Source: Clostridia bacterium | Lineage (GTDB): Bacteria; Bacillota; Clostridia; Oscillospirales; Butyricicoccaceae | DNA: 64,000 bases | Direction of reading: 5' to 3' | Assembly: GCA_044426345.1 (NCBI GenBank) | Contig: JAWXUP010000002.1 | Location: 32,017 to 96,016 of the forward strand | In this document: in pieces, positions 1 through 64,000 of the stretch | Layout: every line of letters starts with the position of its first letter | Position numbering within the stretch: position 1 is the first letter of the stretch | The notes under the pieces: generated by a model | Told to the model about the DNA's origin: nothing | The model's input: only the letters and a program-made list of their open reading frames with translations | Database searches by the model: none | Made by a program: the position numbers and the translations under genes

Positions 1-2
1 TC

Positions 3-515
3 CTTGAAGATTTGCTTTCTCCAGAGCAAGGCGAATGGTTTAAACATATTCGTAATGTAACGTCAACTCCACTTTCTTGTGGCGAATTATATAATAATCC
101 AAAAGAATGGGATTATCTGATTACAAACCGTTTGATTGATTTTATACGTGTTCACACAAGTCAAATTGGTGGATTAACTCCTGCTCGTAAACTTGCTATT
201 TTTGCAGAAACATTCGGTGTGAAAACAGCTTGGCATGGTCCTAGTGATGTTTCACCTGTAGGTCACGCAATGAATGTTCATCTTGATTATGCCTCTACTA
301 ACTTTGGTATTCAAGAATGGTCTGGAATTAATGATTTACTTATGGAAATCTTCCCAGGCTCTCCAGAACTTCGCAATGGTTATGTATATTTAAATGGAAA
401 ACCAGGTTTAGGTATGGATTTCAATGAAGAACTTGCTGCAAAATATCCAGCTATTGAAGACGTTGTAGATTGGACTCAAACAAGATATACCGATGGTACT
501 CCTTGTACACCTTAA
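3..515 (+). CDS. Enolase-superfamily sugar-acid dehydratase (ManD/RspA-like), C-terminal part; the 5' end lies upstream of the window
   Basis: The frame is open from the window edge. C-terminal motifs (WHGPSDVSPVG, NFGIQEW) are typical of the mannonate/galactonate dehydratase branch. A terminator follows. Confidence 0.7.
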   Translation, partial: LEDLLSPEQGEWFKHIRNVTSTPLSCGELYNNPKEWDYLITNRLIDFIRVHTSQIGGLTPARKLAIFAETFGVKTAWHGPSDVSPVGHAMNVHLDYASTNFGIQEWSGINDLLMEIFPGSPELRNGYVYLNGKPGLGMDFNEELAAKYPAIEDVVDWTQTRYTDGTPCTP

Positions 516-530
516 TTTTATAATGACAAA

Positions 531-564
531 AGCACTCACTATTTCGATAGCGAGTGCTTTTTTA
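531..564. terminator. Bidirectional hairpin terminator between convergent genes
   Basis: AGCACTCACTAT-TTCG-ATAGCGAGTGCT stem-loop, followed by a T-run on + and TTTTG on -. Confidence 0.7.
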
Positions 565-584
565 TGTAATTTTTGCTGTGGTTT

Positions 585-1409
585 TTATTGTTCATTCGCT
601 CTGCTTATATTATAAACATCGGTTTTTCTAGCACTAAGTAAAGGTAATTGTTTGCGTATATTTTGGTTGTATTCAAAGTCCAAATCATAGTATAATGTAC
701 CCTCTTTTTCATCAAGTCTAGCTAAAACATCACCCCAAGGTGAGGCTATTATCGAATTTGCATAAGAATGATATGAACTCTGCATATCACGCGCCGATGA
801 AGTTCCTATCATAAAAATTTGATTGTCTAATGCACGTGCTCTGAAAAGTAATTCCCAATGCGCAGGCCCTGTTGTCATATTAAAAGCTGCAGGAATTATA
901 ATAGCTTGCACTCCTTCTAGTGCCATAACTCGACTAAGCTCTGGAAAACGAATATCAAAGCAAATTTGTAGTCCGAATTTCCCAAATTCCGTGTCAAAAG
1001 TAACGATTTCACTGCCAGCAGACAGCGTTTCGCTTTCCATAAAATGCTGACCACCTTCAACCGAAATATCAAATAGATGCATTTTACGATGCTTTGCGAT
1101 TTTTTCGCCATTTTTATCAAAAACATAGCTAGTATTAAAGGTTTTTCCATTGTCGTTTTCAGGCATTGAACCAGCTACGAGATAAATTCCACATTCTTTT
1201 GCCACTTTGCTCATAGCTATGAAATTTTCGCCACCTTCTTTTTGTGCATAAACTGGGAAACACGACGTTTCGTATGGACAGCAAAACATTTCCGGTAAAA
1301 CCACCATTTGCGCACCGTTTTTTGTGGCTTGTTTGATTTTATCGGTAGCATTTTTTATATTTTCATCGTTATTTACGGTAACTTTCATTTGAATTAAAGC
1401 AATTTTCAT
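585..1409 (-). CDS. Carbon-nitrogen hydrolase family protein (Nit2/omega-amidase-like)
   Basis: Glu-Lys-Cys triad contexts LPEMF, HRKMHLF and ICFDIRFPE; 274 aa. Confidence 0.85.
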   Translation of the reverse strand: MKIALIQMKVTVNNDENIKNATDKIKQATKNGAQMVVLPEMFCCPYETSCFPVYAQKEGGENFIAMSKVAKECGIYLVAGSMPENDNGKTFNTSYVFDKNGEKIAKHRKMHLFDISVEGGQHFMESETLSAGSEIVTFDTEFGKFGLQICFDIRFPELSRVMALEGVQAIIIPAAFNMTTGPAHWELLFRARALDNQIFMIGTSSARDMQSSYHSYANSIIASPWGDVLARLDEKEGTLYYDLDFEYNQNIRKQLPLLSARKTDVYNISRANEQ

Positions 1410-1663
1410 AAAATCATCTTCTTTCTGAATATATGATGGATATAATATATTATTCTATACTATTTTGCACAAGTTTTCAAGTGATTTTTATAAATCGGCA
1501 ATTTACATAAAATTCTTGCTTTATAAATAGATTATTGATATAATTTAGTTATATATTATAAATAGGACTCCCAATCCAAGATAAGTGTATCTGCCTACTC
1601 TTCTATACTTAGCAACGCTTATCTAAAAGGGAAAATTAGGATTAAATAGAAAGGGTTTTTAAG

Positions 1664-2560
1664 ATGAGAGAATCGATTCATAAGTATTTTAAAGTAGGAA
1701 CTATTCAATGGATGACACACCCAGGACGTGATGTTATAGACAGTTTGACAGAATTATGTAAAGATGATTATTTTGATGCTGTAGAAGTTTGTAAAATCCC
1801 AGATGATGAGCAAAGAGAACAAGCGAAAAATTTACTTGCTCAATCACATCTTAAAGTATGCTATGGTGCACAACCACGTCTTTTAGGTCCACAACTAAAC
1901 CCAAATGATATTGACGAGCAAGGAAGAAAAATGGCAGAGGCAACTTTGATTGAGGCTATAGACGAGGCTGAATATTTAGGCGCGAAAGGTATTGCGTTTT
2001 TAGCAGGGAAATGGGAAATGGAAACTCGCGACTTTGCGTATGCTCAACTGCTAAAAACTACACGTGCTATTTGTGATTACGCTGCAACAAAAGATATGAT
2101 GATAGAGCTTGAAGTTTTTGATTTTGATATGGATAAAGCAGCACTTATTGGACCTGCTCCATATGCAGTACAATTTGCAGCAGATATGAGAATGACACAC
2201 GCAAATTTCGGTTTGCTAGTTGATTTATCACACTTCCCAACAACTTATGAAACTTCAAAATTTGCAGTACGCACAATGAGACCATATATAACTCATTTAC
2301 ACTTCGGAAATGCAGTTGTAAAACCAGAGTATGAAGGATATGGCGACAAACATCCTCGCTTAGGATATCCAAATAGTGCTAATGACGTTGATGAACTAAC
2401 TGATTACTTAACGGTGCTAAAAGATGAAGGTTTCTTTGATGCGAAAAATCCGATGGTGCTTTCGATGGAAGTTACACCAATGCCAGGTGAAGACCCAGCA
2501 ATTATTTTGGCTAACACTAAACGCTGTTTAAATCGTGCGTGGGCTATGGTAGAGGATTAA
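1664..2560 (+). CDS. Xylose-isomerase-like TIM-barrel protein (sugar phosphate isomerase/epimerase family)
   Basis: 298-aa ORF with family-like segments (AEYLGAKGIAF, ELEVFD, VDLSHFP). This is a family-level call only. Confidence 0.55.
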   Translation: MRESIHKYFKVGTIQWMTHPGRDVIDSLTELCKDDYFDAVEVCKIPDDEQREQAKNLLAQSHLKVCYGAQPRLLGPQLNPNDIDEQGRKMAEATLIEAIDEAEYLGAKGIAFLAGKWEMETRDFAYAQLLKTTRAICDYAATKDMMIELEVFDFDMDKAALIGPAPYAVQFAADMRMTHANFGLLVDLSHFPTTYETSKFAVRTMRPYITHLHFGNAVVKPEYEGYGDKHPRLGYPNSANDVDELTDYLTVLKDEGFFDAKNPMVLSMEVTPMPGEDPAIILANTKRCLNRAWAMVED

Positions 2561-2570
2561 GGAGAAAATT

Positions 2571-3536
2571 ATGGATAAAATAGTAGTATTAGATGGATAT
2601 ACAGAAAATCCTGGCGATTTAAGCTGGAGTGGACTGGAAAAATTAGGAGAACTCACCGTTTATGATTATACACCGATAGATGATGAGGAAGAAATAATTA
2701 AACGAATTGCAGATGCTAAAGCTATTTACACAAATAAAACACCTATTACACGAGCTGTTATTGAGGCTTGTCCTAGCGTTGAATTTATTGGTGTATTAGC
2801 AACTGGATATAATGTTGTAGATTGTACGATTGCAAAAGAAAAGGGTATAACCGTATGTAATATTCCAACTTATAGTACAAATGCAGTGGCACAATTTACA
2901 TTTGCACTTTTGCTTGAAATATGTCATAATGTAGGTCATCATAGTAATGCGGTACACGATGGACGTTGGCAAGCAAGCAGAGATTTCTGTTTTTGGGATT
3001 ACCCTTTAATGGAACTTTTAGGTAAAACTATAGGTATAATTGGTTTTGGACGTATAGGTCAAGCGACAGCAGTTATCGCAAAAGCTATGGGAATGAATGT
3101 AATTGCATATAATAGGTCACAAAGTGAACAAGGAAAATTACTAGCTGAATATGTAGATTTGGATACACTTTTTGCAAAAGCTGATATAATTTCGTTGCAT
3201 TGCCCACTTACAGAGCAAACTGAAAATATAATTTGCAAAGAAAATATCGCAAAAATGAAAGATGGCGTTATAATTTTAAATACAGGACGTGGACCACTTA
3301 TCAATGAGCAAGACTTGACAGATGCTTTAAATAGCGATAAAGTTTACGCTGCTGCTGTTGATGTTGTTTCACGTGAACCAATTTTCGCAGAAAATCCACT
3401 ACTTAAAGCAAAGAATTGTATAATAACACCACATATTGCGTGGGCATCGAAAGAAAGTCGCGCAAGACTTATGGATATAGCAGTTGAAAATTATGCACAG
3501 TTTAAAAAAGGTAATCCAATAAATGTAGTGAATTAA
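2571..3536 (+). CDS. D-isomer-specific 2-hydroxyacid dehydrogenase (glycerate/hydroxypyruvate reductase-like)
   Basis: NAD-binding GIIGFGRIGQATA; catalytic region NTGRGPLI...TPHIAW. Confidence 0.85.
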   Translation: MDKIVVLDGYTENPGDLSWSGLEKLGELTVYDYTPIDDEEEIIKRIADAKAIYTNKTPITRAVIEACPSVEFIGVLATGYNVVDCTIAKEKGITVCNIPTYSTNAVAQFTFALLLEICHNVGHHSNAVHDGRWQASRDFCFWDYPLMELLGKTIGIIGFGRIGQATAVIAKAMGMNVIAYNRSQSEQGKLLAEYVDLDTLFAKADIISLHCPLTEQTENIICKENIAKMKDGVIILNTGRGPLINEQDLTDALNSDKVYAAAVDVVSREPIFAENPLLKAKNCIITPHIAWASKESRARLMDIAVENYAQFKKGNPINVVN

Positions 3537-3577
3537 TGAATTATACTAAAAGTTACTTAGAAATAGAGGAAAAATAA

Positions 3578-4789
3578 ATGAAATACGATTTTACAACCGT
3601 TCTAGACCGTTCAGGCAAAGATTCGATAGCTTTTGATGTGCCACCAAAAATTTCAGGAGTGGAAGTTGTGCCTTGCAAAGAAGGTTTAGATAGAATTCCT
3701 ATGTGGGTTGCCGATATGGGATTTCAAACTGTTCCGTCAATTACGGAAAAAATTAGTCAGCGTATAGAACATCCGATTTTTGGATATTTTGAGCCTACTG
3801 ATGAATATTATGATAGCATTATTAAATGGCAGAAAACTAGAAATGGAGCTATGAGTTTAAAAGCTAGCGATATCGGTTATGAAAACAGCGTACTAGGTGG
3901 ACTTATGTCGGCACTTAATGTTTTATGTTCAAAAGGCGATAAAGTTTTGGTTCACAGTCCAACGTATGTAGGTTTTACAGGAGCACTTAAAAATTCAGGT
4001 TATGATATCGTGCATAGTGCGTTGAAATTAGATGAAAACAATGTTTGGCGTATGGATTTTGCTGATATGGAAGAAAAAATAGTATCGCAAAATATCCAGA
4101 CAGCAATTTTTTGTTCTCCACATAATCCTTGTGGACGTGCTTGGGAACATTGGGAGATTGCACAAGCAATGGAAATTTTTGAGCGATACGATGTATACGT
4201 TATAGCTGATGAAATTTGGTCTGACATTATGCTTGATGGCAATAGACATATTCCAACGCAATCGGTATCGCTAGATGCAAAAAATAGAACGGTTGCGTTA
4301 TATGCACCGTCGAAAACTTTTAATCTAGCGGGATTAATCGGAGCTTATCATATTATTTATAACGAAAGATTGCACAATAGAGTTTTAAAAGAATCATCGC
4401 TTAGTCACTATAATGGAATGAATATATTTTCAATGCACGCTTTAATTGGAGCGTATAGTGAGCAAGGTAGTGAATGGGTTTGTGAACTTCGCGAGGTGCT
4501 GACCGATAATATAGACTATGCTTGCGAATTTTTTGATACCAAAGTTAAAGGCATTAAAGTTTCAAAACCACAGGCTACATATATGTTATTTATAGATTGT
4601 ACAGAGTGGCTTATTGAAAATAATATGACGTTAGAACAGTTGATTAAAAAGGGCTTTGAGTATGGTGTTATGTGGCAAAATGGTGAGGCATTTTTTGGGA
4701 AAAATTGTATAAGATTAAATTTTGCATTGCCATTTGCGAAAGCGAAAGAGGCATTAGATAGAATGGATAAATATATTTTTAATGCATAA
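3578..4789 (+). CDS. PLP-dependent C-S lyase of the MalY/PatB family (aminotransferase class I/II fold)
   Basis: SPHNPCGRAW and the PLP-lysine context YAPSKTFNLAGL; 403 aa. Confidence 0.8.
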   Translation: MKYDFTTVLDRSGKDSIAFDVPPKISGVEVVPCKEGLDRIPMWVADMGFQTVPSITEKISQRIEHPIFGYFEPTDEYYDSIIKWQKTRNGAMSLKASDIGYENSVLGGLMSALNVLCSKGDKVLVHSPTYVGFTGALKNSGYDIVHSALKLDENNVWRMDFADMEEKIVSQNIQTAIFCSPHNPCGRAWEHWEIAQAMEIFERYDVYVIADEIWSDIMLDGNRHIPTQSVSLDAKNRTVALYAPSKTFNLAGLIGAYHIIYNERLHNRVLKESSLSHYNGMNIFSMHALIGAYSEQGSEWVCELREVLTDNIDYACEFFDTKVKGIKVSKPQATYMLFIDCTEWLIENNMTLEQLIKKGFEYGVMWQNGEAFFGKNCIRLNFALPFAKAKEALDRMDKYIFNA

Positions 4790-4870
4790 ATTGCATAATT
4801 TTTTATTTTGTGCCACTGCAACTTACAGCTAGTGCTATCTTTTTTCTCGGCAGTCGCTCGCCGCGTGGCT

Positions 4871-4896
4871 GATACTTTTGTGCGTACAAAAGTATC
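4871..4896. repeat. Perfect 11-bp-stem palindrome inside a GC-rich intergenic island (about 4845-4950)
   Basis: GATACTTTTGT-GCGT-ACAAAAGTATC, flanked by CTGATAC/GTATCAG repeats. There is no T-run, so it is not a canonical terminator. Confidence 0.6.
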
Positions 4897-5073
4897 CAAA
4901 AGACGAAAACACAGCTTGTTTTATCAGCGAGCCGTATCAGTCCGCTGCGTAAATAATTTTTCTCTGAAAAATTTTTACTTTGCTAGCTTGTGCTTTGGAA
5001 TTTTATTTGAAGGTTAAGGTAAGTTTTGTTTTTGTGCTATATTTTTTAGCTTGTAACTTTTTCGACAGTCTGG

Positions 5074-5100
5074 GGAACGCATTTTATGCGTTCCTTTTTC
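5074..5100 (+). terminator. Rho-independent terminator
   Basis: GGAACGCA-TTTTA-TGCGTTCC followed by TTTTTC. Confidence 0.75.
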
Positions 5101-5238
5101 GTTGTAAAATTGGTGGAAAAGTAGCGTGTATTTTTGGTAAAAATGCCTATAATCACAAAATATTAACGATAATATTGTAAAAAATACGTATTTGTGGTAT
5201 TATATAAATAGATTTTATTAGAGGATTGAGGTTTTAGA

Positions 5239-6999
5239 GTGAGGAAAGAAAATATTAACAAGGGAAGACTTACAAGGTTTTTACCATACTATCGAAAACA
5301 CGGATTAGCATTGTTTTTTGATTTGTTTTGCACAAGTCTTACAACTATTTGTGCATTAGTTTTTCCAATGATAGTTCGAGAACTTACAACTATCGCAACA
5401 ACTGATTTAGCTAGTTTAACAATTGCATTCGTATTAAAATTAACTGGGCTTTATATGTTTTTGCGTATAGTAGATGTTTTCGCAGGATTTTATATGTCGT
5501 GCTATGGTCACGTTATGGGTTCGAAAATTGAAACAGATATGAGAAGTGATTTATTTAATCACTTGCAAAAATTACCATTTAGCTTTTATGATGAGGCGAA
5601 AATTGGCCAACTTATGTCACGTTTAACATCAGATTTATTCGACGTTACAGAATTTGCACATCACGCACCAGAAGAACTTTTAGTAGCTGGCGTGAAAATT
5701 ATTGGTTCATTTATCATTTTATGCACTGTAAATGTACCATTAACGCTGATAATGTTCTCAGTTTTGCCTTTTATGATGTTATTTGCTTCTATGTTTAACA
5801 AAAAAGTTCGTAAAAATTTTAGAGACCAAAGAGTGCAAGTGGGTGAAATAAATTCACAAGTTGAAGATAGTTTGCTTGGTGTTCGTGTTGTAAAATCATT
5901 TGGAGCAGAAACAGTTGAAATAGAAAAATTTTCTAAAGGTAATAATAAATTTTTAAATATTAAAAAACGTACATATGCTTTTTTAGGTGGGTTTGAGGCG
6001 TCAAATAAATTTTTTGATGCTGTTATGTACACTTTAGTGTTATTTTTTGGTTCGATTTATATGATGAAAGGCAGTATTATAATTGCCGATTTCACGGCAT
6101 ATTTGCTGTATGTTTCAACACTTATCGAGTCTATTAGAAAAATAGTTCAGTTTACAGAACAATTCCAAAAAGGTATGACAGGTATCGATAGATTCTTTGA
6201 AATTATGGATATAGATCCTGTTATCGTTGACAAAGAAGATGCGGATAAACTTGAAAATGTTCGAGGTGATATTGAATTTAAAGACGTAACTTTTACTTAT
6301 GGAGATGTTAACCGTGAGGTTTTATCTAAGCTTAATTTAAAAGTAAAAGCAGGTGATAATGTTGCTCTTGTTGGTCCGTCTGGTGGTGGTAAAACTACAT
6401 TTTGTAATCTTATCCCAAGATTTTACGATGTTACAGACGGTAGTATTTTGGTTGATGGTCAAGATATAAAAGATGTAACGCTTAAATCTTTACGTGATGA
6501 AATTGGCTTTGTGCAACAAGATGTATATCTATTTTCAGGCACAGTTTTTGATAATATTGAATATGGCAAAAAAGGTGCTACATATGATGAGGTTATGGAG
6601 GCTGCCAAGCTTGCTGGTGCAGATGAGTTTATTTCTCAACTTAAAAATGGTTATGATACCTATGTTGGTGAACGAGGAATTAAGCTTTCTGGAGGTCAAA
6701 AACAACGTATTAGTATAGCACGAGCATTTCTTAAAAATCCACCGATTTTAATTTTAGATGAGGCTACCAGTGCATTGGATAATGAAAGCGAACGTATTGT
6801 TCAGCAATCGCTCGAACGTCTATCAAAAGGTAGAACAACGTTTACTATAGCACATAGACTTACAACTATCAAAAATGCAGGAACTATTTTAGTATTAACA
6901 GAAAATGGTATCGAAGAAAGTGGAACGCATATAGATTTAATGCAACAAAACGGAATTTATAGTAATTTATATAGTTCTTATGCTGAAATGAATGCATAA
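5239..6999 (+). CDS. ABC transporter, fused permease/ATPase (MsbA/multidrug-exporter type)
   Basis: N-terminal 6-TM domain; Walker A GPSGGGKTT, signature LSGGQKQR, Walker B ILILDEATS. GTG start behind a GAGG. Confidence 0.9.
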   Translation: MRKENINKGRLTRFLPYYRKHGLALFFDLFCTSLTTICALVFPMIVRELTTIATTDLASLTIAFVLKLTGLYMFLRIVDVFAGFYMSCYGHVMGSKIETDMRSDLFNHLQKLPFSFYDEAKIGQLMSRLTSDLFDVTEFAHHAPEELLVAGVKIIGSFIILCTVNVPLTLIMFSVLPFMMLFASMFNKKVRKNFRDQRVQVGEINSQVEDSLLGVRVVKSFGAETVEIEKFSKGNNKFLNIKKRTYAFLGGFEASNKFFDAVMYTLVLFFGSIYMMKGSIIIADFTAYLLYVSTLIESIRKIVQFTEQFQKGMTGIDRFFEIMDIDPVIVDKEDADKLENVRGDIEFKDVTFTYGDVNREVLSKLNLKVKAGDNVALVGPSGGGKTTFCNLIPRFYDVTDGSILVDGQDIKDVTLKSLRDEIGFVQQDVYLFSGTVFDNIEYGKKGATYDEVMEAAKLAGADEFISQLKNGYDTYVGERGIKLSGGQKQRISIARAFLKNPPILILDEATSALDNESERIVQQSLERLSKGRTTFTIAHRLTTIKNAGTILVLTENGIEESGTHIDLMQQNGIYSNLYSSYAEMNA

Positions 7000-7003
7000 A
7001 AAA

Positions 7004-7043
7004 TACTCACCAGTTTATTTTTGACTGGTGAGTTTTATTTTTT
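7004..7043. terminator. Bidirectional terminator (ABC exporter / LysR gene)
   Basis: ACTCACCAGT...ACTGGTGAGT stem with T-runs on both strands. Confidence 0.8.
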
Positions 7044-7066
7044 ATAAAATTCAATTATTACAAAAT

Positions 7067-7975
7067 TTATTTAATACTTTCGAAATATTCCTTAGCAAGC
7101 TCGATAAAATATTGAGCAGCCTTGCTTTGATAACGATTATTTCTATAACAAACACTTATATTCCAAGTTGGTCTTGTAGATAATCTAAAACACGCTACAT
7201 TGTGATTTTGTTTCACGTAAAACTTTGGAACAATAGAACAAGCCAAGCCTTTTTCGACTATACTTATATTAGCTCGGTTGCTGGTTGTTTCAAGAATAAT
7301 ATTTGGTTCTATGTCATATTCTTTAAAAATTGGGTCGATAACTTCGCGTTGAGTAGATTCTCGATACATTAAACAATACGATAAATCCTTTAAATCTTCA
7401 GCTTGTAAAATTGTATGTGGTTGACCATATGGGGCGACTTTTTCTGCAAGAGGGTGATTTTTAGGTGTTATTAGAAAAAATTCCTCTTTTGATAAATGTT
7501 CTGATACTATTGATGGGATATTATCGTCCTTAACAGATAAAAAAGCTAAATCTAATTCATCTTTTTGTAGCATTTCTATTTGCTTTTTAACGCTAATATC
7601 ACGTGGAGTAATAGTCACTTGAGGATAAGAATGATAAAATCTTGGATATATCGCTAAAAACATATCCATACCACGTTCTGGGGCAAGTGCCATAGTTAGC
7701 GTGGATTTTTTTTGTTCTGCGATGTCTTGAATTTTAAGATATGCTTCATTTTTGATGGATACAATGCGTTTGGCATATTCAACATAAACTTTTCCGGCTG
7801 TAGTAGGTACAAAACTATTACGCGAACGTACAAAAAGTTGGACACCTAGGTCTTTTTCGAGTTTTATAAGTTGTTGATCGAGAGCAGATTGCGTAATATA
7901 AAGTTTTTTCGCGGCTTTTGTAACGCCACCTTCTTCAGCAATTGCTAAAATGTAGTTTATTTGTTTGATATCCAC
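7067..7975 (-). CDS. LysR-family transcriptional regulator
   Basis: HTH N-terminus (M)DIKQINYILAIAEEGGVTKAAKKLYITQSALDQQL. I moved the start to GTG 7975, 6 nt behind a GAGGTGG RBS; the ORF track starts at 7990. Confidence 0.85.
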   Translation of the reverse strand: MDIKQINYILAIAEEGGVTKAAKKLYITQSALDQQLIKLEKDLGVQLFVRSRNSFVPTTAGKVYVEYAKRIVSIKNEAYLKIQDIAEQKKSTLTMALAPERGMDMFLAIYPRFYHSYPQVTITPRDISVKKQIEMLQKDELDLAFLSVKDDNIPSIVSEHLSKEEFFLITPKNHPLAEKVAPYGQPHTILQAEDLKDLSYCLMYRESTQREVIDPIFKEYDIEPNIILETTSNRANISIVEKGLACSIVPKFYVKQNHNVACFRLSTRPTWNISVCYRNNRYQSKAAQYFIELAKEYFESIK

Positions 7976-8079
7976 GATATTCCACCTCATTCTTTAGTAA
8001 TTTTATTCTAACATAAAAGTACCAAGGTGGCAAGCGTAAAAAAGAAAGGCAACCTAAGTTACCTTTCTAAAATTAAAAA

Positions 8080-8973
8080 CTATTTTACAAGTCCCATTTC
8101 AACTAAAACATCACGTAAGATTGCTTTTTCAGAATCTTTAAGTTCAGCGATAGGGTCTAAGCATTTACCAACTGGAATTCCTTGCATTACAAGACCTTCT
8201 TTGATTACTGCAGGGAATGTACCCATAGCACACGCAATACGAAGAGGATTTAGCGTAAATTGTGATTCTAAAGAGCCAGCAAGGTCGCCAGCCATATATT
8301 TTTCATAGATATCAGCGATTAAACGAGGTGCTACGTTTGCACAAGATGCGATAGAACCAGCTGCACCGTGACATAAACCAGAATAGATTAATGTGTCGCG
8401 ACCCATAAGAACGCTGAAGTTTTCAATACCACGAGTTAAACGGATATATTCAACAGCATTTGTCATATCACCAGTACTGTCTTTAACGCCGATAATATTT
8501 GGAATTAAAGCAAGTTTCGCAGCTGTAGCTGGAGTGATAGTAACATTGGTTTTTGGTTGGTTGTTATACATAATAATTGGTAAATTAGTAGATTCAGCTA
8601 CTGTTTTATAGAATGTATATAACTCGTCTTGTGTTTGAGAAACGAACATTGGAGTTAATACAGAAACAGCGTCGATTCCTGGAATTTCTTCGCAGATTTT
8701 AAGTAAACGAATAACACCACGAGTTGTGATATGGCTTGCACCAGCGTAAACGTCAACTCTACCAGCAACTGCCTCAACAGTAACTTCTAATAATTTACGA
8801 TATTCATCATCAGAAAGCGCATAGAATTCACCAGTAGTACCCATTGGGAATACACCGTGGATACCTTCAGCGATTAAATGCTCAATCATTTGTTTGTAAA
8901 CAACGTAATCGATATTTCCTTCAGCATCGAAAGGAGTAATAATTGGAGGTATTATACCTTTTGGTTTAAACAT
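8080..8973 (-). CDS. DapA/NAL-family class I aldolase-type enzyme (candidate 5-dehydro-4-deoxyglucarate dehydratase KdgD or KDG aldolase)
   Basis: GTTGE motif, Schiff-base lysine context IGVKDSTGD, Tyr in MYNN. It lies in an operon with gudD. Confidence 0.75.
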   Translation of the reverse strand: MFKPKGIIPPIITPFDAEGNIDYVVYKQMIEHLIAEGIHGVFPMGTTGEFYALSDDEYRKLLEVTVEAVAGRVDVYAGASHITTRGVIRLLKICEEIPGIDAVSVLTPMFVSQTQDELYTFYKTVAESTNLPIIMYNNQPKTNVTITPATAAKLALIPNIIGVKDSTGDMTNAVEYIRLTRGIENFSVLMGRDTLIYSGLCHGAAGSIASCANVAPRLIADIYEKYMAGDLAGSLESQFTLNPLRIACAMGTFPAVIKEGLVMQGIPVGKCLDPIAELKDSEKAILRDVLVEMGLVK

Positions 8974-8988
8974 TAAAATTCTCCTATC

Positions 8989-9867
8989 TTATAAAGTTTC
9001 GATATCATCAATTTTTTTGTAGTATTTAATAATTGAACTATGGTCATCATTGCCACAATCATTGTTGTGTAACCATTGGAAGATTTCTTGAACTGATGCA
9101 GTCATTGGAACGATAGCACCAACTGAGTGAGCACAATCAAGAGCATTATTTAAGTCTTTGATATGTAAATCAATTTTAAAACCTGGTTGGTCATTAGCAG
9201 CAATCATCATAGGAGCTTTAGCGTCCATAACTGTAGAACCAGCAAGACCACCACGGATAGCTTGGTATACTAATTCAGTGTCAACACCAGATTTTTTAAC
9301 AAAGCTCATAGCTTCTGCTAAAGCTTGAATGTTACAAGCAACTACGATTTGGTTTGCAAGTTTAGTTGTGTTACCAGCACCTAAATCACCACAACGAACA
9401 ACTGATGCACCCATACAAGAAAGTAATTCTTTGTATGCATCAAATACTTCTTGTTTACCACCAACCATAAATGATAAAGAAGCATCAATAGCTTTTGGTT
9501 CGCCACCAGAAACTGGAGCGTCAAGCATTTCAACACCGTTTTTAGCAAGTTCTTCGCCGATTTCTTTAGAGGCAACTGGGTTGATTGAACTCATATCGAT
9601 AAAGGTAGTGCCAGCTTTCATTTGTTTAGCTACACCGTTTTCGCCTAACATAACAGCTTTAACTTGTGGGCTGTTTGGTAACATAGTTAAAACTACGTCA
9701 CAAGTAGCACCGATTTCTGTGCTTGTTGCAGATTTTGCACCAGCAGAAACAACTTCGTCAACTGCAGATTGGTTTAAGTCAGCTACTGTAAGGTCGTAAC
9801 CAGCTTTTAGAATATTTTTAGCCATTGGTTTACCCATAATGCCTAAACCGATTAATCCGATTTTCAT
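8989..9867 (-). CDS. 3-hydroxyisobutyrate dehydrogenase-family reductase (tartronate semialdehyde reductase GarR-like)
   Basis: Rossmann N-terminus MKIGLIGLGIMGKPMA; 292 aa; glucarate operon context. Confidence 0.8.
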   Translation of the reverse strand: MKIGLIGLGIMGKPMAKNILKAGYDLTVADLNQSAVDEVVSAGAKSATSTEIGATCDVVLTMLPNSPQVKAVMLGENGVAKQMKAGTTFIDMSSINPVASKEIGEELAKNGVEMLDAPVSGGEPKAIDASLSFMVGGKQEVFDAYKELLSCMGASVVRCGDLGAGNTTKLANQIVVACNIQALAEAMSFVKKSGVDTELVYQAIRGGLAGSTVMDAKAPMMIAANDQPGFKIDLHIKDLNNALDCAHSVGAIVPMTASVQEIFQWLHNNDCGNDDHSSIIKYYKKIDDIETL

Positions 9868-9910
9868 AATAATTTCTCCTTTGTTTTTCGTTTTTTAATA
9901 TTTTAATTTA

Positions 9911-11200
9911 CTAAATAATATGTCCTAAATCTATTAGATTTCCATTCTCATCGAAAGGTAAATCCATAAGTTCTGAATCTAAAACTAGATTTTCATTTGC
10001 ATTAATTTCATCTAAATATTGATACGACATATAAATCGTTCCGACTTCTAGAGAATTAGCGATACGAATTAAACGAGGTTCATCGCCTTCATATCCGGTG
10101 CAAGTACGTAAACAAGCTTGGATTGCTTGCTTATCGCTTTTCATAACCATAGGAATACGCACATTTTCGATAACAGTAGACGTTAATACGTTTGGATAAG
10201 TTTGCTCGAAGTCGATTTTATCAAATAAACGACGAGTTGTAACGTGAGCCATACCAGTACCAGTTGCATTGTGATGACTTTCATCGCTCAAATCTAGCAC
10301 TGCAACACGTTGTGAAATTAATCCACCAGATGCGTATGGAGTTACAAAAGTACCAGTTATGTTAGAGTCCATACCACTACCAGAGAAGTTTTTACCAATT
10401 GTATCACAAACAAGAACTTCGCATTCTGCTGTATGTATTTTAGGTAATAAATCTATAGCCTTTTTTAAATAAATTGGCTCTAAAGTATGTATCTCATCAG
10501 GTTTCATAACAACTAGTTCGTGGGTTCTATCAAAAGCGTTTTCTAAAATCGCAACACCACAAAGTAGTGGAATTGCTTTCATAACTGTTTCGCCGAAAAG
10601 ACGAACGTTTTTAGCCATATTTTGAAAACCTTCTTTATGGCAATGCTCAGCACCGAATTGTTTACCAATACCGATAGCCATCATTTTCATAATTCCACTT
10701 TCAAAAGGCCCTCTAAAGCAAGTGTGAGGTTTTATGCGATTGACAACGATAACGCCATCAGCACCTAATACGTCTTTGCTTGCGAAAACTTCCACGCCTT
10801 CAGCATTTAAGCCTACAGAAACTGTTTCCATACTGCTTTTTATCGGACAACCCATAGATTCTTCGGTGATTTTAAAACCTTCTAGGATTTTGCGTTGACC
10901 TTCAGAAGTAGCGCCACCGTGACTACCCATAGTAGCTGCTAAAAATGGTTTTCCACCTTGTGAATATACGAAATCAACCAGTGTTTTTAAAATCAAAGGC
11001 ATATTTGCAATACCACGACTACCTGCTGTGATAGCAACCGACATACCTTGCTCGATTTTAATATCTTTTTCAGCTAAATTTGCAAGAATAGTGCTTGAAA
11101 TATCCTCGGTTTTGATATATGAATCATCAAAAACTTGACGTACTTTATAAACTTTTGGTACAGGAACGTCTTTTACAAGATTACTTACTACACTGCTCAT
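9911..11200 (-). CDS. LarA N-terminal-like (DUF2088) domain protein
   Basis: Segments MGSHGG and VNRIKPHTCFRGPFESGIMKMMAIGIGK...AEHCH resemble the His/Lys-bearing LarA_N core. ATG 11200 lies 2 nt after the gudD stop; the ORF track offers TTG 11218. The family call is tentative. Confidence 0.5.
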   Translation of the reverse strand: MSSVVSNLVKDVPVPKVYKVRQVFDDSYIKTEDISSTILANLAEKDIKIEQGMSVAITAGSRGIANMPLILKTLVDFVYSQGGKPFLAATMGSHGGATSEGQRKILEGFKITEESMGCPIKSSMETVSVGLNAEGVEVFASKDVLGADGVIVVNRIKPHTCFRGPFESGIMKMMAIGIGKQFGAEHCHKEGFQNMAKNVRLFGETVMKAIPLLCGVAILENAFDRTHELVVMKPDEIHTLEPIYLKKAIDLLPKIHTAECEVLVCDTIGKNFSGSGMDSNITGTFVTPYASGGLISQRVAVLDLSDESHHNATGTGMAHVTTRRLFDKIDFEQTYPNVLTSTVIENVRIPMVMKSDKQAIQACLRTCTGYEGDEPRLIRIANSLEVGTIYMSYQYLDEINANENLVLDSELMDLPFDENGNLIDLGHII

Positions 11201-11202
11201 AA

Positions 11203-12540
11203 TTAACGTACCATACAAGGACTTTTAGCATTGAATTTCCAACCAGGAATTAGATATTGCATACCAACAGCATCATCACGACCACCAAGGCAGTTTTCAA
11301 GATAAAGTTTATGTGCTTTTTCTAATTGTTCTCTGTCAATTTCAATACCAAGACCTGGAACATTACGAGGAACAGCGATACAACCATCAACGATTTGTGG
11401 AGATTCAACGCAGATACGTTCTCTACCTTCTTGCCAAATCCAGTGTGTATCAATTGCGTTTAATTTACCAGGAACAGCAGCTGCAGTATGAGCTACCATT
11501 GCAAGCGAAATATCAAAGTGATTGTTAGAGTGACAGCCCCAAGTTAAACCGAAACGAGAGCATAATTGACCAACTTGAACGCTACCAGACATTGTCCAGA
11601 AGTGAGGGTCAGCAAGAGGAATATCAACGCTTGATAATGCAAAGCTGTGAGCCATTTGACGCCAGTCAGTAGCAACCATATTTGTTGCAGTTGGAAGACC
11701 AGTAGCACGTCTGAATTCAGCCATTGTTTCACGAGCAGAGAATACGCCTTCAGCACCACAAGGGTCTTCGCAGTATGTTAAAATACCGTGCATATCTTTA
11801 CAATATTCGATAGCATCTTTAAGTAACCAACCACCATTAGGGTCTAAAGTAATTCTAGCGTCTGGGAATTCAGCTTTTAAAGCTTTGATAGCTTTCATTT
11901 CTTCAGGTCCAGCTAAAACGCCACCTTTTAATTTGAAATCTTGGAATTTATATTTTTCGTAAGTTGCTTTTGCAAGAGCTACAATAGTTTCAGGAGTTAA
12001 AGCTTCCTCATTACGTAGACGGTACCAATCACAATCACTGTTTGATTCGTCATCATAAGGAAGGTCGGTTTTTTTACGGTCACCGATATAGAATAAGTAG
12101 CTTAGCATACGAACGCTTTCACGTTGTTGACCATCACCAAGTAATGATGCTACTGGAAGGTCTAAGAATTTGCCGAGTAAGTCTAAAAGAGGAGTTTCGA
12201 TAGCAGTTAAAATATGTACACCTACACGAAGGTCGAAAGTTTGAGCACCACGAACGTCATCTTCTTGAGTGTTAGATTCTAAGTATTTTTGAATTTCAAG
12301 CAAAGTGTTACGATAGTCTGATACTTTAGTGCCGATAACTAAGTGTTCAACAGCAACTAACATATCAGTGATTTTTTGACCACCAGGTACTTCACCTAAA
12401 CCAGTGCGACCATCAGAGTCAGTTAAAATAACCACATTTCTTGTAAAATAAGGTGCATGTGCGCCAGAAAGATTTAATTCCATACTATCTTTCCCAGCAA
12501 CTGGGAATACTTCCATTTTTGTAACTACAGGCATTGCCAT
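11203..12540 (-). CDS. gudD: Glucarate dehydratase (enolase superfamily)
   Basis: N-terminus [33 protein letters not shown] and the 445-aa length are characteristic of GudD. Confidence 0.85.
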
Positions 12541-12576
12541 ATTGTTCAGCTCCTTTTAATAATTATGTATTTTAAA

Positions 12577-12617
12577 CCAAAAAATGCATCAAAAAAGGGA
12601 ATGCCTTATTTGATGCA
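12577..12617 (-). terminator. Rho-independent terminator (minus strand) downstream of the msmK-DUF624 pair, lying in the gudD leader
   Basis: TGCATCAAA...TTTGATGCA stem followed by TTTTTT on the minus strand. Confidence 0.7.
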
Positions 12618-12644
12618 AAATACTTGATTTGTTTGTTCAATTTT

Positions 12645-12673
12645 ATTATAATCCAATATTAAAAATAAGTCAA
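12645..12673 (-). promoter_or_regulatory. Sigma-A-type promoter candidate for the gudD operon
   Basis: Minus strand reads TTGACT-17 nt-TATAAT. Confidence 0.5.
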
Positions 12674-12733
12674 ACTTATTAAATTTATAATATAGTTAGA
12701 AAAACTTATTGAACGAATTTTAAAATATGCTTA

Positions 12734-13501
12734 TTAAATATCTGTTTTTTCAGAAGATAAAACTTGTACATCATCACTACAAATGATGTCTTTATTTTCA
12801 TCTTCGTAGTCATCATCTTCATCGTAGTCTTCGTATTCAGGTTCTTCATATGGTAGTGCATAACGTATAATTCCTGGATATGCAAAAAACATATTTAGGA
12901 AGATTGAAAAAGCGACGCCAAATACCATATAATATATAATTGATAATGGGAAAACATATAAATTTACGAAAAAAAGTATAGCATTCAAGATGAATGAAAA
13001 AACAACAGATTTTGCACATAAAACAGTCATAAAAGCACTATTTTTAAAAATTGCTATAGTTGGTAAATTAATGATAGCTGTAAGTGGGAAAATAAAAACG
13101 TTAAATGCTATAAAAATAATTAAAAGTGCTAGAATAGCATATGCAGCATAACCTATAAGTTCCGCATAGAAGAAATAAGAAAAAGTTAGACCTGCGCCAA
13201 AAAATAAAACAAGAAGGCCAACTAAAATACCTTGTTTAAAATTTATTTTAAAACCGTGTTTGTAATCTGATATTAAATCAATTGGCTCATCTCGAACCAT
13301 TTTTGCACAAACATAATTTACAGCACAAATTGAAGGCCCTATAGTAAATAAAGGAATACAAGTTAGCACAAATAATAAATTTAGACTAACGATTGTCCAA
13401 AATTCACGTAAAAAAATATCAAAAAAAAGTGCAGCGCCTTCTTTTTTTGGAGCGTCTTTGCTAATTCCAGCTCCTGCTTTGTTATAGTTTCTAAAAAACA
13501 T
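12734..13501 (-). CDS. DUF624 (YesL-like) integral membrane protein with an acidic C-terminal tail
   Basis: N-terminus FFRNYNKAG...FFDIFLREFW plus multiple TM segments; tail YEEPEYEDYDEDDDYEDENKD. Confidence 0.7.
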   Translation of the reverse strand: MFFRNYNKAGAGISKDAPKKEGAALFFDIFLREFWTIVSLNLLFVLTCIPLFTIGPSICAVNYVCAKMVRDEPIDLISDYKHGFKINFKQGILVGLLVLFFGAGLTFSYFFYAELIGYAAYAILALLIIFIAFNVFIFPLTAIINLPTIAIFKNSAFMTVLCAKSVVFSFILNAILFFVNLYVFPLSIIYYMVFGVAFSIFLNMFFAYPGIIRYALPYEEPEYEDYDEDDDYEDENKDIICSDDVQVLSSEKTDI

Positions 13502-13575
13502 AATTTTCCTTTCGAATGCTTAAAATACTAGTAAGAGTGCTACAAAAGTAGCACTCTTTTAGTTTGTAATTAAAA

Positions 13576-14682
13576 TTAGATGTGGTTAGTAGTTTCTTTA
13601 TCGTAGATGTGGATTTTGTTAGTATCAATAGCAAGAGCGATTTTTTCATCACGTTTTGCAGCAGCTCTAGTTGGAGCTTTAACAGTGATTTTATTAGCGC
13701 CACAAGAACAGTACATAAATACTTCAGCACCCATCATTTCAGCGATATCAACATTAACTTCGATAATACTAGCATCATCAGCTGACATAAAGATATCTTC
13801 TCTATGTAAATCTTCAGGACGAATACCAACAACAACTTCTTTACCTACTTGAGCTTTAAGAGCAGCTGGAGTAAATCTACCTTCAGGAAGTTTTACTGAG
13901 TAAGTTTCGAAATCAGCGTAGTAAGAACCAGCTTTTTCAGAAATTACAGCATCGATAAAGTTCATTTGAGGAGAACCGATGAAACCAGCAACGAATAAGT
14001 TAACAGGATTATCGTATAAGTTTTGTGGATTATCAACTTGTTGAATGAAACCGTCTTTCATAACAACGATTCTGTCACCCATTGTCATTGCTTCTACTTG
14101 GTCATGTGTTACGTAGATGAAAGTAGTTTGTAATTTTTTATGAAGAGTAGTAAGCTCTGTTCTCATTTGAGTACGAAGTTTTGCGTCAAGGTTTGAAAGT
14201 GGTTCATCAAGAAGGAATACTGCAGGGTTACGAACCATCGCACGACCTAAAGCAACACGTTGACGTTGACCGCCTGATAAAGCTTTTGGTTTACGGTTTA
14301 ATAAGTGAGTGATGTCAAGAGAAGCAGCAGCTGCTTGAACTTTTGCATCGATAACGTCTTTAGGTTCTTTACGAAGTTTTAAAGCGAAAGCCATGTTTTT
14401 GTAAACTGTCATATGAGGATATAACGCATAGCTTTGGAAAACCATCGCGATATCACGGTCTTTAGGTGATACGTCATTTACGAAGTTTTCACCGATGTAA
14501 AGTTCACCTTCAGTGATTTCTTCAAGACCTGCGATCATACGTAAAGTAGTTGATTTACCACAACCAGAAGGTCCAACTAAGATGATAAATTCTTTGTCAG
14601 CGATTTCAAGGTTGAATTCGTGAACGGCTGTAACGCCACCGTCATAAACTTTTTTAACATTTTTAAGACTAATTCCTGCCAT
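13576..14682 (-). CDS. msmK: Sugar ABC importer ATPase (MsmK/MalK/UgpC type) with no adjacent permease genes
   Basis: Walker A GPSGCGKST, signature LSGGQRQR, Walker B FLLDEPLS, and a MalK-like C-terminal regulatory domain. Confidence 0.9.
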   Translation of the reverse strand: MAGISLKNVKKVYDGGVTAVHEFNLEIADKEFIILVGPSGCGKSTTLRMIAGLEEITEGELYIGENFVNDVSPKDRDIAMVFQSYALYPHMTVYKNMAFALKLRKEPKDVIDAKVQAAAASLDITHLLNRKPKALSGGQRQRVALGRAMVRNPAVFLLDEPLSNLDAKLRTQMRTELTTLHKKLQTTFIYVTHDQVEAMTMGDRIVVMKDGFIQQVDNPQNLYDNPVNLFVAGFIGSPQMNFIDAVISEKAGSYYADFETYSVKLPEGRFTPAALKAQVGKEVVVGIRPEDLHREDIFMSADDASIIEVNVDIAEMMGAEVFMYCSCGANKITVKAPTRAAAKRDEKIALAIDTNKIHIYDKETTNHI

Positions 14683-14825
14683 TATTTTTTTCCTCCAATT
14701 TTTAATTATGTTTATTTTTTACAATAATTTACTTGTTAAATATATTATATCAGTGTATAATGTATATATCAAGTGTAAAATTTTGATATTAAAGGTAAAT
14801 TGTTGATATAAGAGGTAAAATATTG

Positions 14826-15203
14826 ATGTTGGATAAAAACGAGTATTCTAGACTAGTAAAAAGATGCATTTTATATATAGAATCTGATTATATGTATATA
14901 TTAGGTGTAGATGATATGGCAGAGACTTTGAATGTTTCAAAAAGTCATTTAATACGTGAATTTTCGAAACAAGTAGGAATTTCGCCAAATAAGTTTCTTA
15001 TTAAAACGAAACTGGAAAGTGCAAAGATATTATTGTTGAATGATGATTTACACATAGAAGCAGTGGCCGAAGCTGTTGGATTTTCTTGCGGAAATTATTT
15101 TTCTAAGGTATTTAAAAAAGAATATGGAATAACGCCGAAAGAATTTATAGCATCTGCACCTGTCGAAAATCCTTCAAAAGTTAATGGAAGTATTTATTTG
15201 TAA
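14826..15203 (+). CDS. AraC-family HTH protein (DNA-binding domain only, about 125 aa)
   Basis: Double HTH region LNVSKSHLIREFSKQVGISP...AEAVGFSCGNYFSKVFKKEYGITPKEF. ATG 14826 lies behind AGAGGT. Confidence 0.8.
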   Translation: MLDKNEYSRLVKRCILYIESDYMYILGVDDMAETLNVSKSHLIREFSKQVGISPNKFLIKTKLESAKILLLNDDLHIEAVAEAVGFSCGNYFSKVFKKEYGITPKEFIASAPVENPSKVNGSIYL

Positions 15204-15233
15204 GAGCTTTTTATTTAAAACAATAACAAAAAA

Positions 15234-15261
15234 ACGCACCACTATTTATATAGTGGTGCGT
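15234..15261. terminator. Bidirectional terminator (AraC gene / HPr-like gene)
   Basis: ACGCACCACTAT-TTATA-TAGTGGTGCGT with an A-run upstream and T-rich sequence downstream. Confidence 0.8.
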
Positions 15262-15275
15262 TTATAATTTTGATA

Positions 15276-15539
15276 CTAGTCATTTAAGTTTGATGTAACA
15301 AGATTTACAAGAGCTGTTACAGCCTCTTCAGCATCTGGACCATCAGCAGTAAGTGTGATAACTGAATCTTTAGTGATACCTAAAGATAAAATACCTAAAA
15401 GGCTTTTTGCGTTAACACGTCTATCTTCTTTTTCAACTAAAATTGTGCTTTTGAATTCATTTGCTTTTTGTATAAAAAATGTTGCAGGTCTAGCATAAAG
15501 GCCTACTTGGTTAGTTACTGTAACTTCTTTCGTAAACAT
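15276..15539 (-). CDS. HPr-like phosphocarrier protein lacking His15 (Crh-like; Ser46 retained)
   Basis: GLYARPAT replaces the canonical GxHARPA; the Ser46 context VNAKSLLGILSLG is retained. ATG 15539 lies 8 nt behind AGGGG. Confidence 0.85.
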   Translation of the reverse strand: MFTKEVTVTNQVGLYARPATFFIQKANEFKSTILVEKEDRRVNAKSLLGILSLGITKDSVITLTADGPDAEEAVTALVNLVTSNLND

Positions 15540-15748
15540 AATAAACACCCCTAAAATCCTTATATTTTTCTTTTAATATTAATGTAGATATTATATTAAT
15601 ATAATACATAATTTTTGTTAAATAGTCAAGAAATATTTTACAAAATCAAAATTATGTTACAAATGCATTATTAAAAAGGTAAAATAAAGCTAGTTTTTAG
15701 TGAAAATTTCAACATTTCATATAAGATTTAACAAAATATGCTATAAAT

Positions 15749-18124
15749 TTACTTGAATGTAATAACCGTTACTCCATCTTCGCCTTCTCCATAACGTCCT
15801 GCACGATATGATTTTATATGACGATTTGTACGTAAATAGTCGCGGATTGAGTTTCTAAGAACTCCAGTACCTTTACCGTGAATGATGTAGCCTTCTTCAA
15901 TATTTGCTAAAATCGAACTCGAAATAAAGCTTTCAACTTCGTCAATGCCAGCGACAACGTCCATACCACGTATATCCACTTCTCGAGAAATTGCCTCGTT
16001 TCTAAGCTGACGTGTAGGTGGTGCTTTTGGAACATTACGTTGTTTTGGTTTTGGTGAATTGATAGGTTTTTGCGTAAACAATTCAACCTCGTCGATATTT
16101 GCAGTGATTTTTAAAATGCCAGCTTTACATACAAGTTTTCCTTGTTTGTCTGGTGGCGTTATAACTGTCGCTATGTTATTTGTTTTAAGTAGACGAATTT
16201 CAACACCAACTTTAAGTTGGTCGGCTGTAGGGACAACTGCATTTTTGCGACGTTGTTTTTGTAGGCTTTTAAGTTCTACTTCGCTTAGGTTTTTATTTAT
16301 TTCTTGACGTGCTTTATTAATATTAGCAGATTTCACGTCTTGCTTTGCAAGTTTTTTCAGTCCTTCAATTTCATCAAAGGCAGCACGAGAGGCACGTTTT
16401 GCATCATCAAGCATTCTTGTAGCTTGAAGTCTGCCTTTTTCGACCATCGCCTCGTATTTTTCGTCGATGGTTTTTTCTTTTGCCTCAGCACGCATTAACG
16501 CATTTTTAGCGATAACACGCATTTTTTCGGTTTCCTTTTTGAATTCTTGAGCTTGAATACGTTCATGTTCAAGATTTGCAAGAATGGTTTCAAAACGGTT
16601 ATGTTCACTTGATAGCAACGATTTTGCACTGTTTATAATTTCGATTTGCAATCCGAGTTTATTCGAAATTTCAAAAGCGTTTGACTTACCTGGTGAGCCG
16701 ATGATTAAGTTATAAGTAGGGCTTAACGTTTCCATATTAAACTCAAACGATGCATTTTGTACGCCAGATGTTTCTAAAGCGTATAATTTTATGTCAGAAT
16801 AGTGAGTTGTAGCAAGTATTCTGCATGAAAATTTACGTGCGTGTTCGATTATTGCAACAGCAAGCGCTGAGCCTTCTAGTGGGTCAGTACCTGAACCAAG
16901 TTCGTCGAATAGCAATAGGTCACCTTTTTCGCATACATCTAATATAGATATGATGTTTGTCATATGTGATGAAAATGTAGAAAGTGACTCGCCGATACTT
17001 TGTTCGTCACCGATATCAGCGTAAACCTTGCCTAAAATATAGATTTCACTACCAAAATCAGCAGGAATATGCATACCCATACTCGCCATCATCGTAAGTA
17101 ATCCAAGTGTTTTTAAACATACTGTTTTACCACCAGTATTAGGTCCTGTGATGATAAGCGTGTCAAATTCAGCACCTATTTCAAGCGATACTGGTACAGC
17201 AGTTTTACGCTCTAATAGTGGGTGAACTGCGTTTATAAGATTAGTGTATCCGTTATCAGATAAAATTGGTTGATAAGCGTTCATATCGACAGATAATTTT
17301 GCTTTTGCGAAGATAAAATCAAGAGCAGTTAGCATTTCAAAGTTCAAACGCAGACTTGTACCGATTTTTTTAACGTCAATAGAGAACATTTTTAAAATAC
17401 GTTCTATTTCCTTTTGTTCGTCATCAAGCAAGATGCGTAGTTCGTTATTCGCCTCGACAACTTCGGTAGGCTCGATAAATAAAGTGTTACCACTACTCGA
17501 AACATCGTGAATTAACCCTCGAACGTCACCTTTATGCTCGGTTTTTACAGGCACAACAAAGCGATTGTTACGTATTGTGATTAAATTTTCTTGCAGATAA
17601 TTATTCTCTTTTGAAATCATCTGATTTAAGTATTCACGAGTTTTTGAATTTAGACTACGGATTTTTCTGCGAATGTCAAAAAGTTCGCTAGATGCCGTGT
17701 CTGCTAGTTCTTCTTCGGAAACTATAGCGTTAGTTATCGCATTTTCCAAGCGTGTATCACCGTGGAGTAGTGAAAAATATCTATCAAGCATAGCAGAACC
17801 AGTAGAAACATCATCGTGATAAGATGAAAGTTCTCGAACCGTACGTAAAAGCAGTGCGATTTGTAGTAATTCCTCGCAAGAAAGCACACCAGAAAGTTCA
17901 GTACGTTTGATTGAATTTTCAGGGTCTACAACTCCGTAAAAACTTGGTGCACCTTGTGTGTCGAGCATAGTTTTGGCTTGGGTTACCTCATCTAAAAGCA
18001 GTTTTACATCTATATTATCATAAATTGGAGCAAGATTTGACACGATGAGCTTTGCACCGTCTGTTACGCATAAATCTTGCAAAAACAATAGAATTTTGTC
18101 AATTTCAAGTTTGTTCTTTTGCAT
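15749..18124 (-). CDS. mutS2: Endonuclease MutS2 (MutS ATPase core plus C-terminal Smr domain)
   Basis: Walker A GPNTGGKT, a long coiled-coil, and Smr end IIHGKGTGVLR; 791 aa. Confidence 0.95.
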   Translation of the reverse strand: MQKNKLEIDKILLFLQDLCVTDGAKLIVSNLAPIYDNIDVKLLLDEVTQAKTMLDTQGAPSFYGVVDPENSIKRTELSGVLSCEELLQIALLLRTVRELSSYHDDVSTGSAMLDRYFSLLHGDTRLENAITNAIVSEEELADTASSELFDIRRKIRSLNSKTREYLNQMISKENNYLQENLITIRNNRFVVPVKTEHKGDVRGLIHDVSSSGNTLFIEPTEVVEANNELRILLDDEQKEIERILKMFSIDVKKIGTSLRLNFEMLTALDFIFAKAKLSVDMNAYQPILSDNGYTNLINAVHPLLERKTAVPVSLEIGAEFDTLIITGPNTGGKTVCLKTLGLLTMMASMGMHIPADFGSEIYILGKVYADIGDEQSIGESLSTFSSHMTNIISILDVCEKGDLLLFDELGSGTDPLEGSALAVAIIEHARKFSCRILATTHYSDIKLYALETSGVQNASFEFNMETLSPTYNLIIGSPGKSNAFEISNKLGLQIEIINSAKSLLSSEHNRFETILANLEHERIQAQEFKKETEKMRVIAKNALMRAEAKEKTIDEKYEAMVEKGRLQATRMLDDAKRASRAAFDEIEGLKKLAKQDVKSANINKARQEINKNLSEVELKSLQKQRRKNAVVPTADQLKVGVEIRLLKTNNIATVITPPDKQGKLVCKAGILKITANIDEVELFTQKPINSPKPKQRNVPKAPPTRQLRNEAISREVDIRGMDVVAGIDEVESFISSSILANIEEGYIIHGKGTGVLRNSIRDYLRTNRHIKSYRAGRYGEGEDGVTVITFK

Positions 18125-18125
18125 T

Positions 18126-18878
18126 TTATCCTCCTATGGATTTATAAAAATCGAGAGTTTTAAATTTATAGTCGGTCTGTGTTAGTACGAAATCTTCGCA
18201 CAAATTATAAAGTATATTAAAGCCACGCTCACCCAAATTAAATGAGTAAAGCTTGTCTAAATCGCAAGTTAAAATGTGATACATTGCGTGTAAAACACCT
18301 TGTGTTATAGGCATTACGTGTGGCGAATTTATGTCTATTAAGCACTCCGAACAGCAAATACAACCGTTTATTGTATCAAAATAAGGCTGGGCGAGTCCAC
18401 TTTTTTTATCGCAAATTCCACATCGGTCTATTACAGGGTGAAAACCAGAGTGAGCGATTAATCGAAGTTCTAACGCACATTTTACGAGTTTCGGAGTTTT
18501 TTTCTGTTTTGCAACAGCGTAAAGCGAGGAAATAAGCGTTCGAGTTACTTCGATATTTACGTGGTCCTCATCGCATAATTTTGAGGCTAGTTGCACAAAA
18601 TAACTGCAAATTGCAAAATGTTCGATGTCTTCGGTTATCTCGAAAAATCGTTCGATAAGCAGTACATCATTTAATATGTATCTGTTTTTATTTGTAAAAA
18701 GTTCGAACTCGGCAAAGGCAAAAAGTCGAGTTTTATTAGCCAGAGGAGCATTTTTACGTCGAACACCTCTGCAAAGTACGGAAATTTTACCGTGGTCATA
18801 GGTGAGGAGCGTTATGTACTTGTCGTGTTCTGAAAAATCAGTCTCAGAAATTATAATGCCTTTGACAGTTATGTTCAT
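18126..18878 (-). CDS. recO: DNA repair protein RecO
   Basis: OB-fold N-terminus and a Cys4 zinc motif (CGICD...CCSEC); lies in the conserved era-yqzL-recO context. Confidence 0.9.
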   Translation of the reverse strand: MNITVKGIIISETDFSEHDKYITLLTYDHGKISVLCRGVRRKNAPLANKTRLFAFAEFELFTNKNRYILNDVLLIERFFEITEDIEHFAICSYFVQLASKLCDEDHVNIEVTRTLISSLYAVAKQKKTPKLVKCALELRLIAHSGFHPVIDRCGICDKKSGLAQPYFDTINGCICCSECLIDINSPHVMPITQGVLHAMYHILTCDLDKLYSFNLGERGFNILYNLCEDFVLTQTDYKFKTLDFYKSIGG

Positions 18879-18975
18879 ATTTCACCTTGATTTTTATTTA
18901 CATTTTGTTATATATCTTGATTTTGAAACTTTTAGTTAAATTGTTTATTTTGAAATCACAATAACACAATAATAT

Positions 18976-19495
18976 GTAGGGGCGAACTGTGTTCGCCCGT
19001 CATATTGCGTGCATTGAATTTAATATTTTACGTAATTTTATTGCGTGTCACGGTACGTCGAGGACGCTGTACCATTACATTTTGCGTAAGATAAACCAAA
19101 TTTCAGCAAATAATTGTAGGGGCGAACTGTGTTCGTCCGTCAAATTGCGTGCATTGAATTTAATATTTTGCGTAATTTTATTGCGTGTCACGGTACGTCG
19201 AGGACGTCGTACCACTACATTTTGCGTAAGATAAACCAAATTTCAGCAAATAATTGTAGGGGCGAACTGTGTTCGCCCGTCATATTGCGTGCATTGAATT
19301 TATATTTTACGTAATTTTTATTGCGTGTCACGGTACGTCGAGGACGCCATACCATTACATTTTGCGTAAGATAAACCAAATTTCAGCAAATAATTGTAGG
19401 GGCGAACTGTGTTCGCCCGTCAAATTGCGTGAATTGAATTTAATATTTTACGTAATTTTATTGCGTGTCACGGACGAACACAGTTCGCCCCTACA
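18976..19495. repeat. Tandem array of four 140-bp REP/BIME-like units bounded by inverted GTAGGGGCGAAC / GTTCGCCCCTAC termini
   Basis: Unit starts at 18976, 19116, 19256 and 19396, an exact 140-bp period. Each unit is a type-1 hairpin, a linker and an inverted type-2 hairpin; the last unit closes with an inverted type-1 copy at 19471-19495. Confidence 0.9.
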
Positions 19496-19512
19496 GGTCA
19501 TAGCAAAATTTA

Positions 19513-19680
19513 TTACTGCACACCATCTGCATCTAAAAAAATTAGCTTTTCGCCTTGTTTCATATTACTGATTTGCACCATATTTTTGTTATATTCATCT
19601 ATATTTTTACTCTTTGTATAAATTAAATATGCCATTGGGTCACCAGTGGACTCAAAAACGTTCCAACAGATTTTCTCCAT
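19513..19680 (-). CDS. yqzL: YqzL-family small protein (55 aa), absent from the ORF track
   Basis: GAGGTG RBS then ATG; MEKICWNVFESTGDPMAYLIYTK... matches the W-x-V/F-x-x-TG-x-x-x-YL signature. It occupies the canonical position between era and recO. Confidence 0.75.
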   Translation of the reverse strand: MEKICWNVFESTGDPMAYLIYTKSKNIDEYNKNMVQISNMKQGEKLIFLDADGVQ

Positions 19681-19771
19681 ATATATCACCTCATACTATT
19701 ATTTTGAGTCGCACGTGGTTTTATATACGATGTAAAATTTGTATTGTTGTTTTAAATTTATTATATAATAT

Positions 19772-19943
19772 GTAGGGGCGAACTGCGTTCGTCCGTCATA
19801 TTGCGTTCGTTGAATTTATATTTTACGTAATTTTTATTGTGTGTTACGGTACGTCGAGGACGCCGTACCCTACGGTATTTGCGATGATTTTTTGCGTGGA
19901 AAAATTTTTCTGTATGGCACGGACGAACACAGTTCGCCCCTAC
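19772..19943. repeat. Single REP mosaic unit (type-1 forward, type-2 inverted, type-1 inverted)
   Basis: GTAGGGGCGAACTGCGTTCGTCCGT ... ACGGTACGTCGAGGACGCCGTACCCTAC ... ACGGACGAACACAGTTCGCCCCTAC. Confidence 0.9.
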
Positions 19944-19953
19944 AGTTTAAATC

Positions 19954-20844
19954 TTACTCATCATACCCAAAGTTTCTCATTTGGAATAAATTATTTCTCC
20001 AGCCTTCTTTAACTTTTACCCAAAGTTGAAGATTTACCTTGCCTTCGAACATTTTTTCTAGCTCAAAACGTGCTGTAGAGCCGATTTTTTTAAGAGATGC
20101 ACCTTGTTTTCCTATAACGATACCTTTATGGCTTTGTTTTTCACAGAAAATAGTCGCTTCGATATCAACAATTCCGTTAGGACGTTCGCTCATACGTTCG
20201 ATATATACAGCAACTCCGTGTGGAATTTCTTTTTCTAGAGAGTGCAACATTTTTTCACGGATAATTTCAGCTACAAGCACTTTTTCTGGTTGGTCTGACA
20301 CCATATCGTCTGGGAAAAGAGCAGGGCCTTCGAAAGCGTTTTTCTTAAATTCTTTTAGCAGTGGTTCTAAACCAATTTTATTTATAGCACAAACTGGAAC
20401 GATAGCGTTGAAATCGTGTGCTGCGCCATAAACTGCCATAACTTCTAGCAATTTTTCTGGTGCAATCGTATCCATTTTATTGATAACTAAAATAGCTGGC
20501 AACTCGAATTGTTTGATTTTGTCGATTAATTCTTGTTCTGGGTCACCGATATTAGCGATTGGTTCTACAACTAGCGCTACAGTGTCAACGTCAGAAACAG
20601 TTTCGTTTACGATTTTTACCATAAAATCACCTAAGCGACTTTTAGGGCTGTGAAGACCTGGTGTGTCCATAAAAACGTATTGCGTATCGTCTTTGTTTAA
20701 AATACCAGTAATTCTTGTACGAGTTGTTTGTGGTTTGTTTGAAACGATAGCAACTTTTGAGCCTACAAGCGCATTAGTTAAAGTAGATTTGCCAACGTTT
20801 GGACGTCCTACGATTGAGATAATCGAAGATTTTGTGATGTTCAT
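19954..20844 (-). CDS. era: GTPase Era
   Basis: G1 GRPNVGKST, G3 DTPG, G4 NKMD, and a C-terminal KH domain. Confidence 0.95.
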   Translation of the reverse strand: MNITKSSIISIVGRPNVGKSTLTNALVGSKVAIVSNKPQTTRTRITGILNKDDTQYVFMDTPGLHSPKSRLGDFMVKIVNETVSDVDTVALVVEPIANIGDPEQELIDKIKQFELPAILVINKMDTIAPEKLLEVMAVYGAAHDFNAIVPVCAINKIGLEPLLKEFKKNAFEGPALFPDDMVSDQPEKVLVAEIIREKMLHSLEKEIPHGVAVYIERMSERPNGIVDIEATIFCEKQSHKGIVIGKQGASLKKIGSTARFELEKMFEGKVNLQLWVKVKEGWRNNLFQMRNFGYDE

Positions 20845-21294
20845 TTATGTTCTCCTTTTGAAGATAAACCACAGGTTTATCAACGTTAATATTATTAAAA
20901 TTCCTATATAAATCACGGTTAAATTCGCTAAAATTATACCTATTTTCGGTGTAAAAATTACAAGTCCGATAATAACACAAGAAATAGCACAAACCAATAC
21001 GGCAGCAGCTGCAATATCTTTAGCGTTTTTTATGAAAATATTATATTCAAAGCCAGTTCGGTTGCATAGACATTCTATCGCTGTGTTTAACAGCTCAGCA
21101 GAAAGCACTTGCGCAAAACACATCATCATAATTGCAAATTCTATTGTAGAAATTTGAGCAAGATGTGAAAAAATCAGTACATACGCAATCGCAACAAGGT
21201 GTATTCGGAAATTTCGCTCGTTATTTACGCAATATTTGATACCATCAAGTGCAAAACCGAAACTTTTTCTTAGTTTTCTTATTCCTCGTTTCAT
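20845..21294 (-). CDS. dgkA: Diacylglycerol/undecaprenol kinase (DgkA family)
   Basis: N-terminus SFGFALDGIKYCVNNERNFRIH plus 3 TM segments; lies between ybeY and era. Confidence 0.85.
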   Translation of the reverse strand: MKRGIRKLRKSFGFALDGIKYCVNNERNFRIHLVAIAYVLIFSHLAQISTIEFAIMMMCFAQVLSAELLNTAIECLCNRTGFEYNIFIKNAKDIAAAAVLVCAISCVIIGLVIFTPKIGIILANLTVIYIGILIILTLINLWFIFKRRT

Positions 21295-21782
21295 CTTCCA
21301 ATACCCAAAATACCTAAAATTTCTTTTTCCTTCGAACGCATTAAATCAGCGTCAATATCATCAGCTTCGTGGTCATAACCTAGTAAATGCAGAACGCTAT
21401 GTACGGTTAAAAACGCAAACTCACGTTCATTTGAATGACCAAACTCGCGTGCTTGCTCGATGATTTTATCATACGAGATAATCATATCTCCTAAAGCTAA
21501 TTCGTTAGTATCTGGGTCGATACATAGGTCTAAATCGTCTTGCATTTCGCCGTTGTGATATTCAACCATCGGGAAAGAAAGCACATCAGTAGCGTAGTCT
21601 TTTTCACGATATTCGCGATTAAGCTGATGGATTTCTTCGTTGTCTGTAATTGTGATGTCTATGTGACAGTCTTGCTCGATTTTGTGATACTCAAGCACAG
21701 CAGTTGCACATTTTAAAATTAGGTCTGGTACGGATTGTTCGATGTCAAGTTCGGTAAAAATTTCTACATTGTGTTTTGGCAT
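21291..21782 (-). CDS. ybeY: rRNA maturation endoribonuclease YbeY
   Basis: Zinc motif HSVLHLLGYDH; 163 aa. Confidence 0.95.
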   Translation of the reverse strand: MPKHNVEIFTELDIEQSVPDLILKCATAVLEYHKIEQDCHIDITITDNEEIHQLNREYREKDYATDVLSFPMVEYHNGEMQDDLDLCIDPDTNELALGDMIISYDKIIEQAREFGHSNEREFAFLTVHSVLHLLGYDHEADDIDADLMRSKEKEILGILGIGR

Positions 21783-21790
21783 AAAATTCC

Positions 21791-22969
21791 TTATCTTTCT
21801 TTTTCTACTCCAATATTTTCTAGAGTTTCGATGTCCATTTGTATAGATATTATATTATTTTCATCATTATATATTTGTGAGTTTTTAACTATATCACCGT
21901 CGATATGCTCGTTTAAAGATTTAAGTAAATTTTGTTCAAGCATACTAAAACCGACGTCGCTATTTATATTTGCAAGCTGTGGTTCATACTCGATATACTG
22001 TTCTGTTTTTAAGTAAATCGGAATGGTGACAGATGGCGACAGCGTAATTTTTCTCACACTTATTATTTTATCATAAAAAGCATACTCATTGCTAGTACTT
22101 TTGAATAAATTTATGGCTTTTTTACCGAAAATTAACGAATAATTCTTAATTTGAGCGCCAGTGTAGTCTTTTGAATAAATTTCAGAGGGTAAAATACGTG
22201 TGATATGATACCAAATCGAGGCTTTAATGTTAGCGATTGAATGAACATAACGCTGAGTGATATCCTCAACCTGTGGATAATTTACAACTTCGCTAGAAAC
22301 TAAAATGTCGCCCTCAAGAAAAGTATGCCCAACATCAACAACTTTTTCACCAGCGAGAACTTCTATTGTGTCGATAAGCCCAGTTTTATCTGCGATTATG
22401 TCGCACGCTACGTCTTTTGAGATTATTTCAGGAGTTTCGTCACGCTCATAAACCTCGACGGTTGCCATATTTCCTTTTAAATTTATCGCCATCCATAAAA
22501 TTTCGTCATTATCTAAAATTATATTATTTCTAACCTCATTTGCATTAATTTCTGATAGTTTTGTGCCGATTTTTATGTTATTTTGCTCTAAAGCATCGTA
22601 AATCATAGCAGTTTTGTCTGTTCCGATAACTTCGATGGCGAAAAGATAGTTAGTTAGAACGAAATAAGTAGCAAAAACTGCAAAAAAACCTAAAATTAGT
22701 GCGTAACGTGTTTTTATTTTAGATAGAACATATGGTAACCCACTTTTTTTTATTACGCTAGATGAACATTTTGCATTTGAAATTATCTTTTGAAGGCGTG
22801 TGTAATCTTCGATTAAAATATTAAGGTGAACCTCGTCTAAACCGTGTTTTGAAATGTTCCAAACGCTGATATTATTTAGTGCACAAAGATTGAAAAAACG
22901 CTCTAAATAAGCACCTGTTACGGATATTTTAAGGACGCCTTTGCAGAAATTTAGCAAGTATAAAATCAT
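21791..22969 (-). CDS. yqfD: Sporulation protein YqfD
   Basis: N-terminus GVLKISVTGAYLERFFNLC, a central TM segment, 392 aa; adjacent to yqfC. Confidence 0.85.
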   Translation of the reverse strand: MILYLLNFCKGVLKISVTGAYLERFFNLCALNNISVWNISKHGLDEVHLNILIEDYTRLQKIISNAKCSSSVIKKSGLPYVLSKIKTRYALILGFFAVFATYFVLTNYLFAIEVIGTDKTAMIYDALEQNNIKIGTKLSEINANEVRNNIILDNDEILWMAINLKGNMATVEVYERDETPEIISKDVACDIIADKTGLIDTIEVLAGEKVVDVGHTFLEGDILVSSEVVNYPQVEDITQRYVHSIANIKASIWYHITRILPSEIYSKDYTGAQIKNYSLIFGKKAINLFKSTSNEYAFYDKIISVRKITLSPSVTIPIYLKTEQYIEYEPQLANINSDVGFSMLEQNLLKSLNEHIDGDIVKNSQIYNDENNIISIQMDIETLENIGVEKER

Positions 22970-22973
22970 AAAA

Positions 22974-23249
22974 TCACCTTAAAAAATCAATGTTTGTAAT
23001 ATTTCCGACTATTAAAATATCGGTTTGAGAAATAGCACCTAAAACAAGGTTAAAACCGAAGATTTTAACGATTAAATCACCACAATTTATGTGAATTTCG
23101 GTGTCATCTAGGTTTAAAATGCCTTTGTGGTTTTCGATTATTACAGTATCGTTTGAAATTACCTCGATTTTAGAAACATCGCGTATTAAATTGGTAGGAA
23201 CTTCGAGTTTTCTCGAGATATCTATCATTTTCTGCTCTATTTTATTCAT
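22974..23249 (-). CDS. yqfC: Sporulation protein YqfC (YabP/YqfC family)
   Basis: 91-aa protein with the YabP-like pattern (IENHKGILNLDDTEI...) directly upstream of yqfD. Confidence 0.8.
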   Translation of the reverse strand: MNKIEQKMIDISRKLEVPTNLIRDVSKIEVISNDTVIIENHKGILNLDDTEIHINCGDLIVKIFGFNLVLGAISQTDILIVGNITNIDFLR

Positions 23250-23290
23250 ATTTCACCTCGTTTTTTTGGGTTGATGGGTATTTTGTGCTT

Positions 23291-23393
23291 GCTCACTCCG
23301 TTAAAATAAAATTTTGCCACCTATCTCTTAGAGGGAGGATTTTTCCCTTGGCTCCCTGTCGAGGGAGCTGTCGTCGCAATGACTGAGGGAGTT
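23291..23393 (-). repeat. Decayed copy of the GGGAG/CTCCC multi-hairpin element (module C)
   Basis: Its reverse complement aligns along its length with 50280-50387 (AACTCCCTCAGTCA..GCTCCCTCG..AGGGAGCCAAGG..CCTCCCT..GGTGGCAAAAT..ACGGAG). Confidence 0.8.
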
Positions 23394-23417
23394 CACGCAC
23401 AATAAACAAACCGAATT

Positions 23418-23733
23418 TGTAGGGGCGAACTGCGTTCGTCCGTTTCATTATATAAAATACCACATAATAAAAAACATCGAATTTGTAGGGTACGGCGTCC
23501 TCGACGTACCGTTTGCCATATAATAAATTTGCACCATTTCAATTTTAATCGGACGTATTGATTTCGACGGGCGAACGCAGTTCGCCCCTACAGATAAATG
23601 GTGGTTTTGCAATTAATTTGAACAAATTTTATTATGTGCACGGGTCGTCGAGGACGCCGACCCCTACTGGTAACATTATTTTTTATATGGTTATATTTTA
23701 TTACACGGCACGGGCGAACACTGTTCGCCCCTA
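23418..23733. repeat. REP cluster of five hairpin modules in the divergent yqfC/ylbJ region
   Basis: Type-1 forward 23418-23442, type-2 forward 23484-23511, type-1 inverted 23566-23590, type-2 variant inverted 23639-23666, type-1 inverted 23709-23733. Confidence 0.9.
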
Positions 23734-23812
23734 CAGAACATCACACAATATATTTATGCAAAAATACTACTTAAATTACCGTTTTTTCATATATATTAAG
23801 CGAGGTGGTTTG

Positions 23813-24889
23813 ATGTTTAATATTTTCACGAAGTTTTTGGTGCTGATGTCTATTTTAGGTGTGGTCATCTTCCCAACTGAGGTTATCGCTACAGGTACAG
23901 AAGCTGTCGAGCTTGCTTTTTATCGTGTAATACCGTCACTTTTTACGTTTTTCGTGTTGCAATCGCTTGTGGTTTCTATGGGGATTTCGGACGTTTTATC
24001 TGATACGTTCGGTGTAATTTTCAAAAAAATATTTCGCGTTTCAGACTCTTCACCATATATTTTAGGCATAATCGGTGGCTATCCAATGGGATTTAAGAGC
24101 GTTATGGAGCTTTATGGTAATAAAAAAATCAGCAAAGATGAGGCAGAGCGAATGGTAGGTTTTTGCAACAATGCAGGGCCTGCTTTTATCATAGGTTTTG
24201 TCGGAGTATTTTTGTTTTCGAATAAAAATATCGGCTATGTTTTGCTTTTAGGACATATTCTAGCAAGTGTAGTAGTTGGTATGATATTTAGTGTAAAAAA
24301 CGAAGAAACAAGGGTATTTCGTATAAAAAAAGTATCGGAAAAACCATTTTATGAAAATTTTATCAGTGCTGTAAATGGTGGTTTTTCATCGGTTTTAATG
24401 GTTTGTGGTTATGTTATATTTTTCAGCATTTTTGCACAGATTTTAACACAGTTTAACGTTTTTAGCACGATTGCGACGATTTTTTCTCCAATTTTGAACC
24501 AAATCGGTATAAATAACGAGCAATTTACTGCAATTTTAATCGGAATGATAGAAATGACTAGTGGTATTAATTATTTGCAAGGTATTGATGCAAGTATTGT
24601 CTTGAAAATCATAATCGCAAGCTTTTTACTAGCTTTTTCAGGTGCGTCTATTCATTTTCAAACGCTTAGCTTTAACAAAGGCTTAAATTTGAGAAAATAT
24701 TACATAACCAAGCTTATTCAGAGCATTTTAGCACCGATTTTCAGCGTAATTGCATACAAAATTATATATTCGAAAGCAAAAACGGTATTTTTAGCTGGAA
24801 ATTATAGCGATTTCAGACACTGTAGCTTTAATGATATTGCAATAATCACACTTTTTTTATTAATTTTATTGAAAAAATCACGTAAATAA
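23813..24889 (+). CDS. ylbJ: Sporulation integral membrane protein YlbJ (nucleoside-recognition/Gate-domain family)
   Basis: GAGGTGG RBS then ATG 23813. The upstream 85 codons of the track ORF run through REP repeats and were discarded. Multi-TM protein with YlbJ-like segments. Confidence 0.75.
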   Translation: MFNIFTKFLVLMSILGVVIFPTEVIATGTEAVELAFYRVIPSLFTFFVLQSLVVSMGISDVLSDTFGVIFKKIFRVSDSSPYILGIIGGYPMGFKSVMELYGNKKISKDEAERMVGFCNNAGPAFIIGFVGVFLFSNKNIGYVLLLGHILASVVVGMIFSVKNEETRVFRIKKVSEKPFYENFISAVNGGFSSVLMVCGYVIFFSIFAQILTQFNVFSTIATIFSPILNQIGINNEQFTAILIGMIEMTSGINYLQGIDASIVLKIIIASFLLAFSGASIHFQTLSFNKGLNLRKYYITKLIQSILAPIFSVIAYKIIYSKAKTVFLAGNYSDFRHCSFNDIAIITLFLLILLKKSRK

Positions 24890-24963
24890 TTGCAAATTTT
24901 TTAATAATGTTGTATAATTAATTCAAGTATATTAAAAAATAAAAAATTGTGAGGTTAATTTCA

Positions 24964-25959
24964 ATGGAAGATAAAAAAATTATATTCAGTGGCGTTCAAC
25001 CAAGTGGTAAATTAACGCTAGGAAACTATTTAGGGGCAATTAAAAACTGGACAGAAATGCAAGACGATTATGACTGTATTTACTGTGTAGTTGATATGCA
25101 CGCAATCACTGTTCGTCAAGAACCAGCTAAACTTCGCGCGCAAACATTAGAGGTTTTAGCTCAATATATAGCTTGTGGATTAGACCCACAAAAAAATACG
25201 TTATTCATTCAAAGTCACGTGCCAGCTCACGCAGAACTTGGCTGGGTTTTAAACTGCTACACAATGTTCGGTGAACTTCAAAGAATGACACAATTTAAAG
25301 ATAAATCTGCTCGTCACTCAGATAATATTACTGCTGGTCTCTTCACTTATCCAAGCCTTATGGCAGCTGATATTTTATTATATCAAACAGATTTAGTGCC
25401 TGTTGGTATCGACCAAAAACAACACGTTGAACTTTGTAGAAATGTTGCTACTCGATTTAATGGTATTTATGGCGACGTATTCAAAATGCCAGAACCATAT
25501 ATGGGTAAAGTTGGCGCGAAAATTATGTCGCTGTCTGAACCAACTAAAAAAATGAGTAAGTCTGATGATAACGTGAACTCATTTATCCTGCTTATGGACA
25601 AACCAGAAGATATTATGCGTAAATTCAAAAGAGCCACTACAGATAGCTATGCTCGTGTTTATATGGGTGAAGATAACTACGGTATTCAAAACTTAATGTC
25701 AATGTATTCTTTAGCTACAGGTAAATCTTTCGATGAAATCACTGCTGAATTTGACGGTCAAGGTTATGGTATATTCAAACCGGCTGTAGGCGAGGCGATT
25801 TGTGAATTATTACGTCCAATTCGTGAGCAAACTGAAGATTTACTTAAAAACAAAGACTACTTAGAACAAGTTTACAAAGAAGGCGCACAAAAAGCTGAGT
25901 ATAAAGCTCGCAGAACACTAGACAAAGTGTATAAAAAAGTCGGATTTATTAAAAGATAA
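24964..25959 (+). CDS. trpS: Tryptophan--tRNA ligase
   Basis: Class I motifs: FSGVQPSGKLTLGNY (HIGH-like region) and KMSKS. Confidence 0.95.
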   Translation: MEDKKIIFSGVQPSGKLTLGNYLGAIKNWTEMQDDYDCIYCVVDMHAITVRQEPAKLRAQTLEVLAQYIACGLDPQKNTLFIQSHVPAHAELGWVLNCYTMFGELQRMTQFKDKSARHSDNITAGLFTYPSLMAADILLYQTDLVPVGIDQKQHVELCRNVATRFNGIYGDVFKMPEPYMGKVGAKIMSLSEPTKKMSKSDDNVNSFILLMDKPEDIMRKFKRATTDSYARVYMGEDNYGIQNLMSMYSLATGKSFDEITAEFDGQGYGIFKPAVGEAICELLRPIREQTEDLLKNKDYLEQVYKEGAQKAEYKARRTLDKVYKKVGFIKR

Positions 25960-25968
25960 GAGGATTTT

Positions 25969-27021
25969 ATGTCTATTCAAAATATTTTGATGATAACAGC
26001 AGCGTTTATATGCGCTATGGCTGTAGCATTTGGAGCGACTCCTATAGTTAAAAAATTTGCTCGTGCAGTTGGTGCTATTGATGTGCCAAAAGACGATAGA
26101 AGAATGCACAAAAAACCGATTCCTAGACTTGGTGGTCTTGCGATTTTCTTCGGATTTTTATTTAGCTTTTTAATTTTTGGAACAATAGATTCGCAGATGA
26201 AAACCGTGCTTTTGGGTGCTGTGATTATCGTGATTTTAGGTATCATTGATGACATCGTGCCACTTGATGCGAAGTTTAAATTTATAGTTCAAATCATTGC
26301 TGCGATAATTCCTGTTGTCGGTGGACTTAAAATTGAACGTATGACAAACTTCATACCTTTTACAAACAATCCATACATCGATTTTGGTATATTTTCAATA
26401 CCGATTACAATATTAGTTATAGTCGGTATCACAAACGCAGTTAACCTAATCGATGGTCTTGATGGACTTGCAGTAGGCGTGTCAACGATTTCTTCGTTCA
26501 CAATGCTCACGATTGCGTTCATCACTCTTCAACCAGAGATAGCTATTTTACTTGCAGCGCTTGCTGGAGCTTGCGTTGGATTTATGCCTTATAATTTTAA
26601 TCCTGCTAAAATTTTTATGGGAGATACAGGCTCAACATTTTTAGGATATATCCTAGCTACGGTGTCTATAATGGGACTTTTCAAATATTATGCGATAGTA
26701 TCATTTGCAGTACCGTTTTTGATTTTAGGACTTCCGATTTTTGACACTGCATTTGCTATGGTGAGAAGAATTATGCACGGACAAAGTCCTATGCAGGCAG
26801 ACCGTGGACACGTTCACCATAAACTTATAGATATGGGTTTTACTCAAAAACAAACTGTGGCGATTTTATATTCAATATCAGGTGTTTTAGGACTTTCTGC
26901 AGTAGTACTTACATCTAGTGGTGAATTAAAAGCACTACTTTTAATAATAACGGTTATAATTTGCGCAGTTATTGGTATGCATCTTATGAGAATGCAAGTC
27001 AATGATGACGATGATGAATAG
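25969..27021 (+). CDS. tagO: Undecaprenyl-phosphate GlcNAc-1-phosphate transferase (TagO/WecA, MraY-like GT4 family)
   Basis: Polytopic membrane protein with NAVNLIDGLDGLA and FMGDTGS motifs. Confidence 0.85.
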   Translation: MSIQNILMITAAFICAMAVAFGATPIVKKFARAVGAIDVPKDDRRMHKKPIPRLGGLAIFFGFLFSFLIFGTIDSQMKTVLLGAVIIVILGIIDDIVPLDAKFKFIVQIIAAIIPVVGGLKIERMTNFIPFTNNPYIDFGIFSIPITILVIVGITNAVNLIDGLDGLAVGVSTISSFTMLTIAFITLQPEIAILLAALAGACVGFMPYNFNPAKIFMGDTGSTFLGYILATVSIMGLFKYYAIVSFAVPFLILGLPIFDTAFAMVRRIMHGQSPMQADRGHVHHKLIDMGFTQKQTVAILYSISGVLGLSAVVLTSSGELKALLLIITVIICAVIGMHLMRMQVNDDDDE

Positions 27022-27030
27022 GAGAATACA

Positions 27031-28179
27031 ATGCAAAAAATAAAAGTAATGACGGTTTTTGGCACTCGTCCAGAAGCTATTAAAATGGCACCTCTTGTGC
27101 TAGAACTTCAAAAAGAAGAAAAAGTTGAAAGTATCGTGTGTTTAACTGCACAACATCGCGAAATGTTAGACCAAGTTATGGATATTTTTGAAATAAAAGC
27201 AGATTACGATCTTGATATTATGGAAAAAAGCCAAACTCTTTGTAAAATCACTACAAAAGCACTTAATGGTCTTGATGAAGTACTTACAACTGCAAAACCA
27301 GACATCGTGTTAGTTCATGGTGATACGTCTACAACTTTTGTAGGCTCACTTGCTGCGTTTTATCATCAAATTCCAGTAGGACACGTTGAGGCTGGACTTA
27401 GAACATATGATAAACATTCGCCTTTCCCAGAAGAAATCAACAGATGTCTTACAGGAACAATCGCAGACCTTCATTTTGCACCAACTAAAAACAATGCAAA
27501 TAATTTGATAAAAGAACAAAAAGCTGGAGATATTTATATCACAGGTAACACGGTAATTGATGCATTATCAGTAACGGTTAAAGATGGTTATAAATTCCGT
27601 GAAAGCAGTTTGAATGATATTGATTTTTCTAAAAAAGTTATCTTAGTTACAGCACATAGACGTGAAAACTATGGTAAACCACTTGAAAATATTATGACTG
27701 CAATTGCAGATTTAGCTAAAGAATTTACAGACGAAATCGAGATTGTATATCCAGTGCATTTAAGTCCTGTAATTCGTGAGGCTAGCCAAAAATATATGGG
27801 TGGCATAGCAAATGTACACCTTATAAATCCTATCACTGTTGACGATATGCATAATTTAATGAGTAAATCTTATATGATTATGACAGATAGTGGTGGTATC
27901 CAAGAAGAAGCTCCGTCTTTAGGAAAACCAGTACTTTGTCTTCGTACAGAAACAGAACGTCCAGAGGCTGTAGATGCAGGGACTGTTAAAATTGCTGGCG
28001 TTGAACACGATACTATATATAATATGGCACGTGAACTTGTAACGGATAAAACGGCTTACGATAAAATGGCACATGCGCATAATCCTTATGGAGATGGACT
28101 TGCAAGTCGTCGTATTGTAGAGGCTATTTTGCATCATTTTGACAAAGAAAATGCACGTCCACAAGATTTTAAAGCATGA
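27031..28179 (+). CDS. mnaA: UDP-N-acetylglucosamine 2-epimerase (non-hydrolysing)
   Basis: MTVFGTRPEAIKMAPL, HVEAGLRT and DSGGIQEEAPSLGKPVL motifs. Confidence 0.9.
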   Translation: MQKIKVMTVFGTRPEAIKMAPLVLELQKEEKVESIVCLTAQHREMLDQVMDIFEIKADYDLDIMEKSQTLCKITTKALNGLDEVLTTAKPDIVLVHGDTSTTFVGSLAAFYHQIPVGHVEAGLRTYDKHSPFPEEINRCLTGTIADLHFAPTKNNANNLIKEQKAGDIYITGNTVIDALSVTVKDGYKFRESSLNDIDFSKKVILVTAHRRENYGKPLENIMTAIADLAKEFTDEIEIVYPVHLSPVIREASQKYMGGIANVHLINPITVDDMHNLMSKSYMIMTDSGGIQEEAPSLGKPVLCLRTETERPEAVDAGTVKIAGVEHDTIYNMARELVTDKTAYDKMAHAHNPYGDGLASRRIVEAILHHFDKENARPQDFKA

Positions 28180-28844
28180 GTAGTAACAAACGATATTTAT
28201 ATGCCTCAATAATATTAGGCGTTGTGCTTGTTATAACTGTACTTTTCATATATTTTTCATCTGCAAAATTTATAGATAAGCCAGAAATTCATTTGCCTAG
28301 CGAAAATTTTACTGAACAGCAGAAAATTGAGTATGAAAATCAACAAATAGTGCAAGATGTAACTATTAATGTGAAAAACTACAAAGAAATTATAGAAAAA
28401 TTGACAAGACTTCAAGAATATTCTATGAGTGTTTTGAATGAAATTTACGCATATGATGTACAGAAAAGTCAGGTTACTAGCGTAACGGTGACTGAAGAAA
28501 GTACTATAGCTATTCGTGACAATGTAGAGTATAAGGTTATTGATGACTCTATTTATATCACAAAAGGCGAGCAAACTACTGTATTTGACAGAATAGATTT
28601 AACCAATGATGAAGTGATAGGAATACCTTCTTATGAGGATATTTTGCAAATTAGTGGTAATGCAATTGTAGAGATGACAGATTTAAATGGCGAACAAGCA
28701 TTACGTGTTGAATATATAGATGCAGAAAATTTGGAGGCATACACGATTTCGCTTGTATCCGGAATGCTTATGAAGTATGAAATTTATGAGCAAGGAATAT
28801 TAGTACGCAATGTAGAGGTTACAAATTTAGTTGTAAATGAGTAG
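28176..28844 (+). CDS. Membrane-anchored hypothetical protein (N-terminal TM segment plus extracytoplasmic domain)
   Basis: ATGA overlap with mnaA; single TM segment ASIILGVVLVITVLFIYF; no recognisable motif. Confidence 0.5.
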   Translation: MSSNKRYLYASIILGVVLVITVLFIYFSSAKFIDKPEIHLPSENFTEQQKIEYENQQIVQDVTINVKNYKEIIEKLTRLQEYSMSVLNEIYAYDVQKSQVTSVTVTEESTIAIRDNVEYKVIDDSIYITKGEQTTVFDRIDLTNDEVIGIPSYEDILQISGNAIVEMTDLNGEQALRVEYIDAENLEAYTISLVSGMLMKYEIYEQGILVRNVEVTNLVVNE

Positions 28845-28847
28845 TGC

Positions 28848-28947
28848 TTAGGGGCGAACTGTGTTCGTCCGTGCCATATAATAAATTTGCACCATTTCAT
28901 TTTAAACGTACGCATTGGTTTTGACGGACGACCACATATCGCCCATA
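28848..28947. repeat. REP inverted doublet (type-1 forward, linker L1, degenerate type-1 inverted)
   Basis: TTAGGGGCGAACTGTGTTCGTCCGT-GCCATATAATAAATTTGCACC...-ACGGACGACCACATATCGCCCATAT; starts 4 nt after the stop codon. Confidence 0.85.
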
Positions 28948-28982
28948 TAAAACAGATATTTTAAAAAAATGTAAAAAAACAC

Positions 28983-29011
28983 TTGCAAAATTTGTTTTTT
29001 TGTGGTATTAT
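28983..29011 (+). promoter_or_regulatory. Sigma-A promoter of the rimP-nusA-infB operon
   Basis: TTGCAA-17 nt-TATTAT with a TG extended -10. Confidence 0.65.
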
Positions 29012-29038
29012 TACAATAATAGAATAATAATGATAAAG

Positions 29039-29064
29039 GAGTGGGTTTGAAACCCACTCTTTTT
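29039..29064 (+). terminator. Leader terminator/attenuator between the promoter and rimP
   Basis: GAGTGGGT-TTGAA-ACCCACTC followed by TTTTT, 20 nt before the rimP start. Confidence 0.65.
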
Positions 29065-29085
29065 GATTGAATAAAGGAGAATTTT

Positions 29086-29550
29086 ATGCAAAATAAAGAA
29101 CTTTGCACTCGCGTAACCGACCTTGTTATGCCTAAAATACAAGAATTAGGCATTGACTTATGGGACGTTGACTTTGAAAAAGAAGGCTCTATTTACTGTT
29201 TGAACATCTATTTAGATGGCGATCGCGAAATTTCTATCGAAGATTGCGAAAAAGTTAGTAGATTTGTAGACCCTTTGCTTGATGCTAGAGTTTTTGACAG
29301 CCTGCCACCATATACGCTTTGTGTTGCGTCAGCGGGACTTGAAAGAAAATTAATAAAACCTTCGCATTTTGAAAAATATATCGGCGAAGTTATCCACGTG
29401 GGATTTTATAAAGCTATCGACGGTATGAAAACTGTTGAAGGTGAGCTTATACAATATAATAATGGTGACATAACAATAAATTTAGATGGTGTTGAACGTA
29501 CTTTCGAAAAATCGTTAGTATCAGTAGCACGTCTTGTTGTACAATTTTAA
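29086..29550 (+). CDS. rimP: Ribosome maturation factor RimP
   Basis: 154 aa directly upstream of nusA; the sequence follows the RimP pattern. Confidence 0.9.
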   Translation: MQNKELCTRVTDLVMPKIQELGIDLWDVDFEKEGSIYCLNIYLDGDREISIEDCEKVSRFVDPLLDARVFDSLPPYTLCVASAGLERKLIKPSHFEKYIGEVIHVGFYKAIDGMKTVEGELIQYNNGDITINLDGVERTFEKSLVSVARLVVQF

Positions 29551-29566
29551 GGAGTGATTTTAAAAA

Positions 29567-30637
29567 ATGAACGCAGAATTTTTTGGAGCATTAGAGCAAC
29601 TAGAGCTTGAAAAGGGAATTAAAGTAGATTATATGTTAGAACGTATCGCAGGTGCGTTAGTTACTGCATATAAAAAAGACAATGTAGGGATAATAGTAGA
29701 AAATGTGTACGTTGAACCTGATGTTAAACGTAAAGAAATCAATATGTTTGCAAAAAAAGAAGTTGTTGACATCGTTGAAGACCCTATTACTGAAGTATCT
29801 TTAGAAGATGCACGTTTAGTTGCTAAAACTGCAAACTATGGTGATATAGTATCAATCGACATTAAAACAAAAGATTTTGGACGTATTGCGGCTCAAACTG
29901 CAAAACAAGTTATCATTCAAGCTATCCGTGAAGCTGAACGTGGTATGATTGCTGAAAGTTTCTCTTCAAGAGAACACGAAATCCTAACTGCTACTGTTCT
30001 TCGTGTTGACCCAAGAACAGGCAACGCTATCTTAGAAATGACTACTGAAGGCGAAAAAGTTGAAGGTATTCTTACAATCGGCGAACAAGTTCGTAACGAA
30101 ATGTTAAATGATGGTGACCATATTAAAGTTTACGTTGTAGAAGTTAAAAAAGCTACAAAAGGCCCTCAAGTTATTATCTCAAGAACTCACCCAGGTCTTG
30201 TAAAACGTTTATTTGAAATCGAAGTTCCAGAAATTTCAGACGGTATCGTTGAAATTAAATCAATCGCGCGTGAAGCTGGTAACAGAACAAAAATGGCGGT
30301 TTATTCAAATGATACATCTATCGACCCTATCGGTGCTTGTGTTGGTAATTCAGGCGCTCGTGTTGCTGGCGTTGTAAATGAAATCAATGGCGAAAAAATT
30401 GACATCATTAAATATTCAGACGATATCGCAACTTACGTAGCAGCAGCATTAGCTCCAGCAACAATCGTAGCTTGCAAAGCATTAGGTGATACTAAAAACT
30501 GCGTAGCTGTTGTTCCAGATGACCAATTATCACTTGCAATTGGTAAAGAAGGACAAAATGCACGTTTAGCAGCAAAATTAACTGGCTGTAAAATAGATAT
30601 CAAACCTCAGTCACAAGTGGATTTAGCTGAATTTTAG
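29567..30637 (+). CDS. nusA: Transcription termination/antitermination factor NusA
   Basis: N-terminal domain, S1 and two KH domains ([11 protein letters not shown]..., [13 protein letters not shown]). Confidence 0.95.
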
Positions 30638-30646
30638 GAGGTACTT

Positions 30647-30919
30647 ATGAAAACTCGTAAAGTACCAGTTAGACAATGTTTAGGCTGTAGAGAGCATTTT
30701 GAAAAACGCGAACTTATTCGTGTTGTAAAAAGTCCTGAAGGAGAAATTTCTTTGGATTTTAAAGGTAAAAGTGCTGGACGTGGCGCATATATATGCCAAA
30801 ATATAAATTGTCTTAACAAAGCCATAAAATCACGTGCAATTTCAAGGGCATTTGATATGGCAATACCAGAAGAAATATATGAAGTTCTTAAAAAAGAACT
30901 GGAAGGAAAAACTGATTGA
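30647..30919 (+). CDS. ylxR: YlxR/RnpM family RNA-binding protein (DUF448)
   Basis: R-x-C-x-GC motif (VRQCLGCREHF) and GRGAYIC. Confidence 0.9.
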   Translation: MKTRKVPVRQCLGCREHFEKRELIRVVKSPEGEISLDFKGKSAGRGAYICQNINCLNKAIKSRAISRAFDMAIPEEIYEVLKKELEGKTD

Positions 30920-31548
30920 ATAAAAACATTTTAGGTACAATTAGCATTTGCAAAAAAGCATCGAAACTTATAGCTGGTGCTGATGTAGTTTTTGCAGCAC
31001 TTGAAGAAAATAAGGCTAGACTTATTGTAGTATCAAGCGATTGCTCGCCAAAAACAATAAAACCGATAGTTTCATTAGCACAAATTAGAGGCGTTGCGGT
31101 GATGACTGCTCCTTGTACAAAAGAGGAACTAGGAATTTCTTGTGGAAAATCGGTATGTGCGGTCGTTGCGATAACAGATATTGGGCTTGCATCTTCGCTA
31201 GGCAAAAAATTAGCTACATCATCAGAGAAAAATGAGCAAGTGTCACAAGTTTTAGATTTAAAGCTTAAACGTAAAATTGAGCGTGAGGAACGTAAAGCTG
31301 ACCCAACTCAAGCACGCGTTAAAAAACCTAAAGTTGAATATCATAAAGATAAAGACCTTCGAACAGAAAATAAAGAACAAAAACATAAATTTGATGATAA
31401 AAAGCCAAGATACGATGAAATTCGTAAAAAGGCTAGAAATGATAGCAAAAAAACTTATAAAAAACACGATGATGAAAATTCATCTTTAAAATATAACGAC
31501 GCTCCGCCTACAAATGGCGTAAAATGGAGCAAATTTAATAACAAATAA
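30916..31548 (+). CDS. ylxQ: L7Ae-family YlxQ-like protein with a roughly 110-aa Lys/Arg/Asp-rich C-terminal extension
   Basis: TTG start overlapping the ylxR stop. The N-terminal 100 aa align with YlxQ (KASKLIAGADVV...LIVVSSDCS...AVVAITD). The rest is low-complexity and basic. Confidence 0.8.
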   Translation: MNKNILGTISICKKASKLIAGADVVFAALEENKARLIVVSSDCSPKTIKPIVSLAQIRGVAVMTAPCTKEELGISCGKSVCAVVAITDIGLASSLGKKLATSSEKNEQVSQVLDLKLKRKIEREERKADPTQARVKKPKVEYHKDKDLRTENKEQKHKFDDKKPRYDEIRKKARNDSKKTYKKHDDENSSLKYNDAPPTNGVKWSKFNNK

Positions 31549-31566
31549 TATATGGAGGTGTAAAAT

Positions 31567-33963
31567 ATGAAACATCGTATTCAAGATATTGCAAAAGATT
31601 TAAAAATGGCTAAAAAAGACGTGCTAGATTTACTAAAAGATGTAAGTCCTAACGCACAATCTATTGATGATGATACTCTAAATTACTTACTTGAAAAAGT
31701 TACAAAAAATAACCAAGTTACTGATATGGCACAAGCACTAGAGGCACAAAAATCAGCTAAACCTGTTGAGAAAAAAGAGGCTAAAAAACCAGCACCAAAA
31801 GCTGAGGAAGTGGCAAAACCTGTAGCTAAACCTGTAGCAAAACCTGAGGTTAAACCAGCACCAAAACCACAACAAAAACCTCAAGCGAAAGCTCAACCAA
31901 AACACCAAGTGTTACGTCCAACTCCGAAAGAACAACCTGTTACTGGTGGCGTTACAATTAAAACAGACGAAACTCCAGCTACACCAAATATGCGTGTAAT
32001 TGACACTCGTTCTGGTGGTGACACAAACCTTGCAAAATATGATGATAAAATCGACAACTTAGTTCCAGATAAAGCATCAAAAATGCAACAAGGTAAGCAA
32101 AAAATCGTTAAAAAATCTGATTCTCGTAGCAGATACGGTCAAAATAAAAAACGTCAAGAAGACCAAGAACGTATGAAAAGACTTGCTGCAATGCAAGCTA
32201 AAACAAAAGCTACAAAAGTTCACGTTCAAATTCCAGAAGAAATCGCAGTTGGTGAGTTAGCTCTTCGTTTAAAACGTACAGCAGCAGATGTTATCAAAGA
32301 ACTTATGAAACTTGGTGTTATGGCATCTATTTCTCAAGTTATCGATTTTGATACAGCAGCTTTGGTTGCAGAAGAAATGAACGGAATTGTTGAAAAAGAA
32401 GTATTTGTAACTATCGAAGAACGTCTATTTGACGAAACTGATGATAATGCAGAAGACTTAGTATCAAGAGATCCAGTTGTTGTTGTTATGGGTCACGTTG
32501 ACCACGGTAAAACTTCACTTCTTGATGCTGTTCGTAAAGCAAAAGTTGCAGATGGCGAAGCAGGTGGTATCACTCAACATATCGGTGCTTACCAAACTGA
32601 AATCAACGGTCAAAAAATCACATTCCTTGACACTCCAGGACATGCTGCGTTTACTTCAATGCGTGCTCGTGGTGCTCAAGTTACCGACATCGCAATCTTA
32701 GTGGTTGCGGCCGACGACGGTATTATGCCACAAACAATCGAGGCAATTAACCACGCAAAAGCTGCTGAAGTTCCAATTATCGTTGCAGTTAACAAAATGG
32801 ATAAAGAGGGTGCAAACCCAGATAGAATTATGCAACAACTTACAGAATACGAACTTGTTCCAGAAGAATGGGGTGGTTCTACAACTGTATGTAAAATCTC
32901 TGCAAAATTCGGTAAAGGTATCGATGAATTACTAGAAATGGTACTTTTAACTGCTGAAGTTGAAGAATTAAAAGCAAATCCAAACCGTCAAGGTAAAGGT
33001 ACTGTAATCGAGGCAAAACTTGATAAAGGTCGTGGTCCAGTTGCTACACTTTTAGTTCAAAATGGTACGCTTAAAACTGGTGATATCATTATCGCTGGTA
33101 CATCTGTTGGACGTGTTCGTGCTATGACAGATGATTTAGGCAATAAACTTGAATTTGCAGGTCCTTCTATGCCAGTTGAAGTTATCGGTTTAGCTGAAGT
33201 TCCATCTGCTGGTGAATTATTCTATTGTGTTGAAAACGAAAGAATGGCTCGTGAACTTGCAGAACAACGTAAAGATGACGAAAAAACTGCTAAAAATAAC
33301 GCATTACAAAAAGTTACACTTGATAATCTGTTCTCTCAAATTGAACAAGGTTCTATCAAAAACTTAAATATCATCGTAAAAGCAGACGTTCACGGTTCTA
33401 CAGAAGCACTTAAAGCATCGCTTGAAAAATTACATCAAGAAGACGTTCGCGTTCGTGTAATTCACTCTGGTGTTGGTGCGATTTCTGAATCAGACGTTAT
33501 GCTTGCAGCAGCATCTGGCGCTATCATCGTTGGTTTCAACGTTCGTCCAGAAAGAACAGCATATGACGTTGCATCTGCACAAGACGTAGATATGAGAATG
33601 TACAGCATTATTTATCAATGTATCGAAGAAATCGAAACAGCGATGAAAGGTATGCTTGCAATTAAATACAAAGAAGTTGTGCTTGGTCACGCTGAAGTAC
33701 GTCAAGTATTCAAAGTTACTGGCGTTGGTACTATCGCTGGTGCGTATGTACAAGATGGTAAATTATCACGTAACGCAGAAGTTCGTGTTGTTCGTGATGG
33801 TATCGTATTCCACGAAGGCAAACTAAATTCGTTAAAACGTTTCAAAGACGATGCGAAAGACGTTGCAGCAGGCTATGAATGTGGTCTAGGTGTTGAAGAT
33901 TACAACGACATCAAAGAAGGCGACATCATTGAATGTTACATTATGGAAGAAATTAAAAGATAA
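31567..33963 (+). CDS. infB: Translation initiation factor IF-2
   Basis: G domain [21 protein letters not shown]; a Pro/Lys/Ala-rich N-terminal region. Confidence 0.97.
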
Positions 33964-33974
33964 AATTATAAATG

Positions 33975-34440
33975 GGGGACGAACTGTGTTCGTCCCTTAT
34001 GTTTAAATTTGGTGGAATTTGTCACTAAATTTATTGTGCGAAAGCTCCCTGCACGCACAAAAAAACAACGCACCTTGTAGGGGCGACCTGTGGTCGCCTG
34101 TGACCACGATATAAAATATCACCATTTTGAAAAAACAACACACCGTAGGGGACGGCGTCCTCGACGTCCCGTTTGCCGTATAATAAGTTTGCAAAAATTA
34201 TCTTTAACGGACGTATTGGTATGACGGGCGAACACAGTTCGCCCCTACAAAAAAACAACGCACCCTTGTAGGGGAGACCTGTGGTCGCCTGTGACCACGA
34301 TATAAAATATCGCCATTTTGAAAAAAACAACACACCGTAGGGGACGGCGTCCTCGACGTCTCGTTTGTCGTATAATAAGTTTGCAAAAATTACGTTTAAC
34401 GGACGTATTGGTATGACGGGCGAACACAGTTCGCCCCTAC
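33975..34440. repeat. REP mosaic between infB and rbfA, including a roughly 192-bp unit duplicated in tandem
   Basis: Headless type-1 hairpin 33975-33997. Then twice: type-3 GTAGGGGCGACCTGTGGTCGCCTGTGACCAC, type-2 variant GTAGGGGACGGCGTCCTCGACGTCCCGT, linker L1, and type-1 inverted. Starts are 34077/34268, 34145/34338 and 34224/34416. Confidence 0.9.
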
Positions 34441-34502
34441 TGTGCAAAAATATCATTATATCATCATATAATCAACATCATAAAAACTAGGAGGAAAACC
34501 TT

Positions 34503-34877
34503 ATGGCTAAAAGAATAGATAGAATTAACGAAGAAGTACTAAAAGCATTATCAGAATTATTAAGAACAGTAAAAGACCCACGTATGGCACACGGATTAGT
34601 GTCAATTAGGCATTGCGAAGTTACAAATGATTTAAGCTTTGCTACAGTTTATGTAAGCGTACTCGGCACTGAAAATGACGGTAAAGAAGTTATGAAAGCA
34701 TTAAATTCTGCGAGTGGATATTTACGTCGCGAATTAGGTCGCAAAGTTAAACTTCGTCACACACCAGAGCTTATTTTAAAACTTGATGATTCTATAACTT
34801 ACGGTGCTCACATCTCAAAAATCATTAACGATTTAGATATCAAACACGACGATGAAGAAGGTGAACTTGATGATTAA
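34503..34877 (+). CDS. rbfA: Ribosome-binding factor A
   Basis: AGGAGG RBS; RIDRINEEVLKALSELL...VSIRHCEVTNDLSFATVYVS. Confidence 0.95.
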   Translation: MAKRIDRINEEVLKALSELLRTVKDPRMAHGLVSIRHCEVTNDLSFATVYVSVLGTENDGKEVMKALNSASGYLRRELGRKVKLRHTPELILKLDDSITYGAHISKIINDLDIKHDDEEGELDD

Positions 34878-35817
34878 TCAAGTATTAGACTTACTAAATC
34901 ACGATAATTTTCTGATTTTAACACATAAAAAACCAGATGGAGATACAACAGGTTCGGCATCTGCACTTTGTCAAATTTTGCGTGCTAAAGGTAAAACTGC
35001 ATACATTGCAAAAAATGAGGATATTACACCTCGTTATGCAGTGTTAGTCAATCCATATTTAGTACCAGATGATTTTTCGCACGATTTTATCATATCAACC
35101 GACGTTGCATCGACTGAACTTTTATGCGATAGTACGAAAAAATACGAAAATGATATCGATATGTGCATAGATCATCACTTTTTGTCGAATAATGGCTTTG
35201 CAAAACAAAATGTTATCATAGATACAGCTGCTTGTGGTGAAATTATTTATGATATCGCTGTTAAATTTGGTGTTGAATTAAATGAAGATATTGCACGTTC
35301 GATTTATATTTCAATCTCTACTGACACAGGCTGTTTTAAATATTCAAACACAACGGTAAATACGCATTTAGTAGCGGCTGAATGCCTAAAACATATCACT
35401 AACGCTGGCGAAATTAACCGTGAATTATTCGATATGAAAACTCGTCAACGTGTTGCAATAGAGCGTAAAATTTTGCAAGAAATGGAAATTTTATTTGATG
35501 GAAAAGTTGCTATTGTTGGGATTTCTAAGCAAGATAAAATTGAAACAGGCGCAACACCAGACGATTTAGACTCAATCGCTGCACTTCCTCGCTCTATCGA
35601 AGGCGTGTTAGTTGCGATTACACTAAACGAGCAAGATAATGGCGATATTAAAGTGTCAGCACGTTCTAGTGGTGACGCTAGTGCATCAGAAATTTGTTCG
35701 ATTTACGGCGGTGGAGGACATCTTCGCGCGGCTGGTGTAACATTTGCTGACGCTACTATGGAGCAAGCAAAAGAAAAAATGATAGAGGCTATAAAAAAGG
35801 TTTGTAAATATGTATAA
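34870..35817 (+). CDS. nrnA: DHH/DHHA1 phosphoesterase (NrnA-type oligoribonuclease/pAp phosphatase)
   Basis: HKKPDGD, DHH (CIDHH) and GGGH motifs. The start is ambiguous (34852 or 34870); both overlap the rbfA end. Confidence 0.85.
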   Translation: MINQVLDLLNHDNFLILTHKKPDGDTTGSASALCQILRAKGKTAYIAKNEDITPRYAVLVNPYLVPDDFSHDFIISTDVASTELLCDSTKKYENDIDMCIDHHFLSNNGFAKQNVIIDTAACGEIIYDIAVKFGVELNEDIARSIYISISTDTGCFKYSNTTVNTHLVAAECLKHITNAGEINRELFDMKTRQRVAIERKILQEMEILFDGKVAIVGISKQDKIETGATPDDLDSIAALPRSIEGVLVAITLNEQDNGDIKVSARSSGDASASEICSIYGGGGHLRAAGVTFADATMEQAKEKMIEAIKKVCKYV

Positions 35818-36712
35818 CGGCATAATTATTATAGATAAACCACAAGAATTTACGTCACATGATGTGATTGCAAAGCTTCGTGGTATGCTTAAAATGAGAA
35901 AAATGGGTCATTCAGGAACGCTTGACCCTATGGCGACTGGCATTTTACCGATTTTTTTAGGTAATGCAACTAGAGCGTCAGATTTTCACGGTGCAACTGA
36001 AAAAGAATATGTTGCAACATTTAAACTTGGTATCGAGACAACAACCGAGGATATTTGGGGCGAAATTATTAATACACAGCCTGTGGATATCAATGTGGAA
36101 AGTGTGTGCAAAGTTGTAGAAAGCTTTCACGGCAAGATTATGCAGACACCTCCTATGTACTCTGCAGTTAAAATAAAAGGACAAAGATTGTATGATATCG
36201 CGAGAAACGGTGGTACGGTTGAACGTCCAGCTCGTGAAATTGAAATTTTTGAAATAGAAATGCTTGCAGACGATACCTTGGAACAAAATGAGTACGCAAT
36301 ACGCGTTTTATGTTCAAAAGGTACGTATGTTAGAACAATTTGTGCAGATATTGGCAAAAAACTTGGTAATATCGCAACTCTTACGTCGCTTAGACGTACA
36401 AAATCAGGCGGATATTTCAAAGGATTTACACTTGATGAAATCCAAGAATTAGCTTATAATGATGATATAGAAAGTATTTTAATGCCGACAGACTCGGTTT
36501 TTTCTGGTTATCACAAAATGTCGGTGAATGAGCAAGGCTTTACGCGTCTAAAAAATGGTACGTTTGCTCGTGACACAGACTGTGAAAATTTCCCAGAAAA
36601 TTTTGAAACCGATGTTGCTGTGTATTATGATGATGTATTTTTTATGCTGGCAAAAAGCTCACCACTTTATGATGGTGGACGTGCTATTTTTCCGGTGAAA
36701 TCATTTTTTTAA
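35810..36712 (+). CDS. truB: tRNA pseudouridine(55) synthase TruB
   Basis: GIIIIDKPQEFTSHDV and the catalytic Asp context GHSGTLDPMATG. Confidence 0.95.
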   Translation: MYNGIIIIDKPQEFTSHDVIAKLRGMLKMRKMGHSGTLDPMATGILPIFLGNATRASDFHGATEKEYVATFKLGIETTTEDIWGEIINTQPVDINVESVCKVVESFHGKIMQTPPMYSAVKIKGQRLYDIARNGGTVERPAREIEIFEIEMLADDTLEQNEYAIRVLCSKGTYVRTICADIGKKLGNIATLTSLRRTKSGGYFKGFTLDEIQELAYNDDIESILMPTDSVFSGYHKMSVNEQGFTRLKNGTFARDTDCENFPENFETDVAVYYDDVFFMLAKSSPLYDGGRAIFPVKSFF

Positions 36713-36724
36713 AAGGAATTATTT

Positions 36725-37624
36725 ATGAAAAAACGTGTTATAGCTGTAGGATTTTTTGACGGTGTTCATAAAGGTCATATGGCTTTGATTAATAAAGTTT
36801 TGCAAGTATCAGGTGAAAAAAACTGTTCGTCAGCAGTGTTTACATTCAAAAAACACCCAGACGAGGTGGTTTTTAACACGCAAGTGCCACTTCTTTGCAG
36901 TAACGAATATAGAGAAACAGAAATTTTGAATTTCGGTGGTGTAGACGAAGTTTTTTTCTGGGATTTTGATGAAAAAAACGCAGCAATGCCTTGGGACGAT
37001 TTTGTGCGTGATGTGTTGATAGAACAATATAATGCTTGCCATATCGTTACAGGTGCAGATTTTCGTTTTGGACACAAAGGAATTGGTGATAGCAAAAAAC
37101 TTGCTGAGTTATGCGACAGACTTGGTGTTGGCTATGACGCTATAGACGAGGTTTGCGTTGATAATCAGCGTGTAAGTTCGAGTAATATTCGAAAATTAAT
37201 CGAGCAAGGTGACGTTGAACAGGCGAAAAATTTGCTGGGTCACCCATATTCAGTACAAGGAATTATTGAGCACGGACGAAAAGTTGGGCGTACTATCGGT
37301 ATTAGGACGATAAATTTATCACTTCCTACAGAGATGCAAAAGCCTGCAAATGGCGTATATATCAGCCGAGTTACTGTTGAAGGTAAGGCATACCAAGGCG
37401 TTACGAACGTAGGTACAGTACCAACTTTTTTAAATGATGATATAATTATAATCGAGGCACATTTACTGGAATTTAGCAAAGATGTATACGGAAAAAGAGC
37501 AAAAGTTGAGTTTTTAAAATTTTTGCGTTTCGAAAAGAAATTTGAGAGTATAGATGAATTAAAAGCTACAATTTTGCAAAATATAGAACAAACAAAAAAA
37601 TATTTTAAGGAGAATGTGTTATGA
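36725..37624 (+). CDS. ribF: Bifunctional riboflavin kinase / FMN adenylyltransferase
   Basis: GFFDGVHKGH N-terminus and kinase domain GRKVGRTIGIRTINL. Confidence 0.95.
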   Translation: MKKRVIAVGFFDGVHKGHMALINKVLQVSGEKNCSSAVFTFKKHPDEVVFNTQVPLLCSNEYRETEILNFGGVDEVFFWDFDEKNAAMPWDDFVRDVLIEQYNACHIVTGADFRFGHKGIGDSKKLAELCDRLGVGYDAIDEVCVDNQRVSSSNIRKLIEQGDVEQAKNLLGHPYSVQGIIEHGRKVGRTIGIRTINLSLPTEMQKPANGVYISRVTVEGKAYQGVTNVGTVPTFLNDDIIIIEAHLLEFSKDVYGKRAKVEFLKFLRFEKKFESIDELKATILQNIEQTKKYFKENVL

Positions 37625-38856
37625 TTAATCTCTTAGCTGGAGCGATTCAAATTCAAACAACAGCTGATGTTAATGATGAAAATATGCCAAAACTTCACTC
37701 ATATATAGAAAAAAACTTCCCACTTGTTAATAAAAATATGGAAAAAACTATCGTAGGGCAAAGTTTGGTATATAAATATAAAGGTGACGATAAAAATTTA
37801 ATGTTTTGTGGTCATATGGACGTTGTTGCGGCAAATCCAGAGTCTTGGGATTTTGACCCATACGGCGCAACAATTACGGACGGTTTTTTATATGGTAGAG
37901 GAGCTATCGACTGTAAAAATGTTGTAATCGGTCTTCTTTGCGCAATGGAAAGCCTATTTGAGCAAGGTTTTAAACCAAAACATACTGTATATCTTGCATT
38001 TGGTCACGATGAAGAAATTGGTGGTCCAAAAGGAGCTACGCAAATTGTTAAAATGCTAAAAGAACAAGGTGTGCACTTGGACTTGGTGTTAGATGAAGGT
38101 GGTCATGTGTCTGCAGATTTTCTACCGGATAGAAATTATGCGACGATTGCGCTTGCAGAAAAAAATATAATGCGTCTGAAAATTACAGCACCAGACAAAG
38201 GTGGTCACGCTGCATATATTAGTACAAAAACAGGGCTTTATCGTCTTTCAAAAGCAATTATTGCAATTGAAGATAATCCAATGCCTATAACAATTATTCC
38301 ATTAATTCAAAAATATAAAGATACTTTAGCAGAATTTTATCCAAACCTTGTGGAAAACTATGAAAATATAGCTAAAAATTCACCTTTCGTAAGAACTACT
38401 ATAGCGCCAACAATGGTTTCGGCATCAAAAGCGGCGAATATTTTACCAAATAATGCAAATGTAGTGTGTGATATTAGAATGTTACCAGGACAAACGATTG
38501 AAGGTGTTGTTGAGCATATAAAATCGGTTACACAAGACTTAGAGCTTGAGTATGAAGTAATAGCTAGTAGCGTTGGTGAAGGCCATGCTACAGATTTCAA
38601 TTCGGATTATTACAAAGCAGTTGAAAGTTTAATTAAAGAAAAATTTGATGATGCGATTGTGGTTCCTGCGCTTATGGCAGGAGGAACAGATGCACGTCAT
38701 TATCAAGAAATTTGCGATGTTGTTCTACGTTTTATGCCAATGCATATGACAATGGATTCTAGCAAAAGAATTCATACGGATAATGAACGTATCAGCGTAG
38801 AATCTTTTGAAAAAGCGGTTGATTTTTATAGAACATTTATCGAAAGAAATGTATAA
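37621..38856 (+). CDS. M20-family metallopeptidase (carboxypeptidase/deacylase-like)
   Basis: GHMDVV, GRGAIDCK and HDEEIGG metal-ligand motifs; ATGA overlap with ribF. Confidence 0.8.
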   Translation: MINLLAGAIQIQTTADVNDENMPKLHSYIEKNFPLVNKNMEKTIVGQSLVYKYKGDDKNLMFCGHMDVVAANPESWDFDPYGATITDGFLYGRGAIDCKNVVIGLLCAMESLFEQGFKPKHTVYLAFGHDEEIGGPKGATQIVKMLKEQGVHLDLVLDEGGHVSADFLPDRNYATIALAEKNIMRLKITAPDKGGHAAYISTKTGLYRLSKAIIAIEDNPMPITIIPLIQKYKDTLAEFYPNLVENYENIAKNSPFVRTTIAPTMVSASKAANILPNNANVVCDIRMLPGQTIEGVVEHIKSVTQDLELEYEVIASSVGEGHATDFNSDYYKAVESLIKEKFDDAIVVPALMAGGTDARHYQEICDVVLRFMPMHMTMDSSKRIHTDNERISVESFEKAVDFYRTFIERNV

Positions 38857-38866
38857 AATCATCACT

Positions 38867-39042
38867 TATAGGTTGGGTTAAAATGTGTTTATCCGTGACT
38901 GCACAAAATCAAATACTATTTGTCAAGTTTTTTAAAAACTTGCTATATCCAAACGAGTAGTTTGGTCGCTATCGCAATAGCGAAACACTCCTTTTTCATC
39001 GAATTTTATATTATTTTACGGGCGAACACTGTTCGCCCATAC
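38867..39042. repeat. Decayed REP inverted doublet
   Basis: The left arm TATAGGTTGGGTTAAAATGTGTTTATCCGTGAC is an AT-mutated type-1 copy. The right arm ACGGGCGAACACTGTTCGCCCATAC is nearly intact. Confidence 0.65.
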
Positions 39043-39160
39043 AAATTCGGTGAAATCCAAAAGTGTGACGCAGTCACCAAAACAATAAATTTGCACAAAA
39101 TGAAAAATTTATATCTTTTGGTGAAAAGACTATTTTGAAAATGAGTTTTTCGACAAACTG

Positions 39161-39185
39161 AGGAGACTTTCTAGGTCTCCTTTTT
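39161..39185 (+). terminator. Rho-independent terminator
   Basis: AGGAGAC-TTTCTAG-GTCTCCT followed by TTTTG. Confidence 0.7.
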
Positions 39186-39362
39186 GTGTGAAGAAACAGA
39201 GATACAAGAAGTTATAAGGTTACAAAATATATGATTTAGTTACTTGACTAACATTTTAACAGTGATACTAATTTTTTTGAAAGATAATTGATACAAATAA
39301 CATAATAAATTTCATTTTAGTGATATTTTTTTATTTAAAACTCCAAATTTTGCAATATACAC

Positions 39363-39391
39363 TTGAAATTCTTGCAAAAATATATTATAAT
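39363..39391 (+). promoter_or_regulatory. Sigma-A promoter of putP
   Basis: TTGAAA-17 nt-TATAAT. Confidence 0.65.
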
Positions 39392-39446
39392 ATAAGATAG
39401 TAATGTTTTGGACAAACAAAAGCTAAATTTTAGGAGGGTAAAATTT

Positions 39447-40937
39447 ATGACATCTAGCGTAATTATAGCATTTATAATTTATATGTGCTGTATGATTGGA
39501 ATTGGTGCGTTTTTCTATAAAAGAACAGCCAATGTAAATGACTATTTCTTAGGAGGTAGAAAAATCGGTGCATGGGTAACATCTATGTCGGCTCAGGCAT
39601 CTGATATGAGTGGTTGGTTGTTGATGGGGCTTCCAGGTGCTGCGTATCTTTCAGGTTTATCAGCTTCGTGGATTGCGATTGGTTTAGGTATTGGTACATA
39701 TTTAAACTGGAGAATTGTTGCAAAACGTATTCGTCAGTATACAAAAGTTGCAGGTGATAGTATCACACTTCCTAGCTATTTTAGAAACAGATTCCGTGAT
39801 GAAAAAGGTATTTTAAGTATGGTTTCGGCTATATTCATTATCATCTTTTTCTTAATTTACACAGCATCTGGTTTTGTTAGCTGTGCGAAATTATTCTCAA
39901 CAGTTTTCGGTTTTAATTACACAGCATCTCTTATTATAGGTTGTCTTGTAATTATCTGTTACACTTTTGCAGGTGGTTTCTTTGCGGTTTCTTGGACAGA
40001 CTTTTTCCAAGGTATTTTGATGTTTTTTGCGGTTATCATCGTTCCAGTTGTAGCTTTACGTTCAATTGGTGGTACAGCTGAATTTGCAAGTCAAATCAAT
40101 GCGATAAACACAAATATGTTTAACATCTTTAAAAACCTTGACGGTACAAATTTATCAGCGATTTCAGTAATTTCGCTTTTAGCTTGGGGACTTGGTTATT
40201 GTGGTCAACCACATATCCTTATCCGTTTTATGGGTATTTCTTCACCTGATGAAATCAAAAAATCACGTAGAATAGCTACAGTTTGGGTGGTATTTTCTTT
40301 AACAGCTGCTGTAATTATCGGTATGATTGGTAGAGTTTACCTTACAACTCAACTGGATTCTGTAACATCTGAAACAGTTTATATCTTAATGGTTTCTCAA
40401 GCATTCCCAGGATTCTTAGGTGGTATCTTACTTTGTGCAGTATTAGCATCAATTATGAGTACATCAGATTCACAACTTTTGGTAACAGCCTCTTCAATTA
40501 CTGAAGACTTTTATAAATTATTTGATAAAAAAGTATCTGATAAAAAATTAATGCTTATCGGACGTGGCTCGGTTGTTGTTGTTGCTGTAATTGCTTGTTT
40601 CATCGCATCAGACCCTAACAGTAGCATTTTAGGTCTTGTATCTTATGCGTGGGCTGGATTTGGTGCAACGTTTGGACCTCTTGTAGTTCTTTCTTTATTC
40701 TGGAGAAGAACAACATTAAAAGGTGCGATTGCAGGTGTTGTTTCTGGTGGTATAACAACTATCATTTGGAATCAACTTGCTGTAGTAACAGGCGGTGCAG
40801 GTATTTTTGGTCTATATGAAATCGTTCCAGGTTTCTTAATTTCTTTAGTTTTCATCTACATATTTAGTATAATAGATAAAGAGCCAAGCAAAGAAATTCT
40901 AGACGAATTTGATTCTTACACAAAATGTAACGACTAA
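39447..40937 (+). CDS. putP: Sodium:proline symporter (SSF family)
   Basis: AGGAGGG RBS then ATG 39447; YFLGGRKIGAWVTSMSAQASDMSGWLLMGLPG is a typical PutP N-terminus; about 13 TM segments. Confidence 0.9.
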   Translation: MTSSVIIAFIIYMCCMIGIGAFFYKRTANVNDYFLGGRKIGAWVTSMSAQASDMSGWLLMGLPGAAYLSGLSASWIAIGLGIGTYLNWRIVAKRIRQYTKVAGDSITLPSYFRNRFRDEKGILSMVSAIFIIIFFLIYTASGFVSCAKLFSTVFGFNYTASLIIGCLVIICYTFAGGFFAVSWTDFFQGILMFFAVIIVPVVALRSIGGTAEFASQINAINTNMFNIFKNLDGTNLSAISVISLLAWGLGYCGQPHILIRFMGISSPDEIKKSRRIATVWVVFSLTAAVIIGMIGRVYLTTQLDSVTSETVYILMVSQAFPGFLGGILLCAVLASIMSTSDSQLLVTASSITEDFYKLFDKKVSDKKLMLIGRGSVVVVAVIACFIASDPNSSILGLVSYAWAGFGATFGPLVVLSLFWRRTTLKGAIAGVVSGGITTIIWNQLAVVTGGAGIFGLYEIVPGFLISLVFIYIFSIIDKEPSKEILDEFDSYTKCND

Positions 40938-40944
40938 TTTTAAA

Positions 40945-40975
40945 AGCTGTGGCTTAGGTCACAGCTTATTTTTTT
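40945..40975 (+). terminator. Rho-independent terminator
   Basis: AGCTGTG-GCTTAGGT-CACAGCT followed by TATTTTTTT. Confidence 0.8.
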
Positions 40976-40986
40976 GAGAGGATTAT

Positions 40987-41835
40987 ATGAAAAAATTTCT
41001 AAGTTTATTAATAGTTGTCATTCTAACGGTAGCAACGTATATCTCGGACTTACCAGAAACTGATACAACTTACGTCGATACTGTTGTAAATGAGATGACA
41101 GCAGGTACAAAAGTTTGCTTTATAGATGTTCAGCAAGGCGATAGTAGCCTAATAATTACAGGCAATCAAGCTATTTTGATTGATGGTGGTAGAAATGCAG
41201 ATGAGACTAATGTCTGCGAATTTATTAGCGAGCAGGGTATAGAGAGCATTGATTTAGTAATCGCAACACATCCTCACGAGGACCATATTGGTGGGCTTGA
41301 CGCAGTTATTGAAAATTTTGTTGTATCAAAGCTTTTAATGCCAGATGTACCATACAATACGCAAACTTATGAAGATGTAATTACTGCAGCTGATGAAAAC
41401 AACACGGACATAATTTATCCTGAAGATAATAATTTTTTCGAATTTGATAGTGGACTAACACTCACTGTGCTTTTGCCTTCGGAGGATTTTGAAAGCTCGG
41501 ATACAAATGATGACTCAATAGTATGTCGAGTAGTAATAGGCGAAACTAGCATCTTCTATACAGGAGATATGGAATATAAACTTGAAGAAGAACTTATGTC
41601 TCAAGTACAGCAATCAGATATACTTAAAGTTGGTCATCACGGAAGCGATACATCAACGACAGAGGAATTCTTAGATAAAGTAAATCCTTCCATAGCAATT
41701 ATATCTTGTGGTTTTGCTAACAAATACGGGCACCCACATGCAGATGTTATAGATCGCTTAACAGCTAGAGGAATTGAAATTCGTCAAACACAATATGAAG
41801 GTGATGTTATATTTGAATTTGATGCTGTGGTATAA
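40987..41835 (+). CDS. Secreted MBL-fold metallo-hydrolase (ComEC C-terminal-domain-like)
   Basis: N-terminal signal/anchor; HPHEDHIGG metal motif; GHHGS. Confidence 0.8.
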   Translation: MKKFLSLLIVVILTVATYISDLPETDTTYVDTVVNEMTAGTKVCFIDVQQGDSSLIITGNQAILIDGGRNADETNVCEFISEQGIESIDLVIATHPHEDHIGGLDAVIENFVVSKLLMPDVPYNTQTYEDVITAADENNTDIIYPEDNNFFEFDSGLTLTVLLPSEDFESSDTNDDSIVCRVVIGETSIFYTGDMEYKLEEELMSQVQQSDILKVGHHGSDTSTTEEFLDKVNPSIAIISCGFANKYGHPHADVIDRLTARGIEIRQTQYEGDVIFEFDAVV

Positions 41836-41890
41836 AATGTCGCTACATAAAAAATAATGAACTCACTAATTACAACATTTCTCAGTTTGA

Positions 41891-41927
41891 GCGGATAACT
41901 ACTTATTATTTGGGTTATCTGCTTTTT
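41891..41927 (+). terminator. Rho-independent terminator
   Basis: GCGGATAAC...GTTATCTGC followed by TTTTT. Confidence 0.7.
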
Positions 41928-41947
41928 CTATGCCTAAACGCAAAATT

Positions 41948-41973
41948 GGCGTGAAATCCGAAGACTTCACACC
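41948..41973 (-). terminator. Minus-strand terminator of the amt gene
   Basis: Minus strand reads GGTGTGAAGTC-TTCG-GATTTCACGCC, with G-U pairs that work only in this orientation, then AATTTTG. Confidence 0.6.
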
Positions 41974-42009
41974 AACTCTGCTGTATTAAATTTATTAAGG
42001 GTAGGCTAT

Positions 42010-43707
42010 TTATTCTTCATCTTGAAGAGCATCGTAATCTTCTTCGCCTGTTCTGATTTTTACAACATTTGTAATGTCATATACGAAGATTTTACCGTCG
42101 CCGATTTTACCAGTATATAAAGATTTTTTGATAGTTGTAACGATTGTATCAAGAGGTATTTTAGCGATAACAATTTCAACTTTAACTTTTGGTTGCAATA
42201 CAGTTTCAACAGATGTACCACGATATGTAGAAGTAGAACCTTTTTGCATACCATAACCTAAAACTTGAGTAACTGTCATACCAGTGATACCGATGGCATC
42301 AAGAGCATTTTTAAGTTTTTCAAATTTTTCTTGTTTAGTAACAACAACGATTTTACGCATTTGAGCATCTGGGTGAGATTTATTTGAAACTGGAATAGCA
42401 ACTTCAGAAGGAATTTGAATTTCTTCTTCAACCATTGCTGATGTTGAACCTAAGTTCATAGGGATTGGCATAAAGTCTGCGTATGAAGTAGCAAGACCGT
42501 GTTCTGTAGAGTCAAGACCAAGAACTTCTTCTTCAGCTGTAACACGTAAGCCGTGGAATTTTTTGATGCAGTAGAAAGCGATAGAAATTGTAACAACTGT
42601 CCATGCAACAACTGCACAGATACCGATTAATTGAATCACGAATAAGCTAATACCACCACCGTAGAATAAACCACCGTCAACAGCGAATAGACCTACTGCA
42701 AGTGTACCCCAGATACCGTTTACACCGTGAACTGCGATAGCACCAACTGGATCATCGATTTTTAGTTTGATGTCGATAAATTCAACAGCAACAACAACTA
42801 AGATACCAGCAACTAAACCAACCATTAAAGCACCGAAAGCATCTAAAGTAGCACAACCTGCTGTGATACCAACAAGACCGGCAAGAGAAGCATTTAGTGT
42901 CATAGAAACGTCTGGTTTACCATTTTTAATCCAAGTGAAAGCCATAGTAGTAACTGATGCAACAGCAGGAGCTACTGTAGTAGTTAAGAAAATAGAACCT
43001 AAACCGCCAACGCCTTCTAAAGCAGTTGCAGCAGCGCCATTAAATCCATACCAACCAAACCAAAGAATGAATACACCAAGAGCACCTAAAGTTAAGTTAT
43101 GTCCTGGGAAAGCTTTAACTTCAACTTCGCCAGTTTTAGGATTTTTAACATATTTACCAATACGAGGTCCTAAGAATAATACGCCGATTAAAGCTGATAC
43201 ACCACCAACTGTGTGGATTGCTGCCGAACCTGCAAAGTCGATAAAGCCCATTTGACATAACCAACCTTCAGCATTCCAAATCCAACCAGCTTCGATTGGG
43301 TAGATAACAGCACTTAAAATACCACTGTAGAATAAGTATGCACTAAATTTAGTACGTTCTGCCATAGCACCTGAAACGATTGTTGCAGTTGTAGCACAGA
43401 ATACTAAGTTAAATACGAAAGAAGACCAAGGGAAATTTGCGTAGTCAGAGAAGATATTCAAGTTTGGCATACCGATGATACCCATGATATAATCTTCGCT
43501 CATCATAATTGTAAAACCTATGAATGTGAACATTACTGTACCTAAACAGAAGTCCATAAGGTTTTTCATAATGATATTACCTGCGTTTTTTGCTCTTGTA
43601 AAACCAGTTTCAACCATTGCGAAACCAGCTTGCATAAAGAATACTAGTGCGGCACCTATAAGGAACCATACACCATATAATTCTGACATTACTGATGCTG
43701 CGTCCAT
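42010..43707 (-). CDS. amt: Ammonium transporter (Amt) fused to a C-terminal P-II (GlnB/GlnK-like) domain
   Basis: Amt core ([22 protein letters not shown]). Residues about 450-565 read [13 protein letters not shown]...[14 protein letters not shown]...GDGKIFV, a complete P-II fold (nt 42013-42360). Confidence 0.9.
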
Positions 43708-43758
43708 AATAATTTCCTCCTAAGAAAAATGTTAATTTAGTTATCAATTTGCGAATAC

Positions 43759-43783
43759 AAATTATTTCCTCATCAAATAATTT
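43759..43783 (-). promoter_or_regulatory. Hairpin 2 of a twin-hairpin RNA element upstream of amt
   Basis: Minus strand reads AAATTATT-TGATGAGGA-AATAATTT. Its loop is identical to that of the hairpin at 43809-43834. Confidence 0.5.
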
Positions 43784-43787
43784 ATAT

Positions 43788-43848
43788 CAGAAAAGGGTGT
43801 ATCTAAAGACTATAATTCCTCATCAAATTATAGTTTTAAATACACCCC
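43788..43848 (-). terminator. glnN terminator / intercistronic attenuator before amt; its apex is twin hairpin 1
   Basis: Minus strand reads GGGTGTAT..ACTATAATT-TGATGAGG-AATTATAGT..ATACACCC followed by TTTTCT. I see no promoter between it and amt. Confidence 0.65.
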
Positions 43849-43880
43849 ATTGTGTTATTTAATTTGCGTGCAATATTAAA

Positions 43881-45968
43881 TTAGTTTACGCTGTAAAGGA
43901 TTTCTGCGTATGTAGGTAAGCTCCAGTGTTTTTTAGGAACCATCATTTCAAGTTTATCAACTTCTGCACGAACTTCTGTAGTTAACATATAAACTGTGTG
44001 ACGGAAGTACTCTGCAAGTTCTAAAGTTTCTTCGATGTCACCAGCAGCAACAACAGCAGATTCAAGTTCTTCAAGTTTAGCATACATAGCAGTTGTAGTA
44101 GCTGAAACTTCTGTAGCTAAAGATATATCTAAATCAGCGTTGATACCAGCAGCTTTTTTACCAGCGATTAAGCCAAGTAATTCAGCTTGGTAAGACATAG
44201 ATGAAGGAGAGATTTCTTTTTTAACAAGGTCGATTAGCGTTAAAGCTTCGATGTTGATAGTTTTTAAGTATCCTTCAAGCATGATTTCACAACGAGAGTG
44301 AACTTCAGCTGCGGTGAAAACGTGGTGTTTCTCAAATACTGCAACATTTTTTGGAAGGATAAATGTTGGTAATGCATCAACTGTAGTTTTGAGGTTAAGA
44401 AGACCACGTTTTTCAGCTTCAATAACCCACTCATCTGAATAGTTATTACCGTTGAAAATAATTTGTTTGTTTTCTTTGATTGTTTTACGAACAAGTACTT
44501 TTAAAGCAGCTTCGAAATCTTCTGCAACTTCTAATTCGTCAGCAAAGATATTTAAAACTTCAGCAACGATTGTGTTTAAGATAATGTTTGGACCAGAAAT
44601 TGAGAAAGTAGAACCTAACATACGGAATTCAAATTTGTTACCAGTGAAAGCGAATGGAGAAGTTCTGTTACGGTCTGTAGTATCTTTAGGGAAGTGTGGA
44701 AGAACAGTAGAGCCAAGTTCCATTTGCATACGTGCAATATCTTGGTATTCAGCGTCTGCTTCTAAAGCGTCGATGATTTGTGCAAGTTCGTCACCTAAGA
44801 ACATAGATACGATTGCAGGAGGTGCTTCGTTAGCGCCTAGACGGTGGTCATTACCAGCGTTTGCAACAGATAAACGAAGTAAATCTTGATATTCGTTTAC
44901 AGCTTTGATAACTGCAACTAAGAATAACACGAATTGAGCATTTTCGTAAGGAGTTTCACCTGGTTCTAAAAGGTTTAAACCAGTGTCTGTAGAAAGTGAC
45001 CAGTTGTTATGTTTACCAGAACCGTTAACACCAGCGAATGGTTTTTCGTGAAGTAAGCAAGCTAAACCGTGACGGTCTGCAACTGATTTCATAAGTTCCA
45101 TTGTAAGTTGGTTGTGGTCTGTAGCGATATTTGTAGTAGTGAAGATTGGAGCAAGCTCGTGTTGAGCAGGAGCAACTTCGTTATGTTTTGTTTTAGCTAG
45201 GATACCAAGTTTCCAAAGTTCAGCGTCTAAATCTTTCATATAAGCTGAAACTCTAGATTTTAAAGTACCGAAGTAGTGATCGTCTAGTTCTTGACCTTTT
45301 GGAGGGCGAGCACCGAATAATGTTCTACCTGTGTACATAAGGTCAGGACGAGCTAACCACATTTCTTTATCAATTAAGAAATATTCTTGTTCTGGGCCTA
45401 CTGTAGAGTTTACTTTAGTAGCTGTAGTGTTACCGAATAAACGTAAAATTCTAAGTGCTTGAGTATTTACAGCGTCCATAGAACGAAGAAGTGGAGTTTT
45501 TTTGTCAAGTGCTTCACCAGAATATGAGCAGAAAGCAGTTGGGATACATAAAGTACCATCTTTAATGAAAGCGTAAGAAGTAGTGTCCCAAACTGTGTAA
45601 CCACGAGCTTCGAAAGTACTTCTAATACCACCATTTGGGAAAGAAGATGCATCAGGTTCGCCTCTTACAAGTTCTTTACCAGAGAATTCCATCATAATGT
45701 TGCCATCGTTAGTTGGAGAGATAAAGCTATCGTGTTTTTCAGCAGTGATACCTGTCATTGGTTGGAACCAGTGAGTAAAGTGAGTAGCACCTTTTTCGAT
45801 TGCCCAGTCTTTCATAGCTGCTGCAACAACGTCAGCGATGTCAGCTTCAAGATATGTACCTTGTGCGATTGATCTTTTTAGAGATTTGTAAGCGTCTTTT
45901 GGTAATTTGTTTTTCATTACTGTGTCATTGAAAACCATGCTACCAAATAATTCAGGAATTTGTTTCAT
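43881..45968 (-). CDS. glnN: Glutamine synthetase type III
   Basis: 695 aa; the N-terminus [15 protein letters not shown]...[12 protein letters not shown] is characteristic of GSIII. Confidence 0.9.
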
Positions 45969-46070
45969 ATGGATATTTCCCCCTTATAAAATTTAAAGCC
46001 CAATACAAAGAGCCTTTTTGAAATTTGAACAATAACCGATTGATTATTGCTTTTTTCGCTTAAAAAAACG

Positions 46071-46110
46071 AAAAAAGGGGTTGCGAACCGTACTACAGTT
46101 CACAACGCCC
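46071..46110 (-). terminator. Leader terminator about 10 nt after the predicted glnN transcription start
   Basis: Minus strand reads GGGCGTTGTGAAC-TGTAGTAC-GGTTCGCAACCCC followed by TTTTTT. Confidence 0.6.
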
Positions 46111-46127
46111 TTGTTGTTTATGTATGT

Positions 46128-46156
46128 ATTATATGATATGCAAGATGTTTTGTCAA
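46128..46156 (-). promoter_or_regulatory. Consensus sigma-A promoter of glnN
   Basis: Minus strand reads TTGACA-17 nt-TATAAT. Confidence 0.7.
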
Positions 46157-46444
46157 CGGTTTTTAAATAAAAAAATTAAAAAAAGGGTTTTGTACAATTT
46201 TTACAGAATTAGCTATATGTTTTTTGGTTATAATTTACAAATATGATTTTGCCGTTATCACGGTGAGCGTAAGTCCTTGGCATATGTTTTGATGTATTTT
46301 AAAATAGCTATGCATATTTTTGAACAGAACGTCGAGGACATAAAATGAAAAAAATGGATTAAAACCACTACAAAAAAATCAATAATAACGCATTATATAA
46401 ATAAATTTCGATAAAAAAACGGACATTTTATACACTTTATCTAA

Positions 46445-46473
46445 TTGACAAAAAAACTAAAATATTGTATAAT
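46445..46473 (+). promoter_or_regulatory. Consensus sigma-A promoter of glnA
   Basis: TTGACA-17 nt-TATAAT. Confidence 0.7.
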
Positions 46474-46480
46474 ATTTTAG

Positions 46481-46591
46481 TGAACAAAGGCGTTCATCAA
46501 ATAATGTAAGGTACGTTAAAAAAAACGATTTTTTTAGGAAAATCGTTTAAAACAGACCATTTTGCAGTGTTTGATGAGCGTCTTTATTATT
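46481..46591 (+). promoter_or_regulatory. Structured glnA 5' leader: two small AAGG-loop hairpins competing with a 14-bp long-range helix plus a U-rich tract
   Basis: P1 TGAAC-AAAGGC-GTTCA (46481-96); P2 AATGT-AAGGT-ACGTT (46503-17). AGGCGTTCATCAAA (46488-501) pairs with TTTGATGAGCGTCT (46570-83), followed by TTATTATT. Confidence 0.45.
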
Positions 46592-46604
46592 AAGGAGGGA
46601 AAAA

Positions 46605-47912
46605 ATGTCAACTACTATTAAGGATATTATGTCTTTTGTAAAGGAAAACGATGTGAAGTTTATAAGACTTGCATTTTGTGACCCTTTTGGTGTGCATAAA
46701 AATATTTCAATTATGTCTGACGAACTTGAATCAGCTTTTATAGATGGTGTTTCTTTTGATGCTTCGGCTATAGATGGTTTTGCAGATGTTGCCCAGTCGG
46801 ATTTGTTACTAATTCCAGATCCTTCAACTTTAACAGTACTTCCTTGGCGTCCATATCCTGGACGCGTTATTCGTTTTTACTGTAAAGTTACATATTTAGA
46901 CAAAACTCCGTTTGAGGCTGACAGTCGCCATATTTTAAAACAGGCACTTGTTCGTGCTAGTCAAATGGGATATGCTTGCGATATTGGTTCAAAATGCGAA
47001 TTTTATTTGTTTAAAACAAATGAAGATGGCGAGCCTACCAAAATTACATTAGATCAAGGTGGTTTCTTTGATATTTCTCCTCTAGATAAAGGCGAAGATA
47101 TTAGGCGTGAAATTTGTCTATATCTTGAAGAAATGGGATTAAATCCTGAAAATTCACATCATGAAAAAGGTCCTGGACAAAATGAAATTGATTTCAAAAG
47201 TTCAGATGCCTTAACTGCAGCGGACAATTTATTAACGTTTAAATCTGCGGTAAAATCAATTGCAGAGAGAAACGGTTTGTATGCCTCATTTATGCCAAAA
47301 CCTCTTTTGAATGAAAGTGGAAGTGGACTTCATATAAATCTATCATTATATAACCGAGGCGTAAATATATTTAAAGATATAGAGGGAAATAAGGCTGGAA
47401 GAAGTTTTGTTGAAGGCGTGTTGCAAAAAACTGCTGAGATGACATTGTTTTTAAATCCGATTATAAATTCTTACGAACGCTTAGGTAAATGCGAAGCTCC
47501 AACTTATGTTTCTTGGTCAAGACAAAATCGTTCGCATTTAATTAGAATGCCGATTAAAAGCGAGGAATTAAGCTATATGGAATTACGTTCGCCAGACTCT
47601 TCTGTAAATCCTTATATTGCATTTGCGCTTATAATTCACGCTGGTTTAGATGGTATAGAACAAAAATTAGAGCTACGTGATGCATCTACACAAAATTTAT
47701 ACATTGAAAATGATACTAAAGATTTGCAAAGCATACCAAACACTTTATCTAAAGCACTTGAAGTAGCAAAAGCTAGTGAATTTATTTCGAATTACTTAGA
47801 TGAGAATATGCTTTCTAAATATTTTGATGCAAAAGAAAAAGAAATTTTAGAGTTAGAAAAATCAACGGGTAGGGAAGATTTTTATGCTCAGAAATATTTT
47901 AAAAAAATCTAG
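46605..47912 (+). CDS. glnA: Glutamine synthetase type I
   Basis: AGGAGGG RBS; DVKFIRLAFCDPFG, KPLLNESGSGLHINLS, NPYIAFA motifs; 435 aa. Confidence 0.92.
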   Translation: MSTTIKDIMSFVKENDVKFIRLAFCDPFGVHKNISIMSDELESAFIDGVSFDASAIDGFADVAQSDLLLIPDPSTLTVLPWRPYPGRVIRFYCKVTYLDKTPFEADSRHILKQALVRASQMGYACDIGSKCEFYLFKTNEDGEPTKITLDQGGFFDISPLDKGEDIRREICLYLEEMGLNPENSHHEKGPGQNEIDFKSSDALTAADNLLTFKSAVKSIAERNGLYASFMPKPLLNESGSGLHINLSLYNRGVNIFKDIEGNKAGRSFVEGVLQKTAEMTLFLNPIINSYERLGKCEAPTYVSWSRQNRSHLIRMPIKSEELSYMELRSPDSSVNPYIAFALIIHAGLDGIEQKLELRDASTQNLYIENDTKDLQSIPNTLSKALEVAKASEFISNYLDENMLSKYFDAKEKEILELEKSTGREDFYAQKYFKKI

Positions 47913-47943
47913 ATGAGATAATTTTGTATTAAAATTAAGAAGG

Positions 47944-48525
47944 GTGGTAGTTTTTTTGGATAGTGCTTTAATTGTATCTAGTTCAGATAAAGGTAACGAC
48001 TTTTTTGTAAGTATGCTACGCCAGATTTTTTGTTCAAAAGTTACCACTGTAAAAACTTGTGGGGAAACAAGGCGTTTTATGATGGAACGTGACTTTGATT
48101 TGTATATTATAAATAGCCCTCTTACAGATGAAACAGGTGAAAATTTATCCATTCATATTGCTACTAGAAGTAGTAGTCAAGTTATTTTGGTGGTTAAAGC
48201 CGAACTTTATGATGTTATTTCGTCAAAAGTCGAAGATTATGGAGTTATTACAATAGCAAAACCGATTAATAGACATATGTTTTGGACGGCCTTAAAACTT
48301 GCTAAAGCATCTGGAAATAGATTGAAAATGTTGAAATCGGAAAACACAAAACTTACAAAAAAAATAGACGATATAAAAATAGTTGATAGAGCAAAATATT
48401 TACTTATATCATATTTAAATATGACAGAACCACAAGCTCATAAATATATCGAAAAACAAGCGATGGACTTGCGTGTTTCAAAACGAAAAATCGCAGAAAA
48501 AATACTCAGAACGTATGAAAATTAA
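47944..48525 (+). CDS. ANTAR-domain RNA-binding regulator with a non-phosphorylatable (pseudo) receiver domain
   Basis: C-terminal ANTAR motif VDRAKYLLISYLNMTEPQAHKYIEKQAMDLRVSKRKIAEKI. The receiver has SSS for the acidic pair and IIN for the phospho-Asp, with K-P retained. The start is uncertain (GTG 47944 or TTG 47956). Confidence 0.8.
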   Translation: MVVFLDSALIVSSSDKGNDFFVSMLRQIFCSKVTTVKTCGETRRFMMERDFDLYIINSPLTDETGENLSIHIATRSSSQVILVVKAELYDVISSKVEDYGVITIAKPINRHMFWTALKLAKASGNRLKMLKSENTKLTKKIDDIKIVDRAKYLLISYLNMTEPQAHKYIEKQAMDLRVSKRKIAEKILRTYEN

Positions 48526-48544
48526 TTTAAGAAGGTAGTAAAAA

Positions 48545-50149
48545 ATGACAAAATACATATTTGTAACCGGTGGTGTTGTATCCGGACTTGGAAAAGGAAT
48601 TACAGCAGCAGCTCTTGGTAGACTGCTTAAACAACGTGGCTTTAAAGTTGCTGCACAAAAATTAGACCCATATATGAACGTAGACCCAGGTACTATGAGT
48701 CCGTTCCAACACGGTGAAGTTTTCGTTACTGACGATGGTGGAGAAACAGACTTGGATTTAGGTCACTACGAACGTTTTATAGATGAAAACTTAACTAAAT
48801 TCTCAAATTTAACTTCTGGTAAAGTGTATTTCAGCGTACTTGCACGTGAACGTTCTGGAGGATATTTGGGAGAAACTGTACAAGTTATCCCTCATATCAC
48901 AAATGAAATCAAAGACTTTATTTACAAAGCAGCTGAAAAAACTTCTGCTGATATATTAATCACAGAAATCGGTGGTACAACTGGTGATATCGAAAGCCAA
49001 CCATTCTTAGAAACAATCCGTCAAATTTCTATCGAAAAAGGTAGAGAAAACTGCTTATTTATACACGTTGCTCTTGTACCATACCTTAAAGGTTCTGGTG
49101 AACACAAGTCAAAACCTGCACAACATTCTGTTAAAGAACTTCGTGGTATTGGTATTTCACCTAATATTATTGTAGCACGTGCTGACGAGCCATTAAGTCA
49201 CGGAATAGCTGATAAAATTGCACTATTTTGTAACGTTAAACCAGATTGTGTTATCGAAAATATTACACTTCCATCATTATATGAAGCACCACTTATGTTA
49301 CACGAAAACGGTTTAGACGAAGTGGTTTGTCGTGAATTGAATTTACAATGTAAAGAACCAGACCTTACTGAATGGAGAAATCTGTGCAGAAAAGTTAATG
49401 AAGTTTCAGGCGAAGTTACAATTGCCATCGTTGGTAAATATGTTCAACTTCACGATGCTTATCTTTCTGTTATGGAAAGTTTACGTCACGCCGGAATAGA
49501 TGCTGGTTACTCTGTAAACTTAAAATGGGTAGACAGCGAAACTGTAACAGATGAAAATTCTGCTGAACTTTTTGCAGATATCGACGGTATGGTTATTCCA
49601 GGTGGATTTGGTGATAGAGGTATTGAAGGTAAAATTTCTGCTTGTAAATATGTTCGTGAAAATAATGTACCTTTCCTTGGAATTTGTTTAGGTATGCAAA
49701 TTACTGTTATTGAATATGCACGTCACGTTTTAGGACTTTCTGATGCACATTCTGCAGAATTTTCACAAACAACAACTAACCCTGTAATCCATATTATGGA
49801 AGACCAAATTGCAATTACAAATAAAGGTGGCACAATGCGACTTGGCGCATATCCTTGTAAAGTTTCAGAAGGAACATTACTTAAAGAATTGTACGGTGAA
49901 AATATGATTTCAGAACGTCACCGTCATAGATATGAATTTAACAACGATTACCGTGAAAAATTAGAACAAACTGGTTTTGTAATTTCTGGTACATCGCCTG
50001 ATAATAACTTGGTTGAAGCTATTGAAATACCAGCAAATGATTATTTCGTAGCGGCTCAATTCCACCCGGAATTTAAAAGCAGACCAAACAAACCACACCC
50101 ACTTTTCAAAGGCTTGATTAACGCAGCTATTAAAGCTAAAAACGCGTAG
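48545..50149 (+). CDS. pyrG: CTP synthase
   Basis: [17 protein letters not shown]-terminus and GATase active site GICLGMQ. Confidence 0.97.
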
Positions 50150-50165
50150 GAAATAAATATTTTCT

Positions 50166-50520
50166 GTAGGCTATGTTCTTACGTGACACGAAATAAAATG
50201 TAAATGCACTTTGTAGGGTACGGCGTCCTCGACGTACCGTGGTACGCAACCTAAGTATTATCGTGCAAAAATATCGTGTAAACTCCCTCAGTCACTGCGG
50301 TGACAGCTCCCTCGGAGAGGGAGCCAAGGAAAAAAGCCTCCCTGTCGAGGGAGGTGGCAAAATCTTTGATTTTGACGGAGGGAGTTTACACGCAATAAAA
50401 TATCAATGCACTTTGTAGGGTACGGCGTCCTCGACGTACCGTGTACGCAACCTAAGTATTACCGTGCAAAAATCAAAATCAACGCACAAAATATGACGGA
50501 CGAACACAGTTCGCCCCTAC
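50166..50520. repeat. REP mosaic with a roughly 202-bp direct duplication flanking module C
   Basis: Decayed type-1 copy at 50166. Type-2 GTAGGGTACGGCGTCCTCGACGTACCGT at 50213 and 50415, each with about 45 nt of identical flank. Type-1 inverted copy ends at 50520. Confidence 0.9.
50280..50387 (+). repeat. Module C: a roughly 108-nt GGGAG/CTCCC multi-hairpin element (candidate structured RNA or MITE)
   Basis: Closing helix AAACTCCCTC/GAGGGAGTTT encloses four hairpins: GTCAC-TGCG-GTGAC, GCTCCCT-CGGAG-AGGGAGC, CCTCCCT-GTCG-AGGGAGG, CAAAATC-TTT-GATTTTG. Confidence 0.7.
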
Positions 50521-50619
50521 AAATTTATTGATTTTTCGTGATAAAGCGTGAAAATGCACAAAAAATGCGTATTACCTTTAGCTAACTTGAGCGAAAACAT
50601 AGAATTTCAATTAAAGTTA

Positions 50620-50648
50620 TTGTATAAAAATAAAAAAAGTGGTATAAT
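50620..50648 (+). promoter_or_regulatory. Sigma-A promoter of dapL
   Basis: TTGTAT-17 nt-TATAAT with a TG extended -10. Confidence 0.6.
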
Positions 50649-50679
50649 ATTCTAAAATAATCAATTTACGGAGGAAAAA

Positions 50680-51861
50680 ATGAAAATTAACCAAAATTAT
50701 AAAAATTTAAAAGATAGCTATCTTTTTTCTACTATCGCGTCAAAAGTACGTGAATTCTCAGCTGCAAACCCTGATAAAAAAGTTATCAGACTTGGTATCG
50801 GCGACGTAACTCGTCCTCTCGCTCCAGTTGTAATCGAAGCTATGCACAAAGCTGTTGATGAAATGGGTGTTAAAGAAACTTTCAAAGGTTATGGCGATGA
50901 ACAAGGTTACGGTTTCTTACAAGAAGCAATACAAACTTACTACGCTAAAAAAGAAGTTTCTTTAGATTTATCTGAAATTTTCATCAGTGATGGTGCAAAA
51001 AGCGATTTAGGTAACATTCTTGATATTTTAGATGTTGACAACGTTGTTTTAGTACCAGACCCAGTATATCCTGTTTATGTTGACACAAACATTATGGCTG
51101 GCAGAAAAACAATTTTTATGGACGGTAACACAGAAAATAGTTTCCTTCCAATGCCAGATTACGCTGTAGATTGCGATATTATCTATCTTTGTTCTCCAAA
51201 CAACCCAACTGGTGGTGTTTATAATAAAGATGGCTTAAAAGCTTGGGTTGATTATGCTATTGCTAAAAATGCAGTAATTTTATTCGACTGTGCTTACGAA
51301 ATCTTTATTTCTGACGAATCTCTTCCTACAAGCATTTACCAAATCGAAGGTGCTGAAAAATGTGCTATCGAATTCTGTTCATTCTCTAAAACTGCTGGTT
51401 TTACTGGTGTTAGATGTGGTTATACTGTAGTTCCAAACGCACTAGTATTTGATGATACAAAACTTAACAAATTATGGTTACGTCGTCAAACTACAAAATT
51501 CAATGGTGTACCTTACATCGTTCAATGTGGTGCTGCTGCTGTATTTACAGAAACAGGTATTGCTCAAATTAAAGAAAGCGTTGACTACTATATGGCAAAC
51601 GCACAAATCATCGCTAAAACACTTACTGAAATGGGTATGTGGTTCATCGGTGGTGACAATTCTCCATACATCTGGTTAAAATGCCCAGGTGGTATGACTT
51701 CTTGGGAATTCTTCGATTTCCTACTTGAAAATGCAAACGTTGTTGGTACTCCAGGTGCTGGTTTTGGCGAAAAAGGTGAAGGTTTCTTCCGTTTAACTGC
51801 TTTCGGTGAAAAAGAAAACGTTATCGAAGCTATGGAAAGATTTAAAAAATTACAATTTTAA
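50680..51861 (+). CDS. dapL: LL-diaminopimelate aminotransferase
   Basis: N-terminus [35 protein letters not shown], and PLP-lysine context [12 protein letters not shown]. Confidence 0.88.
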
Positions 51862-51865
51862 TCAT

Positions 51866-51899
51866 AACCGACACTTATTAATTTAAGTGTCGGTTTTTT
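51866..51899 (+). terminator. Rho-independent terminator
   Basis: AACCGACACTTA-loop-TAAGTGTCGGTT followed by TTTT. Confidence 0.85.
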
Positions 51900-51925
51900 C
51901 AAATTTATAAGGTGAGGTGGCTAAT

Positions 51926-52780
51926 ATGGAACATAAAATTGCACTAAAAAATGGTCAAATGATAAACAGATTAGGTCAAGGAACTTGGTATATGGGTGAA
52001 AATCCTACAATTGCAAAAAGTGAGATTGATACGCTAAAACGTGGTATTGAGCTTGGTATTAATCTTATTGACACAGCTGAAATGTATGGTTCGGGAAAAT
52101 CTGAACAGTTGATTTCAAAAGCTATTTCAGATGTTTCTCGTGAAGATTTATTTGTAGTATCAAAAGTTTATCCACACAACGCATCACAGGTGAAATTAGA
52201 AAAAAGTTTGGATAATTCGCTAAAACGTCTGAAAACTGATTATTTAGATATGTATTTGTTGCATTGGAGAGGTTCTGTACCTCTAGCTGAAACGGTGTAT
52301 TGTATGGAGCAACAAGTTGAAAAAGGTAAAATTAAAAGCTGGGGCGTTTCGAATTTTGATACTGAAGATATGGAAGAACTTTTGAGCGTTGAAAATGGTG
52401 AAAACTGTGCGTTAAATCAAGTTTTATATCATTTGGGCTCACGTGGTACAGAATTTGATTTGCAAGCATATTTGAAAGCTCATAATATTCCGATGATGGC
52501 ATATTGTCCACTTGCTCAAGCTGGTAGATTGGACAGAGGATTGTTCAATGACCCTGTTGTGTGTCAGCTTGCGAAGAAATATAATGTTTCATCGGCTAAT
52601 ATTTTACTTAATTTTGTTATGTTTGATGAGAATGTTATTGCAATTCCAAAAGCATCGAAAGTGGCACACGTTGAGGATAATGCGAAAGCGTTGGCATTTA
52701 AATTAACGGTTGAAGATATGAAAATGCTAAACGCTAAGTTTCCGGCACCGACTTACAAGCAATATTTGGATATTGTGTAG
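51926..52780 (+). CDS. Aldo/keto reductase
   Basis: GQGTW, IDTAEMYG and LHW motifs. ATG 51926 lies behind AGGTGAGGTGG. Confidence 0.88.
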   Translation: MEHKIALKNGQMINRLGQGTWYMGENPTIAKSEIDTLKRGIELGINLIDTAEMYGSGKSEQLISKAISDVSREDLFVVSKVYPHNASQVKLEKSLDNSLKRLKTDYLDMYLLHWRGSVPLAETVYCMEQQVEKGKIKSWGVSNFDTEDMEELLSVENGENCALNQVLYHLGSRGTEFDLQAYLKAHNIPMMAYCPLAQAGRLDRGLFNDPVVCQLAKKYNVSSANILLNFVMFDENVIAIPKASKVAHVEDNAKALAFKLTVEDMKMLNAKFPAPTYKQYLDIV

Positions 52781-52825
52781 ATATTTTACGTATAGGTGTC
52801 ACGGACGAACACAGTTATCCACTAC
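52781..52825. repeat. REP fragment (partial linker L2 plus degenerate type-1 inverted copy) abutting the stop codon
   Basis: ATATTTTACGTATAGGTGTC-ACGGACGAACACAGTTATCCACTAC. Confidence 0.75.
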
Positions 52826-52866
52826 AAAAATTACGATTTTGGTTACAATTTATATATAGAAAATCA

Positions 52867-52903
52867 AGCATCAGCTATTTTTACAGCTGGTGCTATTTTT
52901 TTG
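52867..52903 (+). terminator. Rho-independent terminator
   Basis: AGCATCAGCT-loop-AGCTGGTGCT followed by ATTTTTTT. Confidence 0.8.
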
Positions 52904-53042
52904 CTTAAAACAACTTTACACAGCGAAAATATTACTGTATGATTAAGGTAGTTAAAATATTCTTAAGAAAATCTTAAATATTTACACAGTTTATTTTTAA
53001 AGACTATTTGCGTTATAATAGGACTATAAAGAGGAGGATACT

Positions 53043-53735
53043 ATGCAAAATATTTTGATATGCGATGATGAACGAGATATCGTTTCTGCACTGAAAATTT
53101 ATCTTACAGATAACGACCATAAAATTTTTGAGGCTTATAATGGCAATCAAGCACTCGATATAGTCCGAGAAAACGATATACACGTGGTTCTTATGGATAT
53201 TATGATGCCAGAACTTGATGGAATTAATGCACTTACTAAAATTCGTGAGATAAGCAATGTACCAGTGATTTTTCTTTCGGCGAAAGACCAAGACTGTGAT
53301 AAAATTTTAGGTCTTAATATAGGAGCTGATGATTACATAACAAAACCGTTTAACCCTGTTGAAGTTATCGCTCGTGTGAAATCGGCGCTTAGACGTTATA
53401 CAATGCTTGGGTCAAGAGTGATTACGAGAGAAAAAATGATAAATGGTGGAATAGAACTTGATAATGTAACGAAAGAGATAAAAATTGACGGAAAAATTGT
53501 GCCATTTACTCCCAAAGAGTTTGATATTTTGAAATTATTTATGGAAAATCCAAATCAAGTGTTCTCAATAAAACAAATCTACGAAAATGTGTGGAATGAG
53601 TACGCTTTTGGTTGCGAAAGCACGGTTGCCGTTCATATTAGACATATCAGAGAGAAAATTGAAATAAATCCTGCCGAACCTCGCTATTTAAAGGTTGTTT
53701 GGGGACAGGGATATAAAATGGAGCTGATTAAATGA
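53043..53735 (+). CDS. OmpR/PhoB-family response regulator
   Basis: Receiver (ILICDDE, VLMDIMMPELDG, KPF) plus a winged-helix output domain (YLKVVWGQGYK). Confidence 0.92.
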   Translation: MQNILICDDERDIVSALKIYLTDNDHKIFEAYNGNQALDIVRENDIHVVLMDIMMPELDGINALTKIREISNVPVIFLSAKDQDCDKILGLNIGADDYITKPFNPVEVIARVKSALRRYTMLGSRVITREKMINGGIELDNVTKEIKIDGKIVPFTPKEFDILKLFMENPNQVFSIKQIYENVWNEYAFGCESTVAVHIRHIREKIEINPAEPRYLKVVWGQGYKMELIK

Positions 53736-55936
53736 AAAAAATAATTTACACACCGTTTATGAAAGTCTTAATGACGGTAATTTTGTTGATTTCTGTTTGC
53801 ACTTTCGCTTATATGACTATTTTTACTTATGAAATGAATAGCGACAAGTATAGCTATAAAACAATAAACGAAATTCATCAAGATATTATTTCTGAAAATT
53901 TTGAATCGTTTGCACAATATATTTTGAGTTCAAATATCAAAGATGTTAGCAATGATTATGTTGCACAGTGGCGTATAAATTCGATAAATGACACTAGTGA
54001 ACATAATTTCAGATATATTTTTTCGCTAGATAGCACTGAAATTTTTTCGAATTTCGATAATGAAGCATCAATTTATAATGAAAATATGGATTATGATATT
54101 ATAAAAGTAACATATTTTGATGAAGAAAAACAAGTTGCGTTTAGTGAATATTATCTTGATGCAGGCGAATTGATGTGGTTGGACGATGACGAAATTGCAG
54201 ATGAATATTATTATAACGATATTATGTGGTCGGAAAATTTACTAAGCACATCGAGTGAGCTTTACTCAAAAATACCTGCTTATATTTCACGTGAAACATT
54301 TTTGGCAGATATTGAAACTAGCACGCAAGCTTTAGAAATTGTAGAAGATATGTTTAATACTGAAACTACATCAGATGCATTAACACAAACGCCTACTTAT
54401 GAGGATAGCACAAAAAATGATTACACCGTGTATGCAAAAGTTGTCGGTGAGTATTCGATAGATGCATATTACATTGCAAATACAGACGTTATAGACCATA
54501 TAGCTGTAGAATTAGCAAAAAATAGCGTAAATTACGAATTATCTAAATATTATGAAGTGATTTTGCTATCATCAATTATACTTTGTGGGATTTGTTCGGT
54601 TGGACTTCTATTTTCTTGGGGCAGAAAAAATGGTACAGAGCAAATTCAAACTAGCGAGTTAGAAAAAATACCTTTCGATTTATACATAACAATTTCGGCG
54701 ATTATTGCAAGCATTCCATTTGTGATTTACCAAAATAGTTATCAAACATATCAATTTATTGCATTTGAAATAGCAGAAGAAATAATTCCGTTTATTTGCG
54801 TGGGTATCGCATCAGTTGTGGGATTTTTGGCAGTTAGAACCACTATAATTCGATTTAAAGCTCGCACTATAATAAAAAATACGATGTTATGGAAATTATT
54901 GTGCCTGGTTGCAAAACCTTTTGAAAAACCGTATTTATTTGTTAAAAATCAGCTTGAAGAGGCAACAATTGTGTCAAAAGTTCTGTTTTGGGCGATTGTG
55001 TACGCAGTGATTTCAACAATCTTATCGCTTGTTATTTCGCCATTTATTTTTAATATTCTGGAAAAAGCGATTTTATTACCGTTTCTAGTTGCCCTTGCTG
55101 TAATGCTGAAAAAACTCAAAATTAGTGGTGAAATACTATCTAAAGGCGATATAAATCATACAATTGACACTAAATATTTGTTTGGTGATTTCAAAGAACA
55201 CGCAGAAAATCTCAATGAAATAAAATACGGTTTACAAGAATCGGTTTCAGAACAAATGAAAAGTGAGAGACTTAAAACTGAGCTTATAACAAATGTTTCG
55301 CACGATATAAAAACTCCACTGACATCTATCATAAATTACGTGGATTTAATTTCGAAAGAGGAAACAGAAAACGAAAAAATTAAGGAATATAGCACTGTTT
55401 TGAGCAAAAATTCATACAGATTAAAAAAATTAATCGAAGATTTGGTATCAGCATCAAAAGCGTCTACTGGAAATATGGAAGTCAATTTTGAAGATGTTGA
55501 TTTAAGTATGTTGCTTACTCAAACTATTGGCGAATATAGTGAGCGTTTTGAGGAAAATCAACTCGAAGTTGTAGCGACAAACATCACCGAGCCGATTATT
55601 ATTTCAGCAGATGGCAAACTAATATGGCGTGTTTTAGACAATCTTTTCGGAAATATTTGCAAATATTCACAACAAAATACACGAGTATATCTTGATGTAA
55701 TAGCAAATGAAAAAAATGTGATTATTAACGTAAAAAACATATCAAAATACCCATTAAATCTACATTCTAGCGAACTTTTAGAACGTTTTGTTCGTGGAGA
55801 TAGTTCTAGGCATACTGAAGGTAGTGGTCTGGGATTATCAATAGCGAAAAGTTTGGTAAATCTTCAAAAAGGTACACTTGATTTAATGATTGATGGTGAT
55901 TTGTTCAAGGTTGTTATTACATTTGATAGATTATAG
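53732..55936 (+). CDS. Sensor histidine kinase with a large extracytoplasmic domain and a multi-TM sensor region
   Basis: H-box SHDIKTPLTSI, N-box DNLFGNICKY, G-box GSGLGLSI; a roughly 240-aa loop after TM1 and 4-5 further TM segments. Confidence 0.9.
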   Translation: MKKIIYTPFMKVLMTVILLISVCTFAYMTIFTYEMNSDKYSYKTINEIHQDIISENFESFAQYILSSNIKDVSNDYVAQWRINSINDTSEHNFRYIFSLDSTEIFSNFDNEASIYNENMDYDIIKVTYFDEEKQVAFSEYYLDAGELMWLDDDEIADEYYYNDIMWSENLLSTSSELYSKIPAYISRETFLADIETSTQALEIVEDMFNTETTSDALTQTPTYEDSTKNDYTVYAKVVGEYSIDAYYIANTDVIDHIAVELAKNSVNYELSKYYEVILLSSIILCGICSVGLLFSWGRKNGTEQIQTSELEKIPFDLYITISAIIASIPFVIYQNSYQTYQFIAFEIAEEIIPFICVGIASVVGFLAVRTTIIRFKARTIIKNTMLWKLLCLVAKPFEKPYLFVKNQLEEATIVSKVLFWAIVYAVISTILSLVISPFIFNILEKAILLPFLVALAVMLKKLKISGEILSKGDINHTIDTKYLFGDFKEHAENLNEIKYGLQESVSEQMKSERLKTELITNVSHDIKTPLTSIINYVDLISKEETENEKIKEYSTVLSKNSYRLKKLIEDLVSASKASTGNMEVNFEDVDLSMLLTQTIGEYSERFEENQLEVVATNITEPIIISADGKLIWRVLDNLFGNICKYSQQNTRVYLDVIANEKNVIINVKNISKYPLNLHSSELLERFVRGDSSRHTEGSGLGLSIAKSLVNLQKGTLDLMIDGDLFKVVITFDRL

Positions 55937-56030
55937 AGCGAAATTTGGTATTTTTGTGGTGATGAGCCTAATGTAGCACCTATGTGAATGCTCGTCACCC
56001 TAATATACCTATCTTGAAAAGGAATAATTT

Positions 56031-56837
56031 ATGAAAATTTACAAAATGTATTTTAGTCCAACAGGAACTACCGAGAAAATTGCAAATGAAATCTCTGGAA
56101 ATATAGCGAAAAACTTTAATGAAGAGGTTATTTCTTGCGATTTTACGTTAAAACTTGCTCGAGAAAGAGAATATACGTTCAAAAAAGATGATTTGCTGAT
56201 AATCGGAGTACCAACTTATGCAGGTCGAGTGCCTAATGTTTTGCTGGATTTTTTAACGCACAATATCAAGAGTAATGGTGCTTTGGTACTACCATTTGTG
56301 CTTTTTGGTAATAGAAATTACGACGAGTCACTTATGGAACTTTTGATGATTTTAAACACGAATGGTTTTGTAAATGTTGGAGCTGGAGCATTTGTTGGTG
56401 AACATTCATTTTCAAGGAAATTAGGTGCAAATAGACCAGATTTGGCAGATTTATTGCAAGCAAAAGAGCTTAGTGGTATGGTTTGCGATAGGATTTTGGG
56501 TGGGATTTGCGAAAATAATATAAAAATTGATGAAAACTATAAAATAAAGCCATATTACACTCCACGAGATAGAAATGGAGTTGGTGTTAATATTTTGAAA
56601 GTAAAGCCGAAAACTAACGATAAATGCGATGATTGTAAAATTTGTGCAAAAATTTGTCCGATGGGTTCAATTTCTTTTGAAAATCCACGTGAAGTAATTG
56701 GAATTTGCATAAAATGTGGGGCTTGTGAGAAAAAATGTCCTCAAAATGCGAAATATTATGATGATGCTAATTATTTATATCATAAATTTGAACTAGAAGA
56801 GCAGTTTGAAAGACGTGCAAACAATGTGATTTTTTAA
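56031..56837 (+). CDS. Flavodoxin-like domain protein fused to a 2x[4Fe-4S] ferredoxin domain
   Basis: N-terminus YFSPTGTTEKIA; CDDCKICAKICP and CIKCGACEKKCP clusters. Confidence 0.75.
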   Translation: MKIYKMYFSPTGTTEKIANEISGNIAKNFNEEVISCDFTLKLAREREYTFKKDDLLIIGVPTYAGRVPNVLLDFLTHNIKSNGALVLPFVLFGNRNYDESLMELLMILNTNGFVNVGAGAFVGEHSFSRKLGANRPDLADLLQAKELSGMVCDRILGGICENNIKIDENYKIKPYYTPRDRNGVGVNILKVKPKTNDKCDDCKICAKICPMGSISFENPREVIGICIKCGACEKKCPQNAKYYDDANYLYHKFELEEQFERRANNVIF

Positions 56838-56890
56838 CGCATAATTTTATAAAATTTACGAACAATATTAGAAAAAGGAGCGTGAATTTT

Positions 56891-57574
56891 ATGGATAACG
56901 AGAGCGTAAAAAAGGACGATGATAGCGAAGGTTTGCAGATTACCACGAAGAATAGTCGAGGGAATATACACTGCATTACGATTGCTGGTCAAATAGAGGG
57001 ACATTTGGCACTTCAAACGGAGCAAAAAGCTACAAAATATGAAAATATTATACCAAGGTTGGTGGCTGTTGAGGAAAGCGACGAGATTGACGGATTAATG
57101 GTGTTATTGAATACAGCCGGTGGAGATGTTGAGGCAGGACTTGCGATTGCAGAGGCTATAGCAGGAATGAGCAAACCTGCAGTAGCACTAGTTTTGGGAG
57201 GTGCTCACTCGATAGGAATACCAATCGCAGTGTCGGCTGATAAGACATTTATCGCAAAATCTGCAAGTATGACAATCCACCCTGTGCGAATGACTGGTAT
57301 GGTTATCGGCGTCCATCAAAGTTTTGAGCATTTTAAGAAAATCCAAGATAGGATTATTGATTTTGTGGTGGAGCATAGTGAAGTTAATGCTGAGCAGTTT
57401 AGATATTTAATGCTAAATACAGGGGAACTTGTCAGCGATATTGGAACGATAGTCAATGGTGAAGAGGCTGTGAGTATCGGGCTTTGCGATGAGGTTGGGA
57501 CACTTGGTGAGGCTCTGAAGTGCTTGCATGAAATGATAGATGAACGCAGTGCAGATATTAATAAAGATAATTAG
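56891..57574 (+). CDS. ClpP-fold serine protease-like protein (TepA/SDH family)
   Basis: IAGQIEGH..., LLNTAGGDVEAGLAIAE..., GGAHSIGIPIA pattern. ATG 56891 lies behind AAGGAG. Confidence 0.7.
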   Translation: MDNESVKKDDDSEGLQITTKNSRGNIHCITIAGQIEGHLALQTEQKATKYENIIPRLVAVEESDEIDGLMVLLNTAGGDVEAGLAIAEAIAGMSKPAVALVLGGAHSIGIPIAVSADKTFIAKSASMTIHPVRMTGMVIGVHQSFEHFKKIQDRIIDFVVEHSEVNAEQFRYLMLNTGELVSDIGTIVNGEEAVSIGLCDEVGTLGEALKCLHEMIDERSADINKDN

Positions 57575-57620
57575 GCCTCGTTAAGTTTAATCGAGAGTTA
57601 AATAATGGTTACAAATACAA

Positions 57621-57651
57621 AAATCTATGGGTACAACCGTAGATTTTTTTT
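57621..57651. terminator. Bidirectional terminator
   Basis: AAATCTATGG-GTACAA-CCGTAGATTT with T-runs in both directions. Confidence 0.8.
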
Positions 57652-57656
57652 GTTAG

Positions 57657-58688
57657 CTAAATTTTCCTGCCTTCAACAAAGTTTTTTCCAATAATCAAAA
57701 TAAATGGACATATAATAGCACCGACTACGCCTAGTATTTTTGCTGATAAAATCATACAAATGATGGTTAGAAGAGGACTGACACCTATTTTGTTTGATAA
57801 AATTTTAGGTTCTACTATGTTTCGAATAATAACACACACGGTGTAAAGTATCAGTAAATTAAATGATTTTAGTGTATTTCCAATAAAAAACTCGAAAACT
57901 AAGTACGGAATTAGTATAAAACCTATGCCAACGCAAGGAAGTGTGTCAAAAAGAGATACAAACAAAGCAAATTTTAATGAATTTTCAATTCCGATGAGCA
58001 AAAAACCAACGGTCAGTAACGCGGTGTTAATTGTAAAAATTACAAATGAGGAGAATATGAGGGTATTTAGGGTACTAAAAAAGCTGTTTTTTATTTGAAT
58101 TACGATAGCAAAACGAGGGTTTGACAGTAGTTTTTGAAAAAAATCGTACTCTATTAGAAAAAATATGCTTGAAAGTATTACTAGAACTAAATTTAAAAAT
58201 ATATTCGGTAGAGTTTTTACTATATTTGATAGGATTTTAGCGATAAATAATGAAAAATTCGCACATAAACTTGCTATTTGCGAAGAAAAAAACTCTAATG
58301 CGTGTAAAAAATAGCTTTTGAAGGTAGGATTTATAAAAAAGTAGGAGAATTGAGACTGCCATTTAGCGAAGTCATAATTTGAAAAATTTTGATATGTTGG
58401 AGATAACTTAAAATATAGTTCTTTAATGTCAAAGGTAAGATTTGTTAAAAATACAGTGAAAAAAGTAAAAATTATAGCATAAAAAGTGCAAATGGATATG
58501 ATATTAGCTGTAAATACTCCTAAATTTAGAGATTTTTGCAAAAAAGTAGATACAGTTCGTAAAATAATAGCGATAATTACACCTATACAAAGAGGTAGAA
58601 TCTTTATAAAAATATATTTCGAGAATACAAAAATTAAAAAACAAATCAGAAAATAGTATAAACAATTTATGATAAAATCCTTTTTCAT
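57657..58688 (-). CDS. ytvI: AI-2E/PerM-family permease (YtvI-like sporulation integral membrane protein)
   Basis: 343-aa polytopic protein with a C-terminal pattern (VEPKILSNKIGVSPLLT) typical of the family. Confidence 0.7.
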   Translation of the reverse strand: MKKDFIINCLYYFLICFLIFVFSKYIFIKILPLCIGVIIAIILRTVSTFLQKSLNLGVFTANIISICTFYAIIFTFFTVFLTNLTFDIKELYFKLSPTYQNFSNYDFAKWQSQFSYFFINPTFKSYFLHALEFFSSQIASLCANFSLFIAKILSNIVKTLPNIFLNLVLVILSSIFFLIEYDFFQKLLSNPRFAIVIQIKNSFFSTLNTLIFSSFVIFTINTALLTVGFLLIGIENSLKFALFVSLFDTLPCVGIGFILIPYLVFEFFIGNTLKSFNLLILYTVCVIIRNIVEPKILSNKIGVSPLLTIICMILSAKILGVVGAIICPFILIIGKNFVEGRKI

Positions 58689-58789
58689 AACTTCACCTCA
58701 ATAATTTATATGAAAATTTTGTATTTTTTATTGATAAATTTTACTTTGTATGATAAAATAATAATATCTATATGAAGGAGAAATACACT

Positions 58790-59161
58790 ATGTTATATCA
58801 ATCAGGTGAAGACTACTTAGAAACTATTTTGCTTTTGCAAAATGAAAAAGGCTATGTTCGTTCTATTGACATCGCAACGAAATTAGGGTTTAGTAAGCCA
58901 AGTATTTCTCGTGCAATGAGCAATCTTAAAAAAGAAGAATACATCGAAATGGATGTAAAAGGATACATAACTTTCACAGAAAAAGGCTTAGCTATGGCCT
59001 CTAAAATTTATAACAGACATAAAATTATAACCGAATTTTTAATGGTTACGCTTGATGTTTCCCATGAAATTGCAGAAGAAGATGCTTGTAAAATTGAGCA
59101 TGTTATTAGCCACGAGGCTTTTATGAAAATGCAAGAATTTTTGAAAAATAAAAAACAATAA
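58790..59161 (+). CDS. mntR: DtxR/MntR-family metal-dependent transcriptional regulator
   Basis: SGEDYLETILLL...VRSIDIATKLGFSKPSISRAMSNL; AAGGAG RBS 9 nt before ATG 58790. Confidence 0.85.
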   Translation: MLYQSGEDYLETILLLQNEKGYVRSIDIATKLGFSKPSISRAMSNLKKEEYIEMDVKGYITFTEKGLAMASKIYNRHKIITEFLMVTLDVSHEIAEEDACKIEHVISHEAFMKMQEFLKNKKQ

Positions 59162-59189
59162 AAAAATTAAAAAACTTTTGAAAAAGCCA

Positions 59190-59218
59190 TTGACAAAAAA
59201 GTCGATGGCTGTTATAAT
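59190..59218 (+). promoter_or_regulatory. Consensus sigma-A promoter driving a structured leader
   Basis: TTGACA-17 nt-TATAAT. Confidence 0.65.
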
Positions 59219-59281
59219 AAACACAGTTAGTTGAGGCTAACCAACGTTGCAAAACGTTAACCCTCTTTATAAATCGCTTTT

Positions 59282-59312
59282 AAGCACCGACTTTTTATAG
59301 TGGGTGCTTTTT
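59282..59312 (+). terminator. Leader terminator upstream of the DUF3343/cysteine-desulfurase pair
   Basis: AAGCACCGAC-loop-GTGGGTGCTT followed by TTTT, about 60 nt before the start codon. Confidence 0.6.
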
Positions 59313-59372
59313 AGTACCCTTTTTTCGGAAATACATATAATAAATGTATAGAAAAAAATAAGAGGAGGGCGT

Positions 59373-59633
59373 ATGGGAAAAATTTTTATTGTGTGTAAAT
59401 CTATAACGAGCGCACAAAAAATTATGAATATAGTTACAAAAAACGGTTTTTGGGCAAATATTTTACGCACACCAAGTGAAATTAGACTAAAAAGTTGTTC
59501 ATATAGCGTTGTTTTTTACGAAAAAGACCTGCAAGGCATTATCAATACCTTAAAAAGCAGAAATTATCCGATTTTAAGCCTCTATATAAAAAACGATGGG
59601 TTTTATCAAAAAATGGAAGGTGATTTTGAATGA
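59373..59633 (+). CDS. DUF3343 small protein (putative S/Se carrier-like)
   Basis: 86 aa; AGGAGGG RBS; ATGA overlap with the downstream desulfurase. Family call is by pattern (IFIVCKSITSAQK...CSYSV). Confidence 0.6.
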   Translation: MGKIFIVCKSITSAQKIMNIVTKNGFWANILRTPSEIRLKSCSYSVVFYEKDLQGIINTLKSRNYPILSLYIKNDGFYQKMEGDFE

Positions 59634-60748
59634 TTTACTTTGATAATGCAGCTACTACATTAATAAAGCCTAAAAAGGTTTATGAACAAATGAATTTTTT
59701 GCTTAAAAATTGCGCAAATGCAGGTCGCTCTGGACATAAACCGAGTATGAAAAGCTCGGAAGTGATTTTCGATACACGTCAAAGTATATGCAAATTATTA
59801 AACTTCGACAAACCAGAAAATGTAATTTTTACGTATAATGCAACATATGCGCTTAATCTTGCAATAAAAAGTATGATTTATGAAAAATGCAAGGTTTTAA
59901 CGTCTAGTTTTGAGCATAATAGTACGATAAGACCACTTATGGCTATGGAGAATGTAGAAGTTGTGGTAGTTGAAAGTCCACTATATCAAAGTGAAGAATT
60001 TATAGAAAAATTTGAAAAAAGTATAACAGAAGATGTGAAATTTGCAGTAATTAATCACGTATCTAATGTTTTTGGATATATTTTACCTGTAAAACAGATT
60101 GATGAAATATGCTATAAAAATGGCATCAAATTAATACTAGATGCATCGCAGTCAGCTGGAATTTTGGATATAGATTTGCAAGAATTTAAAAGTTTAGTGG
60201 CAATCTGTATGCCGTCGCATAAAAGTTTGTATGGTGTTATGGGTGTTGGTATATTAGTGATGGTAGAGCAAGCTCAGAGAAGTGTTATAGAAGGTGGTAC
60301 AGGTAGTTTATCTTACAGTATGTATCAGCCTGATTTTCTTCCAGATATGTTAGAGTCTGGCACGCCAAACGCACCAGCTATAGGCAGTTTGAAGTGTGGC
60401 ATTGAATATGTAATGCAAAGTGAAAATATTACTAACAAATTGTTTAATCTTGCCAGATATATTGCATTAGAACTTGGAAAATGTTCGGATACGAAAGTTT
60501 TCTTTTGCGATGATATTAATGTGCAAAGCGGAGTTATTTCTTTCTATAATGAAATAATAGATAACGAAGAACTTTCTATGAGATTTGCTGATGTTTCAAT
60601 TTGCACGCGAGCAGGATATCATTGTTCGCCTCTGGCACATAAATCTGCAAAAACAGATGGTACGGTGCGTATAAGTTTTAGTACGTTCAATAATTTTTAT
60701 GAAGTTGAAAAATTTATAGATATTTATAGGAAAATTTTGAAAATATAA
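59630..60748 (+). CDS. Class V aminotransferase-fold cysteine desulfurase family protein (SufS/CsdA-like group II)
   Basis: PLP-lysine context MPSHKSLYG and active-site Cys loop TRAGYHCSP. Confidence 0.8.
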   Translation: MIYFDNAATTLIKPKKVYEQMNFLLKNCANAGRSGHKPSMKSSEVIFDTRQSICKLLNFDKPENVIFTYNATYALNLAIKSMIYEKCKVLTSSFEHNSTIRPLMAMENVEVVVVESPLYQSEEFIEKFEKSITEDVKFAVINHVSNVFGYILPVKQIDEICYKNGIKLILDASQSAGILDIDLQEFKSLVAICMPSHKSLYGVMGVGILVMVEQAQRSVIEGGTGSLSYSMYQPDFLPDMLESGTPNAPAIGSLKCGIEYVMQSENITNKLFNLARYIALELGKCSDTKVFFCDDINVQSGVISFYNEIIDNEELSMRFADVSICTRAGYHCSPLAHKSAKTDGTVRISFSTFNNFYEVEKFIDIYRKILKI

Positions 60749-60772
60749 ACGCAAATACCCCAAAAGTGTGAA

Positions 60773-60805
60773 ATAAGTAAAAAATAAGTAAAAAATAAGT
60801 AAAAA
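60773..60805 (+). repeat. Three tandem 11-bp AT-rich repeats (ATAAGTAAAAA)
   Basis: Copies start at 60773, 60784 and 60795. Confidence 0.85.
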
Positions 60806-60834
60806 TAGCTGGTAATAGCACGGAAATATTGAAT

Positions 60835-60864
60835 TAATCCACAATGTCCACAGCTTAATCCACA
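60835..60864 (+). promoter_or_regulatory. Cluster of three same-orientation DnaA-box-like 9-mers
   Basis: TAATCCACA (60835), ATGTCCACA (60844) and TAATCCACA (60856), against the consensus TTATCCACA. Confidence 0.45.
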
Positions 60865-60926
60865 GATGTTGTGTATCTTGTGGAAGGGCAAAATCATATT
60901 TTATGTAACAAAAGTGTAAAAATATG

Positions 60927-60954
60927 CTCCTGAATTAAATTTAGGAGTTTTTTT
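60927..60954 (+). terminator. Rho-independent terminator
   Basis: CTCCTGAA-TTAAA-TTTAGGAG followed by TTTTTTT. Confidence 0.75.
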
Positions 60955-61012
60955 ACTTGAAAAATTTTCAAAAAAGGTATATTATAATAGTAATGGAAAA
61001 AGAGGTGAAACA

Positions 61013-61501
61013 ATGATAAATATCGTGCTACACGAGCCAGAAATTCCACAAAACACAGGAAACATTGCAAGAACGTGTGCTGCAACTGGTGCAAACTTGC
61101 ATTTAATAGAACCACTAGGGTTTGATATTTCTGAAAAATCGGTAAAGAGAGCCGGTTTAGACTATTGGAATTTGGTTAATATATTCGTATATAAAAATAT
61201 CGAGGAATTTTTTGAAAAAAACGCAGGTGGAAATTTCTATTTCGGAACAACTAAAGCAAAAAAAACATATGCTGAAATGGAATATAAAGAGCCTACATAT
61301 TTAATTTTCGGCAAAGAAACAAAAGGTCTTCCAGAAGATTTAATTGAACAGCACTTAGATACTTCAATTAGAATTCCTATGGTATCATCGGCGAGAAGCC
61401 TTAATTTGTCAAATGCTGTAGCGGTCGTATTGTACGAGGCGTTAAAGCAAAACGATTTTGAACTGTTGCAAACGCAAGGTTCACTTACAAAAGGAGATTA
61501 G
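61013..61501 (+). CDS. trmL: tRNA (cytidine/uridine-2'-O-)-methyltransferase TrmL (SpoU family)
   Basis: IVLHEPEIPQNTGNIARTCAATG and a C-terminal knot region (SLNLSNAVAVVLYE). Confidence 0.9.
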   Translation: MINIVLHEPEIPQNTGNIARTCAATGANLHLIEPLGFDISEKSVKRAGLDYWNLVNIFVYKNIEEFFEKNAGGNFYFGTTKAKKTYAEMEYKEPTYLIFGKETKGLPEDLIEQHLDTSIRIPMVSSARSLNLSNAVAVVLYEALKQNDFELLQTQGSLTKGD

Positions 61502-61502
61502 A

Positions 61503-62360
61503 ATGATAAAAATTGTTACTGATTCAGCAGGGGATATATCCAAGGAGAAAGTGCAGGCACACGACATTGAAATTTTGCCTGTACTCATTACGCACAAAGA
61601 CAAAACTTTTCGCGAATTTTATGATATAACAACTCTTGAATATTACGATTTATTACTATCTAGCGAAGAAATCCCGAAAACATCACAGGTTTCTATTGAA
61701 GCTTTTATGCAATGCTTTAAAAAAGCAAAAGAAAATGGAATCAAACAACTACTATATATATCTATAAACGGTAACGGTAGTGGTACTTTCCAAACTGCAA
61801 ATATAACTCGTGATATGTTCTATGAAGAATGTGGACGAGATATGCAAATTGAGATTTTAGACTCAGAAACATATTCATATATATATGGAGAAGTTGTTGT
61901 AAATTGTGCGATAAAAGTAAAAGAGGGTAAGACTTTTGAAGAAATTATCGAGTTTGCAAAAAAAGAAATTGCTTCATGCGAGGCATATCTTGGAGTTTTC
62001 GACTTGAAATATCTTAAAAAAAGCGGTAGAATTTCTGGTGGAGCGGCATTTGTTGGCGAGGCTTTAGGTCTTCGTCCGATATCTTATGTCGGAAAAGGTG
62101 AAGTTACTGTGTGCGAAAAAGTTCGTGGTGACCTTAATGTTTACAAAAAACTCGCATCTAAAGCTAAGGAAAACTGCACAAATCCAGAACAAAAAATTGG
62201 TTATATTGCACACGGAATTTGCGATGAAGAACATTTAGATTTTTTAGAAAATGAACTTTTGAATACTGTAGGATTTAAAAAAGTTGAGAGAGTTTTGCTT
62301 GGAGCGGCTATTACAACTAACGCAGGACCAAAATCGGTCGCTGTATTTTATCATAAATAA
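61503..62360 (+). CDS. degV: DegV-family fatty-acid-binding protein
   Basis: AAGGAG RBS then ATG 61503; MIKIVTDSAGD N-terminus; 285 aa. Confidence 0.88.
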   Translation: MIKIVTDSAGDISKEKVQAHDIEILPVLITHKDKTFREFYDITTLEYYDLLLSSEEIPKTSQVSIEAFMQCFKKAKENGIKQLLYISINGNGSGTFQTANITRDMFYEECGRDMQIEILDSETYSYIYGEVVVNCAIKVKEGKTFEEIIEFAKKEIASCEAYLGVFDLKYLKKSGRISGGAAFVGEALGLRPISYVGKGEVTVCEKVRGDLNVYKKLASKAKENCTNPEQKIGYIAHGICDEEHLDFLENELLNTVGFKKVERVLLGAAITTNAGPKSVAVFYHK

Positions 62361-62431
62361 CAAAAAATCAACTTGCATACGATGAAAAATTGCTCAATAT
62401 ACATATAATTATATTTTTTTATATATTTATC

Positions 62432-62460
62432 TTGAAAAAAAGTTACATAATGTGTATAAT
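62432..62460 (+). promoter_or_regulatory. Sigma-A promoter of pgk
   Basis: TTGAAA-17 nt-TATAAT with a TG extended -10. Confidence 0.65.
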
Positions 62461-62498
62461 ATAGTTAATTGATAAATTTTAAACAAACGGAGGCTATT

Positions 62499-63707
62499 AT
62501 GACTTATAACAAAAAAAGCGTAGAAGACATTGACGTAAAAGGTAAAAAAATTATTGCACGTTGTGATTTCAACGTACCACAAGATGCCGATCTTAACATC
62601 ACAGATGATAAAAGAATCACAGCATCTCTTCCAACAATTAAATATTTAATCGAACAAGGTGCAGCTGTTGTACTATGTTCACACTTAGGTCGTCCAAAAG
62701 GCGAAGCTAATCCAAAATATTCTTTAGCACCTGTTGCAAAAAGATTATCAGAACTTCTAGGACAAGAAGTAGCTCTAGCTGCTGACGTTATTGGCGAAGA
62801 TGCTAAAGCAAAAGCTGCGGCACTAAAAGCAGGCGAAGTTATGTTACTTGAAAACGTTCGTTTCCACAAAGAAGAAGATGGCAAAGATGAAGTTGCTAAA
62901 GAAGCTTATGCAAAAGAACTTGCAGCTTTAGTTGGCGAAGATGGTATCTATGTAAACGATGCTTTCGGTACTGCTCACCGTTCTCACGCATCTACTGCTG
63001 TATTATCTAAATTCTTACCAGCTGTTTGTGGTAAATTAATTCAAAAAGAACTTGAAATTATGGGTGGCGCTTTAGAAGCTCCAGTTCGTCCATTCGTTTC
63101 AATCTTAGGTGGCGCTAAAGTTTCAGACAAAATCGGCGTTATCACAAATCTTATAGAAAAATGTGACACAATCGTTATCGGTGGTGCTATGGCTTATACT
63201 TTCGCAAAAGCTGCTGGTGCTGAAATCGGTAAATCTCGTTGTGAAGAAGATAAATTAGATCTTGCAAAATCAATCGTAGAAAAAGCTCAAGCTAAAGGCG
63301 TTAAATTATTACTTCCTGTAGACTCTGCTTGTGCTGCTGACTTTGCAGACGTTGCTCCTACAATGTGCGAAACTAATGCAATCCCAGCAGAATTAATGGG
63401 CCTTGATATCGGACCAAAAGCTATTGCTGAATACTGTCAAGCTGTTGCAGATGCTGGTACTGTTGTATGGAACGGACCTATGGGCGTTTTCGAATTCGAA
63501 AACTACGCTGCAGGTACAAAATCAGTTGCTGAAGCTATCGCAAACTCAAATGCTATTTCAATCATCGGTGGTGGTGACTCTGCTGCAGCTGTTGAAATCT
63601 TAGGTTTTGCTGATAAAATGACTCACATCTCAACTGGTGGTGGTGCATCTTTAGAATTCTTAGAAGGCTTAGAACTTCCAGGTATTGCTTGTCTACTTGA
63701 CAAATAA
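62499..63707 (+). CDS. pgk: Phosphoglycerate kinase
   Basis: GGAGG RBS then ATG 62499; [15 protein letters not shown] and GGGDS motifs. Confidence 0.97.
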
Positions 63708-63737
63708 GTAAAAAGTGTTAAAAATAAGTAAAAAAGG

Positions 63738-63766
63738 TTGAAATATGCCTTTGAAAATGTTATAAT
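63738..63766 (+). promoter_or_regulatory. Sigma-A promoter of tpiA
   Basis: TTGAAA-17 nt-TATAAT with a TG extended -10. Confidence 0.6.
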
Positions 63767-63810
63767 ATATAAAGATTTATAGATAATCTTGATGATAAAG
63801 GATGAAAATT

Positions 63811-64000
63811 ATGAATACTAGATACCGCAAAACTATTATTGCCGGAAACTGGAAAATGAATAAAACTCCTGCTGAGGCAAAATTATTAATCGAAGAATTA
63901 AAAGTAACAGTTGGCAAAGTGAAATTTTGCGATGTTGTTTTATGTGTACCTTTTGTTGACATCCATGCAGCTGTTAAAGCAACTCGTGGAACAAAAATAG
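63811..64000 (+). CDS. tpiA: Triosephosphate isomerase, N-terminal part (runs off the window)
   Basis: MNTRYRKTIIAGNWKMNKT... carries the AGNWKMN signature; the frame is still open at 64000. Confidence 0.9.
   Translation, partial: MNTRYRKTIIAGNWKMNKTPAEAKLLIEELKVTVGKVKFCDVVLCVPFVDIHAAVKATRGTKI

Follow-up and report, generated by a model that had tools for sequence, protein, structure and literature searches.

Short GC-rich hairpins headed by the tetranucleotide GTAG fill the spacers at eight loci of the 64-kb window (the whole stretch of DNA that was analysed), spanning positions 18976-52825, or ~34 kb. These units are very probably REP elements of the GTAG super-family, organized in REPIN-like doublets and BIME-like mosaics, non-autonomous, and most likely mobilized by a RAYT transposase. 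A first-pass annotation had proposed a REP/REPIN/BIME system, and this reading is supported by stable GTAG hairpins, stem covariation, inverted doublets, mosaics and intergenic copies. The kind of element is already known; the host is an uncultured, spore-forming member of the gut Clostridia, and the units are stacked between its housekeeping genes. REPs are well studied in E. coli and Pseudomonas, and work on REP/REPIN-RAYT systems has been confined almost entirely to Proteobacteria. The surveys consulted record GTAG REPs in Proteobacteria, Cyanobacteria, Chloroflexi and the PVC group with Firmicutes unmentioned (including PMC3733652), and no published description of such REPs in this bacterial group was found in the literature.

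The first-pass annotation had counted about 30 units of three types in both orientations. A fuzzy scan with three consensus sequences recovered 30 distinct units (17 of type 1, 11 of type 2 and two of type 3), compared to none in five shuffled windows scanned in the same way. All are inside the eight loci that had been named, the coordinates agree within 1-2 nt (23418-23733 becomes 23419-23734), and the scan identified no unit elsewhere in the 64 kb. Two of these loci had been placed from ~38867 and ~50166; units were found at 39018 and 50213, but the decay of the remnants at ~38867 and ~50166 is too advanced for scoring. The pattern GTAGGGGCGAAC with no more than one mismatch matched the window 16 times (0.05 expected), type 2 (GTAGGGTACGGCGTCCTCGACGTACCGT, no more than three mismatches) matched six times (0 expected), and type 3 matched at 34077 and 34268. 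The Rfam check that had been suggested produced no match above the gathering score in the whole window.

The claim that the repeats are exclusively intergenic also held for all 30 copies when real genes were considered. The mechanical ORFs that overlap them (18989-19234, 19269-19571 and 34031-34456) are read-throughs of the repeats, as are the N-terminal 90 amino acids of ORF 23558-24889. Co-directional genes border seven of the eight loci, five of which begin no more than ~20 nt past the upstream stop codon. This placement is the pattern reported for REPs (Di Nocera 2013, PMC3733652). The features are listed in Table 1.

Table 1. GTAG-headed hairpin units, doublets and arrays of the 64-kb window.
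Feature	Position	Strand	Remarks
REP mosaic, recO / small yqzL-like gene	18967..19496		Three 140-bp units, each of type 1(+), linker A, decayed type 2(-) and linker D, then an inverted type-1 doublet at 19396-19494
Type-1 unit GTAGGGGCGAACTGTGTTCGCCCGT	18976..19000	+	ssDNA fold -9.2 kcal/mol, z -4.7
Type-2 unit	19050..19077	-	Decayed head, TAAT for GTAG
Type-1 unit	19116..19140	+	
Type-2 unit	19190..19217	-	Decayed
Type-1 unit	19256..19280	+	
Type-2 unit	19330..19357	-	Decayed head
REPIN-like doublet	19396..19494		Type 1(+), linker A, type 1(-); ssDNA fold -30.9 kcal/mol, z -8.8
172-nt composite, era / yqzL-like gene	19772..19943		Type 1(+) 19772-19796, linker A, type 2(-) 19846-19873, linker B, type 1(-) 19919-19943; fold z -5.8
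REP array, divergent ylbJ / yabP spacer	23419..23734		Type 1(+) 23419-23443; type 2(+) 23485-23512; type 1(-) 23567-23591; type 2(-) 23640-23667, GGGTC/GACCC stem variant; type 1(-) 23710-23734
Decaying doublet	28848..28948		4 nt past stop codon; type 1(+) with head TTAG, linker C, degenerate type 1(-)
GTAG-less hairpin of type-1 sequence, GGGACGAAC TGT GTTCGTCCC	33972..34000	+	Directly after the infB stop codon, followed by a T-rich tail
192-bp x2 mosaic, infB / rbfA	34057..34440		Type 3(+) 34077, 34268; type 2(+) with GGGAC/GTCCC stem 34145, 34337; linker C, then type 1(-) 34224-34248, 34416-34440
Solitary type-1 unit	39018..39042	-	Head GTAT; downstream of M20 peptidase gene
Array downstream of pyrG	50213..50520		Type 2(+) 50213-50240; type 2(+) 50415-50442; diverged linker A; type 1(-) 50496-50520
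'gagggag' structured element	~50270-50395		Inside array 50213..50520, between its two type 2(+) units
Degenerate solitary type-1 unit	52801..52825	-	20 nt past stop codon

The units are 25-28 nt in length (25 nt for type 1) and form short hairpins with an 8-9 bp stem and a loop of 3-4 nt. Single units fold as ssDNA with energies of -8.2 to -9.9 kcal/mol (z -2.4 to -4.7). An exact GTAG head is present in 22 units and the remaining heads are 1-2 nt off. A head and a tail common to all types had been proposed: the GTAG head stands, but the tail CCGT applies to most units only, and the tail TGTGACCAC of type 3 should rather be counted as linker. Of the 30 units, ~8 (roughly a quarter) are degenerate, with decayed copies at 19050, 19330, 28924, 33973 and 52801. 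When the related loci and the window were considered together, GTAG preceded 284 hairpins with an 8-bp stem and a 3-nt loop as opposed to 1-7 for seven control tetranucleotides, making it 40-280 times commoner than the control heads.

Covariation was assessed with 87 distinct units that were picked by their 9-nt head alone. The basal five pairs of the stem keep one pair type (GGGCG/CGCCC), whereas each of the three apical pairs is found with all four Watson-Crick types. The apical positions are 74% paired compared to 21-38% with a shifted partner, and none of 1000 shuffles reached 74%. Within the window, the type-2 units present three compensated stems, GGTAC/GTACC, GGGAC/GTCCC and GGGTC/GACCC.

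Inverted doublets with conserved linkers, stacked into mosaics, had been described in the first-pass annotation and were recovered here. A doublet of ~100 nt consists of type 1, linker A and type 2, or of type 2 (or type 1), linker C and type 1. Linker-A doublets begin at 18976, 19116, 19256, 19396 and 19772, with a further one at 50415-50520, and linker-C doublets begin at 23485, 28848, 34145 and 34337 with a mean column identity of 86%. The linkers are AT-rich, 37-54 nt in length and conserved. As inverted REP pairs with a short spacer that are repeated at several loci, the linker-A and linker-C doublets have the make-up of REPINs. Tandem Repeats Finder (TRF) identified mosaics of 140 bp x3.6 (18968-19473) and 192 bp x2 (34057-34440), and their alternating types and orientations with conserved linkers correspond to BIMEs.

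Orthologous spacers were compared in syntenic contigs from three relatives, L248, L249 and L251, with Era proteins that are 91%, 86% and 77% identical. No GTAG hairpin was found in 18-21 kb of these contigs. The sites of three arrays (18967..19496, 19772..19943 and 23419..23734) are empty in all three. Spacers of the relatives measure 63, 57 and 94 bp compared to 268, 618 and ~550 bp in the window, and the alignments break at the arrays. A comparison of filled and empty sites revealed no target-site duplication. Since the DNA identity to the window is 72-75% for L248 and 65-83% for L249 and L251, the empty sites would reflect copies gained or lost over a long period as opposed to recent movement.

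The window itself contains no transposase-like gene, as had been stated. A tblastn search of the 64 kb with 122 RAYTs returned matches to REP peptides and one spurious antisense match only. A Y1/RAYT-like gene without tnpB that is flanked by, or contains, exactly these hairpins had been put forward as a check of the REP reading, and predicted genes of this description are present in related Clostridia contigs. In L189, L253 and L239 (30-37% GC), a Y1_Tnp ORF has type-2 units on both sides, and the flanking unit of L253 matches the one at 34145 of the window exactly. The RAYT genes of L013, L123, L125 and L127 contain two exact copies of the type-1 unit, which lie in frame and in inverted orientation on either side of the HuH motif. 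In-gene REPs were confirmed at the DNA level in these four and in L170 and L245, and most RAYT genes of one clade carry them as a covarying pair around the HuH motif. Both REP peptides are found in 98 of 120 proteins of one RAYT clade and in 30 of 116 of the other.

These RAYT genes are single genes with housekeeping genes as neighbours, and their proteins present NHxH, WQ and YIxxNP motifs with the tyrosine in a Y...NP context. The L013 protein matched Pfam Y1_Tnp (PF01797) with 25.9 bits against a cutoff of 23, and its best NCBIfam match was REP_Tyr_transpos (NF047646) with 68.8 bits, which is below the cutoff of 80. A second protein, P0032 (motifs NHIH, WQ and YIENNP), has E. coli TnpAREP (PDB: 4ER8) as its best PDB sequence match, and the same structure was the top fold match of its AlphaFold model (E 1.4e-7). 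Judged by motifs only, the RAYTs of the related contigs appear closest to TnpAY1 subclass 2.4 / Bertels group 4.

In the proposed mechanism, each unit would form a hairpin as ssDNA and leave its 5' GTAG unpaired. One or two single-copy Y1/HuH RAYT/TnpAREP genes elsewhere in the genome, closest to TnpAY1 subclass 2.4 / Bertels group 4, would be the most likely mobilizer, the enzyme recognizing GTAG and the hairpin on single-stranded DNA and then cutting and rejoining alongside. Cutting and rejoining beside the hairpin would lead copies to build up in the spacers immediately after genes, with no target-site duplications. REPIN-like inverted doublets of ~100 nt may be considered a first layer, and tandem duplication would stack them into BIME-like mosaics as a second. 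The source genome probably encodes such a RAYT, and this enzyme, rather than recombination alone, presumably spreads the copies. The near-identical copies and empty sites are consistent with a REP system that is active or recently active, as had been proposed, although several copies are clearly decaying. To our knowledge, RAYT-driven transposition of REPs has been directly demonstrated in no organism; for E. coli TnpAREP, in vitro cleavage and rejoining are what has been established.

Part of the copy number arises by tandem duplication that needs no transposase, and given several decayed copies the population could be a relic without a working enzyme. A population that has lost its RAYT, with arrays that persist or grow through tandem duplication, recombination and gene conversion only, would agree with the absence of a RAYT gene within the window, with the proportion of degenerate units and with the two arrays that are plain tandem duplications. 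This explanation is unlikely given that many units at separate loci are identical or 1-2 nt apart and that composite doublets with a common linker occur at four to five separate loci. Furthermore, the arrays are where contigs of the source organism break off in public read assemblies, which a high-copy repeat would be expected to cause.

It is scarcely credible that the units are MITEs of an ordinary DDE-type insertion sequence with the GTAG hairpins merely as terminal inverted repeats. The 172-nt element at 19772-19943 does bear 25-nt inverted termini; however, each such terminus is itself a covarying hairpin, no target-site duplication distinguishes filled from empty sites, and units are also found alone, in direct orientation and in numerous arrangements. 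Moreover, the genes that the units flank or sit inside are of the Y1/HuH kind and not DDE transposases. Regulatory structures of the host, such as terminators, attenuators or mRNA 3' stabilizers that arose in place and not as mobile DNA, are very improbable even though seven of the eight loci follow genes in co-directional pairs. Terminator-like sites show no enrichment (12 versus 11.8 expected), and the units have no T tracts and are found in both orientations. They are also absent from the orthologous spacers of three relatives, and the type-1 25-nt sequence recurs in hundreds of unrelated spacers of other genomes. The GTAG-less hairpin after infB (33972) is terminator-like; it is the best such site in the window and the sole good fit to a hairpin followed by a T tract. 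The units may have a secondary regulatory role and could have some effect on host gene expression; a regulatory role is known for E. coli REPs.

As GTAG REP elements, the units have much in common with E. coli REPs and BIMEs: a 5' GTAG at the foot of an imperfect palindrome, more than one REP type in alternating orientation with conserved linkers, and mosaic arrays that are intergenic and mostly downstream of genes. The hairpins are short, in contrast to the long and bulged ones of E. coli, the linkers differ in being AT-rich and 37-54 nt, and the host is a Gram-positive spore-former. The Clostridia RAYTs resemble E. coli TnpAREP (RayT/YafM) as Y1/HuH enzymes, with 4ER8 ranked top by sequence and fold. 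In an alignment to 4ER8, the GTAG-contacting W, Q and R are kept and E is replaced by D (PMC6006769). Unlike the E. coli enzyme, they are 2.4-like and not 2.2, and many have REPs inside the gene.

With subclass 2.4 / RAYT group 4 (PMC6006769, PMC5581495) the Clostridia RAYTs share NH[IFV]H, WQ and YIxNNP motifs, a length of ~160-200 aa, GTAG-headed REPs and in-frame REPs inside the transposase gene. Subclass 2.4 is common in Cyanobacteria, Bacteroidetes, Chlorobia, Caldilineae and 'various phyla' with modest REP copy numbers, a flanking 16-mer having 14 occurrences (Quentin et al. 2018, PMC6006769; Bertels et al. 2017, PMC5581495). In the present case, gut Clostridia are the hosts and the units are locally dense, with 30 in 34 kb. 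The in-gene REPs flank HuH, each in a fixed loop; the first loop, before helix A, is absent from the 2.4 entry of Table 1 of PMC6006769. As in Pseudomonas REPINs (Bertels and Rainey 2011, PMC3116915), the repeated unit is an inverted doublet with a short spacer and singlets look like decayed remnants, but the spacers are longer and the doublets frequently are hetero-dimers whose two REP types match different RAYT clades. The IS200/IS605 elements IS608 and ISDra2 have in common the transposase fold, subterminal hairpins recognized on single-stranded DNA and no target-site duplications. They differ in their Y...Q motif and tnpB, as the Clostridia RAYTs have Y...NP and no tnpB and are not carried between hairpins as a multi-copy unit; the hairpins are instead dispersed far from any transposase gene.

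The window's units are widespread in Oscillospirales and Lachnospirales, including Chakrabartyella piscis (cultured, complete genome), and the type-1 unit is near-identical across genomes of 25-68% GC. A bolder and rather doubtful reading is that GTAG-GGGCG hairpins and 2.4-like RAYTs form one REPIN-RAYT system across gut Clostridia, horizontally shared with other phyla, in which the transposase gene carries an in-frame covarying inverted REP pair around HuH. If so, the RAYT gene would be both enzyme and substrate, or a master copy, and its in-gene REPs could couple REP sequence to enzyme specificity or regulate the enzyme. REP swapping between genes would be possible (P0012 versus P0032), and the hetero-dimeric doublets of the window would need two RAYT clades acting together.

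A dense and structured REP population in the genome of a spore-forming gut Clostridia member widens the host range of REP elements. In such organisms, REP arrays explain both assembly fragmentation at these spacers and spurious annotated ORFs, whose peptides include VGANCVRP and GRTQFAPT. The range of stems among the RAYT/REP pairs also makes them a tractable set for understanding how the enzyme reads its hairpin.

The GTAG-headed hairpin repeats described by the first-pass annotation are real: a fuzzy scan with three consensus sequences identified 30 distinct units in the window (17 of type 1, 11 of type 2 and two of type 3, with approximately eight of the 30 being degenerate) and none in five shuffled windows. 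The string GTAGGGGCGAAC, allowing at most one mismatch, was matched 16 times in the window against 0.05 expected; the 28-nt type-2 unit was matched six times against 0 expected, and the type-3 unit occurs twice. The original placement in eight loci also holds, since every unit lies within them and nothing similar was found in the rest of the window, which has a G+C content of about 35%. Seven loci are located between co-directional genes, five of them starting no more than about 20 nt past the upstream stop codon, and one is in a divergent spacer. Open reading frames that run through the arrays would be spurious gene calls. The Rfam search proposed in that annotation returned 0 matches in the window at gathering thresholds, and a literature search for the GTAGGGGCGAAC string gave no result.

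Features of the window, its syntenic relatives and related RAYT loci
Feature	Position	Remarks
Tandem REP array	18968-19473	140 bp x 3.6 (Tandem Repeats Finder)
Tandem REP array	34057-34440	192 bp x 2 (Tandem Repeats Finder)
Linker-A doublets	18976, 19116, 19256, 19396, 19772	
Linker-A doublet	50415-50520	More diverged
Linker-C doublets	23485, 28848, 34145, 34337	
GTAG-less hairpin, type-1 stem	33972-34000	9 nt past infB stop; T-rich tail behind
Spurious ORFs	18989-19234, 19269-19571, 34031-34456	Read-through of REP arrays; 81-141 aa
Spurious 90-aa N-terminal extension of ylbJ	23558 to ~23810	Pure REP-array read-through
Repeat of ~110 nt	50270-50395 (+), 23292-23410 (-)	Within two REP arrays
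20-nt tandem repeat	14747-14827	x 4.1; just upstream of ORF starting 14823
Spacer era to yqzL		63 bp in relatives, 268 bp in window
Spacer yqzL to recO		57 bp in relatives, 618 bp in window
Spacer ylbJ / yabP		94 bp in relatives, ~550 bp in window
RAYT genes with in-frame REP pair	L013:353-901, L125:2933-3472, L127:10001-10504, L123:10001-10603	
RAYT genes with in-frame REP pair	L170, L245	

The type-1 unit may be written as GTAG-GGGCGAAC-TGT-GTTCGCCC-GT and the type-2 unit as GTAG-GGTACGGCGTC-CTC-GACGTACC-GT; type 3 is a type-1 unit with the compensated stem GCGACC/GGTCGC. The outer stem of type 2 is itself present in three compensated versions (GGTAC/GTACC, GGGAC/GTCCC and GGGTC/GACCC). As single-stranded DNA, single units have fold energies of -8.2 to -9.9 kcal/mol, and the inverted doublet at 19396-19494 reaches -30.9 kcal/mol (z = -8.8). 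Doublets fall into two families, each recurring at separate loci of the window. One is composed of a type-1 unit (+), the AT-rich linker A and either a type-2 or a type-1 unit (-), and the other of a type-2 or type-1 unit (+), linker C and a type-1 unit (-), with a mean column identity of 86%. The AT-rich linkers were not found in any of 247 loci fetched from other genomes, whereas the hairpins were found everywhere; the linkers are lineage-specific. A second type of repeat, approximately 110 nt long and with abundant CTCCCTC/GAGGGAG, contains three hairpins inside an outer stem; it matches no Rfam family and is not a tRNA according to ARAGORN. Related pieces are present in three fetched loci (L099, L113 and L195), serving in L099 as the linker between inverted REPs. 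The 20-nt tandem repeat in the table, ATATCAAGGGTAAAATGTTG, bears no relation to the REPs.

A scan of the genome collection with GTAGGGGCGAACNNNGTTCG gave matches in at least 120 loci, compared to a chance expectation, by the authors' own estimate, of about 70 for its 17 specified bases. In 130 of the 166 matches listed, the sequence goes on with the unspecified CCCG, and TGT or TGC is the usual loop; most of the matches are therefore the same element. Most of the loci listed come from isolates or metagenome-assembled genomes (MAGs) of gut Clostridia, with Oscillospiraceae, Acutalibacteraceae, Ruminococcus, Eubacterium and Clostridium argentinense represented among them. The G+C content of the host contigs listed spans 25% to 68%. 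For the type-2 pattern in metagenomes, the matches listed include human, termite and other gut samples. Across 127 fetched loci and the window, GTAG precedes hairpins of REP geometry 284 times, against 1-7 for control tetranucleotides. In 87 distinct units picked by their 9-nt head only, the five basal pairs are each of one type throughout and each of the three apical pairs occurs as all four Watson-Crick types; the observed level of apical pairing was reached by 0 of 1000 shuffles. Several copies of the identical type-1 unit are present in termite-gut MAG contigs binned as Zoogloeaceae (L010), Helicobacteraceae (L004/L012) and Coriobacteriales (L052), reflecting either spread across phyla or mis-binning. 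The complete genome of Chakrabartyella piscis, a cultured Lachnospiraceae species (L256, CP092441.1, 3334874-3355398), has a gene for a REP-associated tyrosine transposase (RAYT) surrounded within 20.5 kb by 17 GTAG hairpins with a wide variety of stems, one of them being the window's type-3 stem.

RAYT enzymes of related Clostridia were sought by tblastn with an E. coli YafM sequence used only as bait, and the conclusions rest on the proteins found with it. A 182-aa open reading frame in the fetched locus L013 was identified in this way. Its product scores above the Pfam Y1_Tnp cutoff, and its best NCBIfam match is REP_Tyr_transpos, under the cutoff of that model. The protein has 1858 homologues at E <= 1e-5. 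Among the best 120, those with a named source belong to Ruminococcus and other Clostridia, and several of the 120 are annotated "REP element-mobilizing transposase RayT". For P0032, another of these RAYT proteins, the best solved relative both by sequence and by predicted fold is E. coli TnpAREP with a REP hairpin (PDB: 4ER8). Its motifs NHIH, WQ and YIENNP agree with TnpAY1 subclass 2.4, which has the unusual trait of REPs in frame inside the gene (Quentin et al. 2018, PMC6006769).

The exact type-1 unit is found twice in the genes of L013, L123, L125 and L127, inverted and flanking the HuH motif. In-frame REP sites lie about 45 aa before this motif and about 15 aa after it, and the type-1 pair encodes VGAN.VRP and GRT.FAPT. 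Both REP peptides are present in 98 of the 120 best homologues (of 1858), covary across proteins as reverse complements and sit in loops of the predicted structure. At the first in-gene site, P0012 and P0032, which are near-identical proteins, have different REPs, which is evidence of putative REP swapping between their genes. A second RAYT clade (835 proteins at E <= 1e-20), resembling the protein of contig L189, is tied to type 2. The related AT-rich contigs L189, L253 and L239 have a RAYT gene without an internal REP and with type-2 units on both sides, and the flanking unit of L253 is identical to the window unit at 34145. In other members of this clade, type 2 lies inside the reading frame and encodes VGDGVLDV and G.SRTP.PT. 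Type 3 corresponds to the internal REP of the RAYT protein P0088. Thus, each hairpin type of the window has a matching RAYT in relatives. Since the paired hairpins of RAYT genes bracket about 200 bp, an origin from a RAYT gene interior was considered for a 172-nt composite (z = -5.8 as folded single-stranded DNA) and was rejected, the alignment containing no similarity beyond the hairpins.

The genes of the region (mutS2, recO, era, yqfD, ylbJ, infB, rbfA, putP and pyrG) are those of the core chromosome of a spore-former. The Era protein has a 100% identical counterpart in an NCBI MAG labelled "Clostridia bacterium", and the nearest named relatives are Butyricicoccus, Agathobaculum and Intestinibacillus (65-68% identity). 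Three syntenic contigs, with Era proteins 91%, 86% and 77% identical to that of the window, keep the gene order ylbJ / yabP-yqfD-ybeY-dgkA-era-yqzL-recO-mutS2 and contain no GTAG hairpins in 18-21 kb. Their alignments with the window are interrupted at the REP arrays, and the presence/absence differences sought in orthologous spacers were borne out by arrays missing from the relatives' era-yqzL, yqzL-recO and ylbJ/yabP spacers. This shows that whole arrays were gained (or lost) in a lineage-specific manner. The comparison does not date these events, as DNA identity between the relatives and the window is only 65-83% (72-75% for L248, the closest). An exact look-up of MutS2 gave no record, and look-ups of RbfA and Era gave only short read-assembly contigs. 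Two such Logan contigs of the same organism (L121 and L122, carrying rbfA and era) end about 20-40 nt from these genes, where the window arrays begin; thus, the REP repeats break short-read assemblies. Between era and recO, a small open reading frame (19497-19685 (-), about 62 aa) with a ribosome-binding site is bordered by one REP array per side. A gene of 42-52 aa occupies this position in the relatives, and the product of the window's open reading frame presumably resembles YqzL.

The window repeats very probably constitute a REP/REPIN/BIME system on which candidate RAYTs resembling subclass 2.4 would act in trans. The statement that the window has no transposase gene was upheld, tblastn for RAYT in the 64 kb finding none; a match at 9440-9619 was spurious, being antisense inside a dehydrogenase-like gene. 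A relic REP population without an enzyme is an unlikely reading. Purely host-evolved regulatory hairpins are very improbable. Terminator-like sites are not enriched in the window, and the sole terminator-looking REP derivative is the GTAG-less hairpin after infB, which may be a REP remnant turned terminator. Derivation as MITEs from a DDE insertion sequence has the least credence, and no target-site duplication was found between filled and empty sites. Readings as attC sites (mismatched core motifs), as CRISPR arrays (neither unique spacers nor cas genes) and as IS200/IS605 ends (no tnpB or Y...Q enzyme) were rejected.

GTAG REPs have been listed in Proteobacteria, Cyanobacteria, Chloroflexi and the PVC group, with Firmicutes unmentioned (Di Nocera 2013, PMC3733652). 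Group 1 RAYTs have been noted in Clostridia, and group 4 RAYTs in 17 classes with few flanking repeats (Bertels 2017, PMC5581495). Firmicutes are also absent from the REPIN papers that a literature search found, and broader searching on RAYT in Clostridia gave nothing relevant. The database RayT labels on these genes and the in-gene REPs of subclass 2.4 are already known, so the window system is not a new kind. Three features may be unexpected to a specialist: a REP pair that is fixed in position around HuH and covaries, with evidence of swapping between near-identical genes; doublets that are hetero-dimers, their REP types belonging to two different RAYT clades; and a 25-nt unit that is near-invariant across hosts of very different G+C content and, apparently, across phyla too.

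Follow-up and report, generated by a model that had tools for sequence, protein, structure and literature searches.

What is a block of tandemly repeated hairpins doing between yqzL and recO, in a gene cluster that is normally compact? The question is raised by a 64-kb stretch of DNA (referred to as the window when the whole stretch is meant; G+C content, 34.9%) from an uncultured Clostridia bacterium. All genes from yqfC through mutS2 lie on the minus strand of the window, where Pfam profiles support RecO, Era, MutS2, DgkA, and YbeY. On the minus-strand transcript, era (19954-20844; domains MMR_HSR1 and KH_2) is followed by a small yqzL-like gene (19513-19680) and then by recO (18126-18878; domains RecO_N and RecO_C), which lies downstream of the array. 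The small ORF scored 21.8 bits against the Pfam YqzL profile, under the cut-off of 27 bits, and is syntenic with a small ORF in relatives. The gaps measured 273 nt between era and yqzL (19681-19953) and 634 nt between yqzL and recO (18879-19512), exactly the sizes given in an earlier note on this DNA. In our reading, to which we give a probability of roughly 0.8, the block in the larger gap is a BIME-type REP cluster that was inserted and locally amplified, with an effect on the host that is probably incidental.

The array was delimited by Tandem Repeats Finder at 18968-19473, with a period of 140 bp, 3.6 copies, 94% matches, and a score of 924; it also emerged as repeat family D1/D2 and from the comparison of units. 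Units start at 18976, 19116, 19256, and 19396. As the earlier note had described, each is composed of a type-1 hairpin (GTAGGGGCGAACTGTGTTCGCCCGTC; 5' GTAG, 8-bp G+C stem, 3-nt loop), a 49-nt linker, an inverted type-2 hairpin, and a 37-nt tail. The type-1 copies of the full units are on the plus strand at 18976-19001, 19116-19141 (carrying a single C>T substitution in its 3' arm), and 19256-19281, and the type-2 copies are on the minus strand at 19050-19078, 19190-19218, and 19330-19358. Units 1 to 3 are complete; unit 4 is represented by its first 78 nt alone, after which an inverted type-1 copy (19470-19494) replaces type-2 and ends the block, which is thereby bracketed by GTAG...CTAC, in agreement with the inverted termini reported earlier. 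The initial description of four exact copies of 140 bp was right in its period and unit starts but not in its count, there being three full units and 78 nt of a fourth, and "exact" was slightly off. Indeed, units 1 and 2 differ by 6 substitutions, units 1 and 3 by 2 substitutions, a 1-nt deletion, and a 1-nt insertion (both indels in the linker), and units 2 and 3 by 6 substitutions in addition to the same two indels. The earlier figure of about six differing positions or fewer is borne out by this range of 2-6 substitutions, with the two 1-nt indels of unit 3 to be added.

The building block of the array is a REP doublet of about 103 bp, consisting of type-1(+), the 49-nt linker, and type-2(-), with the GTAG heads pointing outward. 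Doublet and 37-nt spacer are repeated head to tail 3.6 times, and the final copy ends as a type-1/type-1 doublet (19396-19494; type-1(+), the same 49-nt linker, type-1(-)). This REPIN-like terminal doublet is predicted to fold as one long DNA hairpin (-30.9 kcal/mol, z -8.8). All five type-1 copies of the array are intact and start with GTAG. The three type-2 copies are degenerate, with damaged heads (GTAATGG, as in unit 1, or GTAGTGG, as in unit 2, versus GTAGGG) and one stem mutation each, and the type-2 copy of unit 1 folds at -4.5 kcal/mol versus -8.8 kcal/mol for the canonical sequence. Since the head mutation is shared and each copy carries a private stem transition, the units appear to have accumulated changes of their own, and the type-2 copies of the array to be decaying; with heads and stems so damaged, the array may no longer serve as an active substrate.

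A separate three-REP element occupies 19772-19943 in the era-yqzL gap and is made up of type-1(+) at 19772-19796, canonical type-2(-) at 19846-19873, and type-1(-) at 19919-19943. Both gaps together contain 11 hairpins (8 between yqzL and recO and 3 between era and yqzL), not nine as first counted. The segments 19255-19353 and 19771-19869 (repeat family D2) are 93% identical, and the two indels in the linker of unit 3 recur in the element at 19772-19873, which points to exchange between the two neighbouring gaps.

These hairpins belong to a family that is dispersed throughout the window. With up to 3 mismatches allowed, type-1 gave 16 matches, and type-2 gave 9, versus 0 for either in 100 shuffled sequences; a chance origin of the repeats is excluded. 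When a third variant (type-3, GTAGGGGCGACCTGTGGTCGCC) and degenerate copies are counted, about 30 hairpins, or about 1 per 2 kb, lie in eight intergenic clusters: the two described above at 18976-19495 and 19772-19943, 23419-23734, 28848-28948, 33973-34440, 39018-39042, 50213-50520, and 52801-52825. Each cluster is a mosaic in which REPs alternate in orientation and linkers are partly shared, and one includes a second tandem array (34057-34440; 192 bp x2, 95% matches by Tandem Repeats Finder). Most copies in the window begin with GTAG, and both main hairpin types present the REP signature, a 5' GTAG head followed by a G+C stem. As single-stranded DNA, type-1 was predicted to fold at -9.2 kcal/mol (z -5.9), canonical type-2 at -8.8 kcal/mol, and type-3 at -8.2 kcal/mol. 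The stems vary in a compensatory manner, GGGCGAAC/GTTCGCCC in type-1 corresponding to GGGCGACC/GGTCGCCC in type-3, and type-2 stems occurring as GGTACG/CGTACC, GGGACG/CGTCCC, or GGGTCG/CGACCC. Such paired changes on both arms suggest that the stem itself is maintained, and not merely the sequence. A short foldable palindrome, a GTAG foot, dispersed extragenic copies, compensatory stems, and variable site occupancy were thus all found, and identify the hairpins, as judged from their sequences, as GTAG-headed REPs. Across the whole window, neither Rfam at gathering thresholds nor a tRNA scan produced a match, and the 140-bp unit matched nothing in plasmid or phage collections.

The same locus was compared among relatives. 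A RecO identical to that of the window was present in the protein collection only on the window's own contig, the next best match being 84% identical. The gene order yqfC-yqfD-ybeY-dgkA-era-yqzL-recO-mutS2 is conserved at four loci (L116, L117, L120, and L122), and three further loci (L249, L250, and L252) are contigs of 0.9-2 kb. REPs were absent at L116 (RecO 76% identical; era-yqzL spacer 63 nt, yqzL-recO spacer 57 nt), L252 (76%; yqzL-recO 61 nt), L250 (74%; yqzL and recO overlapping), L117 (67%; 59 and 114 nt), L122 (62%; 62 and 13 nt), and L120 (61%; no yqzL called, era-recO 259 nt). In other words, the yqzL-recO spacers of five relatives with RecO 62-76% identical are REP-free and 0-114 nt long, and era-yqzL spacers measure 59-63 nt wherever both genes were called (three loci). 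In 10-12 kb of L116, L117, L120, and L122, no copy of any of the three hairpin types was found. At L249 (a 930-bp contig; RecO 84%), where the era-yqzL gap lies beyond the contig, the 78-nt yqzL-recO spacer contains one "double-foot" REP-like hairpin (aTAGGGGGAGATCTGTTCTCCCCTAC; predicted fold, -7.1 kcal/mol), the TAG of which is the yqzL stop codon.

Occupancy of the yqzL-recO site among related species, with the window included, is therefore 0, 1, or 8 hairpins; the window has 3 more between era and yqzL. The REP-free relatives and the single hairpin of L249 argue for a lineage-specific expansion, and the array is an expansion at a site that was either ancestrally occupied or preferred as a target. 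The compact, REP-free loci also agree with the earlier view of an insertion into a normally compact cluster, and the near-identical units fit the recent tandem duplication that had been proposed.

Outside the window, the exact type-1 sequence was detected in more than 115 stretches of other genomes, in a scan restricted to one genome per species; copy numbers elsewhere, for type-1 as for type-2, are lower bounds. Hosts included Oscillospiraceae, Ruminococcus (with isolates of R. flavefaciens), Acutalibacteraceae, Christensenella, Bulleidia, and Lachnospiraceae, and a few of the MAGs bearing type-1 are labelled Zoogloeaceae, Helicobacteraceae, Zixibacteria, or Coriobacteriales. Among the matches listed, most type-1 copies form inverted doublets with a spacing of 40-70 nt, in DNA spanning 25-61% G+C. 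A pyrimidine precedes GTAG (position -1) in 178 of the 193 copies listed, the other flank positions being unconserved. No protein family recurs beside type-1 across 115 loci, which argues that the hairpin is not part of a gene cassette. Type-2 was retrieved by a metagenome scan from more than 120 stretches originating from human gut, termite gut, and rumen. The type-1 sequence string was not found by a literature text search.

At three loci (L034, L083, and L041), the type-1 match fell inside a gene, and these genes connect the repeats to an enzyme family. The proteins of L034 and L083 matched the NCBIfam model NF047646, "REP-associated tyrosine transposase", with E-values of 1.8e-21 (76.6 bits) and 1.3e-18 (67.3 bits), respectively, both scores being just below the curated cut-off of 80, and both proteins display the motifs PNHLH, WQ, and YIEHNP. 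A profile built from 18 homologs of the L034 clade had a sole match in the PDB, 4ER8, the E. coli TnpAREP (E 1.2e-10). The L034 gene contains the type-1 REP twice, in frame and inverted: GTAGGGGCGAACTGTGTTCGCCCG codes for VGANCVRP before the HUH motif, and its reverse complement codes for GRTQFAPT just after that motif. Homologs numbered at least 1991 at E <= 1e-10, and among the best 120 of them, 108 had both REP peptides. Some of these homologs are named "REP element-mobilizing transposase RayT" by their sources. In five genes, the REP DNA was retained with 0-3 mismatches in 25, in proteins that are only 45-70% identical, and the two in-gene copies are 145-208 nt apart. In a sister RAYT clade, the 28-nt type-2 sequence occupies the same two positions, where it is read as VGDGVLDVP and GTSRTPSPT. 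At L034, L124, and L128, all REPs are internal to the RAYT gene, and at L127 (Acetanaerobacterium elongatum), a REP doublet lies directly against the 3' end of that gene.

The same 25-nt type-1 and 28-nt type-2 sequences thus stand, in frame and as inverted pairs, within RAYT genes elsewhere, a direct link to RAYT transposases. The parallel with E. coli REPs and BIMEs drawn in the earlier note is therefore correct, and closer than the note could tell, the same hairpin sequences being found inside RAYT genes of other genomes. By their motifs only, the RAYTs of the L034 clade fit subclass 2.4, for which in-frame REP insertions in tnpAREP genes have already been published (Quentin et al. 2018, PMC6006769). 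No RAYT gene was found in the 64-kb window by regex or tblastn searches, so the cognate enzyme is one that we infer for the source genome, which would encode such a RAYT, by which the array would have been made.

Under our preferred reading of an inserted and amplified REP cluster, the following course of events may be proposed. REPs of the type seen in the array would be non-autonomous elements whose single-stranded DNA hairpins are recognized by a RAYT (TnpAREP), which belongs to the HUH/Y1 enzymes. A single REP or a doublet would have landed just past the yqzL stop codon and would then have been amplified in place, through strand transfer by the RAYT or else through ordinary slippage or unequal recombination involving neighbouring doublets. 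In vitro, BIMEs are cut and recombined by E. coli TnpAREP, which is able to add units (PMC3333891). Tandem copies are also explicable by plain replication slippage, without any RAYT; the RAYT-mediated route and the slippage or recombination route predict the same array and are not separated by the sequence data.

The transcript of the locus would be unusually structured, and it is here that another explanation, which we consider unlikely, finds its arguments: the array may be a selected regulatory device that sets the ratio of era/yqzL to recO-mutS2 by means of decay barriers, RNase III sites, or translation-termination brakes. The RNA of the yqzL-recO spacer was predicted to fold at -177.8 kcal/mol, and that of the 19772-19943 element, where the type-1 pair forms a 26-bp helix around type-2, at -79.2 kcal/mol, both far more structured than shuffled sequences (z -8.6 and -7.2, respectively). 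More generally, inverted type-1 copies were predicted to form perfect helices of 25-26 bp, long enough to make them candidate RNase III substrates. The GTAG head of the first REP lies 10 nt past the era stop codon in one gap (the copy ending at 19943) and 18 nt past the yqzL stop codon in the other, and in 4 or 5 of the 8 clusters the first REP follows the upstream stop codon by about 3-20 nt. Moreover, in the closest relative, L249, the hairpin overlaps the yqzL stop codon. REPs of E. coli stabilize the mRNA upstream of them, and expression is reportedly reduced where a REP lies no more than about 15 nt from a stop codon.

Hairpins and helices of the array could impede 3' exonucleases, interfere with translation termination, or serve as RNase III sites, and any such effect would lower recO-mutS2 expression, or uncouple it, relative to era. 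On these predictions, it is plausible that recO-mutS2 is affected in dosage or stability relative to era. Of the roles suggested in the earlier note, the decoupling of recO-mutS2 from era would be one such effect, and binding of gyrase or IHF would be a further candidate. Against selection for such a role, however, elements of this family recur at eight intergenic sites of unrelated context, including a divergent promoter region, REP-free spacers of 0-114 nt suffice in relatives, and the type-2 copies of the array are decaying. The recurrence of the elements in many unrelated contexts and their absence in relatives suggest that any effect would be a by-product and not the reason for the array; the host effect is probably incidental. 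An intrinsic terminator was considered and rejected, as no terminator-like site (a G+C hairpin followed by a T run) was present on either strand of 18000-21000. Promoter-like matches were at chance level (13 found versus 11.3 expected).

The copy number of 3.6 was read from one assembled contig, and it might conceivably reflect repeat collapse or expansion during assembly of a metagenome. The repeats of 140 bp are near short-read length, and RecO is on only one contig of the protein collection. However, each unit carries private substitutions, and one carries indels, as expected of separately assembled copies, and the assembly also contains, at other places in the window, a second array and many clusters of this family. 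We regard an artefact as improbable because of these private differences between units.

Inverted 25-nt copies stand at both ends of the array and likewise of the element at 19772-19943, and these outer type-1 copies could in principle be the terminal inverted repeats of a MITE moved by a DDE transposase and later duplicated internally. This was rejected, and we see very little chance of its being correct: no direct repeat, and hence no target-site duplication, was found in the flanks of the array (...ACAATAATAT / AGGTCATAGC) or of the 19772-19943 element (...TATATAATAT / AGTTTAAATC). The supposed terminal repeat is, moreover, itself a GTAG-headed palindrome that occurs elsewhere alone and in every orientation pattern, and type-1 is found inside RAYT genes, not beside DDE transposases.

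It is less credible still that the clusters are decayed fragments of RAYT genes, with linkers that are old coding sequence between in-gene REPs. The spacing of outer type-1 copies in the three-REP elements (147-148 nt from start to start) resembles that of in-gene pairs (145-208 nt), and tblastn alignments anchored on the REP peptides looked suggestive. Yet when the REP peptides were masked and the six-frame translations of all eight clusters were searched, the RAYT sub-profiles scored 1.3, 0.1, and 1.4 bits, below the means of the shuffled controls (2.2, 1.3, and 2.4 bits, respectively), and this explanation was rejected. A CRISPR array was likewise rejected, the sequences between the hairpins being themselves repeated.

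Beyond the insertion and amplification of a REP cluster, a bolder account may be entertained, although we hold it to be doubtful. The RAYT genes of this clade would carry the inverted pair of their cognate REP, in frame, at two fixed surface loops, and each gene would thus seed its own REP family. The lineage of the window would be in the middle of a REP burst that is remodelling essential operons, the 26-bp RNA helices of type-1 pairs splitting the era-yqzL-recO-mutS2 transcript. If this were true, RAYT genes travelling with REP seeds would explain how gut Clostridia ranging from 25 to 61% G+C, and possibly members of other phyla, come to share the same 25-nt REP.

Knowledge of REP and BIME biology rests almost wholly on Proteobacteria, and a survey of GTAG/CGTC REPs leaves Firmicutes and Clostridia unmentioned (PMC3733652). 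Through their sequences, the REPs described here can be connected with a RAYT clade that counts at least 1991 proteins, most of them derived from metagenomes of gut and rumen. Together, these Clostridia REPs and their RAYT clade would offer a second, distant system in which to study RAYT-driven REP spread and amplification; as one clade member, the RAYT of Acetanaerobacterium elongatum, comes from a cultured isolate, biochemistry is feasible. For annotation, arrays of such REPs are of practical concern, as they break assemblies and yield spurious ORFs.

REP/BIME clusters, tandem BIME amplification, RAYTs, and in-frame REPs in subclass 2.4 genes have already been published. What is new is the setting, a REP-rich, low-GC genome of an uncultured Clostridia bacterium, together with the specific REP family; the presence of BIME-2-like arrays inside a conserved housekeeping operon; and, as far as sequence comparison can tell, the correspondence of each of the two REP types with the REP pair found inside the genes of a large RAYT clade associated with the gut.

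Among repeats of Firmicutes, the BOX, RUP, and SPRITE elements of Streptococcus pneumoniae resemble the array in being modular and intergenic, in having a tandem-variable module, and in folding within mRNA. To our knowledge, they lack a GTAG-headed palindrome and are not associated with any Y1/RAYT enzyme. On the side of the enzyme, the closest counterpart is RAYT subclass 2.4 (Quentin et al. 2018, PMC6006769), which equals RAYT group 4 of Bertels et al. 2017. It shares with the RAYTs described here the motifs NH[IFV]H, WQ, and YIxxNP, the in-frame REPs within the RAYT gene, a scattered distribution over several phyla, and "double-foot" REPs, comparable with the hairpin of L249. The RAYTs linked to our repeats differ in having two fixed REP sites, one before and one just after HUH, which hold an inverted pair of one REP, type-1 or type-2 depending on the clade.

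The REPINs described by Bertels and Rainey in Pseudomonas fluorescens are, like the terminal doublet at 19396-19494, inverted pairs of the same REP that give one long hairpin, and most of the type-1 copies listed in other genomes are such pairs as well. In contrast to REPINs, the unit that was amplified here is a mixed type-1/type-2 doublet, which is unable to fold as a single long hairpin.

In form, the block appears closest to E. coli BIME-2 (Bachellier et al.; Ton-Hoang et al. 2012, PMC3333891), in which REP subtypes y and z2 alternate in orientation and are repeated in tandem, with copies that are well conserved at one locus and a copy number that varies between strains. Binding of DNA gyrase, Pol I, or IHF is a further hallmark of BIME-2 clusters. 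The window presents the same type of structure, type-1(+), 49 nt, type-2(-), and 37 nt being repeated 3.6 times with 94% matches. In both systems, two GTAG-headed REP subtypes alternate with defined linkers, the doublet is reiterated in tandem as near-identical copies at one locus, the array separates operon genes that run in the same direction, and related genomes differ in occupancy (here, between species). The REPs of the window differ from those of BIME-2 in being unrelated in sequence and shorter (an 8-bp stem and a 3-nt loop), with a period of 140 bp, in residing in a low-GC Clostridia bacterium, and in being linked to a RAYT clade that carries REPs inside the gene and not only around it.

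Upstream of yqzL, the block ATTTTACATCGTATATAAAAC (window positions 19700-19745, minus strand) is kept in relatives, as compared at their recO loci (L116, 5755-5800; L250, 40-100; L252, 325-375). This block may be a promoter or leader of yqzL-recO; insertion of the REP element at 19772-19943 has separated it from the era stop codon. In the closest relative (L249, whose RecO is 84% identical), a 'double-foot' REP-like hairpin was observed over the yqzL stop codon (97-123), at the position occupied in the window by the 520-bp array.

ORFs of 54-100 aa cross this tandem array of 140-bp units (18989-19571, plus strand; 19075-19379, minus strand), solely because several reading frames of the repeat are open. 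REP-coded strings occur in these ORFs, GTSRT and CRGELCS among them, and an annotation would list the ORFs as hypothetical proteins. Another tandem REP array, consisting of two 192-bp units with 95% matches, was found at 34057-34440, between a gene ending at 33963 and a gene starting at 34503. Its unit is ordered type-3(+), type-2 variant(+), type-1(-). The 141-aa ORF that spans it (34031-34456, minus strand) is probably spurious.

Additional repeated modules, among them GAGGGAGTTYACACGCAMAATAAA and an inverted repeat of 89 nt (72%), were observed adjoining REP heads at 23308-23396 and 50278-50366, as well as at 23379-23418, 34040-34076, and 50388-50414; the REP clusters are thus mosaics of more than hairpins. 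The perfect 11-nt tandem repeat AAATAAGTAAA, present in 3.2 copies at 60771-60805, has a related copy at 63702-63735, a distance of 2.9 kb, and bears no relation to the REPs. Tandem repeats of 12/24 nt were also observed in frame (31796-31884) within a 798-aa ORF (31567-33963), with units, such as GCAAAACCTGTA, that translate into Ala-Lys-Pro-rich motifs.

In other genomes, two fixed loops of RAYT genes hold an in-frame inverted pair of the gene's own REP (L034, 4294-4764; L083, 623-1159; and the loci L124, L127, L128, L147, L159, L179, L180, and L233). The peptides encoded there are VGANCVRP and GRTQFAPT for type-1, and VGDGVLDVP and GTSRTPSPT for type-2. The in-gene REP DNA is nearly invariant, whereas the RAYT proteins diverge, and the REP-coded peptide is tandemly duplicated in some of these genes (those of proteins P0043 and P0045, and that of L233).

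Exact type-1 REPs were also observed in MAG contigs labelled Zoogloeaceae, Helicobacteraceae, Zixibacteria, and Coriobacteriales (L001, which is contig JAITSU010000057.1, L002, L033, and L104). The Zoogloeaceae-labelled contig has a G+C content of 61% and nine exact type-1 copies in 8 kb. These occurrences reflect either cross-phylum spread or a binning error.

Finally, a five-REP cluster (23419-23734) lies in the divergent region between yqfC (minus strand, start at 23249) and the next plus-strand gene, a gap of approximately 500 nt in the window versus approximately 94 nt in the relative L116. In E. coli, REPs are unusual within divergent promoter regions.

Follow-up and report, generated by a model that had tools for sequence, protein, structure and literature searches.

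To our knowledge, REP elements and RAYTs have been studied almost solely in Proteobacteria. RAYTs bind the folded strand of a REP and not its complement, use GTAG as a guide and cleave at CT, and in Escherichia coli an irregularity in the stem is required for activity (PMC8266576). Compensatory changes in the hairpins are common in REPINs (PMC3116915), and REPs lying in frame within tnpAREP genes are known from subclass 2.4, or RAYT group 4 (Quentin et al. 2018, PMC6006769). Here we describe repeats in the genome of a gut bacterium from a little-studied Clostridia lineage (2.95 Mb, 34% GC, 168 contigs), starting from a 64,000-nucleotide stretch of contig C98 that we refer to as the window. It is highly probable that these repeats form a REP/RAYT system, in which three REP families are each accompanied by one RAYT-like Y1/HUH gene and the hairpin fold is under constraint. 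The system occupies ~0.3% of the genome.

The stretch at 23419-23734 of the window consists of five small GC-rich hairpins set in AT-rich spacer. Three of them are type-1 REPs (GTAG followed by an 8-bp stem with a 3-nt loop): 23419..23443 on the forward strand, with a G.T wobble (the GTTCGTCC arm), and 23567..23591 and 23710..23734 on the reverse strand, both with perfect stems and the latter with an AGT loop. The other two are type-2 REPs, 28-nt elements in which GTAG and the first arm of a 6-bp stem precede GCGTCCTCGA, and the second arm is followed by GT. The majority sequence is GTAGG-GTACG-GCGTCCTCGA-CGTAC-CGT and the stem pattern is GGNNNG/CNNNCC. A reading made from the sequence alone, before this analysis, had given the stem as 5 bp; it is 6 bp long (GG...CC). 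The type-2 copy at 23485..23512 (+) has the majority stem variant, GTACG/CGTAC, and an ssDNA fold of -8.8 kcal/mol, while the copy at 23640..23667 (-) is the sole one in the genome with GGTCG/CGACC, which differs from GGACG/CGTCC by one A-T to T-A swap.

The window as a whole holds 10 type-2 and 18 type-1 copies, and the 10-mer core with at most one mismatch occurs 10 times in it against 0.96 expected. GTACG/CGTAC stems are also found at 19846..19873 (-), 50213..50240 (+) and 50415..50442 (+). The copy at 34145..34172 (+) has GGACG/CGTCC, a stem identical to that of the copies inside a gene on contig C104 that is described below, and the copy at 34337..34364 (+), in the second unit of a ~192-bp duplication, has GGACG/CGTCT with a G.T wobble. 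Three reverse-strand copies at 19050..19357 have decayed heads (TAATGG or TAGTGG replacing GTAGGG) and single changes in their stems (A.C and T.G); they lie in a 140-bp tandem array, alternating with type-1 copies. The coordinates given in the sequence-only reading agree with ours within a few bases at all copies named, and the type-1 variant that it placed at 33975 was located as the GGGACGAAC-TGT-GTTCGTCCC hairpin at ~33979..33999 (+). This type-1-like hairpin has no GTAG head, and the pair that forms a G.T wobble in 94 type-1 copies is here compensated, from G-C to A-T. We also observed, at 34268-34292, a type-1 copy that combines the GGGAGACC arm of one subfamily with the GGTCGCCT arm of another and so contains an A.G mismatch. 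It is comparable to the G.A hybrids seen in type 2 and represents either a hybrid or an intermediate.

As single-stranded DNA, type 2 folds as ((((((.((....)).)))))), comprising six pairs, a G.A mismatch, two further pairs (C-G and G-C) and a TCCT loop. The fold of the GTAG strand has an energy of -8.8 to -10.2 kcal/mol (z about -3.3), and the complementary strand folds more poorly. The centre of the element had been described as an invariant core, a description that needs amending: 60 of the 83 genomic type-2 copies have the exact core, part of the core is paired, and its sequence differs between genomes in a covarying manner. Below the upper stem, two purines face each other (G.A, A.G or A.A) in 37 of 46 hairpins found inside genes. 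A mini-hairpin within the core, CGTC-CTC-GACG, was rejected, because it depends on which stem is present and other genomes do not preserve it.

A loose first scan for hairpins after GTAG showed no enrichment over controls because chance hairpins of AT-rich sequence swamped the signal. With a stricter scan of GTAGG sites that required GC-rich stems, a GC-rich hairpin was found after 362 of 2558 sites (14%), compared with ~1.3% for control pentamers. All families share the frame (C)T-GTAG, a hairpin that opens with G and closes with C, and then GT. The genome contains ~253 type-1 copies (de-duplicated, since near-palindromic copies otherwise score on both strands), 83 type-2 copies (28-mer matches with up to six substitutions allowed) and 41 type-3 copies, a total of 377, and smaller hairpin families are present besides. 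They are dispersed over many contigs and, judged by crude ORF calls only, lie mostly between genes; the confirmed copies within ORFs are solely those inside the RAYT-like genes. Another element lies within 300 nt of 310 of the 377 copies, with a modal spacing of 40-50 nt and with tandem units of 69-70 and 140 bp. Flank conservation is weak, amounting to an A-run 8-20 nt upstream and a T, often CT, immediately before GTAG (CT in 35-41% of copies), and the consensus around the head reads cTGTAGGG. These repeats have the hallmarks of REPs, namely a stem-loop, GT[AG]G at its 5' foot, high copy number, regularly spaced clusters (BIME-like mosaics) and a length within 20-40 nt (25 nt for type 1, 28 nt for type 2). 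Type 1 forms ~35 inverted pairs. Type 2 occurs as a singlet or beside type-1 copies at ~40-50 nt, and forms none of the inverted doublets that characterise REPINs; the sole inverted pair of two type-2 copies, separated by 195 nt, is that inside the C104 gene.

Units of 69-70 bp and 140 bp that contain one or two REPs are arrayed head to tail at C51:10027-10191, C75:6775-7018 and C9:58752-58986 and in the window at 18976-19495, where the GTAG heads of the type-2 copies are decayed. Ends of contigs C5, C53, C75, C128 and C156 fall within REP copies, and the repeats are therefore probably a main cause of the fragmentation of the assembly. Contigs C152 and C156 may represent one locus twice.

Searching for enzymes, we obtained no match in the genome to PF01797 (Y1_Tnp) at its default threshold. 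Three ORFs emerged with PF01797 at E up to 10 and with NF047646 (REP-associated tyrosine transposase): C104:22996-23586 (-), encoding 197 aa; C82:27716-28246 (-); and C89:15525-15938 (+), a truncated gene without the catalytic Tyr region. The matches to NF047646 had E values of 1e-15 and 2e-12 (58.0 and 47.3 bits, cut-off 80) and those to PF01797 scored 18.3 and 14.9 bits against a cut-off of 23. Such matches, significant and yet below the curated cut-offs, identify the family as a divergent relative of RAYT / TnpAREP. An alignment of 23 homologues shows conservation of the motifs M-P-N-H-[IV]-H (HUH) and Y-I-x-x-N-P. A profile of the family had as its best match in the PDB 4ER8, the E. coli TnpAREP (E = 1.2e-10), with ISDra2- and IS608-type TnpA at E of 1e-3 or weaker; the profile was needed, as a single-sequence search of the PDB with the C104 protein gave no match. 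A tblastn search of the genome found no copies beyond the three ORFs. In the order, 90 genomes out of 401 sampled have a homologue of the enzyme. At C89:15525-15965, a type-1 REP abuts the 3' end of the truncated, type-3-like RAYT gene. Because that gene ends before the catalytic Tyr region, the enzyme of the 41-copy type-3 family may be dead.

In each of these three genes we found an in-frame inverted pair of one hairpin type, with the HUH codons lying between the two copies. In the C104 gene these are type-2 hairpins with the GGACG stem, which encode NVGDGVLDVP and YGTSRTPSPT; the hairpins of the C82 gene, GGGAGACC-TGT-GGTCTCCC, are related to type 1 through two compensated pairs; and those of the truncated C89 gene are a relative of type 3. 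The genes thus pair with the families as C104 with type 2, C82 with a type-1 relative and C89 with a type-3 relative. As in a REPtron, there is one REP family per RAYT gene (three genes, three hairpin types), and the flanking cognate REPs of a REPtron are missing, the C104 and C82 genes having none beyond their ORFs over a distance of 2.5 kb. We found no gene in this assembly that carries the type-1 hairpin in its exact form. Among homologues across the order, both hairpin copies are present in 35 of 45 intact genes. The forward copy is always in frame 0 (GTA GGG = Val-Gly) and the reverse copy is in one shared frame in 31 of the 35.

Genomes whose gene bears a type-2-like hairpin also have dispersed copies (85 in G298, 38 in G072, 27 in G274, 20 in G351 and 19 in G124), and two sampled genomes without a homologue had none. 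Among the copies listed, the commonest dispersed stems are the in-gene stems in G045, G072, G124, G298, G345 and G375. The sequence-only reading had suggested ssDNA acted on by a Y1 transposase as one source of the pattern, and this idea gained ground, since RAYT-like Y1/HUH genes carry the hairpins and the dispersed stems elsewhere match those in the genes. The possibility that dispersed copies carry the flanks of the in-gene copies was rejected, flank identity being no higher than in control families. A RAYT homologue at L057:3617-4088, in a Ruminococcaceae MAG, has in place of its 5' part six or more type-2 units, which recur in tandem every 36 nt and in frame, and whose translation consists of repeats of NANGTSRTPSPT.

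The single-stranded form that is recognised could be DNA or RNA, and we therefore compared the strand on which wobble pairs occur with the direction of the flanking genes. On the GTAG strand, type 1 shows 138 cases of G.T against 17 of A.C (p = 1e-24; 67 versus 15 distinct sequences), with G.T at a single pair in 94 of 253 copies. The same G.T pair recurs elsewhere, in 27 of 28 copies in G013 and in both in-gene copies of L131. In type 2 the corresponding counts are 20 and 13, which is not significant, so that the earlier claim of C-to-T changes leaving a wobble on one strand only is upheld for type 1 and not for type 2. A bias of the wobble strand relative to transcription, a check that had been named beforehand, was not seen in type 1, where 24 wobble copies are sense and 27 antisense to the flanking genes. 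It follows that the tolerated strand is set by the GTAG head and not by transcription, and wobble biased to the GTAG strand is what published RAYT work predicts (PMC8266576). The equal wobble of type 1 in both orientations leans towards ssDNA.

Orientation gives a different picture for the other two families. Type 1 as a whole shows no bias relative to flanking genes (67 versus 58). Type 2, between co-directional genes, lies on the sense strand in 45 copies against 9 (31 versus 6 independent intergenic regions), with 19846-19873 (-) and 50213-50240 (+) as examples in the window; where gene direction and GC skew are in conflict, the bias follows transcription, 9 to 0. Type 3 has a similar sense bias of 19 to 5. 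The type-2 bias is not predicted by a plain model of ssDNA at the replication fork and counts against it; an effect at the RNA level may come on top, or insertion may be linked to transcription. These figures are the main argument for an explanation in which the hairpins are selected mainly as RNA, for example as 3'-end stabilisers or as processing or protein-binding sites, with the RAYT merely their historical source; an RNA role was argued from similar patterns by Di Nocera et al. (PMC3733652). We nevertheless regard this as unlikely. The family with the strongest wobble bias is the one without orientation bias, type 2 shows no significant excess of G.T over A.C, and both orientations of one hairpin are kept inside the RAYT genes. 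Furthermore, the hairpin is not followed by a U-tract, its 3' flank being A-rich, and an Rfam scan of 18500-24500 with E up to 1 returned chance-level miRNA and IS009 matches only.

The claim that type-2 stems differ between copies in complementary fashion was confirmed among the 83 genomic copies, which include GTACG/CGTAC, GGACG/CGTCC, GTATG/CATAC and GGTCG/CGACC. The third pair (7-24) is T-A in 47 copies and G-C in 26, with five G.A hybrids and one T.C hybrid; the fourth (8-23) is A-T in 80 and T-A in one, the window copy at 23640; and the fifth (9-22) is C-G in 74, T.G in five and T-A in three, of which two may be one locus assembled twice. The covariation check that had been proposed for all genomic copies gave a divided answer. 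In the 41 distinct type-2 sequences 93.9% of cells are paired, compared with 89.0% in shuffles, a value reached in 0 of 500 shuffles. The number of pairs with both sides changed, three, is unexceptional (109 of 500 shuffles). Compensation within this genome is therefore real and rests on about three events.

Such complementarity could also be produced by mutation itself, through intrastrand template switching in quasi-palindromes or conversion between copies. Some homogenising process does seem to operate inside the enzyme genes, because in 18 of 35 genes the forward and the reverse copy have one and the same sequence, and in seven more only one or two positions distinguish them, in genes that are mutually only 35-55% identical. 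The change from T-A to G-C also requires two transversions and has no wobble intermediate. On the other hand, mismatched intermediates do exist at different loci (the six hybrids above and the 94 type-1 copies with G.T), template switching leaves unexplained why G.T is tolerated and A.C is not on the GTAG strand, and it does not account for a purine-purine mismatch that stays unrepaired in 37 of 46 in-gene hairpins. We consider a mutational origin of the pattern quite improbable.

Two large subfamilies make up 73 of the 83 type-2 copies, with a few hybrids between them, and the decisive evidence consequently comes from other genomes. Few clonal subfamilies with no intermediates had been named beforehand as the outcome that would count against the proposal; the subfamilies are indeed mostly two, whereas five G.A and one T.C hybrids link them. 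In a search of one genome per species with the pattern GTAGG-N5-GCGTCCTCGA-N5-CGT, in which the stems were unspecified, we found at least 130 copies in at least 119 loci. Nearly all of the matches listed are from gut or rumen Clostridia, including Oscillospiraceae, Acutalibacteraceae, Ruminococcus (among them R. flavefaciens ATCC 19208) and MAGs labelled 'Eubacteriales'. Among these matches, 122 of 130 copies are perfectly paired at all five free positions, compared with a mean of 15.9 and a maximum of 27 when partners were shuffled. They contain 14 distinct stems, neither GTACG nor GTATG being among them, and across genomes no fewer than 16 different stem sequences have retained pairing. Since a new, fully paired stem cannot arise without one double change or more, the result is independent of kinship between copies.

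The in-gene hairpins, found mostly via protein homology (nine loci came from the pattern search), tell the same story. With a detector that required a mostly paired stem, which nonetheless found such hairpins in 35 of 45 genes, 98.6% of cells are paired compared with 76.5% in shuffles. Both sides have changed at five of the eight pairs, including both pairs of the upper stem inside what had been called the core, where C-G alternates with A-U and U-A, and G-C likewise with A-U and U-A, in other genomes. Selection on a folded single strand, as the sequence-only reading had argued, is thus supported by at least 16 stems and by hairpins retrieved by protein homology. Accordingly, it is very improbable that the structure is unconstrained and that the variants are a few clonal subfamilies from founders paired by chance. 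The preponderance of two subfamilies here, and both-side changes that fall within the range of shuffles, would fit such an origin, but 16 distinct fully paired stems across genomes, 122 of 130 perfect pairings among the matches listed where about 16 were expected, a double change or more for each new paired stem, and an upper stem that covaries too do not. A role of the core in protein coding, as the RAYT loop peptides VGxGVLDxP and GxSRTPxPT with dispersed copies as gene debris, would suit the constant frames of the in-gene copies (forward always 0, reverse 31 of 35 in one frame) but has next to no probability, as one DNA is read in two orientations into unrelated peptides, stem changes freely alter residues (D, T or Y; V or C), some homologues lack the segments (L136, L127 and L132), and flanks of dispersed copies resemble those of gene copies no more than control flanks do.

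The distribution of the repeats is patchy. The dominant type-2 stem of this genome, GTACG, was absent from the other genomes sampled, among the matches listed. The congeners G001 and G002 have 0 and 3 copies of each family, and the bursts of repeats are species-specific. In another family of the order, G034 has 11 exact type-1 copies, and G013, of another genus, has 28 type-1 copies in the form of an ACC/GGT variant with the identical G.T wobble. This patchiness points to bursts, transfer, or both. Among matches that are otherwise clostridial, well-formed type-2 copies (L012 and L038) were found in contigs from a MAG that bears the label uncultured Bacteroides sp.; these could reflect misbinning or transfer. 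The match L033, in an actinobacterial MAG, was discarded as a chance match with unpaired arms.

Taken together, the REP copies have probably been spread by a RAYT-type (IS200-like) enzyme, and, since it is the fold that matters, changes in the stems come in matched pairs. By analogy with the TnpAREP of E. coli, Stenotrophomonas and Marinomonas, the enzyme would bind the hairpin formed by the GTAG strand when the DNA is single-stranded. It would read GTAG as a guide, together with stem shape and stem irregularities, which in type 2 may be the purine-purine mismatch below the 2-bp upper stem and the pyrimidine-rich tetraloop, and would then cleave and rejoin the DNA adjacent to the hairpin. Recognition and multiplication would be limited to copies that still fold; if only these multiplied, stems would drift only in matched pairs and G.T would be tolerated on the GTAG strand only. 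We infer binding, cleavage and mobilisation by the RAYT-like proteins from these better studied enzymes. Several observations count against the REP/RAYT explanation. The proteins score below the curated cut-offs, the exact type-1 hairpin lies in no gene of the assembly, type 2 has its sense-strand bias, and covariation in this genome amounts to about three events. In addition, the REPIN model expects inverted doublets, which type 2 lacks, and the dominant type-2 stem here, GTACG, does not match the GGACG stem within the C104 gene and was absent from the other genomes sampled, among the matches listed.

The position of the hairpins suggests a further, tentative idea, which we would rate as possible rather than likely. 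Rather than being an accidental insertion, the inverted in-frame pair that surrounds the HUH codons may be retained as a component of the system. The gene would then harbour the seed copies for its own REP family, and enzyme and substrate would coevolve as one unit. If the gene does carry these seed copies, enzyme and substrate would be inherited and transferred together, and the pair might let the enzyme act on its own gene. The in-gene pairs from the genomes that have such genes, 90 of the 401 sampled, would then constitute a natural table of cognate enzyme-hairpin pairs from which rules of RAYT recognition could be read.

Hairpins within each enzyme gene physically link protein and substrate. 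Many natural cognate pairs, in which stems, mismatch and loop vary in step, could help to settle how RAYTs read hairpins. The repeats also matter in practice, since they break assemblies and create spurious ORFs, and their translations (for example VGxGVLDxP and GRIISAPT) appear in predicted proteins. Those who annotate gut MAGs would benefit from recognising them.

Among described systems, the REPs of E. coli (y, z1 and z2) with a RAYT group 2 TnpAREP (PMC3479197, PMC8266576) share with the present repeats GTAG at the 5' foot, an imperfect palindrome with an irregularity in the stem, mosaic clusters and a Y1/HUH enzyme, that of E. coli (4ER8) being the best structural match of our family profile. 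By its internal mismatch, type 2 resembles the E. coli type (PMC8266576). Unlike E. coli REPs, it has a 6-bp stem, one purine-purine mismatch, a 2-bp helix and a tetraloop in 28 nt, the hairpins lie within the enzyme gene and do not flank it, and the host belongs to a low-GC Clostridia lineage. Type 1 matches in geometry REPSm of Stenotrophomonas maltophilia, which goes with a group 3 TnpAREP (PMC8266576), in that GTAG precedes a perfect palindrome of 8 bp with a 3-nt loop (23 nt), and a CT dinucleotide often adjoins it. It differs from REPSm in sequence and host, in the frequent G.T wobble at the third pair, and in that its exact hairpin is in no gene of this assembly.

The enzyme genes themselves may be likened, by description, to subclass 2.4 TnpAREP (PMC6006769), which also have REPs in frame in variable surface segments without breaking the reading frame and encode short proteins with a Y...NP motif and no C-terminal extension. 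In contrast to that subclass, one copy precedes and one follows the HUH codons here, inverted and in fixed frames, and the three genes have no flanking REPs of their own type. The REPINs of Pseudomonas fluorescens (Bertels and Rainey 2011, PMC3116915) likewise are RAYT-associated repeat populations within a genome that show compensatory changes; they are inverted REP doublets, whereas type 2 occurs as a singlet or ~40-50 nt from type 1. A folded strand, strand-specific recognition by a Y1/HUH enzyme and a guide tetranucleotide 5' of the hairpin, which we infer here, are shared with the subterminal hairpins of IS200/IS605 elements (IS608 and ISDra2). Unlike those elements, the present repeats have no transposase gene between two same-strand ends and are dispersed alone at high copy number. 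In-gene REPs and compensatory changes in REPs have thus both been published before. What is new is the host lineage, a fixed arrangement in which an inverted pair surrounds the HUH codons and no copies of its type flank the gene, a conserved design of mismatch plus upper stem, and the spread of type 2 as singlets or beside type 1.

Follow-up and report, generated by a model that had tools for sequence, protein, structure and literature searches.

In Clostridium saccharobutylicum, Woods, Reid and co-workers reportedly described NitR, an ANTAR-type regulator encoded after glnA. For gut Clostridia, few studies are known on the control of nitrogen genes by ANTAR antitermination. Such control was predicted in 2012 across bacteria, with ANTAR-target RNAs before genes for PII proteins, ammonium transporters, and nitrogenase, as well as before glutamine and glutamate synthase genes (Ramesh et al. 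2012, PMC3369931). The structure of EutV with its RNA later defined the minimal ANTAR site as a single hexaloop, in which G4 is the sole known base-specific contact (Walshe et al. 2022, PMC8934654).

The locus described here lies in a stretch of 64,000 nucleotides from a Clostridia bacterium (GCA_044426345.1, JAWXUP010000002.1:32017-96016), hereafter called the window, and all positions are counted from its first nucleotide. On the minus strand, glnN (43881-45968) encodes a type III glutamine synthetase of 695 amino acids (Pfam GSIII_N, 8.7e-82; Gln-synt_C-ter, 2e-42). It is separated by a spacer of 173 nt, in a minus-strand unit, from amt-PII (42010-43707), a single ORF of 565 amino acids in which an ammonium transporter (Ammonium_transp, 4.8e-117) is fused to a PII protein (P-II, 7.1e-24). 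The amt ribosome-binding site GGAGG (43720-43716) and the ATG start codon (43707-43705), which together span 43705-43720 on the minus strand, are orthologous to those of G001, a genome of the same genus (alignment score matched by 0 of 2000 shuffles, p <0.0005). On the plus strand, a gene directly after glnA (47944-48525) encodes an ANTAR-domain protein of 193 amino acids (Pfam ANTAR, 3.8e-15). It is the only ANTAR match in the whole genome, its relatives in the PDB are Rv1626 (4e-12), EutV, AmiR, and NasR, and it is presumed to be an antiterminator. The Pfam searches bear out the identities that a first-pass annotation of the window had given to these three products, namely the type III glutamine synthetase, the Amt-PII fusion, and the ANTAR protein.

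Read as RNA, the spacer contains in this order a small hairpin right behind the glnN stop codon, a hairpin P1, the glnN terminator with a hairpin A as its tip, UUUU, a hairpin B, about 35 nt, and the ribosome-binding site. The small hairpin behind the stop codon is lineage-specific. I lean towards reading the spacer as an ANTAR-type transcription attenuator, to which the twin hairpins A and B were added in one lineage and in which they do not serve as the sensor.

The hairpin P1 and the terminator of glnN

P1 (43842-43855, minus strand) is an ANTAR-type hairpin, ACAC-AAUGGG-GUGU, with a stem of 4 bp and a hexaloop at 43851-43846. The loop carries A1, A2, and G4 and is closed by a C-G pair. It is the best match in the window (23.6 bits) to R1, a covariance model built from P1. 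P1 lies directly 5′ of the intrinsic terminator of glnN and overlaps it, and it was absent from the first-pass annotation. The terminator (43791-43848, minus strand) consists of GGGGUGUAU...AUACACCC at 43848-43795 and UUUU at 43794-43791. It had been described as a two-tier hairpin; ViennaRNA gives instead a near-continuous helix of 24 bp with one bulge and a minimum free energy of -27.2 kcal/mol, followed by UUUUCU, a short U-tract. A simple terminator scan did not list this terminator at 43791-43848.

The 5′ arm of the terminator is composed of the 3′ arm of P1 and the 3′ half of the P1 loop, and the sequence GGGGUGU is common to P1 and the G+C-rich base of the terminator. In the folding model, P1 on its own has an energy of -3.0 kcal/mol. 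When P1 is forced, the terminator base unzips and the energy changes from -27.6 to -14.4 kcal/mol, with 8 nt then lying between the U-tract and what is left of the helix, its A+U part. P1 and the terminator are thus predicted to be mutually exclusive, and, on the calculated energies, a P1 this weak cannot compete unaided with a terminator of -27 kcal/mol. From the weakness of P1 alone, together with the block of the terminator base when P1 is held, I infer that P1 is stabilised by the ANTAR protein.

This anatomy resembles that of the EutV-eutP, NasR-nasF, and AmiR-amiE attenuators. P1 shares with them the short hairpin, the hexaloop with A1 and G4, and the conserved closing pair. It is likewise predicted to exclude an intrinsic terminator, and it precedes nitrogen genes where the genome also encodes an ANTAR protein. 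In contrast to these attenuators, P1 has no separate recruitment hairpin and its site is intergenic and not in a 5′ leader. Whereas the ANTAR targets of 2012 are dual hairpins, there is here one canonical hexaloop hairpin, which itself overlaps the terminator.

The following mechanism is drawn from the anatomy of the locus and from comparison, and the same is true of the read-through into amt-PII, its dependence on nitrogen, and the contact of the ANTAR protein with P1 and the direction of its effect. Transcription of glnN would meet the strong intrinsic terminator at 43848-43791. Under the activating nitrogen condition, the single ANTAR protein would bind and hold P1, and the terminator base beside the U-tract could then not form. 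RNA polymerase would continue into amt-PII, which would have no promoter of its own. Hairpin A would simply be the distal helix of the terminator. Since glnN has its own P1-terminator leader, amt-PII would need two successive antitermination events. The glnN terminator is very probably under ANTAR control. The read-through into amt-PII under such control, which the first-pass annotation had proposed, is likely in outline; it had been assigned to the twin hairpins, and it is P1 that appears to mediate it.

The annotation had also found no promoter between the terminator and amt, and a promoter scan agrees that there is no convincing one: its only candidates for amt matched at 9/12 positions, spanning hairpin B, and at 10/12 positions, overlapping the start codon. 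In relatives, the distance from the terminator to the start codon is only 26-77 nt. These results suggest that amt-PII lacks a promoter of its own. They also bear on the idea that hairpins A and B are two palindromes in the DNA, bound by a dimeric nitrogen regulator at an amt promoter. Both hairpins are indeed near-perfect inverted repeats, and the 9/12 match (CTGATA-18-AATAAT, 43790-43761) spans hairpin B. However, it is the asymmetric centre that is conserved and not the arms, half-sites of the TnrA/GlnR type (TGTNA-N7-TNACA) are lacking, the site recurs neither in the genome nor in relatives, and the spacers of the relatives are too short for a promoter. I give this idea almost no credence. 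The annotation had argued against such an operator from the conserved centre, and the uniqueness of the site points the same way.

P1 units in relatives and before nitrogen-related genes of the genome

Is P1 maintained in other genomes? The spacer is only about 75-92 nt long in the two genomes of the same genus, G001 and G002, both of which retain glnN, the terminator, and amt-PII. Their P1 sequences are ACAC-AACGGG-GUGU and ACAC-AAAGAC-GUGU, respectively, and the terminator base of G001 is the same as here (GGGGUGUAU...AUACACC). L001 and L002, two uncultured Clostridia that are the nearest named relatives (74-78% Amt identity), have GCAC-GAAGAG-GUGC and GCAC-AAAGAC-GUGC, respectively. P1 and a terminator were found in the glnN-amt spacer at about 15 further loci in Oscillospiraceae, Lachnospiraceae, Treponema, and others, for example CCAC-GAAGCU-GUGG in Lachnospiraceae and ACGCAC-AAAGGC-GUGCGU in Treponema. 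In total, about 20 relatives belonging to several families have P1 and a terminator at this position.

The P1 hairpins were collected by a scan restricted to RANGNN loops on stems of 4 bp or more. When 34 of them are aligned, no variation is seen in the closing C-G pair or at A2 and G4 of the loop, whose first position is occupied by A in 28 sequences and by G in 6. Each of the three pairs next to the closing pair shows 5-16 double changes, and 0 of 500 shuffles matched the covariation score, with the proviso that the pairing of the inner four pairs arises partly by construction because the scan demanded a stem. The scan did not impose the invariance of the closing pair, the location with respect to terminators, or the gene contexts. 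An ANTAR gene is present in 12 of 13 relatives, including those whose glnN-amt spacer has no P1. Since the gene is present regardless of P1 in the spacer, this co-occurrence does not discriminate.

When R1 was run over the window without filters, three P1 sites scored 21-24 bits. The two besides the spacer P1 are in the leaders of glnN and glnA. The glnN gene has a promoter TTGACA-17-TATAAT (46156-46128), followed by a leader attenuator (together 46071-46156, minus strand). The leader P1, ACAAC-AAGGGC-GUUGU (within 46119-46100; 20.9 bits), overlaps a terminator at 46106-46080 with its U-tract, and it is kept in G001 and G002 with compensatory changes, such as ACAGC-AAGGGC-GCUGU. On the plus strand, the glnA promoter (46445-46473) and leader attenuator span 46445-46604. 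The glnA P1, GUGAAC-AAAGGC-GUUCAU (within 46479-46498; 22.6 bits), overlaps a long terminator-like helix, and the same arrangement is found in G002. The genome contains AACAARGGCGTT at just two places, the leaders of glnA and glnN, in each case a few nucleotides after a promoter that matches the consensus at 12 of 12 positions. A further R1 match at 10554-10573 (16 bits) was dismissed because it lies in coding sequence and has no terminator. Two GTGGTC-ACAGGC-GACCAC units near 34100 and 34290 look ANTAR-like and were rejected as part of a dispersed repeat mosaic.

The whole genome was also scanned structurally for a P1 with an overlapping terminator and a U-tract. Most matches were noise or dispersed repeats. 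Compact P1-terminator units, in whose choice gene functions played no part, were found directly before the genes for NifH, a divergent ModA-like binding protein, and a class III aminotransferase, and also before those for a class I/II aminotransferase, an M20 peptidase, an HpaB/AbfD-like enzyme, a permease of the Na_H_antiporter family, and a family-5 peptide-binding protein.

The twin hairpins A and B

Hairpin A (43809-43834, minus strand) is the tip of the glnN terminator. It reads ACUAUAAUUU-GAUGAG-GAAUUAUAGU (43834-43809) and has 10 bp, a hexaloop closed by U.G, and an energy of -7.4 kcal/mol. Hairpin B (43755-43787, minus strand) lies 3′ of the U-tract. It reads AUAUAAAUUAUUU-GAUGAGG-AAAUAAUUUGUAU (43787-43755) and has 13 bp, an energy of -9.2 kcal/mol, and a loop of 7 nt in both the minimum free energy and the centroid structures. 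The effective loops are thus of 6 and 7 nt and not of 8-9 nt as first annotated. A 13-mer, AUUUGAUGAGGAA, is common to A (43828-43816) and B (43778-43766), exactly 50 nt apart. Outside the 13-mer, the arms of A and B agree at only about 5 of 10 and 4 of 10 positions, and complementarity is kept in both. The 186-nt region folds with z = -5.67, and an equal fold was obtained in 0 of 200 shuffles. The score of the local alignment of A with B was matched by 5 of 2000 shuffles. The longest word common to the terminator and the downstream spacer is 13 nt here, compared with 4-7 nt in 15 relatives that share the gene order. The identity of the A and B loops exceeds chance. The twin hairpins, with an identical loop sequence on differing but complementary stems, are therefore real.

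The next question is whether they recur. TTGATGAGGAA within a hairpin has no further copy in the 2.95-Mb genome, a search of the genome for the 11- and 12-mers and for hairpins with a GATGAG loop yielded no additional hairpin copies, and Tandem Repeats Finder detected no repeats in the spacer. No further pair of such loop hairpins was found elsewhere in the genome. In the other attenuators of the genome, about 11 in number, the tip loops are small and unrelated, and no hairpin lies 3′ of the U-tract. The twin motif is missing from G001, G002, L001, and L002, and from about 70 syntenic loci in genomes and metagenomes. At the position of hairpin A, G001 has CUGUAA-UGUAUU-UUACAG and has nothing after the U-tract, and the terminator tip of G002 differs again from both. 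Hairpin B sits in a stretch of about 60-80 nt that is missing from the relatives. A search of 400 genomes from the order for the pattern TGATGAGGA-N20-50-TGATGAGGA gave, besides the pair itself, seven matches, every one of them G+C-rich, coding-like, and outside any hairpin; a control with the reversed pattern gave 2 matches. No second strain of the species came to light: in a metagenome scan, the Amt-PII protein reached at most 66% identity, and an exact-protein look-up came back empty. A distant gut contig, L151, also has GAUGAGGA in the tip loop of its terminator. This is one case in about 17, and its likeness lends weak support to the twin loops. A lack of recurrence and covariation in related genomes had been named beforehand as grounds for giving up the twin-loop hypothesis. 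The motif neither recurs nor covaries there, and the hypothesis thus fails the test of conservation.

Could A and B nevertheless be ANTAR sites? The proposal was that the protein bound to these UGAUGAGG-loop hairpins prevents termination or controls the read-through into amt-PII in some other way. In a variant of it, P1 and A would form the dual-hexaloop pair and B would be a third site. Some features agree with this. A has a hexaloop if its U.G pair closes the loop, and both loops have G at position 4, the sole base-specific contact in the EutV-RNA structure. Position 1 of both loops is G and not A; G1 is absent from all 13 P1 hairpins of this genome but present in presumed P1 hairpins of other families, and the P1 loops of relatives tolerate it (GAAGCU, GAAGAG). 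Position 1 is the only point at which the A and B loops deviate from the P1 loop of nifH in this genome (AAUGAG-G), and xAUGAG-G is also the P1 loop of an aminotransferase gene. The loops are identical on diverged stems, and the tip loop of L151 contains GAUGAGGA. Hairpin A begins 7 nt after P1, inside the 5-12 nt range of linkers in eut leaders (PMC3369931), although sister species and the other attenuators have P1 without a second loop.

Other features speak against it. Neither A nor B is matched by R1 at E values up to 10 (below 9.4 bits, compared with 21-24 bits for P1). The closing pair is U.G in A and U-A in B and the second pair is U-A, whereas the P1 set has an invariant C-G followed by A-U or G-C. 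The B loop has 7 nt, and the whole hairpin follows the U-tract. A distance of 50 nt separates the two loops, whereas the addition of 20 nt to the eut linker abolishes antitermination (PMC8934654). Unlike an ANTAR-target RNA, A and B do not compete with the terminator; their formation does not exclude it, A being its tip and B lying beyond the U-tract. Since A belongs to the terminator, binding to A would not oppose termination. Sister species that keep P1 and the terminator lack the twin hairpins, and 0 of the other attenuators of the genome have a second hairpin of this kind. I regard ANTAR control through A and B as unlikely. The conserved and covarying element is P1, and a role of the UGAUGAGG loops as the ANTAR recognition element is not supported.

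The 13-mer suggests another possibility. AUUUGAUGAGGAA is Shine-Dalgarno-like, and it contains GAGGAA, as does the true amt ribosome-binding site GGAGGAAAU. The exposed GAGGA might bind the 30S subunit, making the hairpins a stabiliser of the STAB-SD type, a standby site, or the ribosome-binding site of an upstream ORF, whose translation from UUG at 43760 would open the amt start region. Shine-Dalgarno-like 5′ stabilisers are established in Bacillus, where the cryIIIA mRNA of Bacillus thuringiensis has a STAB-SD. The likeness lies in a Shine-Dalgarno-like sequence in the 5′ untranslated region, far from the start codon. In contrast, STAB-SD is a strong, single-stranded GGAGG near the 5′ end, while GAGGA is here in hairpin loops, one of them in a terminator tip. 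Consistent with a role in translation, B aligns with the ribosome-binding site of the relatives, and a UUG follows the GAGGA of the B loop by six nt. It would begin a speculative ORF of seven codons (43737-43760, minus strand; UUG UAU UCG CAA AUU GAU AAC UAA), whose stop codon is 30 nt before the amt ATG. On the other hand, the Shine-Dalgarno match (GAGGA) is modest, the UUG is buried in the B stem, and conservation is lacking; the relatives do not have the segment with the upstream ORF. Copy A would moreover be on the 3′ end of the terminated glnN RNA, where a contact with ribosomes would be pointless, and it is not followed by a start codon. A contact of this kind with the ribosome seems rather improbable.

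Regulation by base pairing is a further candidate. An RNA from the plus strand of the spacer might expose CCUCAUC anti-Shine-Dalgarno loops, or B (AUUAUUUGAUGA) might pair in trans with the glnA leader (UCAUCAAAUAAU, 46497-46508) and so free or block the glnA attenuator. The trans form has in its favour that B is perfectly complementary, over 12 nt, to the 5′ arm of the terminator of glnA. However, p for a chance match is about 0.01 to 0.1 over all 12-mers and all leaders, and UUUGAUGAG in the glnA leader is the complement of the 3′ arm of its own P1 and differs in G002. For the antisense form, there is a weak promoter-like site on the plus strand (43683-43710), and the terminator hairpin is symmetric, with a U-rich stretch after it on the plus strand. 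But promoter-like matches are common (20 found, 11.5 in shuffles). Both forms are very unlikely.

Two other searches concerned the spacer hairpins. CsrA sites, with GGA in hairpin loops, were excluded because the genome, which is 99% complete, has no CsrA gene (PF02599 was not matched, and the controls of the search were positive). No Rfam family fits the spacer, the best scores at E values up to 10 being 14-20 bits, compared with gathering scores of 40-140.

From what did the 13-mer arise? AUUUGAUGAGGAA resembles the amt ribosome-binding region of a sister species, AUUUGGAGGAUUAU. MAFFT places the B loop and 3′ arm, AUUUGAUGAGGAAAUAAUUUG, on the amt ribosome-binding region of the relatives (AUUUGGAGGAUUAUUUUAUG in G001), and the following stretch of about 55 nt is an insertion specific to this genome. 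When B was compared with the ribosome-binding site of its own genome and with that of G001, the score was matched by 54 and 192 of 2000 shuffles, respectively (p about 0.03 and 0.1). The same comparisons were not significant for A (513 and 321 of 2000 shuffles). Compared with G001, hairpin A has one compensatory stem change, and its loop changed from UGUAUU to UUUGAUGAGGAA, exactly the shared core. Most likely, to judge from these alignments, the 13-mer arose by local duplication or conversion of the amt ribosome-binding region. A plausible history, for which the evidence is modest, is that a duplication of this region gave rise to B and that the core was then copied into the terminator tip.

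The twin hairpins are most likely lineage-specific by-products with at most an accessory role, and I judge that their identical loops have no essential role in the decision to terminate. At most, A and B might make near-cognate contacts with the ANTAR protein or with ribosomes, or stabilise the 5′ untranslated region as a hairpin. There is a hint of such a role: 12-13 identical nt beside half-diverged arms is the pattern expected from selection on the loop, and a duplicate decaying neutrally would hardly produce it, since its divergence should be even. One possible form, which I consider doubtful, is that A and B are near-cognate docking sites that tune the system, as a cis-encoded sponge that titrates or hands over the ANTAR protein. 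A would be displayed on the 3′ end of each terminated glnN transcript and B on the 5′ untranslated region of amt. The small RNA EutX/Rli55, cited in PMC8934654, sequesters EutV through ANTAR-type hairpins; hexaloop hairpins outside an antiterminator context could hold an ANTAR protein. This system is the only known precedent for A and B, if they bind the protein; in contrast to it, A and B lie in an mRNA spacer, are only near-cognate, and are found in one species. If true, such a sponge would give feedback between the expression of glutamine synthetase III and the whole nitrogen regulon.

The locus as part of a presumed nitrogen regulon

The locus is a member of the known class of ANTAR attenuators, in the single-hexaloop form, within a sizeable nitrogen regulon. 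The setting resembles the NitR system, with a small AmiR/NasR-like protein encoded directly after glnA and nitrogen-assimilation genes that have leader terminators. It differs from it in that this is an uncultured genus of Clostridia and that the candidate regulon includes glnN, amt-PII, and nif. The argument from loop identity led to the wrong hairpins, and the presumed sensor is the adjoining hairpin of 14 nt.

As a clean single-hexaloop version, the locus fits the redefinition of the minimal ANTAR site in 2022. This single genome has the P1 unit in at least a dozen places, among them the spacer between two genes of an operon. The ANTAR protein would act through P1-terminator units not only in the glnN-amt spacer but also in the glnN and glnA leaders and at about nine other nitrogen-related operons, and the P1 units provide a list of presumed targets for this glnA-linked protein.

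P1-terminator units and their downstream genes

At least 12 attenuators combining P1, a short ANTAR-type hairpin with a hexaloop, with an overlapping intrinsic terminator were found in this genome, on contigs (C-numbers) and in the window. The sites are C68:47011, C121:76566, C161:118 and window 46100-46119 on the minus strand, and C68:47474, C31:2461, C81:446, C117:17457, C117:18831, C129:16670, C129:5827 and window 46479-46498 on the plus strand. Their hexaloop consensus is AA[AUG]G[GA]N with a C-G closing pair, and most have a consensus promoter a few nucleotides upstream. The downstream genes are nifH, glnN, glnA, and those for modA-like, aminotransferase, M20 peptidase, HpaB/AbfD-like, permease and peptide-binding proteins. 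These units look like a single-hexaloop ANTAR nitrogen regulon.

The glnA leader and motifs resembling the twin loops

The glnA leader (46478-46604, plus strand) has a predicted fold of -41.4 kcal/mol (z = -7.6), a single helix of great length whose 5′ arm starts within the P1 loop and whose 3′ arm contains UUUGAUGAG, a 9-mer common to the identical loops of the twin hairpins between glnN and amt-PII (A, 43809-43834, and B, 43755-43787, minus strand). Hairpin B is also complementary to 12 nt of the leader (46497-46508), which is probably a coincidence (p about 0.01 to 0.1). In the glnN-amt spacer of a distant relative, the human gut metagenome contig L151, P1 is ACGC-GAAGAA-GCGU and the terminator tip, GUAUC-CGAUGAG-GAUAC, includes GAUGAGGA, which is also present in the twin loops. 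This was the sole such tip among about 17 terminators inspected.

Two copies of GTGGTC-ACAGGC-GACCAC, followed by CCCCTACAA...TTGTAGGGG, lie at about 34101 and 34292 (minus strand). This unit was rejected as a regulon member; it is part of a repeat mosaic and has an A1/G4 hexaloop by chance. Elsewhere, between two genes at C139:16647-16700, a direct repeat of two GATGAGGGATTTTAAAAG copies directly precedes a ribosome-binding site; it shares GATGAGG with the twin hairpins but lacks a comparable hairpin context.

Dispersed repeats

Outside the window, a repeat of about 90 nt occurs at more than 35 sites (e.g., C2:20418, C9:51488, C10:89, C18:68502, C98:107590). It starts with a perfect palindrome, GATACTTTGG-GACGTC-CCAAAGTATC, followed by caaaagacgaaatctttttgcgaaaagatttatcaaaatctggggcg. 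Since it is frequent at contig ends, it probably breaks the assembly. A second element, TAAGGTT-AAGGTR-AGTTTTG cttttgtgcaatattttttagcttgcc and then a T-run, has more than 20 sites (e.g., C51:5833, C53:4159, C117:1035, C120:4969).

The ANTAR gene neighbourhood

The single ANTAR-domain gene (47944-48525, plus strand) lies directly 3′ of glnA. In every relative checked (G001 and G002 of the same genus, G007, G010, G022, G027, G034 and G039), the ANTAR gene shares a contig with the glnN-amt pair, at a distance of 4-11 kb. Thus, the neighbourhood of glnA-ANTAR and glnN-amt-PII is conserved across families.
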